Virus record (IMG/VR): IMGVR_UViG_3300033407_000001
Coordinates: 7,824 to 71,823 of that record
Source of the DNA: a virus
DNA length: 64,000 nucleotides
Reading direction: 5' to 3' (one strand)
Positions 1 through 64,000 of this stretch are shown one piece after another. Under the pieces are notes generated by a model. It was not told the DNA's origin, ran no database searches, and saw nothing but the letters and a program-made list of their open reading frames with translations. The translations under genes were made by a program, and so were the position numbers. The first letter of the stretch is position 1. Each line of letters starts with the position of its first letter.

Positions 1-8
1 CCCATGAC

Positions 9-740
9 GTCTCGTTATCAAAGCCAACGAGCAAGCTATTTAAAGATGCGCTCGCATTCTGCGGAGGTTAGGTAGTCTCGTCATCAAAGCCAAACGAGCA
101 GGCTTTTAGGATTGGCAGGAGTGATGGCCAAATGCAGACAGCTGCGGTCTCGTTATTAAAGCCAACGAGCAAGCTTTTAAGATCAAATATCTCTGTGGAA
201 ATGTCGTAGAGTGTAGGGTCTCGTTATAAAAGCCGACGAGCAAGCTGTTTAAGCGAGGACCCTTGAGCAAGGCGATGTTGAGCGCATTGTCTCGTTATAA
301 AAGCCAACGAGCAAGCTGTTTAAGTCGTACTCAGGTAGGCACCGTCAACCTGCCAGTAGAGGTCTCGTTATCGAAGCCAACGAGCAAGCTATTAAGTTGG
401 TAGCGTTGCCTGGCTCGGACCGGACCGCAGGACGTCTCGTCATCAAAGCCAAACGAGCAAGCTGTTTAAAGGTGATGTCGTTGATAGCGCAAGGCTTTCG
501 ACTGGCCGTCTCGTTATTTAAGCCAACGAGCAAGCTATTTAAGATCGCTCTTCACCAGTGTGGAGTCTCGTCCTTTAAGCCGACGAGCAAGCTGTTCAAG
601 GAGCACGGGGGCTTCTGGCTCGTTGCCAACTACACCGGTCTCGTTCTTTAAGCCAACGAGCAAGCTGTTCAAGGTGGCGAGTGATGCTGATCAAAGCCAA
701 ACTTGTCTCGTCATCAAAGCCGACGAGCAAGCTATTCAAG
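9..740 (-). CRISPR. Type V CRISPR array, 11 degenerate 35-38 bp repeats and 10 spacers (21-37 bp); probably continues beyond the left edge
   Basis: Repeats start at 9, 75, 147, 218, 289, 362, 434, 508, 565, 638, 705. Plus-strand consensus GTCTCGTYATCAAAGCCRACGAGCAAGCTRTTYAAG; minus strand ends ...GAGAC with hairpin CTCGTY-9nt-RACGAG. Lies 41 bp downstream of the Cas12m-like gene on the same strand. Confidence 0.97.
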
Positions 741-781
741 GGCTATCCTAGAAACTATTCAATTATCAAAGAGTTATGTAG

Positions 782-2803
782 CTAATTTCGAGAGGTGGCT
801 TTTCGGACTCTTTTAGCAGGTTCTGCTGGTCCGATTGTTTCCTGGAAAATCCAATCATATTTAGTATTTACAGCCAATGATGGGATGCCTGACTTCCTCG
901 GGTCACCTGGGGTCTCGAAATCGGGTGGGGTTCCTCCGCCGCTGCGGCAGAGGTTGATAGCAGCATTCGCATCCTGGTCCCAGAAGGCACCGCAATCCGA
1001 GCACCAATGATTGATGGATAGCGCATGATCCCAATCGTTAATCACTCCACATTGATGGCACATAGCAGTTATGTGCTTAGAGTCCAGCGCTTCGAATATC
1101 GCGCCATGGTTTCCGCAGGCGTTATTGATGAGGATCCGCATTTTCCCAGGAGATGCGAGTGAGGCTTGTTTTCTGACGATTTTGCTGTTCAGCTCACCGT
1201 CGAAATTTTCCTTGGTCTTGAATTTTGCGTAATTTGTATTATCGACTACAACCTTGCCATATTCACGGGCAAGGAAGGCAGCAAATTTTCGATATGCGTC
1301 TTTCTTGCGTAGCTGGCAGCGGTACTCGATGCCGCGTGTCCTATTATATGCAGCCTTGTCCAGACTTCGCCAGGTTTCCAGTTCGCCAAACATGGCTTCA
1401 TCGCCATCGAAGCGATTTTTTCTCCAATGAAGAACGAATGACGCTAGCTTACGTTGAGATTCCCAGTTTCTAATCATACTGATGCCGCGCCATCCGGTTA
1501 GCCACTGCGGAAGGCTGTCTTGCTCTTTTTTATGACGAGACAGCCAGACCGCAAAAGACTCTTTAATCTGATTGAGTGCCAGGTCTCGCGCCGCCTGCTT
1601 TATGCACATCGTTTCCATCTTTTTGCTGTATTCACCCTCAAGGATGACTTCGCCGTGGCGACCATCGTCTCCGTACCAGTAGGCTGCGCGGATGTTATTG
1701 TCACCGACTCTTCTCCAGCCCAGATTCACTGCGACGACCCCAGGGCGCTGAACTTCTTTTGCCTTATCCTTGCTTAGAGTCAGTTGCAGGTAAAATCGGT
1801 AGGTGGTGCCTGATCTTTTCTGCACAATCTTGGCCCATTTGATTTTCACATCATCTGGGATACTCCTATGCATTGTAATGGGAAATTCCACCCATATTGG
1901 CTTCATGCGATTGGTTGGCGAAGATCCAACACGTATGCGCACCGTTGTTCGACAGTTTTTGCGCCGGAAGGCCCGGTCTGGGGTGCCATCCGGTCTATTC
2001 TTGGTCCAAGGATTGTCCTCCGGGGTCGAGAACGGTTTTGTGATCTGAAGGAATTTGCTACCACCCCATGCCTGCTCGGCGGTGATACCTTTCTGCAGTT
2101 GGACTGAGACAATACCGTCACCAGACCAATGTTTGAATTTTGGATCTTTCCTTCTCCCAGGAGCATATTGGGCCGCCCTAGCGGCTCTTTCGTTTGCCCC
2201 GTAGGTGCCCCAGCATATCTTATGCTGCTCCCTGAACTCATTGCGTATCCTTTTGATTTCCGCAGCGAGTTTCTTATTGTTGGCCGTTATCTTATCTTCA
2301 ATCTCTGGGCGCTGTTTGATTTCCTCGCGTATATCCTTTCGCTCAGAAGTAGCAACCTTCTTCTTAGCCGTAAGCTTTTTCTTGAGATCTTTTGCTCCCT
2401 TATTGGTCTTGTCGGCCTTGAGGATGGCCTTGAGTGATTTGATTTCTTCGGATAGCTCGTCGATCGTTGAATTCAACTCCTCCATGCGGAGGCTAGGGGC
2501 TTCACCTATGATTTCCCTGTATAGCTTCGTTGAGGCTCGATAGGCCTCAGTGAGCTTGTTCCGATGGTCGTGCCCCAGGCGCAGTTGATAGATGAGAGTG
2601 TGACCATTGCACAGGTCACCATCGGTGTCCTGATTACATTTTGGACAGTCGCTCTCCGGTCCCGCGAATGTCGGTCTCCCAAGGCGGAATTCAATAGTAT
2701 TTTCGACTGTTTTATGGCTTTCGATTTTGCAAATCGAACAGACCTGAATCAGTTCTTTTTTTGGATCTGGATGGTCTCCCCACCTGTGTTGATGTGTAGG
2801 CAT
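782..2803 (-). CDS. cas12m: Type V-M CRISPR effector, Cas12m-like (TnpB-derived; RuvC predicted inactive)
   Basis: RuvC-I VAVNLGWR (Asp replaced by Asn), RuvC-II VVVDNT (Asp for Glu), Zn finger CHQC...CSDC, RuvC-III DQDANAAINL, WGTY and GDGIVSVQLQ motifs, long Lys/Glu coiled-coil REC insertion. These match MmCas12m motifs as recalled (ALHLGWR, VLVDDT, GSGTIAVQLQ). Abuts the array. Confidence 0.85.
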   Translation of the reverse strand: MPTHQHRWGDHPDPKKELIQVCSICKIESHKTVENTIEFRLGRPTFAGPESDCPKCNQDTDGDLCNGHTLIYQLRLGHDHRNKLTEAYRASTKLYREIIGEAPSLRMEELNSTIDELSEEIKSLKAILKADKTNKGAKDLKKKLTAKKKVATSERKDIREEIKQRPEIEDKITANNKKLAAEIKRIRNEFREQHKICWGTYGANERAARAAQYAPGRRKDPKFKHWSGDGIVSVQLQKGITAEQAWGGSKFLQITKPFSTPEDNPWTKNRPDGTPDRAFRRKNCRTTVRIRVGSSPTNRMKPIWVEFPITMHRSIPDDVKIKWAKIVQKRSGTTYRFYLQLTLSKDKAKEVQRPGVVAVNLGWRRVGDNNIRAAYWYGDDGRHGEVILEGEYSKKMETMCIKQAARDLALNQIKESFAVWLSRHKKEQDSLPQWLTGWRGISMIRNWESQRKLASFVLHWRKNRFDGDEAMFGELETWRSLDKAAYNRTRGIEYRCQLRKKDAYRKFAAFLAREYGKVVVDNTNYAKFKTKENFDGELNSKIVRKQASLASPGKMRILINNACGNHGAIFEALDSKHITAMCHQCGVINDWDHALSINHWCSDCGAFWDQDANAAINLCRSGGGTPPDFETPGDPRKSGIPSLAVNTKYDWIFQETIGPAEPAKRVRKATSRN

Positions 2804-3423
2804 TATGCCACCGCCTTAGGCTTAGCAGGAGGCTGGTGACCAACCTCTATGAGTATCGACTCAGCGTAATCACCTATGCTGCTGGGTGGGGTATTGTAGA
2901 AGCCCATCTGGCAGATTTGCCTGAGGCTCTCGACGAGCTTGCTGTACTTCTCCTTGGCAGTTAAATCTCTGTCCTGAGAAAAGAGGATTCCGTTCTGCTT
3001 TGCAGCATTCCTGACAAGAGCAACCTGTGTCTGCTTGGACGGATGGTAGCCATGTTCGGAGCGATATTTCTCGACACTGATCAGTGTCGCTGCATAGATG
3101 GGTACGGCGTGCTTGTGGGCGCTGGCGTTAGCACGCATGATTTTGACGAACTCGCGAACAGCCCCCAGTCCGATGGCAACCATCTCATCATGGGTCATGA
3201 ACTGGTGAGCGGCATGGTAGTACTCGTACTCACTGGATTGAATACCAAAATGTTTGAGGGAAAATTGCCGAAAGGAAGCTGCCCCAGTCGTTCGCCACTC
3301 TTGAGATTCTTCAAGGGTGCGCATTTTACCCCATATTACAAAGAGTTCTGCTCGGCGAGCCTCTATAAGGTTGCGGATTTCTTCTATTTTGACTGTGAGG
3401 GCTTTTGATTTTTTGTCACTCAT
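2803..3423 (-). CDS. Hypothetical protein, probably co-transcribed with cas12m
   Basis: Stop overlaps the cas12m start; start moved to MSDKK (3423) because a TTGACAATT box lies at about 3471-3481. Confidence 0.7.
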   Translation of the reverse strand: MSDKKSKALTVKIEEIRNLIEARRAELFVIWGKMRTLEESQEWRTTGAASFRQFSLKHFGIQSSEYEYYHAAHQFMTHDEMVAIGLGAVREFVKIMRANASAHKHAVPIYAATLISVEKYRSEHGYHPSKQTQVALVRNAAKQNGILFSQDRDLTAKEKYSKLVESLRQICQMGFYNTPPSSIGDYAESILIEVGHQPPAKPKAVA

Positions 3424-3498
3424 ACTGGAACTCTCTTTAAGAGGAGATTCCACGTTCTTATGGGTGCGGTCAATTGTCAAGTCGCCCAATGATTTTGA

Positions 3499-3954
3499 TC
3501 AAGACTGATGCATCGTCGTCTGGAGCAGGTCCAGGGTGATTCCTAGCTCCTCGGCTACAGAGAAGATTTTATCGTCTCGGTAGAATTCAGCGTAAACAAT
3601 GCGCTTCATTCCAGCGTTGGCAATCATCTTGAAGCATGGCCAGCAGGGGCTTGCTGTGGTGTAAAGCATCGCGCTATCAATAGAGGTGCCATTCTTGGCA
3701 GCCTGGATGATGGCATTTTGCTCTGCGTGGATGGTCGCCACACAGTGGTTGTCCTCCATCATGCAGCCGACGCCAGGGTCATCGCAGTGAGGCAAGCCTT
3801 TGATCGATCCATTGTAGCCAGTGGCTAGGATGGACTTGTCGCGGACGATCACAGCACCGACATGCTTACGCGGGCATGTGGCGCGAGTGGCCACGTCTGT
3901 GGCTATGTTCATAAAATAATGATCCCAGGATGCTCTTTCCATGGCCGGGACCAT
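3499..3954 (-). CDS. dCMP deaminase (ComEB/DCTD family)
   Basis: HAEQNA and SPCWPC zinc-binding motifs; RATCPRKHVGAVIV...ATGYNG. Confidence 0.93.
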   Translation of the reverse strand: MVPAMERASWDHYFMNIATDVATRATCPRKHVGAVIVRDKSILATGYNGSIKGLPHCDDPGVGCMMEDNHCVATIHAEQNAIIQAAKNGTSIDSAMLYTTASPCWPCFKMIANAGMKRIVYAEFYRDDKIFSVAEELGITLDLLQTTMHQS

Positions 3955-3975
3955 GACTCAAGGTTTGCCTATTGT

Positions 3976-5040
3976 CTATAGGGCGCCGCCAGCGGATATC
4001 TTTGATTGCTGCTCCAGCCAAAGCTTCTTAGCCCATTCACCCCTGGTGGTGAGTTCATAATGCATAGGATCGACAAAATCGATTGATTCCCATTCTCCCA
4101 TGGCCCGCTTGAAGGCGTCTGTAGAGTTGATCGCCTGATCGTTCTGGTCATATCCAATGCCAAAGTCTCTCACCAAGTGTAGCCACTCCATCCGACCCCA
4201 GTTCATCCCACAGGAGAAGCCAACGGAGATGAAGGCGATGAATAGCTCCAGTGGCATGCTGTCTGGATACACCTCGAAGTATTGCTTGGAGAATGGGAGG
4301 ATCGTATGAATCGGTCCTCGATCAGCGATGTTAGGGGTGCAAGGTATCCATTTGATCTTACCGTTGATCTTCACCTTGCGTTGCCACTTGTGATGCTTGG
4401 AGACGCCACGATTCATCTCCATGTTCTGATCAAATGCAAAAGCCCATGAGTGATAGCTCAGTGGATTGGATTTGTTATGGCGGATGTGTCGAGGGGAATA
4501 GGCGCCAATTTTGGTCAGGTAGCTGAGGACTTTGTAGACTATGCCCATGATGGAAGAGGTTCGCGCCTCCAACTCCTCACAACGAGATAGACCCTCCCGG
4601 AAGTAGATGCCGGCCCGATTCTCCATATACAGACGAGGCCTGTCGTTGTTCCAATTGCCGGGCAGATTCTCGTGTACCTTCAGGTTGGCCTTCGGGAATT
4701 GCTTGTTGCCGGTGTCGTTTGATGGTCGTCCGTAGACGCCATAGACACTGAGTTCACCCTCCTTTGGGTAGCGGCGGGACGGAAGGGCATCCAGGGGGCC
4801 GTCAAATGGCCTGTAGAGGACCTCCATCATCAGATCCCATCTCAGCTTCCATTCGGATGGCTCCGGCTCAGAGGGCTCCACAGGAGGCGCAGGAGTGACC
4901 ACCTCCCCAGAAGCCTCGGTTGGTGGGCTTTCCACGGGAACCTTTTCAGGAAGGACCGGTATGTCCTCTTCGGTTGGCTTCTGCGGGTTCTCGATAGCAC
5001 CGAAGATCTTAAGTATCAGGTTCCATATGGCTGCGATCAT
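3976..5040 (-). CDS. M15-family Zn peptidase (endolysin-like) with Pro/Glu-rich N-terminal linker
   Basis: R...SYHSWAFAFD and DPMHYE motifs of M15 peptidases. Confidence 0.7.
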   Translation of the reverse strand: MIAAIWNLILKIFGAIENPQKPTEEDIPVLPEKVPVESPPTEASGEVVTPAPPVEPSEPEPSEWKLRWDLMMEVLYRPFDGPLDALPSRRYPKEGELSVYGVYGRPSNDTGNKQFPKANLKVHENLPGNWNNDRPRLYMENRAGIYFREGLSRCEELEARTSSIMGIVYKVLSYLTKIGAYSPRHIRHNKSNPLSYHSWAFAFDQNMEMNRGVSKHHKWQRKVKINGKIKWIPCTPNIADRGPIHTILPFSKQYFEVYPDSMPLELFIAFISVGFSCGMNWGRMEWLHLVRDFGIGYDQNDQAINSTDAFKRAMGEWESIDFVDPMHYELTTRGEWAKKLWLEQQSKISAGGAL

Positions 5041-5072
5041 GTGCGCAGTCTACACCCATGATCACCCATATG

Positions 5073-5130
5073 TCTCATCGAAGCCTATGCCTAGGCTTTA
5101 CAGCGGCATAGGTGATGCCGCAACATGAGA
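5073..5130. ncRNA. Candidate structured RNA (three-way junction with alternative fold)
   Basis: Perfect stems TCTCAT/ATGAGA, AAGCCTA/TAGGCTT and GCGGCAT/ATGCCGC in an intergenic region; alternative helix CCTATGCC/GGCATAGG. Confidence 0.5.
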
Positions 5131-5254
5131 AGAAAATTAGCGCCGCAAAGGATTGCGTTGTAACCACCTCGTAAAGCCCGTAGATGATTGCAGCGGAGCA
5201 TATTTTCCAACCATTCGTGGTGGTTTTAGACGGCAAGGTCATGGTAACGTTCAA

Positions 5255-5290
5255 AGTGAAAAGCCTGCTTGATGGCTTAGAAATCAAGAC
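5255..5290 (+). CRISPR. Solitary variant CRISPR repeat (unit A)
   Basis: AGTGAAAAGCCTGCTTGATGGCTTAGAAATCAAGAC; last 31 nt identical to 33075-33105 (minus) and 23/31 identical to the array consensus with a compensated stem; extended -10 TGGTAACGT at 5242-5250. Confidence 0.7.
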
Positions 5291-5304
5291 CAACCCATAG
5301 TCCC

Positions 5305-5838
5305 TCACTTGGGGCTAATCATCATTGTCATGACGCGGTTTTCATACCGAGCAGCCCTCTCTAGTTTCGCTATGTCTACCAGCTCAACCATGATCTTGTC
5401 CAATATGGCCTTGCCAACCTCCGGGTGAGCGTTCTCACGTCCCCGAAATCTAACCTCAAATTGGACTTTGTTCCCTTCTTCTAGGAACTTGCGGGCATGC
5501 TTGGATTTGAAGGCAATATCGTGAACGTCAGTCTTAGGTCTGAGCTTAATCTGCTTCAGCTCAACCTTGGTCTGGTTCTTTTTGGCAACGTTTTTGCGCT
5601 TTTTCTCTGCATATAAGAATTTACCGTAGTCTATGATCTTGCAGACAGGCGGCCTAACCTCTGGAGATATCTCAACTAGATCCATCTCCATCTCTTCAGC
5701 CTTAGCTAGCGCTTCGGCGATGGGCATGATCCCCTGTTGCGTACCATCCGCAAGAACAACACGTACAGAGGACACTCTGATGCTTTTGTTCATGCGTGGA
5801 CCCATTGGCTTCTTGGGTCGCCTCTCGTTACCTCTCAT
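5305..5838 (-). CDS. infC: Translation initiation factor IF-3
   Basis: MNKSIR..VRVV, DLVEISP...PPVCKIIDYGKFLY, KQIKLRPKTDVHD, FLEEGNKV..EVRFRGRE. Confidence 0.97.
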   Translation of the reverse strand: MRGNERRPKKPMGPRMNKSIRVSSVRVVLADGTQQGIMPIAEALAKAEEMEMDLVEISPEVRPPVCKIIDYGKFLYAEKKRKNVAKKNQTKVELKQIKLRPKTDVHDIAFKSKHARKFLEEGNKVQFEVRFRGRENAHPEVGKAILDKIMVELVDIAKLERAARYENRVMTMMISPK

Positions 5839-6074
5839 TCCATATCTCCGAATCCTGTCTTGGGCTTGCTGCCATGGAACGCTTCTATGTCGGCAGCCAG
5901 CTCGCCGGACTTGTCAAAAGTTCCATTACTGACGCTTTCTTGCATTTCAGCCCTGCTGCGCCTCTTGAGTTCCTCGGCATGGTCTTCACACAGGTGTGAC
6001 TCAATGCTGCAGGGATCGCCGCATTGAACGCAGTGCTCTTTACCGAATGGCCATGGATTGTCTGTGATGCTCAT
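5835..6074 (-). CDS. Hypothetical protein
   Basis: Overlaps infC start; CxxC...C-H motif. Confidence 0.6.
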   Translation of the reverse strand: MSITDNPWPFGKEHCVQCGDPCSIESHLCEDHAEELKRRSRAEMQESVSNGTFDKSGELAADIEAFHGSKPKTGFGDME

Positions 6075-6076
6075 AG

Positions 6077-6262
6077 TTATTCCGGCTTGTAGTCAAATGC
6101 CATGTCTATGCATTTGTCGCGCAGGGTGTCAAAATCTTTTTTGAACTCATCGTTTGTTCCTTCGAAGGGCACGTCTCTGTCTCGCAGGGAGTCGATTAGC
6201 TTCCAAACTAACCAGCGTTCCCGCTTAGTAATTTTCGCTATCCGTTTCTTCTGTTGCATCAT
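6077..6262 (-). CDS. Hypothetical protein
   Basis: Tiles between neighbours on the coding strand. Confidence 0.5.
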   Translation of the reverse strand: MMQQKKRIAKITKRERWLVWKLIDSLRDRDVPFEGTNDEFKKDFDTLRDKCIDMAFDYKPE

Positions 6263-8018
6263 TTTTCACTGGTATGAACTGAAGCACCTTGGCTACGTCC
6301 GGTTCCTTAACTTCGAGTCCACGCTGCTTCATGAATGCTTCGGCGAGTTTCTTGGAGTTGTGCCCCTCGGTATTGCTGCGTGCGATGAGGCTTGCATTGG
6401 GATCTCTGATGCCTTGCATTTGAGATCTCTTCACGCCTAGGACGTCGGCAATGATCGGATCACTGCCAAATTCCGAGAGTAGGTAATAGGCCATGACTGG
6501 GTCTGGTTGACCATCCCTGTGGGCTCGCCCTGTACATTGATCGTGGACCCCTGGCGACCAGTCTAGCTCACCGAACACAACGGTTCTGCAGCAGTACTGC
6601 AGTCCATCCAATCCGGCGCCGGCACGGAGGGACATCATCAGAATTTTGCTTTCGCCCTCAACAAACCTTCGCTTGGATTCGATCTTCTGTGCCGTACTTT
6701 GCCTGCCCGTGTACATGGCCGGGTTGAGGTCTTTCAGCTTTGCCTGCCATATTCCATAAACCTCATGGTGCCATCCATATAGAAGAACGGATTCACCAGA
6801 TTCTACGAGTATTCTTACAAAGTCTGCAACATACGGCGCCTTCGCAAGGCCGGTGGCCTGCCTGAGTACGTTCGATAGCTGCTCTGCAGCCATCATCTTC
6901 ATGCCCTTCTTGGCTTCGCCTTGGGCAAGGATTATCTGGGCCAGCTCAGCCGCTGAGTCCTCAATTTTACTGAGTTCTTCAGTGTTGGCTTCAATGGCGT
7001 GGGGAATCTTAGTGAGGGGCTCAAGCTCACGGCCAACCTCGCTTCTAGTCCGCCTGATCATCAATCCGATTTCCCTGAGATAAGATCCAAAACCCTTTGG
7101 ATCTGTTATCGATGGTTTATCTCCAGATGATCCACTGCACCATTCTCTGAGAAATTCTGCGCGAGTCCCTAGTACGTCAGGAGCAATCGATGACATGACG
7201 TTAAAGAATTCTCCACCGTAGTTGTAAATCGGAGTCGCGCTCAATCCGACGCGAGTCCTGGAATGGCCGGATACGTGCGCCGCTGCAATAGTCTTCTGTG
7301 ACTCAGATCTGCGCAATTCTTGGCACTCATCGAAGATAACACTCTTGGTCACACCAGCGAGAGTCTCTGCCCAACCACGAAGTTTGTGGTAGTTGATGAT
7401 GATAACGTCAGGGAAGAGGACCTTTTTCTCTTCTTTGTTTTTACCCCTGCCGACGGTTACTTTGGTCATGTCGTACGGAGAACTCTTCTTTACGATATGA
7501 GTACGAAGTCCAGGAAGGAACTTGTTTACTTCACTCTCCCATTGCTTAGGAAGGTGAGTCAGCGTGACGACGAGCGCTGGTAAATTAGACGGGTCAGTGA
7601 AAATACACATGCCGGTGATCGTCTTGCCAAGTCCAAGATCATCAGCAACGAGAAGTCTGCCAGTTCGCATCGCAAGGGCGGCTGCTACCTTCTGGTATTC
7701 TCTCGGCGGTAAAGCCATTTCCATCTCTGGCGGCTCGTATCCATCGGCTAGGATATCTGCAATGGCTGAGTCCTTAGCTCTCTGTTCATCGGCTTTTTCC
7801 GTCAGAACCAGCTGATCATTGGCCTCGATCTCCATTGGATACCGAGACATGAACCACTCAAGCTCCCTTGAGTTGTCAGTGGTCGCAGATAGCCATTGTT
7901 CGCCATACTGGCCTTTGTCTATCTGTTTGAAGATTCTCTTAAGTCGGAGAGCCACTTGTGGCTCGCATTGTATGACCCAGGTATCTTTGACTAGTGCTAC
8001 TTTTCCGTACGTTCTCAA
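6225..8018 (-). CDS. SNF2/DEAD-like SF2 helicase
   Basis: ADDLGLGKT, FDECQELR, LSATPIYN, MSLRAGAGLDGLQ, DQCTGRAHRDGQ. Confidence 0.93.
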   Translation of the reverse strand: MRTYGKVALVKDTWVIQCEPQVALRLKRIFKQIDKGQYGEQWLSATTDNSRELEWFMSRYPMEIEANDQLVLTEKADEQRAKDSAIADILADGYEPPEMEMALPPREYQKVAAALAMRTGRLLVADDLGLGKTITGMCIFTDPSNLPALVVTLTHLPKQWESEVNKFLPGLRTHIVKKSSPYDMTKVTVGRGKNKEEKKVLFPDVIIINYHKLRGWAETLAGVTKSVIFDECQELRRSESQKTIAAAHVSGHSRTRVGLSATPIYNYGGEFFNVMSSIAPDVLGTRAEFLREWCSGSSGDKPSITDPKGFGSYLREIGLMIRRTRSEVGRELEPLTKIPHAIEANTEELSKIEDSAAELAQIILAQGEAKKGMKMMAAEQLSNVLRQATGLAKAPYVADFVRILVESGESVLLYGWHHEVYGIWQAKLKDLNPAMYTGRQSTAQKIESKRRFVEGESKILMMSLRAGAGLDGLQYCCRTVVFGELDWSPGVHDQCTGRAHRDGQPDPVMAYYLLSEFGSDPIIADVLGVKRSQMQGIRDPNASLIARSNTEGHNSKKLAEAFMKQRGLEVKEPDVAKVLQFIPVKNDATEETDSENY

Positions 8019-8416
8019 AGAAGGCTGCCAACTAAACTGTGAATAAGCACGGGTTTGCCGTTGATCATCTGAGGTATTTGATTAAGTCTCGCCTTGGCGC
8101 TCACAATCAAGATCCCTCTGATGGATTCATGCTGAACATATCTATGCACTTGGCGAGTAAGAGCGCTTAGTGAGTGCTTGATCTTGACCTCGACACCAAT
8201 CATGGTCTCCGGCCAGTAGAAATCTATCCGATCTTCCTTGGACAGAATACATTCAGATTGGAAGGGGGATTCCAGAGTCTCAAATACTTCCTTGATTCCG
8301 ACTTGAAGATCAGCCTCACAGGTGTAATTGAAGTTGTACTGCTTGAGCAGGCTATCAAGCTCTTTGAGCCACGTTTCGGCTTTAATACGAGGCTCAAGTT
8401 TGACAATATCACTCAC
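8015..8416 (-). CDS. Putative PD-(D/E)XK nuclease-fold protein
   Basis: RIDFY...GVEVK...RQVHRY pattern; coupled to the helicase gene. Confidence 0.5.
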   Translation of the reverse strand: MSDIVKLEPRIKAETWLKELDSLLKQYNFNYTCEADLQVGIKEVFETLESPFQSECILSKEDRIDFYWPETMIGVEVKIKHSLSALTRQVHRYVQHESIRGILIVSAKARLNQIPQMINGKPVLIHSLVGSLL

Positions 8417-8783
8417 TATCGGCTTCGGTTTGTCCTGAGCGGAGTCTTGCGCCTTCCAGCTCTGCTGGTGTCACTCCTGTGCCGATGCCCAGGGTATGTT
8501 CGACTGGTGACATGGCCACGAGGACTTGGATGCTCATCTCTTCGATCGCCTTGATGTTGTCATCTAGCAGTTTGATGTATGACCTCATGTCGGCTACCGG
8601 CCAATCCCTGGCCGTGATGTTATTGGCCATGCAGAGTTGAACCCTGGCAAATGCGGCCAGAGCCTTCTCCTTGTGCTGCGCAATAGATTGGTTTAGCGCC
8701 TGAATCTTCTTGAGATTCTGAGTTCCCTCCGGGTGTCTAACGCCGAGGAAAGACTTAGCTACGTCGGTGTATTTCTCGTCCAT
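8409..8783 (-). CDS. Hypothetical protein
   Basis: Tiling ORF downstream of a TTGACAATT box (about 8810-8818). Confidence 0.6.
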   Translation of the reverse strand: MDEKYTDVAKSFLGVRHPEGTQNLKKIQALNQSIAQHKEKALAAFARVQLCMANNITARDWPVADMRSYIKLLDDNIKAIEEMSIQVLVAMSPVEHTLGIGTGVTPAELEGARLRSGQTEADSE

Positions 8784-8814
8784 GGTGAAACCATCGTGTT
8801 AGATGGCACAATTG

Positions 8815-9156
8815 TCAAGTGTTCTGCTCAGCATCTATTATATCTCGCAGCTTGGCCAGTTCAAGATTACACAAGTCAACCGCTGCCCTGGTTGGCGTTG
8901 ATTCATCCTCCTGGGAGGTGATCACAAACCACTCGTCACTGCACATGAAGAATTTTGTGATCCCCCAGTAACCAGACGAAATTCTCCACTCTTCCTGATC
9001 TAGGCTATTGCCGGTCTCGGCCATCTGATGAACAAAGGCAAGTCTTTGCTGATGGTCTGCATTGGCATGTTTGATCAGCAGACGGTAGACGCGCTCAGCG
9101 ACATCCTTTGTGATCGTTACTTGCTGTACCCTGTCGCCGACATCTACTTTGGCCAT
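8815..9156 (-). CDS. Hypothetical protein
   Basis: Tiling ORF. Confidence 0.6.
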   Translation of the reverse strand: MAKVDVGDRVQQVTITKDVAERVYRLLIKHANADHQQRLAFVHQMAETGNSLDQEEWRISSGYWGITKFFMCSDEWFVITSQEDESTPTRAAVDLCNLELAKLRDIIDAEQNT

Positions 9157-9185
9157 GCGGCCAGTATATCATTGCAGTGGCGTGA

Positions 9186-9536
9186 TTATGATTTATTGGT
9201 AGTTATGAAAGAGTTGATAGAATCTACATCATACCCGAGAAGCAAACCTTCAATCATAGGCGCGAAGTCACCCATGGACGATGTTGCATCTGCAAGATCA
9301 AATATCCATCTATGTTTTGCAACCTCGACGGTTCCGCCGTCGTTGTCCCCGTTGTAGCGGATGACTACATTGTGAATCCTTTCGATGTCAACTATGCATG
9401 GCTGCATGTACTCCACCCAGTGCTTTCTTGAGACCTCGCCAGCGTAGCCAAGCGAGCGGACTCCTCTGGAGATAAGATAGCAACAATCGTCTAGCCAAAA
9501 TTGCCAGCTATTTTCATATGTAGAAATTTCATTCAT
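9186..9536 (-). CDS. Hypothetical protein
   Basis: Tiling ORF. Confidence 0.6.
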   Translation of the reverse strand: MNEISTYENSWQFWLDDCCYLISRGVRSLGYAGEVSRKHWVEYMQPCIVDIERIHNVVIRYNGDNDGGTVEVAKHRWIFDLADATSSMGDFAPMIEGLLLGYDVDSINSFITTNKS

Positions 9537-9548
9537 AGCTTACTCCGA

Positions 9549-10007
9549 TCAGTCTTCACGTAGGCTTTCTTCGTCGTAGTATGGAAGGCTTAGGCGGGTT
9601 TCGTGGAGCGCTTCCTCCGCATTGGTAGCCGTCATAGCCGCAGTGGATACCCATAGATTGCCTGGTTTCTTCTGTGTTACAAACCAAGAGCCACCCTCTT
9701 CGGTTGGCGGTTTTGCTTCTCGACCTGGGAACTCCTTAATCAGCCCGCGCAAGCGCTTGCGCTCCTCGAACAGTTCGATAGCCTCAGCGCTCGGGTAGTA
9801 GCGACTGCCAACAAAGAACGCGCTACTCCTGATTGATTCAACTGAGTATCTAGGTATCCGGATGCACGGTCCGCCGCCACAGTTGTAGCAGTAGTTGCTA
9901 TCAACAGCTTCGCCCCATGAGCTGTTGTCGCTAGATCCAAAGCATCTCTCGCAGAAGTAGACGAGTTCTTTGCGGTGGGCTATTTCCTCTTGGGTCTTGT
10001 CGCTCAT
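9549..10007 (-). CDS. Hypothetical Zn-ribbon protein (CxxC...CxxC)
   Basis: Start moved to MSDKTQ to avoid overlap with the upstream ORF. Confidence 0.6.
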   Translation of the reverse strand: MSDKTQEEIAHRKELVYFCERCFGSSDNSSWGEAVDSNYCYNCGGGPCIRIPRYSVESIRSSAFFVGSRYYPSAEAIELFEERKRLRGLIKEFPGREAKPPTEEGGSWFVTQKKPGNLWVSTAAMTATNAEEALHETRLSLPYYDEESLRED

Positions 10008-10009
10008 GG

Positions 10010-10387
10010 TTACCTTTGGTCCTCTGGATCCTGATCGGGCATGTTCGGGCCTTCGCCCTGGTATGGGACCACTCCGGAAAATGGCCCGGTTTGTACTGGC
10101 AGAGTTCGATCCCAGTTCTGCGTGCTGTCGGATAGCACCTGATTTTCTAGATCTTCCTCGAAGTCGTAGCACTCAAGAGGATTGAAGTTATGACCATTTC
10201 TGGTGCAATAGTCCTGGAATCCTTGGCGTGGCTTAGTCCTTGGTGGGAGGAAAACGTAGACCTCTTCAAGCGAGACGGTATTCTCCATGCGGAGCATATA
10301 TCCGGCACCTCGCTGTCGTCCCTCCTGGAGCTTGAGTCTGATTGTGCTAGCTGCAGCTAACTTTGCTTCGTTGAATCCTCTTGCCAT
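10010..10387 (-). CDS. Hypothetical protein
   Basis: Tiling ORF. Confidence 0.55.
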   Translation of the reverse strand: MARGFNEAKLAAASTIRLKLQEGRQRGAGYMLRMENTVSLEEVYVFLPPRTKPRQGFQDYCTRNGHNFNPLECYDFEEDLENQVLSDSTQNWDRTLPVQTGPFSGVVPYQGEGPNMPDQDPEDQR

Positions 10388-10396
10388 AGCGTTAGT

Positions 10397-10768
10397 CTAG
10401 CGGCTCTCCGGCGCGGAGGGTATTCTCGCATGGGCAATCGATCGCTCTTTACCCCAGATGCCATGCTTATCTTTTGCTTTCACCAGCTCCCGATAGGTTT
10501 CCTTGGAGACAGAAATAGGCCTAGGCGACCCACACACCCTGGTGTACTCAGGGGGAGTAACGCCACGCCCCAGTCGGCCATCGAAATATTCCTTCTGCCT
10601 ATGAAGGTAATCCTCGACAAAGTGCCTGTGGTCGTCCTCGGAGAGATGCATCGTATAGCCATCTGGCCTTACGCCCCATCCAGCCTCAGATTCTTCCCAG
10701 TTCTGAGCAACGACGAGATAGGTGCTTGAGAGGACCTCCAGGGCTGATTTTCTACGCTTGAATCCCAT
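10397..10768 (-). CDS. Conserved-looking phage hypothetical protein
   Basis: WEESEAGWGVRPDGY motif; TTGACAATT box upstream at about 10794-10802. Confidence 0.65.
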   Translation of the reverse strand: MGFKRRKSALEVLSSTYLVVAQNWEESEAGWGVRPDGYTMHLSEDDHRHFVEDYLHRQKEYFDGRLGRGVTPPEYTRVCGSPRPISVSKETYRELVKAKDKHGIWGKERSIAHARIPSAPESR

Positions 10769-10804
10769 ATCTAACGCTCACAGGTGGCGGTTCAATTGTC
10801 AATA

Positions 10805-11227
10805 TCAGCAATACTGGAAACAGCTGGCTTCGGTATCGATGAAATTCACTATATCTGGGTACCAGACGTAGGTTGCCGGAAGGCAAGCTAGTTGCTTGCG
10901 AGCTTGCAATGGATTGACCCAGCATAGCTCCTGGGACTCCAGTGGCTTGGGCTCTCCATTTATGATCCAGCAGTGGTAGAGCAGCATGTGGAGCCGATCG
11001 TCCCAGGTGAATGAGCTTGTCGATATGAGCCGACCTACGCCAACCTCGACGCCGAGTTCTTCTCGCATCTCTCTCATTAGTGCATCGCGCTCAGTCTCCC
11101 CTGGCTCGACCTTACCACCTGGGTTCTCCCAGCGATTTGGCGGGACCTGAGTAGAATGGCGTAAGGCCATGAGCATCTCCATGCTGTCGTTGAGTATCAG
11201 TGCGCTAACTACGATTATGTTTTGCAT
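10805..11227 (-). CDS. Nudix hydrolase, MutT-like
   Basis: Nudix box GGKVEPGETERDALMREMREELG. Confidence 0.92.
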   Translation of the reverse strand: MQNIIVVSALILNDSMEMLMALRHSTQVPPNRWENPGGKVEPGETERDALMREMREELGVEVGVGRLISTSSFTWDDRLHMLLYHCWIINGEPKPLESQELCWVNPLQARKQLACLPATYVWYPDIVNFIDTEASCFQYC

Positions 11228-11233
11228 ATGTTG

Positions 11234-11494
11234 TTATTTTTCACGAATCGCCGTGACGATATCTTCATGGGCTCTCTTCCATGACTTGGCTTTGTAGTCT
11301 CCGAGCAGGCTTGTTGCCGCCAACGGTACGCCAGCCAACAGCCATAGCATGTTACCTGTAATCGAGAACAAGATGGCCATCAGCGATGTTGGCAAGGTGA
11401 CAGCGCGGAGAGCCAGCCAATAATTTCTAATCCTAGAGCACCTCATCAGCCCAAGGATCTGATCCTCATTGATGTAGAGCAGTTTTTTACTCAT
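11234..11494 (-). CDS. Small two-TM membrane protein
   Basis: Two hydrophobic segments. Confidence 0.6.
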   Translation of the reverse strand: MSKKLLYINEDQILGLMRCSRIRNYWLALRAVTLPTSLMAILFSITGNMLWLLAGVPLAATSLLGDYKAKSWKRAHEDIVTAIREK

Positions 11495-12663
11495 TCTTCT
11501 ACCCTGATCTTATGCATAGGCTTAACCATGCCAGCTCGGTTTACTTTAATCTTCCAGTAATCCCCAGTTAGATACGTGATGAATTCATCAGCTGTCTCAG
11601 GGCTGTGATCCCATTTTTCACCACTATCCTCGGTGTCTTGGAATTTGACCCCGTATTTGGATATGGATTCGATCTTCTGGTGCTCCTGGGATGTCTCTAG
11701 GATTGGCCATTTCATATCATGGTTGTTCACACCTGAGGAGACCTCGGTCTGGATGATTGGCCAAGTGTAGTAATCGTATTCGCACCACTCATCGTAGACA
11801 GGGCATTGCTCATAACAGGTGTCGTAAACAGTCTCGTAGCAGGTGTCGTAGCAGGTTGAGCAGCTTTGGGTACAGCTGGAGTAGCCATTCCCCTGATCGG
11901 TGCATACGTTGGAGCAGTTGCACTCGTGTGGACGGCATGAGCTGCTCTGTTGGCGCGGGTTGCAGTTGTATGGGTGGCAATTTTCGGTCCCACGCTGCCT
12001 GGTTTCACACTGGTCATTGAAGTGCGATGATGGTCTGCTGTCCTCCCAATCAGATCCGTGGTGGGTTTCCCGCTGCTTGAGATGCTTGGTATACTCCCAG
12101 GAGACTTGAGTGACTTTAGCGTCAACCTCCATCGGCACGAACAGCCAGTAGCCAAGCCAGGTGACCATCACCGTGACGGCTGCTATCAATACAGCCGCAG
12201 CCTGGTTTTTGCGACGATGCCACCATCGTCTGGGTTTGACGGAGGGGATCCGTGCAGCTACGGACTCAGGCTGCTCTTCAAGGGTTTCTTTTGGTGTGTA
12301 TCGAAGGCCACCCGTGCGGCGCTGCGAGCTATTTACCGTCTCAGCCTCTATCTCTTTCTCGCCTGCGCAATAGCGGCACTTGCCGTGAAGGGTTCGTTCT
12401 TGCTTCCCGCAGTATTCGCAAATCCAGTTGGCGCCAGCTTTTGCTTCGCGGACCCTGGCCAGATCTATTATAGGCGTCTCGGTGTCAGGATCTCCTATGC
12501 GGTCAATGACGTCTTTCTTCTTCGGGGCGCCACAGTTAGTGCATTCAAGATGTCTCCCAAGCTGCTCTGAGCTTCCGCAGGAGTCGCAGCTCCATTTGTT
12601 CTCGATGTACCAGACTTTGCTCAATTTTCTACTTTTTGCTGGCGTGCCAGTCTTCAGCAGCAA
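11491..12663 (-). CDS. RanBP2-type Zn-finger membrane protein with Cys-rich predicted exterior domain
   Basis: WSCDSC...CTNCG and WICEYC...CRYC, one TM helix, about 14 Cys in the CxxxC/CYDT repeat region. Confidence 0.7.
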   Translation of the reverse strand: MLLKTGTPAKSRKLSKVWYIENKWSCDSCGSSEQLGRHLECTNCGAPKKKDVIDRIGDPDTETPIIDLARVREAKAGANWICEYCGKQERTLHGKCRYCAGEKEIEAETVNSSQRRTGGLRYTPKETLEEQPESVAARIPSVKPRRWWHRRKNQAAAVLIAAVTVMVTWLGYWLFVPMEVDAKVTQVSWEYTKHLKQRETHHGSDWEDSRPSSHFNDQCETRQRGTENCHPYNCNPRQQSSSCRPHECNCSNVCTDQGNGYSSCTQSCSTCYDTCYETVYDTCYEQCPVYDEWCEYDYYTWPIIQTEVSSGVNNHDMKWPILETSQEHQKIESISKYGVKFQDTEDSGEKWDHSPETADEFITYLTGDYWKIKVNRAGMVKPMHKIRVEE

Positions 12664-14602
12664 GAAGTAGCGGGGCCCATTTCAGATAGTTCTTGCGGGT
12701 CCTTGGATCGTTGTAGAAGATGCGAAAGTCTCCTGGTGTGTAGGCATCGACATTCAGCACACCGTTTGCTGAGCACTTAAATCTTGCCGTCAGAGTGGAG
12801 TCATCAATCTTTTGGTAGCCAGGATTGTCCGGATCGGAAACCCATCGTGCATTGGTGCGCTCCCGCTGCCATTCAAAGTGAACCTGTCTGTCGCGACCTA
12901 CCTTCGTGGCCTGGGCGATTAGTCCAGGGCCAGGATTGCCATAGATGCTTATGTGACTCTGGCGATACGGAGTCCTAACGCGGTAGTCATCCCGCTGTCT
13001 CTCGTAGTCCTTGTTGGCTTCATATCGCTCCCATAGGTCTTGCTGGCCAACTATATTGGTGCCCTTGGCAATGCTTGCGTTGAGGCGATTGCGATACGCT
13101 TCGAAGTCCGGTGCATCGCCGTCGGTTATCGCCCTAGAATTGTCGTGGATTAGCTCAATACCATTGGTAAATCCATCAGCCTCCCAGAGTCTCCATGGTG
13201 GGTGTGGAATGAATGCAGGCGACCTATCTAGCAGGCCCTGGAGGACAACAGCGACTCTGTTGTGAGCCTTGGCGTCTGCTGCCACCAGCTTCATGGCATC
13301 GTCGTAGTAGATGTGATTTGGTTCTACCATTTCCAGTCTTGAACTTGGAGTAGGGAGCCATGGCTCGCACCTATTCTCGCGCTGCTTATCAGAGAGATTT
13401 TTCCATTCCTCCATCTTCCTCCAATGTTCTTCGAGGTGCTCTTTATGGCGCTCCATGATGCCCTGATACTCTTGCTCTCCTATGATCTTACCAACGCGCC
13501 CAGCAAAGATATCCATATAGAGGTTGCCGCCACCCAGGATGCTGGAATGGTCTGTGTCTGGAAATAGTTCCTCACCAAAGTCTATATTTGTCACAAGACG
13601 AAAAACCTGAGAGCCGTTGCGGATATAGAGGAATGTCTGTTTATCGTATTCCTCTTCATTCATGATCGAAATGAAGTTGAACAGGGTCATATCTTCTCGA
13701 TTTTTGCGCTCGCGGCGAATCCTGAACGCCACCACGCACCGAGGGTGAGGTAGGATACGGTCCAGGTTGCCCTTCCTTGTAAGCCATCGATCGAATGACT
13801 TGAGCGATTTATAGCTCATTCCGCCCGCTTCATATTCCGCCAGACACTCTTCGTCCATGTAGTGCCGGCGCTGGAAGATGCGTATCTTCTCATCATTATC
13901 GGCTGGCTTGCCCTTCTTGATCTGAGTCAACTCCTCAGTAAGTCCAGCATATAGTTCAACGGTGAATATTCGATCATCAATAGCATCGCATCTCTTGCGG
14001 AGTCTGCTGCCCTCTGCTGCCATCGGAATGAGGGATGCCTTCATCCACATGGCCATTTCAGCGTGTTCTTCTTCGATCTTCTTAAACAAATCTGGAAGAG
14101 TCTCCTCTTTTGCTTTGATCAAAGCATTCTTGTGCTCAGCGATGTCGGCAGTGCCATGGGCCACCGCCAGTGCGGTCGAGGTGGTATCACTCTCATCGGC
14201 CAGTTCTGCTCGCGGGGCAATCCCTAGACGTGCCGTCAGTTGTTTTACGCGGTCCATTAGCTTATTTGCCTGGTCGCCGTGTTGAGCTATCTTGCTTGCA
14301 ATTACGGGCTCAGGAGCAATCTCTCTAACGCAAAGGTCATTGAACTCATCGAAATGAACTCGCTGATGGTTATCCCCTGGGCCACGAAACTCTGCGAAGT
14401 TAGAGCCTATGTGGACAACGCAGGCCAGCCATGGGTCCGTTTCGTAGGCAGGTCCAAGTCCTTCATCGTCATCCAGCCAATCTTGCTTGAATTGCTTGAC
14501 CCAGAACCACTGCCCGACCTCCAGATCACTGTCTCGATCAATGGCCTGGGTAGAGTTCCTGTCGGCTGGATGTTTGAGTATCTTGTTCATAGCTTCGATC
14601 AA
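12629..14602 (-). CDS. Large hypothetical protein with coiled-coil segment
   Basis: 657-aa uninterrupted ORF on the coding strand. Confidence 0.8.
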   Translation of the reverse strand: MIEAMNKILKHPADRNSTQAIDRDSDLEVGQWFWVKQFKQDWLDDDEGLGPAYETDPWLACVVHIGSNFAEFRGPGDNHQRVHFDEFNDLCVREIAPEPVIASKIAQHGDQANKLMDRVKQLTARLGIAPRAELADESDTTSTALAVAHGTADIAEHKNALIKAKEETLPDLFKKIEEEHAEMAMWMKASLIPMAAEGSRLRKRCDAIDDRIFTVELYAGLTEELTQIKKGKPADNDEKIRIFQRRHYMDEECLAEYEAGGMSYKSLKSFDRWLTRKGNLDRILPHPRCVVAFRIRRERKNREDMTLFNFISIMNEEEYDKQTFLYIRNGSQVFRLVTNIDFGEELFPDTDHSSILGGGNLYMDIFAGRVGKIIGEQEYQGIMERHKEHLEEHWRKMEEWKNLSDKQRENRCEPWLPTPSSRLEMVEPNHIYYDDAMKLVAADAKAHNRVAVVLQGLLDRSPAFIPHPPWRLWEADGFTNGIELIHDNSRAITDGDAPDFEAYRNRLNASIAKGTNIVGQQDLWERYEANKDYERQRDDYRVRTPYRQSHISIYGNPGPGLIAQATKVGRDRQVHFEWQRERTNARWVSDPDNPGYQKIDDSTLTARFKCSANGVLNVDAYTPGDFRIFYNDPRTRKNYLKWAPLLLAAEDWHASKK

Positions 14603-14818
14603 ATCGCTTCAACATCGCCCTAACTTCAGGCGGGACCTTTGGCTCTATCGCTTTGGCTGCCAGGTTAGGATTATTGGTTATAGTCTCCCGCAGGCAACGG
14701 TGTGCGATACGGAGGATTTCAACAGGTACTCTCTGTGGGTCGTTCATGGTGCTGGCCTTGGTGTCGAGGTGGACCAGTATCCTCATAGGTGGCAGGTTTA
14801 TTGTCAAGAACAGGTTAT

Positions 14819-15253
14819 CTACCAGTCATCTCCAAACATGCGCCTGTCACGCATTTCTTCGCCTTTGGCTTCCATGGCTGCCTCATATGCGTCGTCGGCT
14901 GCCTCTTGGCAGTGCATCAGGCATTCCTGCTCGATGTCATCCTGGGCCTTGGTCATCGCGGTTTTGCCGTATTTCTTGTCCTTGGGGTCGTCTTTGAACT
15001 TCTCGGCGTATCCTTCCAGGAAGATGGCGAATGGGACCGTCTCCCATGGGGGCTCCGTCCCGTCGGCTAGGCGGCGCTGAACGGTCTCATCGTTGAACTC
15101 ACAGGATGCGGGATCATCCGGGTAGCAGTCTTCTGGCGGACCATACATTCTGCCGGGATGGAGTGGTTCGAAGTTGTAGATCTCTACTTCGTACTCATAT
15201 TCGACCCACTCTTCGCCGAGCTGATGTTCTACATAGAATAATTTACTCTGCAT
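14819..15253 (-). CDS. Acidic hypothetical protein
   Basis: Start moved to MQSKLFY; GRMYGPPEDCYPD motif. Confidence 0.6.
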   Translation of the reverse strand: MQSKLFYVEHQLGEEWVEYEYEVEIYNFEPLHPGRMYGPPEDCYPDDPASCEFNDETVQRRLADGTEPPWETVPFAIFLEGYAEKFKDDPKDKKYGKTAMTKAQDDIEQECLMHCQEAADDAYEAAMEAKGEEMRDRRMFGDDW

Positions 15254-15449
15254 TTTCGTCGGTATCCTCTCTGTACATTCCGTAGACATCTTGCCATGCC
15301 TCAGTGAATTCAACGTTTGCCTTCTTGCACTCTTTCCTGGAGTCGGCGAGGTCCAGTAAATCGCTGGTAGCATAGAGGGCACGACGTAAGATCTTCTTGT
15401 GCCTCTGCAATTGTTCAATCTTCTCTTTGTCTGTCATCGTTTGCTTCAT
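15243..15449 (-). CDS. Hypothetical protein
   Basis: Tiling ORF. Confidence 0.5.
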   Translation of the reverse strand: MKQTMTDKEKIEQLQRHKKILRRALYATSDLLDLADSRKECKKANVEFTEAWQDVYGMYREDTDENAE

Positions 15450-16372
15450 TGCTTTACCTGATAGATGCGGGAGAACGCCTGCCCCTCTTCTGGGCCTTTG
15501 ACATAGGGCTTAATCCACTTGCGAACCCTATCCTCTCGGCCTGTGCCGCAGGCTTGGTTTCTCCAGTGGCCGCGAACCATAAATCTCTTTCCTATTCGGA
15601 ACGTAGAGGGAGGTGCTTCGCCGCTGCTGATGTATTCCCTGGCGATTCCGAGAGGAATATCCGTAGAGGTTGCCTCGACGTTCCAGATGTTGACCTTGGC
15701 GTTGGTACTCTTAGCGATTTTGTCGTAGCCAATGCGCTTGCCAGCCTTCGTTTTGCTGCCGCCTTCATTGATGAGCAGGCAGAGGTTGGTCAACAAGGAT
15801 CCAATCGCTGAAGTTCCGTTTGCCATCGATATCTGATTATTCGCCACGTCGCTGACGGTGAGGTATGTGAGTGACCAATCGGCGGAATTGTTTGTGATGT
15901 CGGCGAATGGTATCGCTACAGCCACGGTGAAATGCTCCGTAGACCCTCCCGCTACTGGAGTAGCCGTAGCATATGGAAGCTCGATGGCGAAGGCTGGGTA
16001 TGGGATATTCCAGTTGGCCCGGCAGGACTCTGGCGAGTCGTAGCCGTCCATCGGCGCAAGCTCGCTGAGTGGCGGCGCTGCCGTACAGGCGAGTAGATCT
16101 AATACACTCTCTCTCAGCGAGAATGTCTGGCACCCAGACTCCTTCCATGCGAGCAGGGTGTTGATGCAAGTTAGCTCTGTGCTGAACCCAATATCGCCAA
16201 ATTTGTCCATCATGGCGACGAGACTTGGAATGCTGTGTCCGCGCAGATCATTCGGTGACATACCATAGGTAGTTCCCAGGACGGCCATTACTCCCGCCCT
16301 GTGCCTATCCGTGGTTCGCATTGCCATCGCTTTATAGAGATGCTTCAGCGATGTTGTCCTCGTGTCGGTCAC
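15446..16372 (-). CDS. Phage hypothetical protein with C-terminal VRGHWRNQ...WIKPY.KGP motif
   Basis: Motif recalled from phage hypothetical proteins; 308-aa tiling ORF. Confidence 0.7.
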   Translation of the reverse strand: MTDTRTTSLKHLYKAMAMRTTDRHRAGVMAVLGTTYGMSPNDLRGHSIPSLVAMMDKFGDIGFSTELTCINTLLAWKESGCQTFSLRESVLDLLACTAAPPLSELAPMDGYDSPESCRANWNIPYPAFAIELPYATATPVAGGSTEHFTVAVAIPFADITNNSADWSLTYLTVSDVANNQISMANGTSAIGSLLTNLCLLINEGGSKTKAGKRIGYDKIAKSTNAKVNIWNVEATSTDIPLGIAREYISSGEAPPSTFRIGKRFMVRGHWRNQACGTGREDRVRKWIKPYVKGPEEGQAFSRIYQVKQ

Positions 16373-16893
16373 TTGGTTTCCTTTGCGAGCATGGCGCGGA
16401 CCTTGGCCAGCTCATCCTCAGTGTGGACAACGCCGCCTTCATTTAGATCTAGGTACCACTGGAGCACTTCAGCATGGGTTTGGAGATCATTGACGTGAAC
16501 CACGAAGTCGGGCCCACTAAGCGAACGAAGGCGACCCTCCATATCCTTTTTCAAGACTCCGAAGGCTGGTATTTCGCTCGCAAGCCACTTGCGTACAGCG
16601 TCGAGCCTTTGCTTCCCATCGACGAGTTGCATAGCTCCCTCGACCCCACTGCCAAGGTAATTGGCGCAGTTGAAGTAGATGTCGTGCGAGGATTGTCCGC
16701 CGCGAAGGATGTATTCGACATAGCGAATCCTCTTATGGTCGTCCCATACATGTCCACGTTGGAATTCTGGGTCAAGCTCAAACCCGACACAGTCTCTCTC
16801 CTGCGCCTCCAGCCAACTCTCCAGGTAGGCCCACGACACATTCACGCAATAACGAGAGCTGCGCGTGAATGGTTTGATGTCTTTGTAGTTCAC
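16369..16893 (-). CDS. DUF262 (GmrSD N-terminal, ParB/Srx-like) domain protein
   Basis: PEFQRGHVW and LVDGKQRL motifs. Confidence 0.8.
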   Translation of the reverse strand: MNYKDIKPFTRSSRYCVNVSWAYLESWLEAQERDCVGFELDPEFQRGHVWDDHKRIRYVEYILRGGQSSHDIYFNCANYLGSGVEGAMQLVDGKQRLDAVRKWLASEIPAFGVLKKDMEGRLRSLSGPDFVVHVNDLQTHAEVLQWYLDLNEGGVVHTEDELAKVRAMLAKETK

Positions 16894-17183
16894 TTTGATT
16901 CCGTTCCAGAAAAGTCAGTCCTTGAGAAGACCCGGCCAAGGCTTTGAATAAGCCAGTAGGCGTGTTTCCTGGTCATAGTGCAGCCCTCGAATTCAATGCT
17001 GTCATCGTCGCCGCACTCGTCGGCAAGCTTTTGAATGGCTTCAAGCTTAGCTGGGGTCCAGTCGGTGATGTAGGCAGTCATGTTCTGAGATTCTCCTATG
17101 GATTTCCTATTGTCTAGTCCAGTGGCCGTACACGCATCGCGCTCCATCTCTGGATGAATCATGGGAGTCATGCAGTACGCCAT
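16890..17183 (-). CDS. Hypothetical protein
   Basis: Tiling ORF. Confidence 0.5.
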   Translation of the reverse strand: MAYCMTPMIHPEMERDACTATGLDNRKSIGESQNMTAYITDWTPAKLEAIQKLADECGDDDSIEFEGCTMTRKHAYWLIQSLGRVFSRTDFSGTESK

Positions 17184-17574
17184 CTATCACTGTCGCGATA
17201 TGGCGTGAGAGGCGCACAATGACGACTCCAGAAGGTAATTCATCTGAACGGAGGTGAACTTTGCAGCCAGCACCGATGAACATGGTCGGGGTCCAGACCC
17301 ATCCAAGCTCGGTCAGGTATGGGCCATAGACTGCCTTGTGGCTCCCATTCCTGGGGCTGGCCTTGCCCATGGACAGGCCCTTGGATTCATGATGAAGACG
17401 GTTCCTGCGGAACATCTCATCATAGACAGACTGATAGTCCATTTTGGTTGCTATGCAGATTGCGCGGACTACGCAATCGCCGGTGTTCCCTTTGAATCCG
17501 GCTGCGGCTCTGCCGCCATCGTCCAGAACGAAGCCTATAGTGGAGTCGTCGAGATTATTGATTGTGTTCGCCAT
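17107..17574 (-). CDS. Conserved phage hypothetical protein (DDGGRAAAG..G..GDCVVRA motif)
   Basis: Preceded by a class-B promoter motif. Confidence 0.75.
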   Translation of the reverse strand: MANTINNLDDSTIGFVLDDGGRAAAGFKGNTGDCVVRAICIATKMDYQSVYDEMFRRNRLHHESKGLSMGKASPRNGSHKAVYGPYLTELGWVWTPTMFIGAGCKVHLRSDELPSGVVIVRLSRHIATVIDGVLHDSHDSSRDGARCVYGHWTRQ

Positions 17575-17606
17575 TAGTAGGTAAACACCTCAGCTCTGCT
17601 GGAATT

Positions 17607-18440
17607 TCACCGTATAGGTCCGAAAATCGATTTTGGTCGTTTCCCACGTTTGTCCATGCCACGAATCTTATTCCCGTGTATGTGCGGCAACCTGGGCTTA
17701 ACTTTTTTGAGAAGGTCCCTCATGGCTTCAGATCGATCACCATCGTCGCTGCGCCCGGCACCCCATGACTTGGTTTCCATGCGACCGTCGATCGATGCAC
17801 ATGACTTCAGCGAGACCTGAATGCCTTTTGCAGACCTCCAGTCGTCCGACCTGACTCCGCAGTACAGTTCCCAGTCGAGATGCATACTCTCGACTTCATG
17901 GGCCAGGATATGGTCTATCCGACGACGACGATCATCCATCCATTCGAAGTGGAGCTTGCGCTCACGTATCCAGTGCTCCCAGCGTCTTGAGGCGTCGAAG
18001 TCTGAGATACGCATGGTTCGATCGGCCCACCAGGTCCAATCGACATCAACTTCGCCAGGGTACTCCCAGCTGCAGTTGTAGTAGTGAGGTGGCATAAGAT
18101 GGATACGGAAAGGCTGGTACGGGGCAATGCCATTCTCTAGCGCCCAGGTGGCGTTATGGCCTATACCTTCCTTGTCGTAGTGCGTGCTGCACTCAGTGGA
18201 GCCACCAAAATCGTAAATATCAGTACCAGCGTAGGATATCTCTTCCTCTAGCCACTCCGGGCGGGTGCCTTGTTCTTCGTTGGCGCACTCTTCTAGCAGA
18301 AGATCTGCCCCCTCTTCCGTGAAGAGGTACCAGATGTAGCATTCCTTCTCATCGTAGAAGTCAACGAGCCTGGGATTGGGCAGGCATGGTGGCCACCAAT
18401 ATTCATTGGCCCACTCTTCCGGGTTTTTAAGGAGATTCAT
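17607..18440 (-). CDS. Hypothetical Trp/Glu-rich protein
   Basis: 277-aa tiling ORF. Confidence 0.7.
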   Translation of the reverse strand: MNLLKNPEEWANEYWWPPCLPNPRLVDFYDEKECYIWYLFTEEGADLLLEECANEEQGTRPEWLEEEISYAGTDIYDFGGSTECSTHYDKEGIGHNATWALENGIAPYQPFRIHLMPPHYYNCSWEYPGEVDVDWTWWADRTMRISDFDASRRWEHWIRERKLHFEWMDDRRRRIDHILAHEVESMHLDWELYCGVRSDDWRSAKGIQVSLKSCASIDGRMETKSWGAGRSDDGDRSEAMRDLLKKVKPRLPHIHGNKIRGMDKRGKRPKSIFGPIR

Positions 18441-18593
18441 CGACGCTTACGGCTTTGCGAGTAGCCGCCCGGCATCTATAGGTGGCCATCGCTGCGTCTA
18501 CAGAGCTATACCGATCACCGCAGCTACAACATGTGTAATCTCTTGAAAACGAGGCCCACAGTAGACCACCACATATCATGTTCCGATTCTTGC

Positions 18594-18842
18594 TCATGAA
18601 AATTCATTATCCCGATCACCAATGAGTGCTTTCGCCGTCATCTTCTTCTGGAGGCTTGCATAGATGCGAGATGTTGACCTTAGGTCTACTGCGGCCTTGT
18701 CTAAATTTCGCATAGTATCCTCGGGTACGATCCCAGCACCATCAGCCCCACGGGCGCGGTATACAGCTGACTCCGCTGTATGATGAGCAAGTGAGGCAGC
18801 CAGAAGGTTGTCCATGGCTTTCTGTAATTCAGTCAGGCTCAC
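18594..18842 (-). CDS. Hypothetical protein
   Basis: Tiling ORF. Confidence 0.55.
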   Translation of the reverse strand: MSLTELQKAMDNLLAASLAHHTAESAVYRARGADGAGIVPEDTMRNLDKAAVDLRSTSRIYASLQKKMTAKALIGDRDNEFS

Positions 18843-19183
18843 TTTTTCTTCTTCTCCCTATCCTCTACAGCGCGGCCAAGTCGTTCCCTGAACTCCATTG
18901 CTTCGGGGCCGGAAAGAACTTCTGAAAGGAAGAATTGACCGACAGGGCTCCCTAGCCATTGAATGGCTGTATTGGCGACCAGCCAGTCTCGCTGCGAGAG
19001 CTGCGGATCAGGGATTCCCTTATTGGACTCATCCATGAGGTAGTCCAGGGTTGACTTGGCATTCACTGCCGACGGAGAAAATGAGCTGTTGATCGTCTGC
19101 CAAGCCTCGGCAAACCGTTTTTCGAGCGGATCACTGGCATAGCGATGTTTGCCCATGCCCTGGAATTGCTTTTTTATCTTCAT
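18839..19183 (-). CDS. Hypothetical protein; partial paralogue of 20457..20918
   Basis: Class-B promoter; shares RDWLVANTAIQWL / [13 protein letters not shown] motif with 20457..20918. Confidence 0.75.
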   Translation of the reverse strand: MKIKKQFQGMGKHRYASDPLEKRFAEAWQTINSSFSPSAVNAKSTLDYLMDESNKGIPDPQLSQRDWLVANTAIQWLGSPVGQFFLSEVLSGPEAMEFRERLGRAVEDREKKKK

Positions 19184-19215
19184 AATCGGTTAAACACTTC
19201 AAAGGCCTGATAATT

Positions 19216-19551
19216 TCAGGGATATCTGGCTTTCTTATCCTCTTTTTGTTTTTCCCTGTATTGACGCTGATATTCGCGACAGTCATTGCACATTTTCATG
19301 CCCCTAATCGCAGGGGCTTTCTTGCATTGCCTGCAAATCTGCTGGCGTGGACCGACCGATGGCGCATCCTTAGTCTGGTCTTCTTCTCGATACAGGATTA
19401 TGACTGCTCCGCAGTCTCGATCTGGCCCGGCATTACCAAGGGGGACACATCTGTCTATTTGGATATCCCCCTCGGCCTCAAGCCACTCATTGAGGCGGTC
19501 CTCGATAGCCTGGACGTTGGCCAGGTTATATGAGATCACTTTAGCCTTCAT
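19216..19551 (-). CDS. Hypothetical protein with C-terminal CxxC...CxxC
   Basis: Tiling ORF. Confidence 0.6.
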   Translation of the reverse strand: MKAKVISYNLANVQAIEDRLNEWLEAEGDIQIDRCVPLGNAGPDRDCGAVIILYREEDQTKDAPSVGPRQQICRQCKKAPAIRGMKMCNDCREYQRQYREKQKEDKKARYP

Positions 19552-19567
19552 CGCTGGCAGATCTGAC

Positions 19568-19912
19568 CTAGGTGTAGTTGCCGGTGGCTGGAGTTTCCTG
19601 TTTTTGCTCTTTTAGTTTATTTCTGATCCACTCATGCAGCATGGGAGCCTTGAACTCCCACCTGCTTGAGCCAATAGGAGCGATGATGTCTCGTTGAAAA
19701 TCTTGGTATAGATTCAGCGCCATATCATCACCGCAGAAGTCCGCGAGAATTGCCAACGCTAATTGACCGGAACCCGAACTCTCTAATCCCCATTCATAAC
19801 CAGTGTTCGACAGGGGTCGGATATCAGTGCGAGCTGGCAGCTCCACATTGTCGCAAGTCACAAGACATCCGTTTGGAGTCCTGAGACCTCGATAGCTAGC
19901 TTCTGCTTTCAT
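19568..19912 (-). CDS. DUF6166-like protein
   Basis: YEWG..SSGSGQLALAILAD motif. Confidence 0.6.
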   Translation of the reverse strand: MKAEASYRGLRTPNGCLVTCDNVELPARTDIRPLSNTGYEWGLESSGSGQLALAILADFCGDDMALNLYQDFQRDIIAPIGSSRWEFKAPMLHEWIRNKLKEQKQETPATGNYT

Positions 19913-20460
19913 AGATTGTTCTCTTGCTGAGACGTGGTCGTCTCTTTGTGATACGGCGCTTTGCAGCCCCGTTCAAGTTCATAGGAATATATAGCCTGGT
20001 AGAGTTGCCTATTCCAGTGCGCATCCGCAAGGGCATTGTGCGCATCGGTTGGATCTGTCGGCTTAATTTCTGGTCTTCCGCACTGAATCCACCATTGCTG
20101 GAGATCCATGCATAGCATAGGGAAGCCATGCGGTAGGTCAATCATGCCGCCCCAAAGCCAACAGAAAGCGACCCAATCATAATCGGCATAATAAGCCCAG
20201 AACTCAGCGAGTAAGTCGCCACCTACGAAGGCAGCTATCTCGTCCCTGATGGTGGCTCTTGTTTTGCGATGTTCCTCTGGCCCAAGGAGAGGGATAACGT
20301 TTGCCCTGACCCAGTCATTGCAGTTGAAGATAGCGAACTCATTCGACTCGGCATAATACTCCCTGCCATCCTCCGCCACGAGACCTATGCTGATGAGATC
20401 GATAGTCGGAGAATGGTCGGATCCAGTTTCGGCGAACTCTGTATCTAAGTAATATTTCAT
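19909..20460 (-). CDS. DEDDh 3'-5' exoribonuclease (Rv2179c/DUF5051-like)
   Basis: YYLDTEF, LISIGLVAEDGREYYA, HNALADA. Confidence 0.85.
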   Translation of the reverse strand: MKYYLDTEFAETGSDHSPTIDLISIGLVAEDGREYYAESNEFAIFNCNDWVRANVIPLLGPEEHRKTRATIRDEIAAFVGGDLLAEFWAYYADYDWVAFCWLWGGMIDLPHGFPMLCMDLQQWWIQCGRPEIKPTDPTDAHNALADAHWNRQLYQAIYSYELERGCKAPYHKETTTSQQENNL

Positions 20461-20918
20461 GATTTATCTTCTCTACTCTCTCTATCCTCGTCCCACTTGG
20501 TGTATTTGAAGCCTGCTGCTTCGAGCACACTCATGCCGACGTTGGTGGCCAGCCATTGGACAACCGACGTCGCTACATACCAATCCCTGGCTGATGGCCG
20601 TGCCGGATGTTCACTTTCACGTCTTTCGTCTAGAATCTGCGAAAGTCTATGATCGTCAATGGCCTTCTTCCAGGCCATCACTATCCTGGTTTCCCTAGGG
20701 TTGTGACCATTGTGAACGCGGTAGTTCATAGCCCCTTCGTATCGCCACTCGGTTGAGTGGCGCAGAGCAGCTACGGCGCGGCATGGACTGCAATAGCATG
20801 GAACTTCTTTGTCCTCCGGGAATTCCAGGAACTCGCACTCATCCATGGCGACACGCTCTAGGACGGCTCGCATATGGAACATCTGAGCTTCAATAGACTC
20901 GTATTGAGGATCTGTCAT
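20457..20918 (-). CDS. Hypothetical protein
   Basis: Tiling ORF; motif shared with 18839..19183. Confidence 0.65.
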
Positions 20919-21760
20919 ACCGAAATCTGAAACTTGATCGCAGGGTCAGGGTCGTAACCGACGAGGCGAATATCTTCGGCAACCATCCTATCCAGTGGCC
21001 TGCCGTTAAGATAAACCTGCGGCAACTGGCGAGGCTCACGAGTGAGCTGCTCTCGAATGCCTTCTATGTGATTTTGGTAGATGTGAGCATCGCCAATGGT
21101 GTGTACAAGGACACCAGGATTAAGGCGAGTGAAGTTGCCGGGTTTCATACTGCATTCCTGCGCTATCATGTGCATAAGGAGTGCGTAGCTTGCGATGTTG
21201 AAAGGGACGCCTAAGGCCAAATCAGCGGAGCGCTGGTACATTTGGCAGTCTAGGTACTCACCCTGGCGAACATAGAACTGAAACATAAGGTGACACGGAG
21301 GAAGGGCCATGTCATCAAGGGCGGTGACATTCCATGCGCTCACGATATGCCGACGGGACTCGGGGTTGGTTTGAATGGAGTGAATCACCTCGGATATCTG
21401 ATCGATCCCAGGTTCGAGTAATTGCTCCTCAGCCTCTGCTCGGGTCTTGCTCCAATCCTCTGCACCCCAGTTTCGCCACTGGCTTCCGTAGATAGGCCCG
21501 ACATTACCATCGGCATCGGCCCATTCATTCCAGATTTTGGAGTCGAGAGTATTTATGTTGGTGCCACCCCTAAGGAACCAGAGCAACTCGGCGACGATAG
21601 CCTTGAAGTTGACCTTCTTAGTGGTGAGGAGAGGGAACCCTTTCTGCAGATCATAGCGGGTTTGGGTGCCAAAAATGGACCGTGTGCCAGTGCCAGTGCG
21701 GTCGCCGCGATCTGTGCCATCCTTTAAGACTTGTTCTATTAGTTCAAGATACTGTTTCAT
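20915..21760 (-). CDS. thyA: Thymidylate synthase
   Basis: [36 protein letters not shown]. Confidence 0.98.
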
Positions 21761-21769
21761 GGTGTCGCC

Positions 21770-22372
21770 TTATGAAGATCTAATAACAATCGCTCTACTA
21801 TTATCTCGGCATGCTCGGAGCAGGTTGTAGCATTTTTCTTTGCTAAGCTTCTTTTTTGATTCATATAGAGACTCAATTTGATCCCAATTGTCAATCAGGA
21901 GAGCCCATTCAGGGAATTTCTCGGAGACCTCGCTTAACCTGCTCTTCCACTCAGGGAAGAGCTGAAGCAAGCGATAACATCGGCCAAAGTCATCTAAATC
22001 GTATGGTATTCCATTGGAGCGAACAGGAATATCAGTCATCACTCCGAAGATAGTTTCCGAGCTAATGCCTGTATCGAGACCGTAATACCAGGAGAGATGC
22101 TTTTCTCGGTCTGAGTCCTTGGCCTTTAGGGTCGCCAGTTCAGCTTCAAGTTCGGCTATTCGTGCCCTGGCTATTGTCTGATACTCCACGTCCCCGCATT
22201 GAACGCACAGCCAGTTGTTCTCATCGCCTGCCTTGTAGTCATCTTCGGTCATTTCTTCGCAACCTTTACAGGGTCCCTTGGCGTATCCTAGGATCTCTTC
22301 ATCATTTCTCAGCATATAATCTGAGAAGAGTTCGATACTGAGCGTGCCTCTTTTGGCTTTTATAATGCTCAT
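21770..22372 (-). CDS. Phage hypothetical protein
   Basis: DTGISSETI...PYD.DDFGRCYRLL motif. Confidence 0.65.
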   Translation of the reverse strand: MSIIKAKRGTLSIELFSDYMLRNDEEILGYAKGPCKGCEEMTEDDYKAGDENNWLCVQCGDVEYQTIARARIAELEAELATLKAKDSDREKHLSWYYGLDTGISSETIFGVMTDIPVRSNGIPYDLDDFGRCYRLLQLFPEWKSRLSEVSEKFPEWALLIDNWDQIESLYESKKKLSKEKCYNLLRACRDNSRAIVIRSS

Positions 22373-22566
22373 TTGTTTCTCGGCAGGGTGTTCCGCAGCT
22401 TGACGGCATCAGGTTGGCTAATCCCAGTTGGACCTCTCATCCCGCAAAAGTCGCAGACAACCCATCCGTACCAGGCGAAAGGAAATGGATCTCTAGTCAC
22501 CACAGGCGGCCCACCTGAGCATTCAGGGTTTGGGCACGATTTTAGATCTGATTCTTCTCTGCCCAT
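22369..22566 (-). CDS. Small Zn-ribbon protein (Lar-like CP.C...CxxC)
   Basis: LKSCPNPEC...VVCDFCGMRGP. Confidence 0.45.
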   Translation of the reverse strand: MGREESDLKSCPNPECSGGPPVVTRDPFPFAWYGWVVCDFCGMRGPTGISQPDAVKLRNTLPRNK

Positions 22567-23063
22567 TTTCTTGCTTTAACAACTTTGTCAGAGGGTCCCA
22601 TGAAGCGAAACGTATGGCCACCAAACGTATGGCCAATAACTAATTTACCTCGATCAACAAATCTCTGAGATAACATCACAGCCTGGGGCCTATCAAAAGC
22701 ACCGGGCTCTATTTCGTAGGCTTGAATTTCCTGCTGCTTAGTGAACTCGGTCTTCCCATTGGTTGGCGCAAAAATGACACCGAGCTTATCTGGTCTATCG
22801 CCGCTACCACCGAGTCCATTCTGCCAGAGACAATAGAAGCTGCGGCAATGCTTTGGCCTAGTCGCGTAAATGCCGCAGCCTTCGTGGCTCAGATGGTCGC
22901 ACGGCACCCAGGGATCTTTTTCAATTTCCTCGACGCCTAGTACGGTACAGCATTCCGTGCAGCCATCACATGGTCGTACTTGATCGGCTATTGGTAGCTT
23001 CTTAAGCTGCGCAAGCTTGGTTTTCTTACGAACCTTACGCTTCTCTTTGTTATTCTTTCCCAC
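22542..23063 (-). CDS. YkgJ/UPF0153 Cys-cluster protein
   Basis: CDGCTECC...C..L...GCGIYATRPKHCRSFYC. Confidence 0.8.
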   Translation of the reverse strand: MGKNNKEKRKVRKKTKLAQLKKLPIADQVRPCDGCTECCTVLGVEEIEKDPWVPCDHLSHEGCGIYATRPKHCRSFYCLWQNGLGGSGDRPDKLGVIFAPTNGKTEFTKQQEIQAYEIEPGAFDRPQAVMLSQRFVDRGKLVIGHTFGGHTFRFMGPSDKVVKARKWAEKNQI

Positions 23064-23520
23064 GGTCTATCTTGCCCAGGCGATTATACCAGCCAGCAAC
23101 CTCTCGGTCGGAAACCCATCTCTCCGGAACGCAGCCATGTGGACATCGCATCCTGTTATTGTCAACCATTCCGTAAAGACGGCAGATAAGTGGGCGGGAC
23201 TCATGAATGCCGCACCGTTTATCTTTGGTCAACGCCGGGCAGGTATAGTCGTCATGTCCGCATAAAAGATTGCCATCTGGCATCTCTCCAAGAAGAGGAT
23301 TTGTTGAATTATTGGATGGGTTGGCGACGAATCGTACGACTTCTCCTAGGTATCCTTTATGAGCCTTTCTGACGATAGGCATTTCGGCATCGACAACGGG
23401 TATGGTTCCGCACGTCCCATGGCATAGTCCTTTACACCAGATCCCAGGTATCTCCTTGTACAGCGCAAGAACCTTGGCGCGAGCGTCTCGACGCCGTTGC
23501 TTATCCTTTTTGCTGCTCAA
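23050..23520 (-). CDS. YkgJ/UPF0153 Cys-cluster protein
   Basis: CKGLCHGTC...CPAL....CGIHESRPLICRLYG. Confidence 0.8.
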   Translation of the reverse strand: MSSKKDKQRRRDARAKVLALYKEIPGIWCKGLCHGTCGTIPVVDAEMPIVRKAHKGYLGEVVRFVANPSNNSTNPLLGEMPDGNLLCGHDDYTCPALTKDKRCGIHESRPLICRLYGMVDNNRMRCPHGCVPERWVSDREVAGWYNRLGKIDRGKE

Positions 23521-24109
23521 CTTGCTCGCTTTGAAGCTCGGTAATCAGCAGTGGTAATAGGTTCTCGCGTAGGATCGTCAGGCATGGCGCCTCTTTGAGT
23601 GCGAAGTAGTGCTCGTAGATGTCAGATCCCAGGACTTTGAATATTGATTCTGGCATAGCCCAGTATGCGACCGATGGTCCGCCCTCGGAATACTCCATCA
23701 TAAGCATTTCAACGTCGTCCCAGGCTTCCCTGGCATCTTCGGCGGTGACACTGCCATCCCTCCGCAGTTCTAAGATACGATCACGAATTGCTTTCTCTGT
23801 GCCTTCTTCGTCTGGAAGCCTCCTTGCATCAGATGGCATGGAATAGCTGAGCTTGTTGGCCAGATAGTCAGCGTGCTCCGGATCCCTATCCCTTATGAAT
23901 TCAGTGAGGGTTGCGCCGTTACCAAGGTGTTCAATATTCCAGCGGTGACCCCAGCATCCCCAGTCAGACTGTACCGATAGCTCGCCGGTCTCATCGCAGA
24001 TAGTGAAGATGACCCATCCGCTTAAAGATCCCCTGAATACGAATCGATAGACATCGGCGGTGTGCCGGCACTTGGAATGAACCTGGAATTCCTGATTACG
24101 TCCAGTCAT
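23501..24109 (-). CDS. Phage hypothetical protein
   Basis: GELSVQSDWG motif; start moved to MTGRNQ. Confidence 0.65.
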   Translation of the reverse strand: MTGRNQEFQVHSKCRHTADVYRFVFRGSLSGWVIFTICDETGELSVQSDWGCWGHRWNIEHLGNGATLTEFIRDRDPEHADYLANKLSYSMPSDARRLPDEEGTEKAIRDRILELRRDGSVTAEDAREAWDDVEMLMMEYSEGGPSVAYWAMPESIFKVLGSDIYEHYFALKEAPCLTILRENLLPLLITELQSEQVEQQKG

Positions 24110-24965
24110 CGCCATCGCCCTCTGCCACGAACCTGTCAATTGAGTAAGAACCGTCATCGGCTATCACGAAAGTCCCCTGAACCCTCGGTAGATAGTATTC
24201 GGCGGCCCCCGTATAGACCTCGATGTCATCCGTGATCTGAGACCTCCCTGCGCCGTGCGTATGCCCGCACAGGACCGTTATCTTCTTCCCAGGGTGCTGA
24301 GCCGACCGTTCTTCGATCAGTTCTCCTGTGGCCTTACAGGAGAACCAGGGGAGCCAATCATCATTACTGTGCTTGCCCTGATGCCAGGTAGCCTCTCGCC
24401 ATGGTGGGACATGAGTCATTACGTACACATGTTGGCTTTGCGCAAGCGCTTGCGCGAGTATCGGGCCAAGGATGCTAGCCTCTTCATGGCCAAGTTTCTT
24501 TAGCATGGCCAGTCTCTTTGATCGGTCGCGCAAGATTCCAGCCTTTCTCATATCCTCGATAACATCCCAATCGTTGAGAATGACATTGGAATGGAGTCCA
24601 TCGCCAAGGAGTCCGTCCCCCCAGCCGTCAACTCCGATCAGTGACGCATGCGAGTTCATCTGGATGATGTTGCCAGATATGTAGAAGAGCTTGCCGTTAC
24701 CGGAGATTGTTTTTTTGTTGGCCCATCTCCTAACCCCTCCGATAGATCCACCATAGAAGTCATGGTTGCCAAGTACGTAGAAGATCGGAACTCCAACTCG
24801 CTCTTGTAGCTCAGGGAGTAGTGTCTTGATCTTGCTAGCGTTTGCTATATCACCCGTGATGAGAACGTTGTTTGGATTCTGAAGTGAAATCTCATCGGCC
24901 AGGCGCTTCCGCCCAGCATCGCTCGGGAACTCAAGGTGAATGTCGGTCAGCCAAGTCAATCGCAT
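24096..24965 (-). CDS. Calcineurin-like metallophosphoesterase (CpdA/Icc-like)
   Basis: TDIH, GDI, GNHD, HVPP, GHTH motifs. Confidence 0.92.
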   Translation of the reverse strand: MRLTWLTDIHLEFPSDAGRKRLADEISLQNPNNVLITGDIANASKIKTLLPELQERVGVPIFYVLGNHDFYGGSIGGVRRWANKKTISGNGKLFYISGNIIQMNSHASLIGVDGWGDGLLGDGLHSNVILNDWDVIEDMRKAGILRDRSKRLAMLKKLGHEEASILGPILAQALAQSQHVYVMTHVPPWREATWHQGKHSNDDWLPWFSCKATGELIEERSAQHPGKKITVLCGHTHGAGRSQITDDIEVYTGAAEYYLPRVQGTFVIADDGSYSIDRFVAEGDGDDWT

Positions 24966-24968
24966 GGT

Positions 24969-25256
24969 TCATACTCGATCTTTCTCGCCCACTACGATCG
25001 ATAGCGTGTACTTCTCTAGGGGATCGTCGATCACATTGCCACGTCCGTTGTCCACTTTGTAAGCAAATTCCATATGCCCATACTCAGTGTTGATGCCATG
25101 GTGGTTGCTCATCCATTCAACAATGGCTTCGAAGACTTCGAGCTGGGTCAGCTCATATATGGATTTCACGGCTTCACTTTCAACATACAAGGGGCGGAAC
25201 GGCCCATCCTGGTTGGTGGATGATTGCTTGGGCTGCGCTACGTGTATTGTTTTCAT
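24969..25256 (-). CDS. Hypothetical protein
   Basis: Tiling ORF. Confidence 0.5.
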   Translation of the reverse strand: MKTIHVAQPKQSSTNQDGPFRPLYVESEAVKSIYELTQLEVFEAIVEWMSNHHGINTEYGHMEFAYKVDNGRGNVIDDPLEKYTLSIVVGEKDRV

Positions 25257-25525
25257 TCCGGCTTAGGGATGGCCCGGACATCGGGAACTGGACTTAAGAT
25301 CTTCCGCTCCTGAATGTTGATTGTATTGCCAGACTCGATAAGGCTTGCAACGCAGATTTGTCGCCTGGCAGGTGACATGGCGACTACGTCATCGCTGGTG
25401 ATGGTGATGTTTGCAAATCCAGCATCACGTAGGGCTTCGTGGATAATATCCGCTATCGTTGATTTCCCAACCCCCGCCATACCAGCGACGATAATCTGAA
25501 TATGCTTTTCCTCGTTCATCAGCAC
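25253..25525 (-). CDS. Small protein with Walker A-like motif
   Basis: GMAGVGKST; too short for a full NTPase. Confidence 0.5.
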   Translation of the reverse strand: MLMNEEKHIQIIVAGMAGVGKSTIADIIHEALRDAGFANITITSDDVVAMSPARRQICVASLIESGNTINIQERKILSPVPDVRAIPKPE

Positions 25526-25550
25526 GTCATATTGTGCGGAAGGCCTATTG

Positions 25551-26297
25551 TCAATTACCCTGAGACAGGGCGCGGAGATACTCGATGGCCTGCTCTTTGC
25601 CGTAGGCGTGAGCCCCAGTCTCCCATATAGTGATGCGGTTGTCGTAAGCCTTCTTGAAGAGCACGGTGCCGTCGTGCTTAATCTGTGAGTTGCTCCAGTC
25701 GATATTGATCACTCGCTTGCGCCAGCCCATTCGAATGGGACCCCATTGTGTCTCCACGATGAACCATGGGTTGCTGTAGAGACCGGAGTGGTACTCGTTG
25801 GGGATGGCACGCATGGAAGTGTAGGGCATCTCTGAGCGTTCCATGACCTCCCTGAAGAACTCTTGCTCTCTCTCTATGACCCATAGCTTGTGACAGCTCT
25901 CATGGCGATGAGGAGCATCATCGCTTCTGTGCGGATGATAGTCGCTCACATTACGTAGATCCCATCCGCGAAGGCATCTGTCGCATCTCTCAACGATGGG
26001 CGGAAGATGGGCGTTGGTAGCCGACCATGAGCCTCCAGTAACCTCAGTCATTTCGGCCATGGTTGCCACAGTTCCAAGCTTGTAGCCCTTGGGATGATCC
26101 TTCGGAGCCCCCTCAATCAGCATGTCAAAGTTGCCATTGCAGGAGAGGCGGAAGTACCCGAGGACGCACCATTCCTCCATGGTCTCATTGCGTTTATACC
26201 CAGCCTCATGGCGGGCCTTGCGCAGTTCCTCTAGGCCGCCGATGCCCTTATTGGTGGCTTCCTCGATTCCCTCTTTTGTGTCGTACCAAGGTGTCAT
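25551..26297 (-). CDS. Phage hypothetical protein
   Basis: PNEY...PWFIVET.WG.I..GWRKRVINIDW motif; start moved to MTPWY. Confidence 0.7.
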   Translation of the reverse strand: MTPWYDTKEGIEEATNKGIGGLEELRKARHEAGYKRNETMEEWCVLGYFRLSCNGNFDMLIEGAPKDHPKGYKLGTVATMAEMTEVTGGSWSATNAHLPPIVERCDRCLRGWDLRNVSDYHPHRSDDAPHRHESCHKLWVIEREQEFFREVMERSEMPYTSMRAIPNEYHSGLYSNPWFIVETQWGPIRMGWRKRVINIDWSNSQIKHDGTVLFKKAYDNRITIWETGAHAYGKEQAIEYLRALSQGN

Positions 26298-26878
26298 CGC
26301 TTTTGCTCCGGTAATGAAAGTTTGTGGCAAAACAGCTCGCATCGGCACGGGTAGCACCCGCATGGACCGGATGCAATTGTGGCCTTTGCCGGTCTGCGGC
26401 GAAGGAGTCTATCCAGCCATGTTCTACGGCGCCGAGGCTCGATGAGGACAAATTTGATCTTGTCCTGGCTCTCGTTGAGATTATCGATGAGCTTCCTATG
26501 ATAGCTGGTCGGGGGGACTACATTTCTCCTTGGTGCCTGCGGATAGACTTCGACGATGCGACGGAAGTCGAGACCTGCTTGCTCCATTAGCTGGCTGAGG
26601 GGGATCTTTGCCGGGGCTCTGTACGAATGGTCCGGATTGGTAACTACCTCATCGTCCAGAAGCAGCTTGGAAATCCCATAGTATTTGCTGGAGGCATTGA
26701 GTTCCATGAGGGCTTTGTAAGAAACCACATTATTCTTTACGGCCTTTTTAGTAACGCCAGACAGTTCTGCTAGGGCCTTATATTGAGTGAGCCCTTCAAG
26801 GTCCTTCAACATGCCCTCCATCAGTTTCTGCGCAGCGGTAGCTCGCTCTTCATCACTCATCGGTGGTCCATAGGGCAT
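26294..26878 (-). CDS. Hypothetical protein
   Basis: Class-B promoter 6 nt before the ATG. Confidence 0.75.
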   Translation of the reverse strand: MPYGPPMSDEERATAAQKLMEGMLKDLEGLTQYKALAELSGVTKKAVKNNVVSYKALMELNASSKYYGISKLLLDDEVVTNPDHSYRAPAKIPLSQLMEQAGLDFRRIVEVYPQAPRRNVVPPTSYHRKLIDNLNESQDKIKFVLIEPRRRRTWLDRLLRRRPAKATIASGPCGCYPCRCELFCHKLSLPEQKR

Positions 26879-26909
26879 ATCCAGTAAACACTTGAGCTGG
26901 TTGAGAATT

Positions 26910-27230
26910 TCACTCGGTGTCTTCTAAATCAAACATTGCATCGTATTTTTTGGCATTTTCTTTGACCTCAGCTATCTCCTCTTCGGTCCAGTATTTTTGA
27001 TGCCAGCCAGGGCCATTCTCATGCCCGTCTTCGTTGCGAAACCATAGCTCTCCACACAGGTCACAGTGGACGCCTTTGACCTCGGCGGGAATCTCCTCAA
27101 GGCTCATGCCATACCAGTCCACGTCATCCTGCGTGAACCGCCAGCCGTTACTATGACGGCAGGGCCCCTCATCTGCATAGCGAGGCATGGCGGGTACTAC
27201 GATATGGGTGTCGCCTGGTTTCACCCGCAA
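26910..27230 (-). CDS. Hypothetical protein
   Basis: Tiling ORF. Confidence 0.55.
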   Translation of the reverse strand: MRVKPGDTHIVVPAMPRYADEGPCRHSNGWRFTQDDVDWYGMSLEEIPAEVKGVHCDLCGELWFRNEDGHENGPGWHQKYWTEEEIAEVKENAKKYDAMFDLEDTE

Positions 27231-27706
27231 TTCATCACAGCTTTGACTTTGACTGGCAGTTCGATGCCGAAGGCTTTGAATGCACCGTCTACCTGATTCA
27301 GGTATGACTGTAGTTGATCGCCGTCCAGGGTATCCTTGTCATTGTTTGGCCTGTCATCCGATCCAGCCTCAGCGACAGCTGCTCCGAAGAGCTGATTGTC
27401 GTTCTCGTAGCCAAACCGCCAGAAGCCAATGTCACCCCTGTCGGCTCTGAAGTATTTGCCACCATCCTCCATGAGTGACTCCCAAAGCTCCTCAGGCGAC
27501 TGCTCGTAGGCTTTTGCGGCGCGAAGCATTGCCTCAGTCCAGAGAAACTCAGCTTCTATGGTGCATTTCTTTCCGCAGTTACCGCAGAATGGTTTCTCCT
27601 GTTGACCATGCGCATAGCAGGAGAGCTTCTTCTCCCCTTCTTCGTAGAAGTGAGAGACTGGAACCTTTGCTCCGATGAATAGGTATGCTGTGTAATGTAC
27701 GCTCAT
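27221..27706 (-). CDS. Hypothetical protein with CxxH...CxxC
   Basis: Tiling ORF. Confidence 0.6.
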   Translation of the reverse strand: MSVHYTAYLFIGAKVPVSHFYEEGEKKLSCYAHGQQEKPFCGNCGKKCTIEAEFLWTEAMLRAAKAYEQSPEELWESLMEDGGKYFRADRGDIGFWRFGYENDNQLFGAAVAEAGSDDRPNNDKDTLDGDQLQSYLNQVDGAFKAFGIELPVKVKAVMNCG

Positions 27707-28563
27707 ACTTCAAGGTCCTGGTTGTCTACCCACCAGGTGATCAGGAAGCTCACGGCCTTCTCCTGGTAGCCTTTGCCTTTGTAGACGATCTGTCCGATCA
27801 CCATTGGGTCTTGGTTCCTGGCTCTACGGTTGGGTGAGACTCCGATTTGATCGAAGATCATCCGAGCCATCGCTGTTGATGTGTCGGTTAAGATCTGCGG
27901 CTTGGCCAGCTTGTACGGGAAGTCAACATCTCGCCAATCCTTGGCTACAGCCATGTTCTCGGTGTGCGACTTTCCTTCGCCGTCATCGATCTTCTTAACC
28001 GTGTGAGTCAGCTCCGGCCAAGGGTCAACATATTCTCCCTCACCAAGCACTGAGCGGTCGGTTTTATTCTCAAACTCACTGGGATCTGGCATCCCATATC
28101 GTCTAGAGGTGGACTCTGCCTTTGGTCTGAACTTGGTGGTTCTGATCGCAAAGATGTCCAGATCGAAGTTAGGGACGATGACATATCCAGCTTCGAGAGC
28201 TGCCCTCACCTTGAGGTAGTAATTGTATCGCTCCCTAGCATACCGGACGTTAGTCACAAAGCCAGTCTGTCGCCATCTTGACTTTTTAGCCTGCTCAAGG
28301 CTTTCGTTGGCCTCGGTTAGTTCGGCGAGCGACGTTTCCACCTTGTGAGAAGCCCAGTCACAGAGCTTCTTCTGCGCGACTTGCATCTCTGCAGGGTTTC
28401 GTGCAATTACGACTAACTTATCATCTCCTACCGGCTCATCCATGGGCAGATCTTTCCTGGGCAGTGGTTTCTTGGCTTTAGGCCTGACCGTCCGACCCTG
28501 AGAAAACCGCCCTTTGCGGGCAATGCTCTCACGGATTTGTTTTCTGTCCTTGCTGGCGGCCAT
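27703..28563 (-). CDS. Hypothetical protein
   Basis: 286-aa tiling ORF. Confidence 0.75.
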   Translation of the reverse strand: MAASKDRKQIRESIARKGRFSQGRTVRPKAKKPLPRKDLPMDEPVGDDKLVVIARNPAEMQVAQKKLCDWASHKVETSLAELTEANESLEQAKKSRWRQTGFVTNVRYARERYNYYLKVRAALEAGYVIVPNFDLDIFAIRTTKFRPKAESTSRRYGMPDPSEFENKTDRSVLGEGEYVDPWPELTHTVKKIDDGEGKSHTENMAVAKDWRDVDFPYKLAKPQILTDTSTAMARMIFDQIGVSPNRRARNQDPMVIGQIVYKGKGYQEKAVSFLITWWVDNQDLEV

Positions 28564-28626
28564 TACTGTTCGAGAACACCATCCAATGATGGGTGCCTAT
28601 TGTCAATCGCATCCGCCCATAACACA

Positions 28627-29118
28627 TCATCCATTTCTGAGCGCCTCCCATTCCTCTGGGGTTAACTTGTCCCTGGCGCTAACAATCAACTCTTCGCGCT
28701 TCTCTTGCATTCTGCGGGCTGCTGTAGCCCTATTGTCTTTGAGGGATTCCCACCAATCGAAGGCGTTGTCAGGTAGCAATTCGATCTGTCCCTTGTCCTC
28801 CAAGATTTGGCACGTAATCTCCAGCATGTTAGACACCCTCTCAAGATGAGCTGAGAGGTGAACTGGGTCTAAATCTTCTTCATCAAACATAGTAATAACC
28901 TTGTCTTGCTTAGGTTTTGGTTCTGTTTTATTCCACTTCCCTCGGTAGCGACTGATTACGTTTAGGGCTCTCCCGATGAATGAGGCAAGCTGCAGGGCAT
29001 GAGGGCTACATTTTTTACAGAACTTGTGATCGATAGCATTTGCCCACCAGATATTATTCTCTAGCGCATCTGCATCGTGCGACAATTGGCTTCGTGTCGC
29101 TGGGCGGCCCCTCCTCAT
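28627..29118 (-). CDS. Hypothetical protein
   Basis: Tiling ORF. Confidence 0.55.
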   Translation of the reverse strand: MRRGRPATRSQLSHDADALENNIWWANAIDHKFCKKCSPHALQLASFIGRALNVISRYRGKWNKTEPKPKQDKVITMFDEEDLDPVHLSAHLERVSNMLEITCQILEDKGQIELLPDNAFDWWESLKDNRATAARRMQEKREELIVSARDKLTPEEWEALRNG

Positions 29119-29456
29119 AGCGCTTTTTGTGCAAGGCGGAAATCCTCAACCTGTTTGACTATGGATGGATGCAGGCCATCTACGGTGGCTAGTATTGGTC
29201 CGCATTGCTCTATCCGCAGGCGCCAGCCATAGAACATTTGACACGCAACATCCTCAGCTTCAATCTCATCCCTGACACTAGCCGATACACAGGGAAAGTG
29301 AGTCCAGCGATTGTCTAGCGTGCTTAGATATTCTAGCCCGATATATAGACGTTTATTTGGGGCCAGCTGGATGACAGCACGCAGGCGATTGTCACATTCT
29401 CCGATATGGTAATGCCACTCCTGCGAGGTTGGCTGAGGCAAAATCTTGTCAATCAT
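29115..29456 (-). CDS. Hypothetical protein
   Basis: Tiling ORF. Confidence 0.55.
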   Translation of the reverse strand: MIDKILPQPTSQEWHYHIGECDNRLRAVIQLAPNKRLYIGLEYLSTLDNRWTHFPCVSASVRDEIEAEDVACQMFYGWRLRIEQCGPILATVDGLHPSIVKQVEDFRLAQKAL

Positions 29457-29806
29457 GCTGCCTCTTGCTTCCGTGGAGCCATGAGAATTCTATGGCTGCA
29501 ATTCATGCATTTGTAGGACAAATGCTCTGGCATTCTAAGGGCAACATTTCGCTCTCTATATACAGGGTCAAAGAAAGTGGTCGAGCGAACCATGCCCATA
29601 GGATGGCTTTTTGAGTTGCCACACTTTGGGCATTCAGTGGGCACGCCGATTGGTAGGGATTTCTCCATGGCGATCACATCCGTAAGCTGCTTTTCCTTGA
29701 CCTTCCTGAACCCACGCATGAATCCGAAATAGCCTAACCAAATCATTACAGCTATGAAGATTATGTTGATGAAGGTAGCGAAGCCGCTTAGATCTAAGTC
29801 ACTCAT
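29453..29806 (-). CDS. Membrane-anchored Zn-ribbon protein
   Basis: N-terminal TM, CPKC...CMNC. Confidence 0.6.
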   Translation of the reverse strand: MSDLDLSGFATFINIIFIAVMIWLGYFGFMRGFRKVKEKQLTDVIAMEKSLPIGVPTECPKCGNSKSHPMGMVRSTTFFDPVYRERNVALRMPEHLSYKCMNCSHRILMAPRKQEAA

Positions 29807-29809
29807 TTA

Positions 29810-30118
29810 CTAATCATCCTGTTCTTGATGCCACTTGAGGAACAGGCTGAGCTTTTCGCTACGCCGATCCATGATCTTATCTATATCGAGACCGTTGAGT
29901 TGAGTGACGAATCTGCATGCGGCGAGGACATCGGCAATCTCGTCTTCAAGGCGCTCCTTGAGATTACTTCCATCCCAATGTTCGACTTCACCTCGGCTAC
30001 CGAGAAGCTTGCCTCCTACCTGGACAACCTCTCCGCACTCTTCGATAAGCTTGCTGATACCAGGCCAATAGTTAGATCCAATGCTGAAGTCGCCGCTTCC
30101 TTTGTTACTCATAGGCAC
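29810..30118 (-). CDS. MazG-like NTP pyrophosphohydrolase
   Basis: KLIEECGEV...LEDEIADV (EExxE...ExxD). Confidence 0.75.
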   Translation of the reverse strand: MPMSNKGSGDFSIGSNYWPGISKLIEECGEVVQVGGKLLGSRGEVEHWDGSNLKERLEDEIADVLAACRFVTQLNGLDIDKIMDRRSEKLSLFLKWHQEQDD

Positions 30119-30722
30119 CGGCTTGTAACAATAGTTTAGCCAGATGGCCGTTGGCGCAGACGCAATAGACTCGCCAGCCTACTCCCTCTTCGCCCCAGGC
30201 ATATGGACGAGACTGTCCGTGGAGCCGGGCTTCTTCTCGGTGGGCAAAGACCTTCTCGGTGCGCCAATGTTTGGTGCCGATCTCATGGTCTTCCATCATC
30301 TCATTGGTGACCTTTTCAGCGTCCTCAGCGTCCGAGGTATGCCAGCCCCCTCCATCCTCTACACAGTGCCAATCAAGATCCTCCATGGCGCTATAGTCAT
30401 GCGGGGATAGACCATATTCCACGGTCTGAAATAGGAAGATAGGGTCTCGCGTGGACTCACGGTAGGCAACCATACCCCTCGGCGAATTTAGAGCCTTGTC
30501 GGTTGAATTGGCGGGGCCACCCGGATCTGGGGTAAACCTTTTCCCACCAGCCTCAAAGCATTGCCTACCGTACTCCAGGAGTAGATCTTGTGTCAGATCT
30601 ATTGAAAATTGCTGTACTCCATTCTGCCCAGCAAGAGCTATCTGGCTCAGAGTTGGCGGCTCCAGGATGCCTCTTAGTAGCTTTTTAATGATGACTGATG
30701 ATTCTATGCGATCGTCTGACAT
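30105..30722 (-). CDS. Hypothetical protein
   Basis: Tiling ORF. Confidence 0.65.
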   Translation of the reverse strand: MSDDRIESSVIIKKLLRGILEPPTLSQIALAGQNGVQQFSIDLTQDLLLEYGRQCFEAGGKRFTPDPGGPANSTDKALNSPRGMVAYRESTRDPIFLFQTVEYGLSPHDYSAMEDLDWHCVEDGGGWHTSDAEDAEKVTNEMMEDHEIGTKHWRTEKVFAHREEARLHGQSRPYAWGEEGVGWRVYCVCANGHLAKLLLQAGAYE

Positions 30723-31433
30723 CTAGTCCCAGTAGGCAGCAGGATCGAGGTAGTCTGGGTAATTCTCCAAGAGATAGGCCCGTGCAGCTTCGTCTGCGAG
30801 TTCGCCGCCCGACAATCTATAGCCACTTCCAGGGCGCGGCTCAGTTTCCTTGTCAAATGGACCAAAGCGATGAATCTCTTCTCCGTTATCAGAAATGGTG
30901 GCGAAGTACGGACCGTTGTAGTCCTCGCCGACGCTGGTGCTGCCAGCGCTGTATCGACGGATTGGCGAGATGCTGCATGATCTGTCGTAGAAGGCAGCCT
31001 TGTAGAAGATCTGGGCACGTTTCCTGCCCTTGTCGTCGAGAAGGTTGCTCCACATGGCGTGGCCAGTTCCGTCGAGCTTCCATCCATCTGGGAGCTGTGC
31101 TTCAACCCAGATCTCATCTCCGCTGACTGGTTTTCCGATTTTCACTCCGATACTTGACCAGTCAAACGGCTCCTGGCCTAAGCGTCCTTCGTTGATGGTA
31201 CCGTCTGCTGGCAGTCGCGTACCGTTGGCTTTAACCAACTCTGCCTGTCCGGTAGCTTCCATCTCCTCGATGAAGCCCTCGCCGCCACGACCTTTTCGCA
31301 TTGCCACGAGAATGTGCTCGGCTGCGTGCTGGGCTGAGGTGTTGGTGATAGGAGCACCCTGCGTTCCATTTTCGATTCTCTCGGCGAGAGCCATCATCGC
31401 TCGAATCTCCAGGTTTTTTTCAAATTCATCCAT
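30723..31433 (-). CDS. Phage hypothetical protein
   Basis: LPDGW....HAMWSNLLDDKGRKRA.IFYKAAFYDR motif. Confidence 0.75.
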   Translation of the reverse strand: MDEFEKNLEIRAMMALAERIENGTQGAPITNTSAQHAAEHILVAMRKGRGGEGFIEEMEATGQAELVKANGTRLPADGTINEGRLGQEPFDWSSIGVKIGKPVSGDEIWVEAQLPDGWKLDGTGHAMWSNLLDDKGRKRAQIFYKAAFYDRSCSISPIRRYSAGSTSVGEDYNGPYFATISDNGEEIHRFGPFDKETEPRPGSGYRLSGGELADEAARAYLLENYPDYLDPAAYWD

Positions 31434-31447
31434 GTCATCAATTCTTT

Positions 31448-31921
31448 CTAGCTATGTGTAGGGCGCAGGAAACTGAGCCAGAGTTCTGCGTGGGATTTTT
31501 CCTTAAAGAGAGTGAACGACGGATCCGAGTCGAGGGCCCACCAGCCATCGCACTTCACGCCGTGCAACAGGTCACTGCCACGTTTATACGTTGACCTTAT
31601 GTACGATGCCTCCTTTAGACGGACCTTGCGTTCTTCAAGTTGATCTTTGAAGAAGTGAGACGCTGCTTCAAAGCTGCTGCCGTCTCCAACAAGATAGCAA
31701 GTGTAGGGCGGAGAATCCTTATCGACGACTACTGTAACACTCTGAATTGCCCAGGCGTGGGCGAGTGAGCGTATTGTCTTAAGTGTCTTGGGCAGGGTGC
31801 CGAACTCGAACTCAGAAGCTCCCATGTAATCGAACTCGAACTCAACATCGATACCCTTGCGAGCATCGCATGGATGTTCACGACGTTGGATTCGTTGGAC
31901 TAGATATGGCTGGTCTTTCAT
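31448..31921 (-). CDS. Phage hypothetical protein
   Basis: FDYMGASEFEFG motif. Confidence 0.7.
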   Translation of the reverse strand: MKDQPYLVQRIQRREHPCDARKGIDVEFEFDYMGASEFEFGTLPKTLKTIRSLAHAWAIQSVTVVVDKDSPPYTCYLVGDGSSFEAASHFFKDQLEERKVRLKEASYIRSTYKRGSDLLHGVKCDGWWALDSDPSFTLFKEKSHAELWLSFLRPTHS

Positions 31922-31937
31922 CGTTGCTTTCTGCCTT

Positions 31938-32240
31938 TCAGCACTTTTTTACGTGTACTTCGGCCCATGAGCCCCCATTCGCCACCATGTACACGAGATG
32001 CATGACTTGATAATGAGTCACATTGGGGCCAGCGCCTATGGCGGTCTGGATGATCGAATCTTTCGTGGGAACTGGACCGTCGAATTGTGCTATCAAGTCC
32101 CCGGATACAAAATCACGTAGTTCATTGAGTCTCACTGAGATAGCTCCTGACGGCGAGTGTTGACCAGCTCGCGGTCCATGCATGGCACTTTTTTTAGCTC
32201 TGCCAAGCTTGGCTGGCTGCCACTTTTGCCGAGCAGGCAT
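31938..32240 (-). CDS. Hypothetical protein
   Basis: Tiling ORF. Confidence 0.45.
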   Translation of the reverse strand: MPARQKWQPAKLGRAKKSAMHGPRAGQHSPSGAISVRLNELRDFVSGDLIAQFDGPVPTKDSIIQTAIGAGPNVTHYQVMHLVYMVANGGSWAEVHVKKC

Positions 32241-32370
32241 AGCCCTTTGAAGCCCTTTTTGCCAAGCCCAGACTGAGAATCCAGCGAACTATAAGATTGG
32301 CAGCCCTGACAGTCGGATAGGAGAACGAGGCCCTGCCTATCCCAGACATTCTTGTTGCAGGTGCTCATAG

Positions 32371-32748
32371 TTACTCTTGTTCACCTCTGATCTCATTGCA
32401 AAGAGCAATCACTCGATCGTCATCTGTTGAGTCTTCAGGAAAGTCTATAGACGATGAGCACATGAAGTTATCGACTCCCCATTCTTCACACCAAGCAGTC
32501 AATTGCCCCATGGTGTGGACTACCGCTTTGGATGGCTTGGGATATTTCTCGTGCATCTTATAGACATGTAGTCCGTCTTTGTGGACGACCAGGTATCCCG
32601 GAGCAGAAGGTGTCATGGCCTTTTCTGCCGCATTGACAGCATCCTCAAACATTGATTCTGAACATGTTCCCGTATCGACACCGAGAGCCTTGGCTACGGC
32701 ATCCACTACGTTCTCAAGTCTTGACCTGTCCATATTCGGTAAACACAT
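32371..32748 (-). CDS. Hypothetical protein
   Basis: Tiling ORF. Confidence 0.55.
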   Translation of the reverse strand: MCLPNMDRSRLENVVDAVAKALGVDTGTCSESMFEDAVNAAEKAMTPSAPGYLVVHKDGLHVYKMHEKYPKPSKAVVHTMGQLTAWCEEWGVDNFMCSSSIDFPEDSTDDDRVIALCNEIRGEQE

Positions 32749-33019
32749 GACGCGGCTGATAGTTTCAGCTAATCGTCATCCTTTTTAGCCAGCCAGGTCT
32801 CTGGGTCAACATTATCAACGTTGATGGGAACTGGCTTAGTAGGATGTACCCAGGCGATGAGAGCGATTCAATCCGGTGAATCACTTGGCCTTCCACTCTT
32901 CAATGTGGGCTGCCCAGAGGGCTAAAATCATGTATTTCCACCACATTCGGCATGAGTACGTCGAATCGAACAGCTCTTTGATGCGGGAAATCATGGTTTT
33001 ATCTCACTTCGTTGAGAGC

Positions 33020-33184
33020 CAATTGTCAAGCTGGCCTAGGGTAGGTCGAGGGCGGAGTTGATTTTCTCTTCCTTGTCTTGATTTCTAAGCCATCAAGCAG
33101 GCTTTGCAGCTATTTATTGCTGAATGCTGCAATTGTCAAGCTGGCCTAGAGTAGGTCGATGGCGAAGTTAATTCGCTCTTCTTT
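33020..33184. repeat. Imperfect 55-bp direct repeat (33020-33074 and 33130-33184) bracketing solitary repeat unit B
   Basis: 48/55 identity at a 110-bp offset; each copy contains TTGACAATT; copy 2 encodes the recombinase C-terminus. Confidence 0.9.
33075..33110 (-). CRISPR. Solitary variant CRISPR repeat (unit B)
   Basis: GCTGCAAAGCCTGCTTGATGGCTTAGAAATCAAGAC; 33/36 identical to unit A; TTGACA (33134-33139)-N17-TAAATA directly upstream. Confidence 0.75.
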
Positions 33185-33718
33185 GAAACTCAGGTATTGG
33201 GATGTGGAGGTAATCCACTTGTGCCCAAGTGCTCCTTGGAGCTGCTTCAGATCACCATCAAGGAGGTCATGCATTCGATCGGCAAAGGTCTTGCGCATGC
33301 AGTGAGTCCCGAGAGTTCCGGTCATACCGATAGATTTAAATGCCTTATCGAAGATCCGCCACACCTGAACTCGTGATATCCTCTTGTGGGCGGTTGAGCA
33401 GAATAGAGGAGTCTCCCCCACACACCCTCCTATCTCCTCGATCCAAGCAGCAAGGGCAACCTTAGCCTTGGAGTTCAGCTTGACCGTCCTCCCCTCCCCC
33501 TTGCCTTTCATGGCAGACCGTCTTACAGAGACGGTATCGACAATTCGATCGAACTGAAATACATCAGACACATTGAGGGATAGAAGCTCACTGATGCGAA
33601 ATCCAGTCATCAAGCCGACCGTGAATAGGCAGGCATTCCTAACTCCATTGCTTCCGCAGTGGAGAGTCGCAGTAACCAATTCCGATTCCTGCTTTGTCAA
33701 TGGCCTGCATCCCTTCAT
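33146..33718 (-). CDS. Small tyrosine recombinase (catalytic domain only)
   Basis: RNACLF...TGFRISELLSL, HCMRKTF, LGHKWITSTSQY (R-H-R-H-Y catalytic set); class-B promoter. Confidence 0.92.
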   Translation of the reverse strand: MKGCRPLTKQESELVTATLHCGSNGVRNACLFTVGLMTGFRISELLSLNVSDVFQFDRIVDTVSVRRSAMKGKGEGRTVKLNSKAKVALAAWIEEIGGCVGETPLFCSTAHKRISRVQVWRIFDKAFKSIGMTGTLGTHCMRKTFADRMHDLLDGDLKQLQGALGHKWITSTSQYLSFKEERINFAIDLL

Positions 33719-33751
33719 CTTAGGTAAACACCTCAGTCGGCATAGAATTTC

Positions 33752-34135
33752 ATGAAAAAGACATCAGAATGGGATGGTTTCAATCGTTCCACCGCTCGCC
33801 CATCGGCGCTCAAGATGCTTGAGCAGGACGACGAATTTCATAAAGTATTGACGTCCTTAAAGCCTGAGCCCGAATGGGACAGTTCTATCCCGCATGTGAC
33901 TCTAGTGATCGAGTTCAGCCAAAGAACCGCCACACTCAGAGCCTGGGAAGATGTCCCTGAGCCAATGATGTTCTATCTGCTAGATTGCCTGCAGCAGAGA
34001 ACTGGTTTCGAGAGGTCCCAGGCAACCAGAAACTCTCTTCGGGAGATCAATCAATGGATAAAAGAACAGCTAGTAAGAATGCAGAGGGAGAACATACTCT
34101 GGAAGGAGGACGGGAAATGGGTCTTCGAGGGGTAG
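33752..34135 (+). CDS. Hypothetical protein, divergent from the recombinase
   Basis: 127-aa ORF filling an otherwise empty gap; against the local strand trend. Confidence 0.5.
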   Translation: MKKTSEWDGFNRSTARPSALKMLEQDDEFHKVLTSLKPEPEWDSSIPHVTLVIEFSQRTATLRAWEDVPEPMMFYLLDCLQQRTGFERSQATRNSLREINQWIKEQLVRMQRENILWKEDGKWVFEG

Positions 34136-34247
34136 ATTTACCCATTTACGGCACCAACTCTATCCCACTGCAGCTGTACAGGTTTCTCCGCCAGGAGCAG
34201 ATATTGTTAACCTGGTGTGAGAAGAGATCGAACTGTTAAGGATTCCT

Positions 34248-34673
34248 TTACAGTTCAAGATCGAATACGACGTATGGCATGCCTCCCGGCAGGATGCTCC
34301 ACATTTCCCTGGGCATGCAGTACTGCCCTACGCCAGCCGCGAGGGCAAGGATAACCAGCTGATCCATGGTTGGGTGTTCACCCCATTGTGTGCCGTCCTT
34401 ATCGACGCACATGCTCAGGAATGACATTCCGCCACCCTTTCCCTTGTGAAATTCATCGGGGAGCTGTTTGACCATTTCGATGATGGCAGGCTTAGAATCT
34501 GCGATTCGACCCTGATGAAAGGCGACCATTGTCATAATCCCTCTCGTGACCTCCATTCCTGCCGGGGCCTCACCTTTCTTGGTGTCCTTCATCAGAAGCT
34601 TTGCTTCCTCGTCGGTGTGCAAGCATTTCCTGAATATCTCATCTACGTTTGCTGCTGTTAATTTTGTGCTCAT
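34248..34673 (-). CDS. Phage hypothetical protein
   Basis: GGGMSFLSMC.DKDG.QWGEH...LPGGMPY motif. Confidence 0.75.
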   Translation of the reverse strand: MSTKLTAANVDEIFRKCLHTDEEAKLLMKDTKKGEAPAGMEVTRGIMTMVAFHQGRIADSKPAIIEMVKQLPDEFHKGKGGGMSFLSMCVDKDGTQWGEHPTMDQLVILALAAGVGQYCMPREMWSILPGGMPYVVFDLEL

Positions 34674-34838
34674 AGGTTCTTCTTTGTGGGTAGATTTTGA
34701 GGCATGTCCTACAAGGCGTATGCTTCTTCATTGGGATTCTCAGATTGAATGAGATGCCCATCCTCCCGCATGCAGAGACTGTGGAGTTGTCCTTAAATGC
34801 ATGCGAGCACAAGGTCATGCAGTGAACTCGCCATACGA

Positions 34839-35177
34839 TCATGCGACGGTCATCCTCCGTTGCATAGGCGATGGAGCGGTTAGGATTCCCTCCTGGGTCT
34901 TAGTCTTGCTCTTACGGGCCCGTAGGACAGGGCTGGGGACGTTATCAGTGGCGGCAGTGCGATAACCCTCATCGTAAGCCCAGCCTGCATCCAGCCAGCG
35001 TAGGTGGTGATAGGCGGGATCGATGTTCCCGGTCTTAGTCCTGCATCTTTGATGGGGAGCTGCCCCACAGTACCGGCATTCAAAATCTAAGACGATTCGA
35101 TCTACCTTGGCTCCAAGGCAATTGGGGTGCTCTCTGAAGTCTTGAGAGGTCAAGTTTACGGCTCTGTACAGGTGCAA
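34839..35177 (-). CDS. Hypothetical protein with C.YC.A....C...H motif
   Basis: Tiling ORF. Confidence 0.5.
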   Translation of the reverse strand: MHLYRAVNLTSQDFREHPNCLGAKVDRIVLDFECRYCGAAPHQRCRTKTGNIDPAYHHLRWLDAGWAYDEGYRTAATDNVPSPVLRARKSKTKTQEGILTAPSPMQRRMTVA

Positions 35178-35442
35178 GGCTGTAGGTAGCCCTCAGTCTT
35201 AGCCAGGCGAACGCTGAAGGCTCCGAGGTTGGCTATGGTTTGATTGGTAGCTAACTCACGGGCAATGTACTCACCCTTTGCGTTCATCTCACAGGCGAGG
35301 ACGATCAGTGACTTAGCTCTATCTTCACAGCAGACGCTGTGTACTGGAAGGTGACCTTTGGGCGGGGTACGACCGTACCCAACAACAACGGCTCAAAAGA
35401 TTTTTATTGGCTTGTCTAGATCATACATAGAGATTGTTTCGC

Positions 35443-36060
35443 TTAGTTGATGAAGATCGAGATAGGTGGTGAAATATCAAAGTCGTATGAGGTCAGGTAT
35501 GCCTCATTGACTGCTTCATTGAATCCGCCTGCCTCCGTCACGCATGTGCCAAAGTAAACGCTCCTGTAGCTAAACATGGTCTCCATGGCAAATGGTTGAG
35601 CGAAATTGGCGAATCCATACCAGGCGCCGTTGTGGTTATAGAACGAGTCGAACGATTCGCTGGTCCTAAAGTGATTGAAATACGGGGTTCCAGAGCAATC
35701 CATTGATTTGTAGTACATGTTATCCATGCTCGCGGTAACCATAGTGAGACCCTCCGGAAAATTCGGTGGCGGGTCGTCCCTGTGAGCCACGATGGCCATC
35801 GCCGTGCCGTAGAGGGTGTCGATAGTGACCTGATATCCAAGTTGCTCACCGGAGGCGCTGGAAAGCACTGGAGTGCCAGGCCCGGCTGGTCCTTCGGGCC
35901 CCTGTGGTCCGGCAGGTCCTTGCGGTCCCTCTGGGCCAGTAGGACCTTCAACCTCTATTGGGTCAGGCTCGGGTTCGTCATCCATGGGACCGTCAGCACA
36001 GGCCATGAAGGCAAAGGAAAGAAGGAAAGAAAGGATGATTGTATGTATGTTTGTTTTCAT
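35443..36060 (-). CDS. Predicted lipoprotein with short collagen-like (GPX)n repeat
   Basis: Signal peptide ending FAFMA-C; GPTGPEGPQGPAGPQGPEGPAGP. Confidence 0.75.
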   Translation of the reverse strand: MKTNIHTIILSFLLSFAFMACADGPMDDEPEPDPIEVEGPTGPEGPQGPAGPQGPEGPAGPGTPVLSSASGEQLGYQVTIDTLYGTAMAIVAHRDDPPPNFPEGLTMVTASMDNMYYKSMDCSGTPYFNHFRTSESFDSFYNHNGAWYGFANFAQPFAMETMFSYRSVYFGTCVTEAGGFNEAVNEAYLTSYDFDISPPISIFIN

Positions 36061-36143
36061 AATCTAAGTATCAAGTCCTATATCCCGATTGTCAATGTAT
36101 GAGAATACGAGGCATTAAGCATTTGCCTTGGCCATCGGTTTCC

Positions 36144-36407
36144 TCAGTCCTGAGCCGGATCACACCAGTCGCAGCCCGGTTCAGTACATGGTTCAGGCGT
36201 ATAGTGATCGAGTCTGGCAAATGCCTCTGCGATTGCCTCCTTGCGCCACTCAGATTCGCCGATATCATAGTGCTCGCAGTAATAGTGAAGACCGTCTTCC
36301 AGCTTCATTCCTGGTGGTGTTTGTACATAGATGATGCAGGCAACCCTGTCATCTTCGACTTCGAGCCCGAGCTTGGCTGCTGCTCGTCTTAATTTGTCGA
36401 GTCTCAT
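36144..36407 (-). CDS. Hypothetical protein
   Basis: Class-B promoter. Confidence 0.75.
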   Translation of the reverse strand: MRLDKLRRAAAKLGLEVEDDRVACIIYVQTPPGMKLEDGLHYYCEHYDIGESEWRKEAIAEAFARLDHYTPEPCTEPGCDWCDPAQD

Positions 36408-36744
36408 ATTAAATAAACACCTCAGCTCACGTAGAATTTCACCATTTGGTGCGCAAGCGCTTGCGTTACTAACCTATATAGGAATTATAAAGTTCTCAGC
36501 CGGGTTCTTGGGATGGCATTGAGTGCATCGATCATGTCGAAAGCATCTTGCCCGTCGTGCCAGCGTTCTATGACAATCGATATGACCGTCTTAATTTGAT
36601 CGTAGTCATGATCGTCAATGGATATCCAAGGCTCTGAGGTTGGCCAATACTTTTGAGGCAGGGGCGCAGCTATGTATCCCTGGGCTCCGCATATGCAAAC
36701 GAGATGCTCGCAGCGATAGCAGCACATTGCTTTCCCAGGGTGGT

Positions 36745-37164
36745 TCATCGGCGGTTCCTGGCCTTTGCCTGGCGGATGGCCTTACGCTCTGCCTTGCTTG
36801 GTAGGTGCTCCCGAGACGCAAGGGTTGCCTTTATATTGTTGATCATGGTGTCGATGGTGAGCCTGGTCTCGGCGACACACTGCCTCATGCCATCATCTTC
36901 GACCCATCGCTCGCCGAAGTCCTCGACGAGCCTTCTAATCCTGGCATTCAGCCTGGATTCCTCCTTGCGGTACTCCTGAAGCCACCTAAGTAATGATCTG
37001 GTGTCGATGCACTCGTACATGTAGAGGTTCCCTCTGGACTGGTCAGCTATCCTCATCTTTGCTGTTAACTTCAATGATCGATTGGCGGCAAAGACGGCAT
37101 GATAGATCTGCTCCAGGTGTTCTCGTACGTCTGTCAATACTGCCGCTTTCCGGACGGTGAGCAA
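36745..37164 (-). CDS. Hypothetical protein
   Basis: Tiling ORF. Confidence 0.55.
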   Translation of the reverse strand: MLTVRKAAVLTDVREHLEQIYHAVFAANRSLKLTAKMRIADQSRGNLYMYECIDTRSLLRWLQEYRKEESRLNARIRRLVEDFGERWVEDDGMRQCVAETRLTIDTMINNIKATLASREHLPSKAERKAIRQAKARNRR

Positions 37165-37441
37165 TCTCTACCATCCCATTCGCATTCTTGGCCTAACACA
37201 TGACACCAGTTGCCACACCTTGAGCAGACGAAGCTATATGCGGCCAGTGGCTTCTCGTACTCCTTGACCTCCTGCCATGCTTCCAGCTTGATCTTCTCTG
37301 AGTCCACGGAGCCATGCTGAGCCCCATGGCGCTTGCTGAGCACCTCTACGGCGAGCGACCCATTCCTATAGCGCCTCACGAGCCGCACCCTTTGGATAGA
37401 CCCATTCAGTCTAACTTTGATGTACTCGTTGCCCATACTCA

Positions 37442-37660
37442 TTATCCATTGTCAGGGTAGCGGGCGACTTTCTCCAGTAGACGTAGAATGCCTTTCTTGG
37501 TTGGCTCGAAGCTGATCTCCTCGGCAATCTCTGCCAATTCACCAGTGTAGAGTTCTGGCTCATTCTTGGCGTCCTGGACAGCCTCCTTCTTCGAGGCGAA
37601 CCAGCGAAAGCCAATCGAGCATTCGAAGTCGAGGTAGAGATGGTTTCTGTAGAGCTTCAC
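37442..37660 (-). CDS. Hypothetical protein
   Basis: Downstream of a class-A-like box at about 37700. Confidence 0.6.
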   Translation of the reverse strand: MKLYRNHLYLDFECSIGFRWFASKKEAVQDAKNEPELYTGELAEIAEEISFEPTKKGILRLLEKVARYPDNG

Positions 37661-37700
37661 TTGGTCACACTCACCATTTCAGACCTATATTCATCAATTG

Positions 37701-38060
37701 TCAATGTCGCGACTCATGGAGTCTCTCTGATTCCAGGTTCATGGTCAGGAGTAGCCGTCTCATGCTCCAGTAGAGCTTCTTGTCCGCCAAGAATCCTTCT
37801 AGGATCTTGCAGAGAGTGTCAACTTGATCCCCGCTCAGGGTAGATGGCGACGGGGTCTCGTCGGCCATGGCATTGCTCATCCGCCTCTGTAGCCGATAGA
37901 GGAAACCGACCTCAGTCGAGGCATGTTGGCAACGCCCGTCGTAATGCTCCCTGGAGCACGTCATCATGTTCTCTACCTCCTCTGTGGTAAAGGTGACATT
38001 GGCGTAGACCTCGTAGGTGAATGGGCTCTCAGTCATCGCCCAACCTGAGGCGCCGTTCAA
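37701..38060 (-). CDS. Hypothetical protein
   Basis: Tiling ORF. Confidence 0.55.
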   Translation of the reverse strand: MNGASGWAMTESPFTYEVYANVTFTTEEVENMMTCSREHYDGRCQHASTEVGFLYRLQRRMSNAMADETPSPSTLSGDQVDTLCKILEGFLADKKLYWSMRRLLLTMNLESERLHESRH

Positions 38061-38186
38061 GATCAGTCAGGCGCCGAATCGCCTCCCTGTTTGCGGCCTT
38101 GCATGCCGGGTCATCGGTGAGGTCGATGTTGCGCTGGCAATATTTGATAACATTGGAAAAGTATTTCTGCTCAGCTTCGCTCATGC

Positions 38187-38591
38187 TTAGTAAACACCTG
38201 AGGAGCTACAGAATTTCAGGAGTCGCGACTCAAACCTCCTGCCAGCCTGAAATGCTTTGAGTTCTGCTTCCGTGCAGTAGCAGGTGAAGTTGTACCAAGC
38301 GCCGCATGGACATATGGGATTGGGGTTCTTAGTACATTCCGGGCAGGACTTCCTTGGTCCACAGTCACAGGGATCATCATCGGGGCTGGCAGGAACGGTG
38401 TAGACGGCCTCTTCGCCGAGGATATCCAATGGCTGCATCCCTAGAGAAAAGTGAGTAACCATGGCTGTGCAATCACCTCTTCTCGCATGACGATAAGAGG
38501 TCAAGACATGACCGGAAACCTGCCGAAGTATCACATCCTCGTTGCAGACCCTGCACCTGTAGGGGCTCCTGTGTTTGTCAGGATGGGTCAT
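38187..38591 (-). CDS. Cys-rich hypothetical protein
   Basis: Tiling ORF. Confidence 0.5.
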   Translation of the reverse strand: MTHPDKHRSPYRCRVCNEDVILRQVSGHVLTSYRHARRGDCTAMVTHFSLGMQPLDILGEEAVYTVPASPDDDPCDCGPRKSCPECTKNPNPICPCGAWYNFTCYCTEAELKAFQAGRRFESRLLKFCSSSGVY

Positions 38592-38811
38592 GGTTTTGAC
38601 TCGTTGATTAGGATTTCTAAGACCTTGCCCAGGATATAATCGTGCATGCCTTTTGGGCGTATATTTTCGCGATGAGTGTTGATGGTCTCTACGGCGAGCT
38701 TCACTCTTGCATGAAGATCTCTGGCATCTAGCTGTCGAATGTACAGACAGCTGTCGCAGTAGTCGGGCTCAGCATCGTGGCTGCAAAAGTCAAAACCATC
38801 TCGCTTTTCGC

Positions 38812-39285
38812 TCATGCCATCATCATTTCCCTGCCAGTAGGCCAGGAGTCAAGGCAGTCTTGGCAAAGCTTGTTAAACGGCGCGTAGATATCACCCCAAT
38901 GCTTTCCAGCCTCTTCGCTTCCAAAGTTCCAGGTGAACCCCTCTTCGTTGCACATGGAGATTGCCTCCTTCAAGCATTCCTTACTTCCTTCGATAACGGC
39001 TTTGATTCCTAAGTTGAAGGCGATGCCAGATTGCACGTACCAGTCGCCCTCAAGGTACGTCCCGTGGGTCTCTTGGACTCGTCGCATTTCCAAAGTCATC
39101 TCGGTGATGAAGTGAAATCGACGGTCTTGCTCCTTTCGGTCCTGGTTGGTCCATGAATTTTTGAACCTGGCAATGCCTTGGGATGTGAGCCAGTCTGTCA
39201 TGGTCATCCCTGAGCCACAGAAGTCGTCGCTGGCCGGGTTGAGCCATCCGAGGAGATCTTTCTTCTTTGGGCTGTCGCTACTCAT
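38812..39285 (-). CDS. Hypothetical protein
   Basis: Start moved to MSSDSP. Confidence 0.55.
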   Translation of the reverse strand: MSSDSPKKKDLLGWLNPASDDFCGSGMTMTDWLTSQGIARFKNSWTNQDRKEQDRRFHFITEMTLEMRRVQETHGTYLEGDWYVQSGIAFNLGIKAVIEGSKECLKEAISMCNEEGFTWNFGSEEAGKHWGDIYAPFNKLCQDCLDSWPTGREMMMA

Positions 39286-39607
39286 TGGTAGCGGCCTCTG
39301 GCGACATGACCAGGGACGTATCTTTGCCAATATTGATGATGTCTGAGATCTTAAGCAATGGATCTTCACCGGGGAGCGGGACATACCGACCGGTGCGAAG
39401 GTCATCGCAGTATTCCTTGACCAATTCCAATAGGCCCAGACGACTCTCGGATATGGTCTTATCGTCATTAGCCTGATACCCAGCCTCAAACCAGGACCAT
39501 GCTGTCTCCTTCGCTTCCAGAGAATAGGTACGACCCTCCATCTCCTTCTCAAAGGCCATTCCGGCAGGTGTTTTATGTATTGCGTCCCAATCAGTATAAT
39601 CAGTCAT
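39278..39607 (-). CDS. Hypothetical protein
   Basis: Class-A promoter places the start at MTDYT. Confidence 0.7.
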   Translation of the reverse strand: MTDYTDWDAIHKTPAGMAFEKEMEGRTYSLEAKETAWSWFEAGYQANDDKTISESRLGLLELVKEYCDDLRTGRYVPLPGEDPLLKISDIINIGKDTSLVMSPEAATNE

Positions 39608-39639
39608 AGTAGCTATCTCATGGCATATATCGTCAATTG

Positions 39640-39861
39640 TCAAGGTCGCGACCTGAGTCGCTGGATGACAGTGGCAAACCATTGCTTCTTAGTCGGAACT
39701 TGATGCGGCCTACTATTGGACGCACAGTCAGTGCAGAGGGCGACATCCTTTGGCGTATACCAGTGGGCAGTCAGCCTCATGCAGATAGCACATGGCTCAC
39801 GATCACAAGGGTCTTCGCACTTTGGATTTACGATGATTCTGAGAGACATACATCTGGCCAT
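39640..39861 (-). CDS. Small Cys-rich protein
   Basis: Tiling ORF. Confidence 0.5.
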   Translation of the reverse strand: MARCMSLRIIVNPKCEDPCDREPCAICMRLTAHWYTPKDVALCTDCASNSRPHQVPTKKQWFATVIQRLRSRP

Positions 39862-40274
39862 TACCGGCGGTTGTAGTGCTCATCTTTTAGAGCTTTCAGA
39901 TCAGCCTTCCTGGTCCGTATTTCAGCATTGAGCGTATCAAATACCATGGCACCAATTGACCCCTTGCTATTAAGCGCCGCCCCCATTGCAGATACAAAAA
40001 GGCTGCGCTTGGTCTGCGAGCAATCAACTAGACGCTTTGGTTCATCCCACTTCTGGTTAATAGAATCGAACTCATGGCTGATCAGATCCCAGTCTGGCTG
40101 TCCATTCCTTTCTTTCGGCATGCGTCCCCAGAATACAGCCGACGTGAGCTGGATTTTCACTTGTGGGTCATACGAGGACAGCTCGCATCGCATCTCGTTG
40201 ATTACTGAATTGATTTGATTGTTGAGTTCACCGAGATCTTTCTTCAGTTCCTCAATCTGTTCTTTCATAACCAT
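39861..40274 (-). CDS. Hypothetical protein
   Basis: Tiling ORF. Confidence 0.55.
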   Translation of the reverse strand: MVMKEQIEELKKDLGELNNQINSVINEMRCELSSYDPQVKIQLTSAVFWGRMPKERNGQPDWDLISHEFDSINQKWDEPKRLVDCSQTKRSLFVSAMGAALNSKGSIGAMVFDTLNAEIRTRKADLKALKDEHYNRR

Positions 40275-40599
40275 GTCAGATATCCCTTATGAATCGACCT
40301 GGATCGGAGAAGATCTCAGCCATGAGCAGGAGCGTCCTGGCGTCGATGTCACGTCGCTCCTGATCGATAATGGGCCAGAGCAGTGGTGGTTTCAGGCGAT
40401 TCATTGCTTCCTCCTGTGGCACTCTCCGCATAGTCTGCGGCAAGCTGATTCTGGGTAGCCAGGTGCTCGTATCTTCCATGATGACCCTGGTGCGGCTCGC
40501 GCTCCACAGATGGCGCACAGCGTAATGTTACGCTCAGGATCAAGCGTCACCTTAGCCTTTGCCTCTTCTAGGACCATAGCTAGCTCATCCAAGGCACTC

Positions 40600-40860
40600 T
40601 CAGCGCTGCGGCCCATAGGCTTGGCCTTCACTGGGAACCAGGCCCGTCTTTGAGTGCTCCATGACATCTGCGAGAGAGAATGTACCACTGCCGACGAGCA
40701 TTCCCTGGCAGAAGCCAAGCCATCGCATGGCCTTCGAGATGTCCCCATCCTCTGGAAATCTGTCTCGTATGGTGAAGAGAAGATATAGCTTATCCTCACC
40801 ATGTTCATTGGCTATCGCCTGGTATTGCTTGATGAGGTCAAGAGCGGTATCCCTGGTCAT
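40600..40860 (-). CDS. Phage hypothetical protein (KAMRWLGFCQG motif)
   Basis: Class-A promoter places the start at MTRDT. Confidence 0.7.
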   Translation of the reverse strand: MTRDTALDLIKQYQAIANEHGEDKLYLLFTIRDRFPEDGDISKAMRWLGFCQGMLVGSGTFSLADVMEHSKTGLVPSEGQAYGPQR

Positions 40861-40925
40861 GACTACGACTTGAAGGCATATATCGCCAATTGTCAAGGTC
40901 GCGACCTGCGCAAGCGCTTGCGTGA

Positions 40926-41282
40926 CTATTGTCTTCGATGTGGTCCGCCAGCGGCCTCTAAGGTTAGCCATAGTCCCACGGCAGCCTTGTTCCCAAGTCG
41001 ATGAGAGACCTGGACATCGTATTTCTCGGTAAGGGCCCCAAGAACCTCCAGAGGGATCAGGTAGCGACCCTTTGATGTCCAGAGAATCGGATCGAGTATG
41101 TCGGATGGGATGACTTCTCGCCCGAGGTGGTTAAATCCCATGACAAGGATATGCTCCTCTTCCATACATGATTCGCAGGGGATCTCCTGTTGGTCAGCCC
41201 CAGATGCCACAGGACAGTCGCTTTTCCCATACTTGCATCCATGCCGAAGGCAGCAGTGTTCTATGTGGGGCATGGTCCCCAT
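40926..41282 (-). CDS. Hypothetical protein (HCCLRHGCKYG motif)
   Basis: Tiling ORF. Confidence 0.6.
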   Translation of the reverse strand: MGTMPHIEHCCLRHGCKYGKSDCPVASGADQQEIPCESCMEEEHILVMGFNHLGREVIPSDILDPILWTSKGRYLIPLEVLGALTEKYDVQVSHRLGNKAAVGLWLTLEAAGGPHRRQ

Positions 41283-41453
41283 ACCCTCTTATGGAGAATG
41301 TCGAGGATCAAGGCAGATGGCCTGGGAGGATCTACAATCCGATAGTGACTCTTACAGGATTCACAGAAGAGGTAGGGGAGAATCCATGCCGTGGTGCAGT
41401 CGTATCGTTCCCTTGGCAAATAGCCGAGGGTCCAGACGCAGTCGCGATTTAAC

Positions 41454-41768
41454 CTATATTTCTTCATTGTCAAGGTCCGGGGCCTCCCGGAGCACGATGA
41501 TCTTGTATGCCTGATCAATAACGGAATCTATGGCCACGAGAACAGCTGGACCATTTACGGCGAGTTCATGGGCAATGTCGTCATCTTCGTAAGCACAAGT
41601 GATGCTCACGTTGGGGAGGCCAGGATGAACATTGAGCATCTCCATCTCGAAAGCCCCGCCGCCATCAATAGCAGCATGGGCCTTTTCCTCGATTTCTGGA
41701 GGACGTTCGATGGACTGGGGAGATTTACGTCCGTGAGGCATCAAGTATTGGGTGAATACGATAGACAT
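41454..41768 (-). CDS. Hypothetical protein
   Basis: Class-A promoter places the start at MSIVFTQY. Confidence 0.7.
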   Translation of the reverse strand: MSIVFTQYLMPHGRKSPQSIERPPEIEEKAHAAIDGGGAFEMEMLNVHPGLPNVSITCAYEDDDIAHELAVNGPAVLVAIDSVIDQAYKIIVLREAPDLDNEEI

Positions 41769-41940
41769 GGCTCCGACTTCAGGACATATATCGTCAATTG
41801 TCAAGAGTGCGACTGCTCTTCGTACTCTTCGTACTCTTCGTCTGCCAGTTGACACAGGCAGTCGTCGCAGAAGGTCTCATCTGGGTCAGTCATTTGCGCA
41901 TCGCACCGCTCACACAGCTGTGGTTGTGGCAAGGTTGCCA

Positions 41941-42180
41941 TCAGGTCTTATCTAGCGTTTTCAGGCTATGCTTCATGAATTTACCGATGCCAGGGGCGGA
42001 GACCAGCATCTCCATGATCACCTCAACCCCGTGACCTTCGGCCAGCGCGGCGTCCATTCCCCGGAGGATGCAGGAATATCGGTTAGCTAGGATCATGTCG
42101 TTTCGACGGCAGTCAAGACAGGTGCTGATTTCATCGGTGCAGCCGCAGATGTCGCATGGGTCGGCAGAGCTTCGTGTCAT
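41941..42180 (-). CDS. Small Cys-rich protein
   Basis: Tiling ORF. Confidence 0.5.
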   Translation of the reverse strand: MTRSSADPCDICGCTDEISTCLDCRRNDMILANRYSCILRGMDAALAEGHGVEVIMEMLVSAPGIGKFMKHSLKTLDKT

Positions 42181-42189
42181 CGGTTAGCC

Positions 42190-42732
42190 TCAGGCTGTTT
42201 CATAGTAGCTAGGTCCATTGGTGCCCTGCTTCTCAAACCATCTATGGATCACATCATAGTGCAGGGAGAAAGCGAACTCATCTTTTAGCCCTTCAGATCC
42301 GTAGATGATACCTCTCTCTGAGACTTCCTCGTTGGGCTTGAATGGAGGGAGCGAGTAGTCCACGTCGATGCCATCGGCTTCACCGAAGAGAAGGATACGG
42401 TTTGGCCTGGGTTTGGTTGAAGAGATCCAGAAGGGGACTATGTTGCTTACCGATAGCCCTGTCTCTTCTCGAACCTCACGGATACCTGCCTGCACCCAAG
42501 GCTCATCCCTATCAACAAATCCTCCTGGAAGCGCTAACTTACCCTTTCCAGGCTCAATGCCACGGCGCACCGTGAGAAGTCCAAGTCCACGCACACTCGG
42601 CAGGGGTACCAGTACAACGGTAACTGGTACCGGGTTCTCCCAGACGATGAAACCGCAGGAAAGACAGGAGGGATGAAGGGAGCCATCTGGTGCATGGATG
42701 GTCCCGCATTTTGGGCAAAAGCTTCGTGTCAT
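42190..42732 (-). CDS. Nudix hydrolase with N-terminal Zn ribbon
   Basis: FCPKCG...CLSCG..WENP; LPGGFVDRDE...REVREETG; class-A promoter. Confidence 0.92.
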   Translation of the reverse strand: MTRSFCPKCGTIHAPDGSLHPSCLSCGFIVWENPVPVTVVLVPLPSVRGLGLLTVRRGIEPGKGKLALPGGFVDRDEPWVQAGIREVREETGLSVSNIVPFWISSTKPRPNRILLFGEADGIDVDYSLPPFKPNEEVSERGIIYGSEGLKDEFAFSLHYDVIHRWFEKQGTNGPSYYETA

Positions 42733-42758
42733 TGATTTAGACTTCAAGACATATATCT

Positions 42759-42995
42759 TCAATTGTCAAGGAGCCGACACTTTTCCTCATGGAGCCTAGC
42801 GAGTTCACGTCGATGACGAGTAATGTCATCGTCCCGTTGTCGGCAGCGGGTGCAATAGAAAATATTTCCCTCTGGTAATAGTTTATGACTGTAGGTCACA
42901 TCTCCACAGGAGAGAGTTATCAGGTAGAGGCCAGTCTTAACCTTCCCCTGCTTCTTGATCGTTTGCCCGTAGTTGGTTCTTGTTTTGAAACCCAT
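42759..42995 (-). CDS. Hypothetical protein
   Basis: Class-A promoter; start MGFKTR. Confidence 0.55.
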   Translation of the reverse strand: MGFKTRTNYGQTIKKQGKVKTGLYLITLSCGDVTYSHKLLPEGNIFYCTRCRQRDDDITRHRRELARLHEEKCRLLDN

Positions 42996-43039
42996 AAATG
43001 GAATCCTCGACATATATCTGCAATTGTCAATGTCGCGGC

Positions 43040-43336
43040 TCAGATGGCCAATACACAGAACTGATGATGCTTCTCGGCGGGCCATGGCTCATCCTCTGGA
43101 CCCTTGGCCTGCGTCCCGCAGATACCGCATCGCGTGAAGCGATAAGGTTTATCTGGGCTCCACCCCATGTCATTTGGATCTACCTCTGGATAGTGAGTGC
43201 GACGAAGAATAGCCTGCTCGCGGACCAGATCTAGCTTCGCTGATAGGTTTTTCACCTCCAGCAAGAGGGCGTTCCGCTCCTCGATTATTGCCAAAGCATT
43301 GTCTACCTGCACATCATCTAGCTTCACTGAGATCAC
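43040..43336 (-). CDS. Hypothetical protein
   Basis: Tiling ORF. Confidence 0.55.
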   Translation of the reverse strand: MISVKLDDVQVDNALAIIEERNALLLEVKNLSAKLDLVREQAILRRTHYPEVDPNDMGWSPDKPYRFTRCGICGTQAKGPEDEPWPAEKHHQFCVLAI

Positions 43337-43536
43337 TCCCTATTGCTGGCTTTTGCCTTCTCAGCGGCAGCCATCAAAGCTCTCCCAAGCCTCTCAGCCT
43401 CGACAGGGGTCAGCATAATGTCTTCAATGAAGTCATTATGCTGCCAGATGGTCACCAGTGGTCTACCCGTAAATGCATCATGAGTTGCATCTACGATGAT
43501 TTCCGGGTTATGCCGACATTTGATGCTCTTGCCCAT
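43333..43536 (-). CDS. Hypothetical protein
   Basis: Class-A promoter; start MGKSIK. Confidence 0.65.
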   Translation of the reverse strand: MGKSIKCRHNPEIIVDATHDAFTGRPLVTIWQHNDFIEDIMLTPVEAERLGRALMAAAEKAKASNRE

Positions 43537-43568
43537 ACTGTTCACTTCAAGACATATATCTTCAATTG

Positions 43569-43877
43569 TCAAGGTCGCGGATGGTCATCTTCACTATGAT
43601 CCACAGGACCACAGCAGTTCAGGGCTGAACACTGAAAACCACCAGGTGAAGTAACCAGGCGGTCAACTACTTCTCTCTTTCCACAAATATTAAGCAAAAC
43701 ACTCTCCAGAGAGATGCTGAGTGCGAATGGTAGAAGCAGTAGACATCTTGAGGCTAGGCTAGGAAGTGTTTCCATGTACTCATTTTCGATTTTTTCGATA
43801 ATGACGTGTTCGTACCGGCAGTCGCAGACTGAATCTCCTACTTTCAGGGACATCACCCAGTCCAGTCGTTCACTCAT
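43569..43877 (-). CDS. Hypothetical protein
   Basis: Tiling ORF. Confidence 0.55.
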   Translation of the reverse strand: MSERLDWVMSLKVGDSVCDCRYEHVIIEKIENEYMETLPSLASRCLLLLPFALSISLESVLLNICGKREVVDRLVTSPGGFQCSALNCCGPVDHSEDDHPRP

Positions 43878-44131
43878 CAGCTGAGATTGTCACTCTGCTC
43901 TGTGAGCCAGGGAATAATCTTGTCGATTTCCCCTGGCGCCTGGTGCGAGGTGAAGACATCGAAGCCACCCATTTCGTAGACGAGGAAGATCACTGGCAAT
44001 TGGCCAACGAGCCAGCACTCCGCCATGTGGTCTGGTCCTCGAACGTTTGATTGCCAAAGGCAGCGAGACTCTGCAGCCAGCAGAAGCTTCTCGAATTGTT
44101 CCCATTGTTGATTTGGTTTCTTTTTCTTCAT
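43877..44131 (-). CDS. Hypothetical protein
   Basis: Tandem class-A plus class-B promoter. Confidence 0.75.
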   Translation of the reverse strand: MKKKKPNQQWEQFEKLLLAAESRCLWQSNVRGPDHMAECWLVGQLPVIFLVYEMGGFDVFTSHQAPGEIDKIIPWLTEQSDNLS

Positions 44132-44194
44132 ATCCAGTAAACACTTCAGCTCTCGTGGAATTTCACCTATATCTCACAATTGTCAACGGCGCGG

Positions 44195-44404
44195 CTATGT
44201 TCCCCATCCAGGAAACAACTTCTTGGCTATCCCTTCCAGGTGCTGTGCGTGTGATAGGTGCCAGTCGAGTTGGCTTTGCGTGATTTCCCCGGCAACATGG
44301 GATAAGCGGGCCTCTTCACGATGCTTTGTGATTGCCTCCCGAAGAAGTGACGCGAGGTTTTCGCGTTCAAAGTCGTCTAGCTCATTCATCTTCACCCATT
44401 GCAC
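44195..44404 (-). CDS. Hypothetical protein
   Basis: Tiling ORF. Confidence 0.5.
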   Translation of the reverse strand: MQWVKMNELDDFERENLASLLREAITKHREEARLSHVAGEITQSQLDWHLSHAQHLEGIAKKLFPGWGT

Positions 44405-44588
44405 GCTCGTAGGCGATCACCGCCTCATAGAGGCTCGTGGTCTTGAAGCCCATGGCAGCAACCTTTGCGCAGAGGGAGTCAGGGCCAGAGAATGGAAGCA
44501 TGCCTTCGGCGCAGTCCTTGATGAGGGACCCGATGGTGTCGTTCCTGGGTACAAGGATGAGTTGCGGATCACTACTGTTTGATTGCAT
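44382..44588 (-). CDS. Hypothetical protein
   Basis: Class-A promoter. Confidence 0.6.
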   Translation of the reverse strand: MQSNSSDPQLILVPRNDTIGSLIKDCAEGMLPFSGPDSLCAKVAAMGFKTTSLYEAVIAYERAMGEDE

Positions 44589-44618
44589 GCCTCACTTCAA
44601 GACATATATCTGCAATTG

Positions 44619-44891
44619 TCAAGGGCGCGGTTTAAGGTTATCATCGAAGAAAACAAGCCATTGGTCCCTGGAGAGACCAGTAGCTAAGGTGAGAGGAGCC
44701 TTCGCCCATGCAACCATAATGAGGTCACAGAGTATCTCGTCGGAGGTTGTTTCCATGACGTTGAAGAAGTAGGGGCGGTCACCGCTGAACTCTTCGGCCA
44801 ATTCGTTGATGGCATCCTGGGTAGCGCAGCACTCCAGCTCGCTTTTGCCAATGAGTCTCGTAAGGAAGTTCTGTGTGATTTGTCGTTCCAT
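44619..44891 (-). CDS. Hypothetical protein
   Basis: Tandem class-A plus class-B promoter; start MERQI. Confidence 0.7.
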   Translation of the reverse strand: MERQITQNFLTRLIGKSELECCATQDAINELAEEFSGDRPYFFNVMETTSDEILCDLIMVAWAKAPLTLATGLSRDQWLVFFDDNLKPRP

Positions 44892-45057
44892 ATTCAGTAA
44901 ACACCTGAGGCCCCGTACAATTTCACCTATATTTAGCAATTATCAAGGGCGCGGGTAGATGGAACTAAAAAAGAAACCTCTGAAAGATTACCTAACCCCA
45001 ATAGAAGATCAGAAGAAGAACCAAAGGAAGAAGGAAAAGCAAAACCACTGCTGTCAC

Positions 45058-45093
45058 GTCTCGTAATCAAAGCCAACGAGCAAGCTTGTTCAG
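45058..45093 (-). CRISPR. Solitary CRISPR repeat of the array type (unit C)
   Basis: Plus strand GTCTCGTAATCAAAGCCAACGAGCAAGCTTGTTCAG, 28/29 identical to array repeat 1; TTGACA (45136-45141)-N17-TGTAGT upstream; no second repeat nearby. Confidence 0.88.
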
Positions 45094-45950
45094 AAAGACA
45101 CTTCGTCAAAGAACTACATCACCTGCTATTTCCATTGTCAATATTTCTAAGGGTGCAGTATCGCGAGGGCTTAGTATGAAAGTATTTTCCTGGACAATAG
45201 CAGATGATGTATTAAGGGGGAATTGTCCATAAAATCGATCCCTTGATCCATTGGCAGATGATCTGGTAATCATAAGGGGTGATGATGAAAATACTTTCAT
45301 GGTTGATTTTGTAACACTGGGTAATTGCTGGAGTTAGGTGGTTGGATATAGTGGGAGGATCTGCTTTCGGCCTCCCTCGCCGGGGCAAAAAAGTTCACAA
45401 AAGATCGAACGCAAATGGACGCAAGTGCAGGAAAACTCCTGAGTTTTCCGAATTTCTCACTGTTCAGGGGAGGGTCAAAAGCTAACGCAAACGAGCCCTG
45501 CATTGTCAAAGCGATTGTCAAGGCAGGGCTCGGATCAGGAAAACTCCTGAGTTTTCCTTATGTATCAGGGAGGTAGTGGTTAGGTTATGGTCTCGTCCCA
45601 GACTGCCCCGTGTTGGCTCCAGGGTAGACAAGCGTCTGAGTTTTCTCTAGGCCCCTACGAGGAAAACTCAAGCCATCACCACTGCTTACCTCTGGGCGCT
45701 CGTCCAGCTCCTTCTTTTTCCTCTTGCCAGCAGCGACTAGATCTCTACCTTCAGCTATAAGCTTCCTGAACATAGCTTGAGTATACCATGAACCCCCAAA
45801 TGGGTGTACCTTGACAATGCAGATCTGATCTCATCCTGAAAAGTTCAAATCCTCGGGGTTTTTCTAACTAACTACCTGAAATGTCGTCATTGACAATTGC
45901 TCGGATTACCAATAATCCACCCTTTCTCTACTATATAAAAACAGATACTT

Positions 45951-46817
45951 ATGGCACCCAAACGCGGCACTGGTGATATTTCAGTCAAACAGGAGGTGTA
46001 TGAAGCCTATCGGGCTCACTGCACAACCCATGAACTCTCGATGCGGAGGGAGATGGATAAGCTGATCGATGGGGTGCTTGATGGTGACCTGAGTTCAGAG
46101 AATGCTCATTGGGCAGCTGTGAATGCGGAGAAGAGGAAGCGGAAGAAGGAACCCACTTTCCGGGAGTCAGTCAGGGAATTCGCTTCCAAAAATGACAAGG
46201 TTCCACCTGAGATTCGGGCTCTGTCTGGTGTGCCAGCTCTGGTTGAGCGTGAGCCAACCAAGGCTGAGCTAATCTCCACTGAGGAGATTCTCGCCAACTT
46301 CTATCGTATTTTTGACGATGGATGTCCCTTTGGTCAGGCGGACCCCTACTTCGTCAAGGTGCTCAGGAAAGATCCGGTGCCAGTTGATGTCACCATTGAG
46401 CTTGGCCTGCCAGCCGCTGATGCTGCCCGCACTGCAAAAGACTTCAAGCTTGAGCCGCAAGATCATCCTGAGCCCTCGCCTATGCCAAGGCCGAGCGCTG
46501 AGCTATTCAAGACAGACCCGGAGATTGCTGAACTCGATGCAGAGATTCAGGCTCGTGTTGCAGACGCCAAGCAGCGAGGGTTGGTATCCAAGCCAACCAA
46601 GGCTGAGTGGGATGCTGAGCTTAGGGAGGAAGCCTTGAAGAAGATGAGGCCGTACCACGCTGGCCCAGCTCTGTTCTCGCCCGAGGGCCTAGAAGAGGCA
46701 AAGGCCGCCCCGAAGGACGACCCTGTTACTCCATCTGCACCTGGCAGGCGAGATATGGGAACCGTATCACTTGGGGAGTTGAAAAGCTGCATCGATCCTA
46801 CTTGGGGCAAGAAGTAA
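45951..46817 (+). CDS. Protein with N-terminal ribbon-helix-helix-like DNA-binding domain and Pro/Ala-rich tail
   Basis: DISV-KQEVYEAYRAHC-LSMRREMDKLIDG strand-helix-helix pattern; TTGACA...TAAT promoter at about 45891. Confidence 0.5.
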   Translation: MAPKRGTGDISVKQEVYEAYRAHCTTHELSMRREMDKLIDGVLDGDLSSENAHWAAVNAEKRKRKKEPTFRESVREFASKNDKVPPEIRALSGVPALVEREPTKAELISTEEILANFYRIFDDGCPFGQADPYFVKVLRKDPVPVDVTIELGLPAADAARTAKDFKLEPQDHPEPSPMPRPSAELFKTDPEIAELDAEIQARVADAKQRGLVSKPTKAEWDAELREEALKKMRPYHAGPALFSPEGLEEAKAAPKDDPVTPSAPGRRDMGTVSLGELKSCIDPTWGKK

Positions 46818-47537
46818 TCTCTGCTAGAGTAGAATCTTGCTCGCTTCGGTGGGTTTCGGCGCTGCATATGTTTGACTTGATGCACCAGGACCAGGTTTTT
46901 TTGATCGCATATTGTTTCCCTGGTCCGACTTCATAGGGTGAGTAGTCGGTCTTCACTTCAATTGAGTCATACCGGCAACACGTTTGAAGGCTACCTTCCT
47001 GCAAGAGGGTAGCCTTCCTTGTTTTCGGTAGATCTTCCGTGTAGGGTCGCCTCACTCCCATAGTAGCGACTATAGGAGCCCGGCACTGAAGTCTCGCCGT
47101 TTGTGCGATGTATCAGTGCCGGGGTTTCATTTGAGCAGGTAACGTTTTGCCCTTTTGTTACCTTTGACTCCCAAGTAGCCATGATCAAACACTTACGATC
47201 ATGGGCGCTTCCCCAGGTCATAGTGGGTGGATGATCTGTCCTCGCTGTTAATATCGTGAGCGTCTACCAACCTGTAGACGATCTGTCTACTACACTAGAG
47301 ACACCCACCGTATATGGATCAGGAAAACTCCTGAGTTTTCCATTCCTCCCCTGGAAAATCCTGGCCAAATTTTTGGCGCGGCGGAGCGCTGTTCAATGTC
47401 AGACTGTCTGGCTGTTCAGTATGGGTGTGTGCGATAAGTAGGATATGGAAAACTCAGGGCTCCTGCCCGGCGCCCGATCGGGCGGCCAGTCTGGGACAAA
47501 GCCTGAAATTCTGTCTGGTCTGAGGTGTTTACATACT

Positions 47538-48806
47538 ATGGCAGCATTACCAATTCACTTAGGCCGGAGCGTATCCGGGGAACCGTTCACCCTTCCACTC
47601 TCAGCGCTTAAGCGACACTTTCTCGCGCTCGGTGGCACGGGCTCGGGCAAAACCGTGCTTTGCAAAGCCTTGATTGAAGAGTGCATCCGGTATCGATTGC
47701 CGTGCGTCGCGATTGACCTGCAAGGGGATATCCTTTCCCTTGCCCTGCAATCCATGGATTGCCCCGAAGGTGCCGTTCCCGTTTCCGACGTGACCCGTGA
47801 GAAGTACGCGGAGCGCCTCGATGTCAAGGTTTGGACCCCCGGCTCACGGGATGGAATTCCCGTGTCATTGGCGCCAGATATGACCATTCCAAACATTGCC
47901 GGCGTGGAGGATAGGGTTGCTATCATGGAGTCCATTGCCTGCGGTATCGGTACTATGCTTGGCAATTCCAAAGATGGAACGATTGCAGGCTTTTACACTA
48001 TCCTTGAGTATGCCGACCAGCACGGACTAGAGTGCAGCAATCTCGGTGACTTGGAGATGTTTCTCGCGGACCCACCGAACGAGCTAGCCGACGAGCTAGA
48101 GCATATTATGCCGGCCAAAGTGCGGGCCAACATGCTGGCATCGTTGAAGATTCGTCTCAAGGGGATGAATGGCCTCCTGTATGCCATGGGTCAAGGCATT
48201 GATATTGATGAATTATTCGGGCTTCGCTTGCCCGGTCCGCTTACCTACGGTAAGGCGCGGCTATCGATTATCTACCTTGCCCACTTGACGCAAGAGCGCC
48301 AGCAAGAGTTCCTGGCCCTATTGTTTTCAGCTATGTATCGCTGGATGCTGCGGCAAAGCGATGCTTTGTCTGGTGTTTTGTACCTGGACGAAATAGCCCC
48401 GTTTTGTCCCCCAGTGAGCAAACCCCCTGCTAAGGCGGGGCTGATGATGCTCTTGCGTCAAGCCAGAAAATACGGTCTCTGCACTGTACTTGCAACGCAA
48501 TCGCCGGGCGACCTGGATTATAAGGCGCTTGGCCAGATTGGTACGGTTGCGCTCGGTCGTATTACTCAGGGCCGGGACATTGGCAAAGTGGACGGTATGC
48601 TCTCGACCATACCTAACATCGATTCAGGGGCCATTGTAGCGGCTCTGCCTGGCCACAAGCGAGGCGAATTCGTGATTGTGAATCCAGACCACCTAGCGGC
48701 GCCAGAGTCCATCCAGGCGCGATGGTTGGCCACCGAGCATCGCATTGTGGAGCGCCAGAGCATCGGGTTGCTCGTTTCCGACGATGACCGTGAAATTCTA
48801 GGCTAG
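47538..48806 (+). CDS. HerA/FtsK-like P-loop ATPase (DUF87/DUF853-like)
   Basis: HFLALGGTGSGKT, LYLDEIA, RQARKYG...LATQSPGDLD; start fixed by class-B promoter. Confidence 0.88.
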   Translation: MAALPIHLGRSVSGEPFTLPLSALKRHFLALGGTGSGKTVLCKALIEECIRYRLPCVAIDLQGDILSLALQSMDCPEGAVPVSDVTREKYAERLDVKVWTPGSRDGIPVSLAPDMTIPNIAGVEDRVAIMESIACGIGTMLGNSKDGTIAGFYTILEYADQHGLECSNLGDLEMFLADPPNELADELEHIMPAKVRANMLASLKIRLKGMNGLLYAMGQGIDIDELFGLRLPGPLTYGKARLSIIYLAHLTQERQQEFLALLFSAMYRWMLRQSDALSGVLYLDEIAPFCPPVSKPPAKAGLMMLLRQARKYGLCTVLATQSPGDLDYKALGQIGTVALGRITQGRDIGKVDGMLSTIPNIDSGAIVAALPGHKRGEFVIVNPDHLAAPESIQARWLATEHRIVERQSIGLLVSDDDREILG

Positions 48807-48824
48807 CTGAGGTGTTTACTAGGC

Positions 48825-49007
48825 ATGAGCAAGACAGCCAAAGAGTTCTGGGCCGACGCCGAGAAGCGGAGCGCCAACCTTAACCGGGCCTTTGTTGAGA
48901 TTCAGCAAGGCCCGAATCCTCTCACCCCGGATGAAATCCGGATCTTGATCAACAAGCGGCCAGAGCAGTATGGGCGCTTCGAGAAGTATGCGACCCCGAA
49001 GGGCTGA
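48825..49007 (+). CDS. Small hypothetical protein
   Basis: Class-B promoter, downstream hairpin. Confidence 0.75.
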   Translation: MSKTAKEFWADAEKRSANLNRAFVEIQQGPNPLTPDEIRILINKRPEQYGRFEKYATPKG

Positions 49008-49100
49008 TCCCTCCGGGGCTTCGCCCTGTCGGCCTGAGTTTTCCTCCCAGGCTGGCTGATTTTCTCTGAAATTCCGCATGAGCTGAGGTGTTTATCTACT

Positions 49101-49289
49101 ATGAGCAACAAAAGCCAAACATACAGAGAGCTACTCCAATCCTTACTCGCACTCGATGAGAAGCAATTGTCCATGACTGTCACCGTGGAGATGGGTCCAG
49201 AGGATGAGTATTATCCGGCGGAGCTGAGGATCACAGATTCAGGTCATGAAGTTCTTGACGAGAATCATCCCGTTATTTTCGTCCCATAG
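49101..49289 (+). CDS. Small hypothetical protein
   Basis: Class-B promoter. Confidence 0.78.
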   Translation: MSNKSQTYRELLQSLLALDEKQLSMTVTVEMGPEDEYYPAELRITDSGHEVLDENHPVIFVP

Positions 49290-49396
49290 ATGAGCCCTGC
49301 GATCAAATCGCAGGGCTTCGCCCTGTTGCCATGAGTTTTCCTCCTAGGCTGTGCGCTTTCGCTGAAATTCTGGCGGAGCTGAGGTGTTTACTAGAT

Positions 49397-49786
49397 ATGA
49401 GCAACTCACTGAAACCAAAAATTGAAATGGTCCCAATGATTCCCTTCACCATCACCGAGAAGATGGCCGAGGCCGTGAACAAGCACTTCGAGTATGGGAC
49501 TGGACCGGCGCGACTGATAATGATTCGCAGCGGGCTTATCCAGGAGATTCGTATCCCAGGGATGCGGATGACTTCCAAGGCTCCCAAGTGTTCGACCATT
49601 CTCCGTAAGGAGTTCGGGATGAGTGGTAAGCCGGTCAAGCTGTTGCACCAGTTCGAGATTCTCCTTCAGATGACGGAAGTTCTCGATGGATGGGATTCGA
49701 CTACCATCGTTGAGAATGGGACCCTGCGAATCCTCACCGGGGAAGAGTCCGACGAGCTGAAGGCTCAGCACAAGGGCGTGGCATAA
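49397..49786 (+). CDS. Hypothetical protein
   Basis: Class-B promoter; terminator at 49789. Confidence 0.78.
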   Translation: MSNSLKPKIEMVPMIPFTITEKMAEAVNKHFEYGTGPARLIMIRSGLIQEIRIPGMRMTSKAPKCSTILRKEFGMSGKPVKLLHQFEILLQMTEVLDGWDSTTIVENGTLRILTGEESDELKAQHKGVA

Positions 49787-49788
49787 TC

Positions 49789-49811
49789 AGGGGGGCTTAG
49801 ACCCCCTTTTT
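49789..49811 (+). terminator. Intrinsic terminator
   Basis: GGGGGG-CTTAGA-CCCCC-TTTTT after the stop codon. Confidence 0.75.
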
Positions 49812-49917
49812 GTGATCAGGGATGGAAAACTCAGACTGTCTGTGGATATGCCCTGAGTTTTCCACAACAAGCTTTGCGTTGGGTGAAATTCCACAAGAGC
49901 TGAGGTGTTTACTGAGC

Positions 49918-50406
49918 ATGAGCAACAACTACACACAATTTTCTTTTGATTTCATCGTGCCGGAGAGCCAGCGAGGCTGGGTCTGTGAGGTGGTGGAACT
50001 CATTGACGAGCACACCGGTGATGAGCTGGAGGATGCTAGTCCACTACTTGTGGCTATTCCCGATTGGAATGAATACCAGGAACCAGGCTTCGACATCAGC
50101 ATCGACATGGAGAATGGGTGCTGCTGGATCTACGCTGAGGAGACCGGGAACGTGGACAACGTTATCGCCTTTCTCATGGCCCTGTTGATCAGGCTTGCCG
50201 ACGAGAGCCAGCGTGAGTTCGGGTTTATCAAGCGTGATTCTGCGCATCTCAAGGAGGTGGGATTCACCTACGCCGATACGTGCAGTTCCATGCGGGTCAA
50301 TGAGTTCGGAGGCGGGGCGGTTCGCGTCTATCTCAATGGAGGTGGCGTTTCCTTCCAGACCATGAGTGCCCACCAATGGCTCGCCGACGCGATGGCGGCG
50401 GATTAA
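49918..50406 (+). CDS. MGE-type hypothetical protein (TCS..R..EFGGGAV motif)
   Basis: Class-B promoter. Confidence 0.8.
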   Translation: MSNNYTQFSFDFIVPESQRGWVCEVVELIDEHTGDELEDASPLLVAIPDWNEYQEPGFDISIDMENGCCWIYAEETGNVDNVIAFLMALLIRLADESQREFGFIKRDSAHLKEVGFTYADTCSSMRVNEFGGGAVRVYLNGGGVSFQTMSAHQWLADAMAAD

Positions 50407-50441
50407 CTGAAATTCCGCATGAGCTGAGGTGTTTATTTACC

Positions 50442-50801
50442 ATGAGCAATGCAAAAAAAGAGTTCCGCTGTACTCGAAACAGCCCATATCAACATGAGTG
50501 TGCAGGCCAGCATGATCTGAAGGCCCGCCAAGGTCACTACATCCGCGCCGAGTCAAAGGAACAGGCCCTCACCGAGATGGCCCGTATCTTCATCGAAGAC
50601 AAGCATGGTTTCACTGCTGATTGCAAAGACAGGTGGGATGACAATGAGCTTCAGTTCGCCAGGCTACTCTCAGAGCTGGTGGCTGCCGGGCTTGACCACG
50701 AGACAATCGCTGGCGCGGCTGAGTCGATGGACTTGGACCCCGCCGAGGTGCAGGAAATTCTCGCTAGAGCTGAGACTGTCTTCGAGAAAGCAAAACCATA
50801 G
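50442..50801 (+). CDS. Hypothetical protein
   Basis: Class-B promoter. Confidence 0.78.
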   Translation: MSNAKKEFRCTRNSPYQHECAGQHDLKARQGHYIRAESKEQALTEMARIFIEDKHGFTADCKDRWDDNELQFARLLSELVAAGLDHETIAGAAESMDLDPAEVQEILARAETVFEKAKP

Positions 50802-50805
50802 GGAT

Positions 50806-50824
50806 AGGGGCTTCGGCCCTTTTC
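50806..50824 (+). terminator. Intrinsic terminator with cUUCGg loop
   Basis: AGGGGC-TTCG-GCCCTTTT. Confidence 0.75.
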
Positions 50825-50888
50825 CTATATATGGAAGAGTTTTCCTTGATAAGATGAAATTATGGGTTCACTCAGGTGTTTATAGACT

Positions 50889-51077
50889 ATGAGTACAAAC
50901 AGCAAGACAACCATCAGCCCGCCAACGGACACGGAGAGAATTGAGTCCCTCGAAAAACGTGTAGGCATCCTTGAATCGCAACTGCTCGTCTGTATGCGCT
51001 GGATGCGTCGGGAGGCGGAGAAGGAAGCCGTACTGAAAGATCCGGATTTCAAACCGATGGTGGTGGGTTTATCCTAG
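50889..51077 (+). CDS. Small hypothetical protein
   Basis: Class-B promoter. Confidence 0.72.
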   Translation: MSTNSKTTISPPTDTERIESLEKRVGILESQLLVCMRWMRREAEKEAVLKDPDFKPMVVGLS

Positions 51078-51289
51078 TAGTAGAACAACCAGGCACCTGC
51101 CGCAGACGACCCTACAGAGATGATCAGAAGGACCCATGGCACTCGCCTCGGGTTCCTTCTCTTTGGCATTGGAGTGATCAGTCCTTGATGAATGCTTCTT
51201 TTATAGTCCACGGTTACTGAGACTCTCTATGACCATCATCCAATTGTCTAGAGTCTGAAATTCTGGCGGAGCTGAGGTGTTTACTAGAT

Positions 51290-51760
51290 ATGAGCAACCA
51301 AATTAAAGTCAGCCCAGGTTCAGAGCTTATTGGCCTTTTGGGGCCAAAGGCTCTGCCCTCCATCGACACTTTTCGCGAGCTGGTTATCGCAGCGGCAATG
51401 AGCGATGACCACCTGCCGCCAGAGGTTCTTGCTGGAATCCTCACTGCATACATCGAGATGAACTCTCATCTGTGCGAGAATGAGGATGCCGGCTCCGACT
51501 TCGATCTCATCTACATGCCTGAGTCTGAGCAACTCTATCGAGAGTTCGCCGTCAAGGGGTTTCGCAAGGGCATGCGCAAAGACACCAGTGAATTCGATGA
51601 TGATGAAATATTCGAGAGGTGTTGTATGTATGAGTTCGAGGTTGCCGCATGGCCCGATCAACTGTTGGCCGACATTGCATTCGCTATCGGCTACCGCGAC
51701 GCAATGCAGGCCCAGGAGTTCTATCGCTATGCCAGTGAACAGAAGGGAGGGATGAGCTAA
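51290..51760 (+). CDS. Acidic hypothetical protein
   Basis: Class-B promoter. Confidence 0.78.
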   Translation: MSNQIKVSPGSELIGLLGPKALPSIDTFRELVIAAAMSDDHLPPEVLAGILTAYIEMNSHLCENEDAGSDFDLIYMPESEQLYREFAVKGFRKGMRKDTSEFDDDEIFERCCMYEFEVAAWPDQLLADIAFAIGYRDAMQAQEFYRYASEQKGGMS

Positions 51761-52092
51761 TGATGTTACTTTGCTACCTGTTCCCACCCCTTGCTGTTCT
51801 GCTTATGGGTAAGCCGGTCAGCTCCCTCTTCAACGCTTTTTTGACCTTCGGGTGTTTCTGGATGCCCGGTGTGCGACATGCTCTCGCCTGCTATGTTGAG
51901 TATGCCGCCGACAAGAAGTTCACGAAGGTGGTGGACGCAATCAACGACCCGGCCCATGCTCGCAGAGGTGCGAAGTCAGGCCCAGACGGCGTGACCCATG
52001 TAACCAATAACTATTACGGTCAGGCTCCATCCAGTGGAGGCCATGACCCCGGAGTCGGTGCCAACGGCACGGTATTCCGCAGAAAATCGTAG
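51760..52092 (+). CDS. YqaE/Pmp3-family small membrane protein with C-terminal extension
   Basis: LLCYLFPPLAVLL.GK....N..LT...W.PG..HAL. Confidence 0.75.
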   Translation: MMLLCYLFPPLAVLLMGKPVSSLFNAFLTFGCFWMPGVRHALACYVEYAADKKFTKVVDAINDPAHARRGAKSGPDGVTHVTNNYYGQAPSSGGHDPGVGANGTVFRRKS

Positions 52093-52362
52093 GGGTAATG
52101 TTGCTCATTATAAATGTCGGGGGAGGGTGGTTCCTCCCCCGGCGCCCCGCTTAAGCAATGGAAAACTCTAAGAGTTTTCTTTGCCGCGCAAGCGCTTGCG
52201 CTGGTACGATGTGATTCCACCGGGGCGGATAACACGCACCCATATTGATCGGCCTGCTCGCTGGCTTCGATGGCGAGACTGCCTACCTATAGAACACCTG
52301 AGCCAGAGTGAAGTTTCTGCGTTTTCGCTGAAATTCTGCGAGAGCTGAAGTGTTTATGTACC

Positions 52363-53799
52363 GTGAGCAATTCAATCACCAACAAGAACCCTTCCTTTTC
52401 TCTTTCCGACGCACCCGTGGGTGAGGTCCTATTCGACGCGGCGCGGCCAAAGCCGCTCGCACAAGAGGTCATTCCTGAGCGTGATGGCTCTTGGAATTCT
52501 CCAGGCGTTTCCGCCGAGGGCGCCGCTCGCGCCAAAGAAGACGAGCAAGCTGCTACTGCTGCGGGCTTCACCGTCGCCCCGCCGATCTACGAGATTGGCT
52601 CCCTGGTCAATCAGACCGGAGTTGAGAATTTCCGCGCATCTCGCGAGGAGTTCGAGGCAATGCCTACCGCTTTTGAGGCGTGCAGCAAGCTGGCCGCGCA
52701 AGTCCAGGCCGAGCAACGTCGCGACATCGTTATCGAAGTTCCGAATCTTCGGATGCTCGATGATGGTCGCCTTACTCGCGGCACGGGTGCCGGCATGCCC
52801 ATGAGCGAACGTGCCATGACCGGCCTGGCAACCCATGTTACCCCCGGTGGTGGTGGGTACCTTCGGGAGTGCCCTACGGAGCTTCGCGCTCTCAACGTCA
52901 ATCACTGGTGTGAGAACGGGTATCGTGAAGATGTCCGCGCGACCAATCGACTCATGCGCGAGTGGCAAGAGCAGGGCTGCTTTGATGCTCAGCCCGCCCC
53001 GGTGATTGTCCCTCGCGAGATCACTCTTCGCACCCGTATCAACGGGTCCGATGGTCGCCGCGAGAATTTCGCCGTGGTCGGCCCTCGCTACTCTGCGCAT
53101 GACATTGACGCCATTGCCAATCAGGTGATGTCCAGCGAGGCGATTCCCGCCGATGCTCGCGCCAACGTCACCTATGACGGGTACCGCTCGCGCATTGACG
53201 TGCTGTTTCACAGCAATGTCCAGCCGGAGCGAGTCGTCGCTGGCGAGATTTTCAAGGCCGGAATCATGCTGAAGACTGCCGATGATGGCAGCGGTTCGAT
53301 TCAGATTGCTGCCCAGCTATGGCGCAACCTGTGTCTCAATCTCATCATTGTGGACCACGCCAGAGACATGGTGATGCGCCGCTCGCACCGTGGCGACGGA
53401 ATCGCCGATGCTGTCAATATTGGCATCCGGGACGCCATGAAGAAGGTGGAGTATTTCTGCCAAAAATGGAGCGAGGCAACCCTGGAGAACGTCCTGGAGA
53501 AGTACGGATGCGCCGATATCGAATCCGTGTTCCGTGGACTCATCTTCAACAAGGTGGTCAACATTGGTGGCGTTGCCCCCCAGGCCATGCACGCTCGCCT
53601 GATGAGGGCATGGGAAGCTGAGCCTGGCAATGACAAGACGGCTATCGTCAATGCCATCACTCGCTCGGCTCACACCGAGACCTGGAAGCGCTGGACCATC
53701 GTTGAGGAGCTTGAGACCCTCGGCGGGGCGATGCTCTTCGCCAAAGATTGGAAGGTGTCCATCCCTGAAAAGGTGGACCTGGCCAAGCTGGGCTACTAG
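52363..53799 (+). CDS. DUF932-like protein
   Basis: FAVVGPRY, LKTADDGSGSIQI...WRNLCLN; GTG start fixed by class-B promoter. Confidence 0.65.
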   Translation: MSNSITNKNPSFSLSDAPVGEVLFDAARPKPLAQEVIPERDGSWNSPGVSAEGAARAKEDEQAATAAGFTVAPPIYEIGSLVNQTGVENFRASREEFEAMPTAFEACSKLAAQVQAEQRRDIVIEVPNLRMLDDGRLTRGTGAGMPMSERAMTGLATHVTPGGGGYLRECPTELRALNVNHWCENGYREDVRATNRLMREWQEQGCFDAQPAPVIVPREITLRTRINGSDGRRENFAVVGPRYSAHDIDAIANQVMSSEAIPADARANVTYDGYRSRIDVLFHSNVQPERVVAGEIFKAGIMLKTADDGSGSIQIAAQLWRNLCLNLIIVDHARDMVMRRSHRGDGIADAVNIGIRDAMKKVEYFCQKWSEATLENVLEKYGCADIESVFRGLIFNKVVNIGGVAPQAMHARLMRAWEAEPGNDKTAIVNAITRSAHTETWKRWTIVEELETLGGAMLFAKDWKVSIPEKVDLAKLGY

Positions 53800-53916
53800 T
53801 CCAGGCGGGACGGCGGGGGCTCAGGCCCTCGCTTTTCCTTTGGTGCCATGAGTTTTCCGATTAGATCTGCCTGCGCTTTCGCTGAAATTCCATAGGAGCT
53901 GAAGTGTTTACTAGGC

Positions 53917-54123
53917 ATGAGCAACAAACAAAAATTCATAGTCGAGGTTAGGGAGGTCCACGTCGCGACCCACGAGGTTGAGGCCATGTCTGTCGATCAG
54001 GCCATCCACCTTGTGAAGCGAGGATTCTCGGAGGCGGTCGATACTGAGTACAGCCACACGCTCCCGGAGGGGACGTGGGTTGTCACGGATGACGATGGCG
54101 CCGTCCTGAAAGATCAGGAGTAG
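53917..54123 (+). CDS. Small hypothetical protein
   Basis: Class-B promoter. Confidence 0.75.
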   Translation: MSNKQKFIVEVREVHVATHEVEAMSVDQAIHLVKRGFSEAVDTEYSHTLPEGTWVVTDDDGAVLKDQE

Positions 54124-54127
54124 GACC

Positions 54128-54298
54128 ATGAGTGACTACAGAGCAAATCGCACCGCCGCCTTGCTTGTCTTTGGTGAGCATGTCACTGAGAAGCAAATCG
54201 AGAAAGCCCTGGCGACTTTGGAGCATTTGCTGGAGCGTGAGCCACGAGTCGAGGATTACGACAATCGGTATGCCGACCCGGTCCTCTACTTCCCATAG
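54128..54298 (+). CDS. Small hypothetical protein (56 aa, not in ORF track)
   Basis: ATG 4 nt after the previous stop; followed by a hairpin and GAGTTTTCC. Confidence 0.55.
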   Translation: MSDYRANRTAALLVFGEHVTEKQIEKALATLEHLLEREPRVEDYDNRYADPVLYFP

Positions 54299-54402
54299 CA
54301 GCCCTAAGCCGAAAGGCTTGGGGCTTTGCCCTATGGGCCTGAGTTTTCCTGTATCCTCGGCGGTTCGCTGAAATTCTGCGAGAGCTGAAGTGTTTATTGG
54401 CC

Positions 54403-54564
54403 ATGAGCAAGCAAACCATCAAGACCATTTCTCGCGTCGAGGTCATTCTCGCTAAGGCTAAGGCTCCCTGTGGAACCTATCCTGGCGCGAATCGCTCGCG
54501 CAAATTCGTGGACCGCAAGCGCAAGGCAAACAAGAATGCCTGTCGCGGCAAGGTGAAATTCTAG
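54403..54564 (+). CDS. Small basic protein (53 aa, not in ORF track)
   Basis: Class-B promoter; MSKQTIK...RKRKANKNACRGKVKF. Confidence 0.7.
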   Translation: MSKQTIKTISRVEVILAKAKAPCGTYPGANRSRKFVDRKRKANKNACRGKVKF

Positions 54565-54587
54565 CGTTGCTGAGGTGTTTATAATAT

Positions 54588-54884
54588 ATGAGCAACAAAC
54601 AAAATAACCCTGCCAACCCTACCGTCGAACTCGATGGCCTGGAAGTGGAAATCACCAGAGGTGTCGATGGCGCCCTGGTGGTATCTATCTCCGGTCCTGG
54701 TGATGACGACACGACCGCGCTCGGCTCGCCGGACATCCGTGTCTGGCTGAACGATGCCCTTATCTACGCCCACGGGGAGACCGGCGATGATCTGCAATGG
54801 ACGCCACCGACCGCGCCAGATCAGATTGTCGTCAATCCAGACCCGAGGGCGATCTCAAAGAAGCATTACGGAGATGACCAATGA
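54588..54884 (+). CDS. Hypothetical protein
   Basis: Class-B promoter. Confidence 0.75.
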   Translation: MSNKQNNPANPTVELDGLEVEITRGVDGALVVSISGPGDDDTTALGSPDIRVWLNDALIYAHGETGDDLQWTPPTAPDQIVVNPDPRAISKKHYGDDQ

Positions 54885-55222
54885 GTGAGCATCGAGAGAT
54901 CAATTGTCCCATTTGTCCTGGCCCGATATGTAAGCTGGACGGGAGCGTGGCCCCTGATTACGGGGATAAGGTCTACGTCTTGACCTACACTCACAAGCAC
55001 GGTGAAGATCATGCAGTCCATATAACCTATGAAGGTGCCCTCAAGGCGGCATATGCGCTGGCCGATGAGCGTGTCGATGAGTCCTGGTGTGATTCCGAGA
55101 ACGAGGCGAAATTCAAGGGGATTGAGGATAAGACAGCAGCCCTCGCCTTTTTCCATGACATCGAGAACGAGACCAGCTACGGGGAGATACTGGAGATCTA
55201 CGAAACGCCACTGAGGGACTAG
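54881..55222 (+). CDS. Hypothetical protein
   Basis: ATGA-coupled to the upstream gene. Confidence 0.7.
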   Translation: MSEHREINCPICPGPICKLDGSVAPDYGDKVYVLTYTHKHGEDHAVHITYEGALKAAYALADERVDESWCDSENEAKFKGIEDKTAALAFFHDIENETSYGEILEIYETPLRD

Positions 55223-55325
55223 TTCCCTCGGCCCTTCGGGGCCTATGTATTGGAAAACTCTATGAGTTTTCTACTATTAGCAACAGAAAGTCGCCAAGGG
55301 AGATGATCTCCCCGGCGACTTGGCA

Positions 55326-55679
55326 CTACTGTGCGGCTTGGTTTTCGACTGCTTTCCGTGGCTTCGCGAGGCGACGCAAGCGGTCTTTCGCAGCCGAGGT
55401 GAGACGATATTGGCCGTCTCCGATCTCCTCGGGATGCTCAATCCACTTGGCTTTCACCAGGCGACGAACGGTGTTGCGAACTCGTGAATTTGCCTTGGCT
55501 TTGCCGAGGCCCTTCCATTTACATTCAACGATCAGTTCTTTGATGGTCAAGATGGGGCGGCCTGGTTTGGCGAGCGCTTTAACGATTTTCAGTTCGTTGT
55601 CGCTTAGCTCCGAGTAGTGGAGCTTCAGCTCCCCCCCTCGCTGCCCTTGCTTCGATTTCAGCTCGGTTTGTTTACTCAT
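55326..55679 (-). CDS. Winged-helix DNA-binding protein (paralogue of 56049..56750)
   Basis: SRVRNTVRRLV...IGDGQY; class-B promoter. Confidence 0.72.
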   Translation of the reverse strand: MSKQTELKSKQGQRGGELKLHYSELSDNELKIVKALAKPGRPILTIKELIVECKWKGLGKAKANSRVRNTVRRLVKAKWIEHPEEIGDGQYRLTSAAKDRLRRLAKPRKAVENQAAQ

Positions 55680-55920
55680 AATTCATAAACACCTATTGGT
55701 TCTCATAATTTCACAATCATTGAGGAATTATAAAAAGTCTAACATTATTACGGCTCTAGTCAATGCAAAGTACAGATCGAGGCTACTTTATTTTTACAGG
55801 CTCATTTAACCCACAGCCTGTGGACATAAAAAAATAGATCTCCGGTAACATTACTAGTTTGAGAAACCTTCAATGAAGTCAACGCAGTTAGATCTTTATC
55901 CACAGATACATCCACAATGC
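55680..55920. promoter_or_regulatory. AT-rich region with DnaA-box-like 9-mers (candidate origin or control region)
   Basis: TTATCCACA at 55896-55904; near-boxes at 55807, 55819 (reverse) and 55908; two TAGATCT. Confidence 0.4.
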
Positions 55921-56048
55921 CTCGTTTTTGCTGGACAAATAGGTGCCTGGATTTTGTTGACCACGATCTCTGGCTGATGCTAGGTAGGTTCTCGGGAGAT
56001 AGTCCGCCGGATACTGAAATTCTGTCGGTTCTGAGGTGTTTACTGAAC

Positions 56049-56750
56049 ATGAGCAAGCAACTGCATGTCATTGATAATGGTGTGGTATTCAACTCTGGGC
56101 AGAGGGGTAAGCCTCTCGATTTAGAGTTCAGCCAACTGAACAAGGATGAGCAGGCTGTTTTGCAGACGCTCCGCCAGTCCGGGGATCGAATGAAGATCAT
56201 ATCCATCATGGAGGCGCTCGAATGGGACATCCCAGTTGTGCCGTTCTCGCCAGAGTATTGCAAAGTCAAAGGGTATAGCAGGGTTCGCAACGCTGTGCGG
56301 CGCCTTGTTCGCTCTGGGATGATCATGCACAGTAGTGCCATTGGTGACGGAACCTATATGGTTCCCGATATCGTTCCGGTTGCTACCATTGCCCCGGTCA
56401 AGCTCTTGCCGGTTGCCAATCCCCTGCCGGTTGACATCGATAGCATCACCAAAAGGGCCATGGCGGCTGGCAGGAAGAGTGACTGTGCATTCTACAATGC
56501 CTGCCTAGATCAGGCTATCAGTAACAAATGGGATGGTTTCTCGTGCCATGGATGTAGGGCTTACGCTGAGCCCGATGAGTTCCAGAAGGAACAGAACATT
56601 CTTGGGCTTCGCGCCGTTCAGACAGCCGCAGATCTGGTGGCCAAACATGGCAAGGTCAACCGGATTCGTGGCGTGAAGCCTGGCGCAGATGCAAAGCGTA
56701 ACTCCGGCGAGATGGTGAGTCTGTCTGAAGTCATGGCGATGACGGACTAG
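56049..56750 (+). CDS. Winged-helix protein with C-terminal Cys-cluster domain
   Basis: SRVRNAVRRLV...IGDGTY; C..Y..C...SCHGC; class-B promoter. Confidence 0.75.
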   Translation: MSKQLHVIDNGVVFNSGQRGKPLDLEFSQLNKDEQAVLQTLRQSGDRMKIISIMEALEWDIPVVPFSPEYCKVKGYSRVRNAVRRLVRSGMIMHSSAIGDGTYMVPDIVPVATIAPVKLLPVANPLPVDIDSITKRAMAAGRKSDCAFYNACLDQAISNKWDGFSCHGCRAYAEPDEFQKEQNILGLRAVQTAADLVAKHGKVNRIRGVKPGADAKRNSGEMVSLSEVMAMTD

Positions 56751-57015
56751 CTACAGCTGGGGCAATCGTCCGAGCTTGAGATAGAAGATCCCGCATATCG
56801 CAACGACGAGCACTGCCCAGAGGATCTTCTTCGACTTGGTGATCTGAACATTGGGAAGATAGGCATCTATCAGGCTTCCCAGCGACCATCCAAGTAGGCC
56901 GCTGAGCAGGGATATAATGATCAGTCGAGTATCTGGATCCATAGTGGATCCTTTTACCCTTGGGGATCTGAAAACTCTATGAGTTTTCCTGTCTTGGGCC
57001 GGAGGCCGCGATGGC

Positions 57016-57270
57016 TCAGCTCTCAACGGGGGAGATGATGATTTTCACCAGGATGAGGTCAAGGTCATCAAGGTCATCTCCATAGATTTCCTCTTCTTTG
57101 CACATACCAAGGTGTTCTTTGGCTTCCTCGGGTGTGTCAAACAGATGATCGAATGGGTGCTCATATCTCATGGGATCGTCCAGGGGTATGACGTAAAGTG
57201 GTTGGCCATCGCCACAGACAAGCTGGCGATAGGCATAGTGTGTAGTTGATGGCTGTTTTGCATTGCTCAT
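57016..57270 (-). CDS. Hypothetical protein
   Basis: Class-B promoter (divergent pair). Confidence 0.75.
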   Translation of the reverse strand: MSNAKQPSTTHYAYRQLVCGDGQPLYVIPLDDPMRYEHPFDHLFDTPEEAKEHLGMCKEEEIYGDDLDDLDLILVKIIISPVES

Positions 57271-57348
57271 GGCTGGTAAACACCTCAGCTAGCCCAGAAT
57301 TTCAGTGAATTGTCTGAAATTCTATCGGCTCCCAGGTGTTTACTAAAC

Positions 57349-57984
57349 ATGAGCAATGCAATCGACAACAAGAGTATCGTCCGCGACCTTCGCAATGATA
57401 CCGTGGACGTTCAGTCCCGGCACATCGACTGGGCAGCAACACTCGGCGAAGACCTGGAGGGCTGGGAAGCCTTCGAGGCTGTTGATTGCGACGAGTGCGA
57501 CCGGGTCACGGTCCTTACAACGGCCATGGGTGGCGATGAGCATCGCTACATTGAGCCAGAGTTTGAGAATGAAGACGGCGAAGTGGTCGAGAATGAGTGC
57601 ATGGGGCATCTCTACTTTGAAGGCCCAATGATGAATAGCTTTTACCCTTGCCCCTTCAACGATACCGACGAAGCGGCACGGGCGATTGCCAGCCTTCCCC
57701 TCTGTGTGATTGTCCTGCAAGACGGCGAGACCGGCTTTGCCCTCACGGGTGGCGGCATGGACTTGAGCTGGGAGATTTGCGACGCCTACATCCGTTGCGG
57801 TTTCCTTCCCCCATTCCAGTTCTGTTGCCTACCAGACATGGCCGGCAAAGACAGGGAGAGCCGAACTCAGCTCATTCTCACAGCCTGCCAGCGCACAGCC
57901 GATGTCCGGGGGAGCCAAGCCGAGTACCGCCGCATCGAACTTAAGCAGATGGCTACCAAGTACAAGAATCCAAACGCCGCGTAA
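57349..57984 (+). CDS. MGE-type hypothetical protein (LTGGGMDLSWEI..AY motif)
   Basis: Class-B promoter. Confidence 0.8.
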   Translation: MSNAIDNKSIVRDLRNDTVDVQSRHIDWAATLGEDLEGWEAFEAVDCDECDRVTVLTTAMGGDEHRYIEPEFENEDGEVVENECMGHLYFEGPMMNSFYPCPFNDTDEAARAIASLPLCVIVLQDGETGFALTGGGMDLSWEICDAYIRCGFLPPFQFCCLPDMAGKDRESRTQLILTACQRTADVRGSQAEYRRIELKQMATKYKNPNAA

Positions 57985-58160
57985 ACGGCGAGTGGTTGCT
58001 CTAGGTGGCCGGGGAATTCTCCTCGGCCACCGTTTTTGCGTGTGCTCCGATCGGAAAACTCTATGAGTTTTCCTTGTGACAGAAAAGAACTGCCCCCCAA
58101 GGCTATGCTGAACACAACGGCCGAATTGCCACTGATTCAACCCTGGAGGGCAGAAAAGCT

Positions 58161-58580
58161 TTATGAACAGTTGACTGGACAAAAGAGGCCAGAGCTGTAG
58201 CGCCCCGACTGGTATTCCACCCGGTCTGCTGGCATGGCCACAAGTCTTTCAGGGCCATTCTCGCCGGCTATTGTGCCAATTTCAACACAATAGCCATAAT
58301 CATACTCTTTGGGAGCGCGAGTGCGCAGGAGCCCATATTTCTTAGAGTGGTCGATGACCTGCCATTTGCCACTCTTGCCACCGTCGCCAAATAGTGAGCG
58401 GAGACGTTGCTCCATCTCAAAGTAGCCTGGCGATGTCGTTGCCATCGCCTTAGAGGAGAAGGCGCCATCATATCGGCCCAGTTCGCCGATTTCTTGCAGA
58501 GCCCGTACTGTGCTCATATGAACATCAGCGCTTGCTATGAGTGCCTCCTGGTCAATTTCAAATCTGATTATTCTGAACAT
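58161..58580 (-). CDS. Hypothetical protein
   Basis: Class-B promoter; start MFRII. Confidence 0.75.
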   Translation of the reverse strand: MFRIIRFEIDQEALIASADVHMSTVRALQEIGELGRYDGAFSSKAMATTSPGYFEMEQRLRSLFGDGGKSGKWQVIDHSKKYGLLRTRAPKEYDYGYCVEIGTIAGENGPERLVAMPADRVEYQSGRYSSGLFCPVNCS

Positions 58581-58658
58581 GCATAGTAAACACTTCAGGA
58601 ATCTGAAAATTTCAGCAGATTCTTTGAAATTACACAAAGGCTGAGGTGTTTACTGGGC

Positions 58659-59024
58659 ATGGGCAATAGAGCCCACCCGAATCAACCGGCCCCGCGAGGG
58701 TGTCCGACCGAAAGTAGGTTGCTGATGTTTGTGATGGATGGGGATGTAATCCCGGTTAGTCTTGATGAGTCGATTGATCGAATCGTTGCCTTACAGAATG
58801 AGCGCAAGCTCCTGAATGCGAAGATCGACAATCTCAAAGCAGTGGCAAAGCTTCACTTGAAGAAGCTTGAGGTCACTGAGTACGAAGCGCCCTCTGGCCA
58901 CTCTGCGAAGTATTCGTCTAAGCAGATGCCAAAGTATGACAAGGAGGCAATCCTTGAGCTTACAGGTGAGGACTTCGCCCTCTGTGTGAGCTTCACGAAC
59001 GTCACAGCGTTCACGGTCAAGTAG
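58659..59024 (+). CDS. Hypothetical protein
   Basis: Class-B promoter. Confidence 0.72.
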   Translation: MGNRAHPNQPAPRGCPTESRLLMFVMDGDVIPVSLDESIDRIVALQNERKLLNAKIDNLKAVAKLHLKKLEVTEYEAPSGHSAKYSSKQMPKYDKEAILELTGEDFALCVSFTNVTAFTVK

Positions 59025-59124
59025 GCCAGTCAGGCGGGGAGAGATCCCCGCCCTCTTTGCTTGTGTGACATTGGAAAACTCAATGAGTTTTCCGACTCCC
59101 CGGCGAGGCCGAGGCCCCGAAGGG

Positions 59125-59586
59125 TTAGGCCCATACGATGAGCCTGTCACCTGCCCGCTCGCACGTTGCTAGCAATTGCTCGCAGCGCTGGCGGAGATAG
59201 CCGCCCTCGCGTCCCATGGTGATGAATCGATCCGAGTTCTCAAGGCCCATGGACTCGGCCCGCTCGTCATTGCTCATGGGAGCATCGTGGTTGCGCTCCA
59301 CGTCCCACAGACGACGGCGCAGCATTGGTGCCAGTTCTTTGGCAGGAATCTCCCCACAGTAGTCAACCGTGAGATTGAGCCAGCGCAAGAGATCGAGCGC
59401 GTTGCCATTGGCCATGTTGATCTCCGCATCGCAGATATCACACGAGTACATTTCTGGTGTGTCCTGGTCAAGCTTCCAGGCAGCATCGCAATCGTCGCAC
59501 CATCGGCGCGAGCAATCACAGGACTCAGCGGGCTCAGTGTAGCCCTTGGACTCGTTCTTGACTCCGATGAAGAATGTTATGCTCAT
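59125..59586 (-). CDS. Hypothetical Cys-rich protein
   Basis: Class-B promoter; hairpin after the stop. Confidence 0.78.
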   Translation of the reverse strand: MSITFFIGVKNESKGYTEPAESCDCSRRWCDDCDAAWKLDQDTPEMYSCDICDAEINMANGNALDLLRWLNLTVDYCGEIPAKELAPMLRRRLWDVERNHDAPMSNDERAESMGLENSDRFITMGREGGYLRQRCEQLLATCERAGDRLIVWA

Positions 59587-59664
59587 ATATTGTAAACACC
59601 TCAGCTCTTGCAGAATTTCAGCGAATAGTCTGAAATTCCAGCTGCCCTCAAGTGTTTACTAGGC

Positions 59665-60180
59665 ATGAGCACAATAACCGCACGATACGTCGATACCTGT
59701 CTGTCTGATTACCTTCAGGACAGTTACTCTCGCCCAGGCCAGGCTCTTTGCCTTGCATCTCTTGGGTGTTCCATTGAGCAGACCGTTGAGGAGTTGCTCA
59801 ATTCCCTTGATGATTCCGACAGCGGGTTCCCTGAGACCATCGGCAACGATGAGATCAAGGAGGTACTGGCCGAGGCTATTGAGGCTATCGATCTCCGTTA
59901 CATCGATGAGAACGGCAACCGATGCCAGACTCCTCCCGAGGAAGATCGTGATTGCGAGGAGCCGATGCTCTATGTCCTCATTGAGTGGGATGCCAGTGTG
60001 GTCAAGCTCCGCATGACCGTCGATGTCGAATACCAAGCGAATGGAGTGGACTCGTATGAACTCAAGCTCATGCTTGAAGATGCGATCCGCCAGGCCTCGG
60101 CCAATGGTGCTCTTACTGGCGGCACGGGTGCCACCGTAACATCATGGGGAGCGAGCGCCGAGGTAGTACCCGAGGAGTAG
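59665..60180 (+). CDS. Acidic hypothetical protein
   Basis: Class-B promoter; UUCG hairpins at 60181-60200. Confidence 0.8.
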   Translation: MSTITARYVDTCLSDYLQDSYSRPGQALCLASLGCSIEQTVEELLNSLDDSDSGFPETIGNDEIKEVLAEAIEAIDLRYIDENGNRCQTPPEEDRDCEEPMLYVLIEWDASVVKLRMTVDVEYQANGVDSYELKLMLEDAIRQASANGALTGGTGATVTSWGASAEVVPEE

Positions 60181-60200
60181 CCCTTCGGGGCTTCGGCCCC
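60181..60200 (+). terminator. Overlapping UUCG hairpins followed by the GGAAAACTC palindrome
   Basis: CCCTTCGGGG / GGGGCTTCGGCCCC; no U-tract. Confidence 0.55.
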
Positions 60201-60286
60201 CCTGGGAATTGGAAAACTCTAAGAGTTTTCCGACCTACGCAAACGCTTGCGCGGCGAGGAGTTACCCTGCCGCGCAGCCCGCCCGC

Positions 60287-60697
60287 CTATTCCTTGAGTA
60301 GCGCATTGCATTTGTCGCAATTGGCAACGAAGTGCCGATCGAGCCAGGCAACAGTTTCGCCCTGTGTCTCATTGCCGCACAGTGGCAAGCTATCGTTGTC
60401 CATGTCGGGTATATGGCGCGGAGCGTCATATACTTCGACTCGGAAATAGCCCTCGGGGTCAATCCAAACGTCAACAGGGCTGGAGAGTGTCCCGCAGGTA
60501 TCTGTTTCCTCAATTTTCTCAAGCACGGTTTCGGCAGTCAAGAATTGAGGTTCACACCCGAACACCTCACGGGCTAGCTCGGCGTAGCGTTCTTCAGGCA
60601 TGGCGTTGATCGCCTGCTCGACCGTGAATGGTCGTTCCTGGCTGAACTCGTCGTCGGAGATGAAGAATTCGGGGCTGAATGATAGTGAGTAGCTCAT
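60287..60697 (-). CDS. Hypothetical protein
   Basis: Class-B promoter. Confidence 0.78.
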   Translation of the reverse strand: MSYSLSFSPEFFISDDEFSQERPFTVEQAINAMPEERYAELAREVFGCEPQFLTAETVLEKIEETDTCGTLSSPVDVWIDPEGYFRVEVYDAPRHIPDMDNDSLPLCGNETQGETVAWLDRHFVANCDKCNALLKE

Positions 60698-60818
60698 ATA
60701 TAGTAAACACTTCAGGACTTACGGAATTTCAGTAAAAGATCAGCAAACGCAGTGCTTTATGAGTTTTCCAATTCGGAACGCAAAAACCGCCCCGAAGGGC
60801 GGCGCGGTCTGGCTCCTG

Positions 60819-61034
60819 CTATGCTGGGAGTAGCAGATGGCCCTGTTTGCGAATCTTCCCAGCTTCCACCAGGGTTCCGACGATGGTATTGAACTGCTCA
60901 AGAGAGCATCCGATGCCCATGAGAGTCGCGTACAGATGGCCGGCTGGTAGGCCCTGCTCGCCCAATTCCTCGACTGTTTCAACAATTGCCGAGGCGATTG
61001 CCATGAGTGCTTTGATTGCTTGTGTGTTGCTCAT
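60819..61034 (-). CDS. Small winged-helix-like protein
   Basis: G.LYATLMG..CSLEQFNTIVGTLVEAGKI; class-B promoter. Confidence 0.7.
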   Translation of the reverse strand: MSNTQAIKALMAIASAIVETVEELGEQGLPAGHLYATLMGIGCSLEQFNTIVGTLVEAGKIRKQGHLLLPA

Positions 61035-61112
61035 ATTATGTAAACACTTGGGGACTGATAGAATTTCAGCGAAAAGAGTGAAATTCTAGCCTGGCTGGCG
61101 TGTTTATTAACC

Positions 61113-61697
61113 ATGAGCAAAACCACCAAAACCATCCGAATCCGCCTCGATGATGATGCTGAGTCGCCGCGTGAATATGCCGGCGAATTCAGCACCATGG
61201 CTTGCTGGCACAACCGTTACAACCTTGGCGACGTACAGCCCCGCGAAGAGCCGCAAGAATGGCTCAAGGAGAATGCGCCCAAGGGCTCCGTGGTTCTTTG
61301 CCTGTATCTCTACGATCACAGCGGAATTACCATGAGCACTGGCCCGTTTTCTTGCGGCTGGGATTCTGGCCCTGTTGGCTACATTGTGTCAACGCCAGAG
61401 CAGATTCGCGCAACCTTTATGGTCAAGCGTATCACCAAAAAGATTCGTGAGCAGGTCACGAAGAATCTCGAAAATGAGGTCAAGGTTTACGCGGAATATC
61501 TCGAAGGCAATGTCTATGGTTTTGAAATCATTGAGACAACCGAGTGTGACTCATGCCAACACGGGGAGCCAGAAGTGATTGACTCGTGTTGGGGATTCAT
61601 TGGCAACGATTGGGCGCTTGAAGCTATGGCCGACCATATCGACCCGGAGCTTCGCCCTCAGCTTGAGCAGGCTTGGGAAAATAGGTTCGACGGCTAG
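61113..61697 (+). CDS. Conserved phage hypothetical protein (SPRE...H.RY.LGD; YLYDHSG...WDSG motifs)
   Basis: Class-B promoter. Confidence 0.82.
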   Translation: MSKTTKTIRIRLDDDAESPREYAGEFSTMACWHNRYNLGDVQPREEPQEWLKENAPKGSVVLCLYLYDHSGITMSTGPFSCGWDSGPVGYIVSTPEQIRATFMVKRITKKIREQVTKNLENEVKVYAEYLEGNVYGFEIIETTECDSCQHGEPEVIDSCWGFIGNDWALEAMADHIDPELRPQLEQAWENRFDG

Positions 61698-61791
61698 GCC
61701 CTTCGGGGCTGCGGCCCCAGGTCGCCTGAGTTTTCCTGTAAGAGAATGAGATCTCAGTGAAATTCCACAAGAGCTGAGGTGTTTACTAGAT

Positions 61792-62097
61792 ATGAGCAAC
61801 ACCGACGAACAGCAAGAAACAATCGAAGAAGAGGCACGCCAGATCATGGTGGAGATCCTCTATCATCACTTCGGCGATGATTTCATTACATCGGATCGCG
61901 TTGACGGTTCAGTCTGCGGCGGAGATCCGCACGGATGGACTCAGGGCGCGGTGGCAACAATTCTCACTGAGAGCTGCTTGCCAGATCCGGTCTATGGTCC
62001 TGTTGAGGCATGGTGCCGAGTATTCGAGGATGCTGCCGAGCGTGGCCTACACTGCGAGCCAATCAATGGGGCGGTGATCGGAGTCTACCCCCTCTAA
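61792..62097 (+). CDS. Hypothetical protein
   Basis: Class-B promoter. Confidence 0.78.
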   Translation: MSNTDEQQETIEEEARQIMVEILYHHFGDDFITSDRVDGSVCGGDPHGWTQGAVATILTESCLPDPVYGPVEAWCRVFEDAAERGLHCEPINGAVIGVYPL

Positions 62098-62189
62098 GGG
62101 AAGGGGCTTCGGCCCTGTTTGCCCTGAGTTTTCCTTGAACTTATTGATTCACAGCTGAAATTCTAGCGCTTCTGAAGTGTTTACTAGAT

Positions 62190-62435
62190 ATGAGCAACAC
62201 CGGAAATCAATTCAGACTTATCGATCGTGGCAGCGGAGCATGGTCCGCTATCCTGAAGCGTAAGGCTGGAAGCCTTGCCGTACGGGTCATCACCGAACAG
62301 GGTGGCTATCGCATCGACTTTACCAAGAGCGTCGGCGCGGCTTGGCAACCCTGGGAGCCTATCGCGACCACTGTCTTTTCTACCTTCGACGAAGCCGAGA
62401 AGGCTCTACGAAGTTCTGTTACCGGGCTCCTGTAA
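62190..62435 (+). CDS. Hypothetical protein
   Basis: Class-B promoter; UUCG hairpin at 62440. Confidence 0.75.
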   Translation: MSNTGNQFRLIDRGSGAWSAILKRKAGSLAVRVITEQGGYRIDFTKSVGAAWQPWEPIATTVFSTFDEAEKALRSSVTGLL

Positions 62436-62576
62436 CTGCAGGGGCTTCGGCCCTTGTGCGAATTGGAAAACTCTATAAGTTTTCCTGCCTGCACAGTAAA
62501 AAGAGCGAGGGGATTGGACTTTGTACACTCGGGCCGGAGCCACTCGGACATAGTACACACACCCCTCACTCAAAAC

Positions 62577-62777
62577 CTACTCGGCGGCAGCTTGCTCCTC
62601 TTCGCGGTCCCGGCACAATTCCTCGAATTGCTCTTCGGTGTATTTGAACTGCGAGCAGAGGTCGCGCAAGTCCTGGTCATCTTCACAGATGAGAAGGTCT
62701 CGGTAAAGGTGCTCAGTATTGAGGACATGGAGGCTCAGCTCTTGTTCCCCGTACATTGTGATGTCTATCTTGCTCAT
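62577..62777 (-). CDS. Small acidic protein
   Basis: Class-B promoter (divergent pair). Confidence 0.75.
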   Translation of the reverse strand: MSKIDITMYGEQELSLHVLNTEHLYRDLLICEDDQDLRDLCSQFKYTEEQFEELCRDREEEQAAAE

Positions 62778-62855
62778 ATTCAGTAAACACCTCAGCTCGC
62801 CTAGAATTTCAGCGAATTGTCTGAAATTCTATCGGCTCCCAGGTGTTTACTAGAT

Positions 62856-63680
62856 ATGAGCAACACAAAACAATTTGGTGAGTCCGGTGTCTGGCGCGGC
62901 TGGGTTGAACTCGGCGGCGATATCAACTGGGAGGAGCATGGCGGCAAGTGGTGTCGCAAAGATCCGAATCTTTCTCGCGTGTTCTACGTGATTGAGCATA
63001 TGAATCTCGTTGAGTGCATGGGCGAGCGCGATGTCGAGGCCGGCGGCCTTGATAAATACGTGAGTAGCATCTCACGGATCGATCTCGATGAGATCCCGGA
63101 GTCTGAAGTGGAATCCGCGCTTGAGTCATGCGGCATCGAACTCGCCAACTATGACAGCGACGAGACTGATCTTGTTGTCGTTGAAGCTCTCACGGGCTAC
63201 GGATGCGCGGCCCCCATGGGAGAGTATTCAGATCCATCCTATCCCGAGCGGTCACGGGCGGCAGCAAGGCGCGAAGTCGAGGAGCTTATCGCCGATTCCG
63301 TCAAGTGCGAGGATATGCTTGACCGGCCAGTGAATGCCATCGGTTCCACGGCCAGGGACTTCGGCCAGGGTAACATCATGGCGGGGCTTGACCGATACAA
63401 GGTGGAGCAAGAGACAAGGGCTCTGAAGGTCCGACTCAAGAGGGTTCCCAGCGATGACCCGATTGCATTCGCTCATGGATTCCAGACGGGTTGCGCTGGC
63501 GGTGCATTCCCCGCCGATGAGAGTGACCTGGCCCCAGAATGGCTCAGAGGGCATGAGCTTGGGCTTAAGGTCCGCAACGGTGACGAGGACATTCGCGAGC
63601 TGAATCACTGGGTAGAGCCGGATACGAGCAACACCTCCATGGATCTCATGGTCAAGCTGCAAAGCGCGGCAAGAAACTAA
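62856..63680 (+). CDS. Acidic hypothetical protein
   Basis: Class-B promoter. Confidence 0.8.
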   Translation: MSNTKQFGESGVWRGWVELGGDINWEEHGGKWCRKDPNLSRVFYVIEHMNLVECMGERDVEAGGLDKYVSSISRIDLDEIPESEVESALESCGIELANYDSDETDLVVVEALTGYGCAAPMGEYSDPSYPERSRAAARREVEELIADSVKCEDMLDRPVNAIGSTARDFGQGNIMAGLDRYKVEQETRALKVRLKRVPSDDPIAFAHGFQTGCAGGAFPADESDLAPEWLRGHELGLKVRNGDEDIRELNHWVEPDTSNTSMDLMVKLQSAARN

Positions 63681-63685
63681 ACACT

Positions 63686-63720
63686 CGGCGGGGGTCGGAA
63701 TTGCCGGCCCCCGCCGTTTT
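63686..63720 (+). terminator. Intrinsic terminator, possibly bidirectional
   Basis: CGGCGGGGGTCGG-AATTG-CCGGCCCCCGCCG-TTTT between convergent genes. Confidence 0.75.
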
Positions 63721-63762
63721 GCTGTACAGAATAGGAAAACTCTAAGAGTTTTCCTTCCCGCG

Positions 63763-63933
63763 CTACCGCCGCCAGTTCTCCTTGACTTGTTCCCATGCCT
63801 CAATCAGCTCGGCTTCGGCTTGTTCCATCTTAGCCCATGAGCGCTGGACCATTGGGTCATTCTCAACTTCATAGACGATAGACCAAAATATGCGGCGAAC
63901 CTTCCAGTAAAGAAGGAGAACGAAGTTACTCAT
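63763..63933 (-). CDS. Small hypothetical protein
   Basis: Class-B promoter; start MSNFVLL. Confidence 0.65.
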   Translation of the reverse strand: MSNFVLLLYWKVRRIFWSIVYEVENDPMVQRSWAKMEQAEAELIEAWEQVKENWRR

Positions 63934-64000
63934 AGTATGTAAACACTTCAGAACCCATGTAATTTCAGGCATTGTTAACTACCGATTTCATTGATGTATT

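Follow-up and report, generated by a model that had tools for sequence, protein, structure and literature searches.

RGAAAACTC sites at the ends of transcription units in a hypervariable block of a soil phage of about 200 kb

A 9-bp word in one block of the phage genome

The window (the whole 64,000-nt stretch of DNA that was analysed) belongs to a soil phage of about 200 kb, whose record, termed G000, comprises 199,636 bp. Its right-hand part carries many copies of the 9-bp word RGAAAACTC, a half-site written GGAAAACTC or, on the opposite strand, GAGTTTTCC. When both strands of the window were scanned, 30 exact 9-mers were found where 0.51 would be expected, and the maximum in 100 shuffles was 3. 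These copies span positions 45430-63754. None lies to the left of 45430, and the number of one-mismatch hits before 45.4 kb, six, is what chance would give, in keeping with an earlier sequence-only reading that had noticed no site in that part. Scanning the window with one mismatch permitted added five partner arms (at 45638, 52172, 55264, 56969 and 62477), and grouping of exact and one-mismatch arms yielded 22 loci, close to the 23 or so sites first noticed. The same reading confined the sites to the right third, which is correct for the window but understates their clustering: a genome-wide scan placed 41 of the 42 9-mers of the whole record at genome positions 53,253-77,530, a 24-kb block that makes up 12.5% of the genome. 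Because the 9-mers reach genome position 77,530, this block extends 5.7 kb beyond the end of the window.

Eleven of the 22 loci are short-spacer palindromes, with a 2-nt centre in three (45430, 45538 and 47322) and a 3-nt centre in eight (52160, 55252, 56969, 58053, 59073, 60211, 62465 and 63734), exactly the number and the change of centre (2 nt near 45-47 kb, 3 nt beyond 52 kb) that had been described. The remaining loci are a pair split by 22 nt (49824/49855, given earlier with the same spacing but 2 nt off, at 49822/49853), a tail-to-tail pair (45638/45661) and nine lone sites, against an estimate of about 10.

The block begins with a cluster of sites at a strand-switch region. The first palindrome, GGAAAACTC-CT-GAGTTTTCC (45430-45449), and a second with the same CT centre (45538-45557) were identified by the 9-mer scan, and the tail-to-tail pair GAGTTTTCT-N14-GGAAAACTC (45638-45669), a rare arrangement, by the one-mismatch scan. 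Directly after this cluster lies a plus-strand gene for a 288-aa protein (45951-46817) with an N-terminal ribbon-helix-helix (RHH) domain recognized by profile hits, which is a candidate binder. Downstream of it are the third palindrome with a CT centre (47322-47341, 9-mer scan) and a lone plus-strand GGAAAACTC (47447-47455), 48 nt before the promoter cassette of a plus-strand gene (47538-48806) that encodes a 422-aa HerA/FtsK/TrwB-like P-loop ATPase and adjoins the block start in all lineages.

Further to the right, tandem junctions carry lone plus-strand GAGTTTTCC sites at 49036-49044 (past a hairpin, with the next promoter cassette 22 nt further on), 49333-49341 (past an 11-12-bp hairpin), 50837-50845, 61728-61736 and 62126-62134, as well as the head-to-head pair with a 22-nt spacer (49824-49863), which lies past a terminator-like hairpin (49789-49808). 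Two more lone plus-strand GAGTTTTCC copies follow a U-tract terminator (site 53850-53858, terminator 53812-53833) and a long hairpin (site 54341-54349). The ninth lone site (60761-60769, plus strand) has the minority orientation and lies at a minus-strand tandem junction beside a terminator with its own U-tract. The first 3-nt-centre palindrome (52160-52180) has a TAA centre and the right arm GAGTTTTCT. Convergent junctions hold the other seven: 55252-55272; 56969-56989, with left arm TGAAAACTC; 62465-62485, with right arm AAGTTTTCC; and the perfect palindromes 58053-58073 (TAT centre), 59073-59093 (AAT centre), 60211-60231 (TAA centre) and 63734-63754 (TAA centre), after which the block continues beyond the window. 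Plus-strand intrinsic terminators with a U-tract and a 12-bp stem (58004-58031) or a 13-bp stem (63686-63716) end 21 nt before the palindrome at 58053 and 17 nt before that at 63734, respectively. Between the palindromes at 55252 and 56969 lie genes for two further candidate binders: a 117-aa winged-helix protein (55326-55679, minus strand) with the putative recognition helix SRVRNxVRRLV, and a 233-aa paralogue (56049-56750, plus strand) that combines the same winged helix with a C-terminal four-Cys domain.

Position and constancy of the sites

Every site in the window lies outside credible coding DNA, as the sequence-only reading had noted, and the avoidance of coding DNA is pronounced in each genome (P < 1e-13). 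No site was found between a promoter and its ATG. The sites follow a positional rule that is new: they track gene 3′ ends, not promoters. Junctions were classed from crude gene calls of our own, cross-checked in G000 only, against promoter-defined genes. With the proviso that the counts are not fully independent because some intergenic joints are paralogous copies, 28 of 35 convergent junctions carry sites, 25 of these as a head-to-head pair, and 31 of 35 divergent junctions have no site. Tandem junctions carry zero, one or paired sites; junctions without a site number 40 tandem, many of which are very short gaps, and 7 convergent. The exception to the rule is the cluster at the block start, which sits in a divergent region. 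Of the 19 lone sites at tandem junctions, 16 read GAGTTTTC in the sense of transcription (hand-calculated one-sided binomial, about 0.002). Since tandem-junction sites are mostly symmetric pairs, strict polarity holds for the lone sites alone.

The sites are located past strong hairpins, some of which are canonical U-tract terminators that end 17-21 nt upstream. The earlier statement that many sites follow hairpins without U-tracts is only partly right, since it does not hold for those at 58004-58031, 63686-63716, 53812-53833 and 49789-49808, which are canonical. Likewise, the sites had been described as usually placed after a hairpin and ahead of the following promoter, which applies to tandem junctions only, and not to the 3-nt-centre palindromes from 55252 to 63754, where genes converge and there is no promoter.

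Six lineages carry the word: G000, G001, G002 and the metagenome loci L071, L075 and L069. The five further lineages keep it in identical form in the equivalent block, with DNA identity to G000 of just 65-75%, confined to the best genes. All 61 of the 9-mers of G001 fall within 20.7-64.2 kb, and 43 of the 44 8-mers of G002 within 34.5-56.7 kb. Promoter cassettes are unlike between lineages while the word stays identical. The word was not found in relatives at 35% protein identity. Among 71 short-spacer palindromes, 66 differ at the outermost base only (four of the other five come from L069), and none shows compensatory changes in the inner 8-mer. Paired copies are arranged head-to-head in 97 cases versus 3 tail-to-tail and 5 direct, and their spacers are restricted to 2-3, 10-12, 16-22 and 28-34 nt. 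This geometry points to paired occupancy. The outer base is G or A, and the choice of arm shows no polarity. Judged from the sequences themselves, recognition is by sequence rather than by structure, and exact lone half-sites also occur.

Candidate binders and alternative functions

The winged-helix pair and the RHH protein, both proposed in the sequence-only reading, remain competing candidate binders, each with a flaw. Each of the six lineages has the winged-helix paralogues, whose putative recognition helix is nearly invariant, with V67, R68, N69, R72, R73 and L74 unchanged. An AlphaFold2 model gives weak matches to the winged helices of MarR, ArsR and MukE (Foldseek E approximately 0.01-0.07 and TM near 0.5). 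In G000, G001, G002 and L075 the RHH gene comes after the site cluster; it is absent from G004, which lacks the motif, and gives profile hits to ParG (1p94, E 0.0012) and AvtR (4hv0, E 0.0022). ParG, an RHH protein, binds parH/OF of plasmid TP228 with one dimer per ACTC box, the boxes having AT-rich flanks and direct or inverted orientation (PMC3130281). Similarly, the phage word ends in AAAACTC and a box cluster lies upstream of the RHH gene. However, the DNA-facing strand residues of the RHH domain read TGDISVK in G000 versus RRSISVS in the other lineages, despite the identical DNA word. No RHH gene was found in the 21 kb of the L071 contig that was searched, where an XRE-type HTH gene stands at the RHH position. 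In G001, G002 and L075 the RHH protein ends in a shared C-terminal tail, ASKIFTF, that could be a partner-binding peptide.

In integrons and shufflons, each small cassette of a variable array ends on its 3′ side in an inverted repeat (attC or sfx, respectively). Similarly, the sites described here might bound mobile promoter-gene-terminator cassettes that are exchanged or inverted by a small tyrosine recombinase (33146-33718 of the window, minus strand) or by another enzyme. The block is indeed hypervariable, with about 22 of some 95 G001 block genes having a G000 homologue, the sites bracket complete expression units, and individual cassettes have changed place or orientation between lineages, one of them keeping its 3′ site pair in both genomes. 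As in attC and sfx arrays, a tyrosine recombinase gene stands at the array edge in one lineage: in G001 the homologue (PF00589, 69-73% identity) is embedded in the block-start site cluster. In contrast, the G000 gene is located 12 kb outside the block, and the enzyme is a 190-aa catalytic domain without a recognizable DNA-binding arm. Unlike attC and sfx cassettes, those of the phage are equipped with promoters of their own and face in both directions, and rearrangements between G000 and G001 also break divergent promoter pairs, which carry no site. Tyrosine recombinases require a fixed 6-8-bp overlap and serine recombinases a fixed 2-bp core, to which arm gaps of 2-3 or 10-34 nt and exact lone half-sites are ill suited. 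These spacings and half-sites, together with the failure to detect a homologue in G002 (43 sites; record 80% complete), weaken the earlier suggestion of tyrosine recombinase sites, and we consider such a function unlikely.

Another improbable function is that of handles by which the DNA is organised or moved. In such a scheme, modelled on ParG/ParF or TrwA/TrwB, the dispersed sites would be loading points for the RHH protein together with the HerA/FtsK/TrwB-like ATPase encoded next to it, and would serve compaction, partition-like positioning or genome internalisation, which would also cover the earlier idea that the sites mark the first-injected DNA. The order of site cluster, RHH gene and ATPase gene at the block start is conserved, and both the profile match to ParG and the common ASKIFTF tail would suit such a role. 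However, the ParG boxes of parH/OF form a contiguous array of 8-bp period that serves as centromere and operator, whereas beyond the cluster the phage sites form no array and are dispersed one per junction at gene ends. The partner of ParG is a ParA-type ATPase, which the HerA/FtsK-like protein is not, L071 has no RHH gene at the RHH position, and both the 3′-end rule and the polarity of lone sites would be left unexplained.

It is also quite improbable that the element acts at its 3′ location as RNA, with read-through transcripts either folding the palindrome into a 9-bp hairpin or using GAGUUUUCC as a signal for pausing, termination or processing. The palindromes are predicted to fold as hairpins, sense-strand GAGUUUUCC occurs at the 3′ end of nearly every site-bearing unit, and some upstream hairpins that have no U-tract of their own are followed 5-10 nt further on by the UUUU of the word. 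Yet the 71 palindromes are devoid of the compensatory changes that a host IS hairpin of the same sequence does have, lone sites have no pairing partner, and long spacers do not regularly lengthen the stem. The distance from hairpin to site (7 to 21 nt) is too great for the U-tract of an intrinsic terminator, several sites lie past complete terminators, and no Rfam family matched. Very unlikely, finally, are classical operators, where initiation at adjacent cassette promoters would be under the control of a repressor or activator for temporal shut-off of the block: lone sites do lie 9-29 nt before the next promoter, and in five lineages a cluster of sites stands ahead of the block's first regulatory gene, but back-to-back divergent promoter pairs generally have no site, convergent junctions, which have no promoters, usually have a pair, site-to-promoter spacing is variable, and the same word stands beside different promoter types in different lineages.

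Known systems and a proposed boundary function

Recombination sites, RNA hairpins and initiation operators all fit worse than boundaries between transcription units. With roughly even confidence, we propose that on double-stranded DNA the RGAAAACTC words are bound by a phage protein conserved in the clade and act as stoperator-like transcription-unit boundaries or roadblocks. Binding by a repressor or terminator protein is the best of the options in the sequence-only reading, in its terminator or stoperator form and not as a simple operator at promoters. This form is favoured by the location of sites at 3′ ends, their lack at divergent promoter regions, the polarity of lone sites and the invariant, non-covarying sequence. 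The phage is present in one DNA run only and in no RNA run.

The stoperators of Cluster A mycobacteriophages, which are bound by L5 gp71 or the TipsytheTRex repressor, are proposed for L5 to halt elongating RNA polymerase and not to act on initiation alone (PMC9283540). There too, a single short word recurs over 20 times in short intergenic gaps, with single asymmetric sites oriented by the direction of transcription (PMC9283540). In contrast to the 13-bp stoperators, the phage word has 9 bp, occurs mostly as head-to-head pairs, is confined to 12-22% of the genome, is absent from promoters and stands past terminators. A gp71-like repressor was not identified, nor does this phage show any sign of a temperate lifestyle. 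Cluster O mycobacteriophages carry 17-bp dyad repeats (TGTTCGG-N3-CCGAACA) with a predicted dimeric DNA-binding protein as binder, and these resemble our palindromes in their invariant inverted arms, variable 3-nt centre, more than 30 copies and mostly absent promoter link (PMC4351075). However, about one-third of those sites lie in coding DNA and they are found genome-wide, whereas the sites described here are non-coding, occupy one block, obey the 3′-end rule and comprise, besides palindromes, long-spacer pairs and lone half-sites with polarity. PeSLs of T4-like phages are composite promoter-terminator motifs, whose repeats have been proposed as exchange points for cassette shuffling, and they similarly form repeated regulatory joints flanking small orphan genes in hyperplastic regions (PMC2839356, PMC4122927). 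Unlike PeSLs, which consist of a host-type early promoter and a stem-loop only, the joints of this phage have an extra, separate word between terminator and promoter that is constant while promoters change from lineage to lineage.

For the proposed boundaries, we infer that each 9-mer is read by one subunit or one small dimer and that the preferred unit is two head-to-head copies. The binder is probably phage-encoded, and may be the winged-helix pair (55326-55679 and 56049-56750) or the RHH protein (45951-46817); with its 5-7 upstream sites, the RHH gene might also be autoregulated. Situated just outside transcription units, past the terminator hairpin and ahead of any next promoter, all along the hypervariable block with its one-gene cassettes, the bound protein would most likely arrest polymerases that have read past the terminator, in the manner of L5 stoperators, and a lone site would block a single direction only. 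In this way the next promoter would be shielded and converging units kept from colliding.

The nine-base word and its distribution

Exact copies of the 9-mer GGAAAACTC occur 30 times on the two strands of the window, where 0.51 are expected and where shuffled versions yield at most three. All 30 fall within 45430-63754. With one mismatch tolerated, five partner arms (45638, 52172, 55264, 56969 and 62477) are gained, and the six one-mismatch 9-mers found farther left are at chance level. The copies are grouped into 11 short-spacer palindromes, three with a 2-nt centre (45430, 45538 and 47322) and eight, from 52160 to 63734, with a 3-nt centre, together with one head-to-head pair separated by a 22-nt spacer (49824/49855), one tail-to-tail pair (45638/45661) and nine lone sites. 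The sites are real and non-random, and the sequence-only reading, which had placed palindromes, a split pair and lone half-sites in the right third, described them accurately. It had also called for a genome-wide motif scan. Within the whole 199,636-bp IMG/VR virus record, of which the window is bases 7824-71823, 41 of the 42 9-mers fall in one 24-kb block at 53,253-77,530; the sole outlier, at 189,013, lacks block-type context. Transcription runs leftward across the left 45 kb of the window, and the block starts where the strand switches.

Conservation in relatives, on which the same reading had staked its interpretation, was found: the word is identical in all the lineages listed here. A search of IMG/VR with the exact palindrome gave one true relative, the 197-kb phage G001. 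An alignment of the DUF932-like protein encoded in the block, used as query, found a second phage, G002, and the metagenome loci L071, L075, L069 and L074; such an alignment query was needed, a locus search with the ATPase as single protein having given no relatives. Megablast of window 45000-52000 against 50,697 phage records produced no match. The G002 and G003 records are identical, so that their comparison offers no indel breakpoints. The lineages range from 51 to 63% in G+C content, show 65-75% DNA identity to the source phage (G000) only in the most conserved genes, and differ in block genes, most of which are lineage-specific. All 61 9-mers of G001 and 43 of the 44 copies of the inner 8-mer in G002 nevertheless lie in the equivalent block, and the word is present 34 times in 21 kb of L071 and 17 times in 9.5 kb of L075. 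It is absent from relatives at 35% protein identity, and no equivalent repeat was seen in the more distant relative L058. Among 71 short-spacer palindromes from six lineages, 66 have their variation confined to the outermost base (G or A), with RGAAAACTC as the consensus. Inner-arm changes are present in the remaining five, of which four are from L069, and none of the 71 shows compensatory changes in the inner 8-mer.

Block anatomy and site placement

The block is dominated by a second repeat, a 37-nt cassette composed of TGAAATT, 15 nt, TGTTTA, 6 nt and ATG. The ATG is usually followed directly by AGCAAC, and most block proteins begin MSN or MSK. About 45 copies exist genome-wide, including those at window 47504-63967 (for example, 49363-49399); they occupy both strands within the block and the minus strand at genome 25-53 kb. 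Because the gap between the second box and the ATG is fixed at 6 nt, the cassettes are suggestive of promoters giving leaderless mRNAs. The gene map of G000 that they define consists of tandem one-gene runs, divergent pairs and convergent pairs, with an ATG-to-ATG distance in divergent pairs of always exactly 79 nt. An ECF-like sigma factor of 162 aa (Sigma70_r2, E 1e-6), whose gene sits in the motif block just past the window end (window 64067-64555; genome 71890-72378; locus L062:1462-1950), may read the TGAAAT-N16-TGTTTA cassettes. When the block genes of G001 were searched against G000, none matched at the sigma-factor position. The second promoter box in G001 and G002 differs, being TTGTAGTA-like, and G001 contains no copies of the G000 cassette, using another in its place. 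The word is thus constant across lineages with changed promoters, which argues that its binder serves a conserved core function and is worth identifying.

Placement of the sites follows the orientation of the flanking genes. In G000, a palindrome is present at every convergent junction from 54.8 to 63.8 kb and no site at any back-to-back divergent promoter pair, while tandem junctions have a lone site, a pair or, where the gap is only 19-36 nt, none. Junctions in G000, G001 and G002 together were counted with a simple purpose-written codon-usage gene caller: 31 of 35 divergent junctions have no site (one has one, one has two and two have three or more, with block-start regions among these exceptions). 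Two sites are found at 25 of 35 convergent junctions, the others having none (seven) or one (three) and never three or more, and the 100 tandem junctions are divided among no site (40), one (19), two (40) and three or more (one). Lone sites at tandem junctions read GAGTTTTC along transcription in 16 of 19 cases (one-sided binomial approximately 0.002, calculated by hand). The G/A asymmetry at the outer base of the palindromes shows no polarity with respect to the direction of transcription.

By a conservative definition, coding sequence covers about half of each block, yet it holds only 2 of 48, 7 of 100 and 0 of 43 sites in the three genomes (P < 1e-13 for exclusion in each), and no interval between promoter cassette and ATG contains a site. 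Strong hairpins precede the sites, at distances ranging between 7 and 21 nt. Several, including those at 58004-58031 and 63686-63716, possess a U-tract and are complete intrinsic terminators; these end 17-21 nt short of the site. In position, the sites are 3′-flanking DNA immediately outside transcription units, and this placement is evidence against promoter operators and activator sites. The arrangement amounts to a testable logic: no site between divergent genes, a polar single site or a pair between tandem genes, and a pair between convergent genes, each just beyond a terminator.

Neighbouring sites are arranged head-to-head in 97 cases, tail-to-tail in three and as direct repeats in five, and 47 of the 253 copies of the 8-mer stand alone. 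The 2-nt centre is typical of G002, L071, L075 and L069; G000 and G001 have both 2- and 3-nt centres. Longer spacers occur only at 10-12, 16-22 and 28-34 nt, with none of the 30 measuring 4-9, 13-15 or 23-27 nt, and show no regular stem extension. The classes are about 9 nt apart, as though two bound units were restricted in how they can sit relative to each other, a reading that is suggestive only, because the classes were defined post hoc and a few of the spacers are paralogous to one another.

Other short sequences recur near the sites. A GGCC(A/C)T-like element (ATGGCC/GGCCAT) precedes GAGTTTTCC by 0-5 nt, both at lone sites and where the site belongs to a pair with a long spacer (for example, window 49024-49035 and 49323-49332; G001 60998-61034), and in several of the G000 and G001 spacers a AGACTGTCT/CTGACAG motif is repeated. 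A second conserved palindrome, GCAAGCGCTTGC, with flanks usually giving GCGCAAGCGCTTGCGC, is present 12 times in G000 and 11 times in G001 (for example, window 52188-52199; G001 30699, 36003, 48017 and 62024). It is not restricted to the block, is often beside or within 9-mer pairs, and looks like a shared terminator-like hairpin.

Recombination sites, RNA structures and matches outside the clade

The 9-mer might instead be the recognition word of a phage cassette-exchange system, wherein a small tyrosine recombinase or other enzyme would act on site-bounded promoter-gene-terminator modules that are captured, excised or inverted by site-specific recombination. If true, this would amount to an integron-like array of independent cassettes in a jumbo phage, and it would account for the constancy of the word amid the turnover of genes and promoters. 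Between the lineages, cassettes have evidently changed place and orientation. Furthermore, a 190-aa protein (33146-33718) is a tyrosine recombinase consisting of the catalytic domain only, and the position of its G001 homologue inside the block-start cluster is suggestive: three neighbouring genes at G001 21329-23336 (L047:1329-3336), which code for the RHH protein, the small tyrosine recombinase (minus strand) and an endonuclease-VII-like protein, separate the site cluster from the palindrome that follows. In G000, however, the recombinase gene is 12 kb outside the block, to its left, no homologue was detected in G002 (a record that is 80% complete), and the breakpoints of cassettes moved or inverted between lineages are not confined to sites.

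The geometry also speaks against this proposal. Tyrosine-recombinase core sites have two inverted arms round a fixed 6-8-bp overlap, integron attC sites are folded and 57-141 nt long, and a recombinase is always present. In contrast, the spacers here measure 2-3, 10-12, 16-22 and 28-34 nt and lone half-sites exist, so that the variable short spacers and half-sites are ill-suited to strand exchange. The recombination sites that the sequence-only reading had listed as an option are disfavoured by this geometry and by the result for G002, and we consider cassette exchange at the 9-mer to be very improbable. Among deposited sequencing runs, the phage was found in one soil DNA run, probably its source, and no RNA run was listed as containing it. 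Breaks and apparent joints in the contigs of that run occur only at repeated promoter cassettes and never at 9-mers; as contigs cannot reveal rare variants, this pattern speaks neither for nor against recombination. The CRISPR (Cas12m) array has no 9-mer sites.

A signal acting as an RNA hairpin or terminator is disfavoured because lone half-sites are exact, the arms do not covary, sites lie beyond complete terminators, and Rfam 15 gives no matches at gathering score in window 44500-64000. An intrinsic (Rho-independent) terminator has a G+C-rich stem directly followed by a U-tract. The palindrome, with four or five A-U pairs in its stem and no trailing U-tract, was rejected as such a terminator, and the varying hairpin-to-site distance (7-21 nt) led us to reject the word as the U-tract of the preceding hairpin. 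The sequence comparisons argue that the word would act as DNA and be recognized by its sequence rather than by a structure. A role for GGAAAACTC as a -35-like promoter element was dismissed on the grounds that its flanks are not conserved.

Exact matches to the palindrome outside the clade appear to be different elements. Of 42 matches in 185,579 species genomes, 11 are in Terriglobia/Acidobacteria, and all 11 of these are in an IS, close to the 3′ end of its rve-type transposase gene. In many Terriglobia genomes (loci L079, L083, L086, L099, L103, L105, L113, L115 and L119) the 21-bp palindrome at this position is inside a predicted three-hairpin structure. IS copies fetched without selection for the palindrome have arms with compensatory differences, as where GGAAAATTC pairs with GAATTTTCC, and therefore the palindrome there is a structural hairpin. 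No host regulon for the word was found, as the lone 9-mers of a Terriglobia chromosome fall in ordinary coding DNA. The Terriglobia palindrome is at most a weak hint to the phage host, or a coincidence. In IMG/VR, 25 of 28 matches are in low-GC (38-45%) large phage contigs (loci L016-L043, such as 3300042907_002604, 3300042937_001586 and 3300042937_001620), where the palindrome is at the centre of an approximately 120-nt MITE-like nested inverted repeat with many copies per genome. Since they sit within this long nested repeat, these palindromes were rejected as the same element and treated as coincidental or separate, seemingly unrelated to the clade.

Candidate binders and known systems

Two kinds of block protein are candidates for recognizing the word. 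In G000, G001, G002 and L075, 5-7 sites are crowded into 250-400 bp at the start of the block, and immediately after them comes a gene whose product has an RHH-like domain at its N-terminus (45951-46817 in the window). The profile of this protein matches ParG (E 0.0012) and AvtR (E 0.0022) in the PDB, with no match in Pfam, and the AF2 model has two helices (residues 14-43; pLDDT 77-87) after a disordered strand region. The RHH gene is absent from G004, a phage without the motif. ParG binds as one dimer per ACTC box with AT-rich flanks, in either orientation (PMC3130281), and these boxes resemble the AAAACTC of the phage word. Against this candidate, the RHH position in L071 is occupied by an XRE-type HTH gene, with no RHH gene in the 21 kb examined, and the strand residues of the G000 protein are unlike those of other lineages, though the DNA word is the same.

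The second candidate is a pair of winged-helix paralogues encoded by divergent genes (55326-55679 and 56049-56750) and found in all six lineages. They have in common the segment S-R/K-V-R-N-x-L/V-R-R-L-V, in which V67, R68, N69, R72, R73 and L74 are invariant. In the AF2 model (pLDDT 72) it makes up the long helix 3, with a beta wing after it. Structural matches of the model are to the winged helices of MarR, ArsR, MukE and linker histone, with a probability of about 1 and weak E-values, and a PDB sequence search with the profile gave nothing significant. A putative recognition helix that does not vary suits a DNA word that does not vary either, and of the two candidate binders we slightly prefer the winged-helix pair to the RHH protein. 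After a variable linker, the RHH proteins of G001, G002 and L075 all finish with the peptide ASKIFTF, and in four lineages the small winged-helix protein has an acidic C-terminus, EEF or EQEF. Either tail may serve to bind a partner. A minus-strand gene to the left of the window (genome 2623-3951; L005:2623-3951) encodes a 442-aa protein with a match to the phage PurZ-type adenylosuccinate synthetase family (phrog_1211, E 4e-79). Adenine in the phage DNA may therefore be replaced by 2-aminoadenine, in which case minor-groove readout of the A-tract in the word would change.

The best-supported reading is that the sites would be a stoperator-like boundary for a conserved phage DNA-binding protein, placed after terminators across a hyperplastic cassette block. 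The comparison with mycobacteriophage L5 stoperators made from the sequence alone holds for the polarity of lone sites and fails for site length, pairing and genome-wide spread. An L5-type stoperator is a single asymmetric site of approximately 13 bp for a monomeric repressor, whose binding is proposed to cause an orientation-dependent elongation block (PMC9283540). Lone sites of the phage likewise follow transcription in orientation (16 of 19 at tandem junctions), but the word has 9 bp and the 97 head-to-head pairs are symmetric. Furthermore, L5-type sites are spread genome-wide and include operators at early promoters, whereas 41 of the 42 9-mers occupy one 24-kb block, and divergent junctions are mostly empty (31 of 35 across the three genomes).

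The RHH box arrays of ParG/omega systems are contiguous, regular and accompanied by a ParA-type ATPase. Here the sites are dispersed, one locus per junction, and only the block-start cluster holds 5-7 of them, with irregular spacing. The ATPase adjoining the RHH gene matches HerA, DUF87, FtsK and TrwB, not ParA. With PeSL cassettes the block shares repeated terminator-promoter joints round orphan genes in a hyperplastic region (PMC2839356, PMC4122927), having a cassette present about 45 times, hairpins between one-gene units and largely lineage-specific genes; the 9-mer is an extra element outside the PeSL definition. Nearest in kind are thus L5 stoperators (PMC9283540), the unexplained dyad repeats of Cluster O phages (PMC4351075) and PeSL joints (PMC2839356, PMC4122927). 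The phage sites differ from all three in their strict 3′-end logic, in combining polar lone sites with head-to-head pairs, and in a sequence that is unaltered where promoters and genes have changed. To our knowledge, dispersed short palindromes are common in phage genomes, and most have no explained function.

The positions of the sites suggest that the transcription-unit boundaries of dozens of self-promoted orphan genes are set by a DNA-bound protein. If confirmed, stoperator-like control would extend to an uncultured clade of large soil phages, and a 9-bp word with a small protein would constitute a compact, orientation-dependent insulator. Such a system would help to account for how hyperplastic phage regions take up genes without transcriptional interference.
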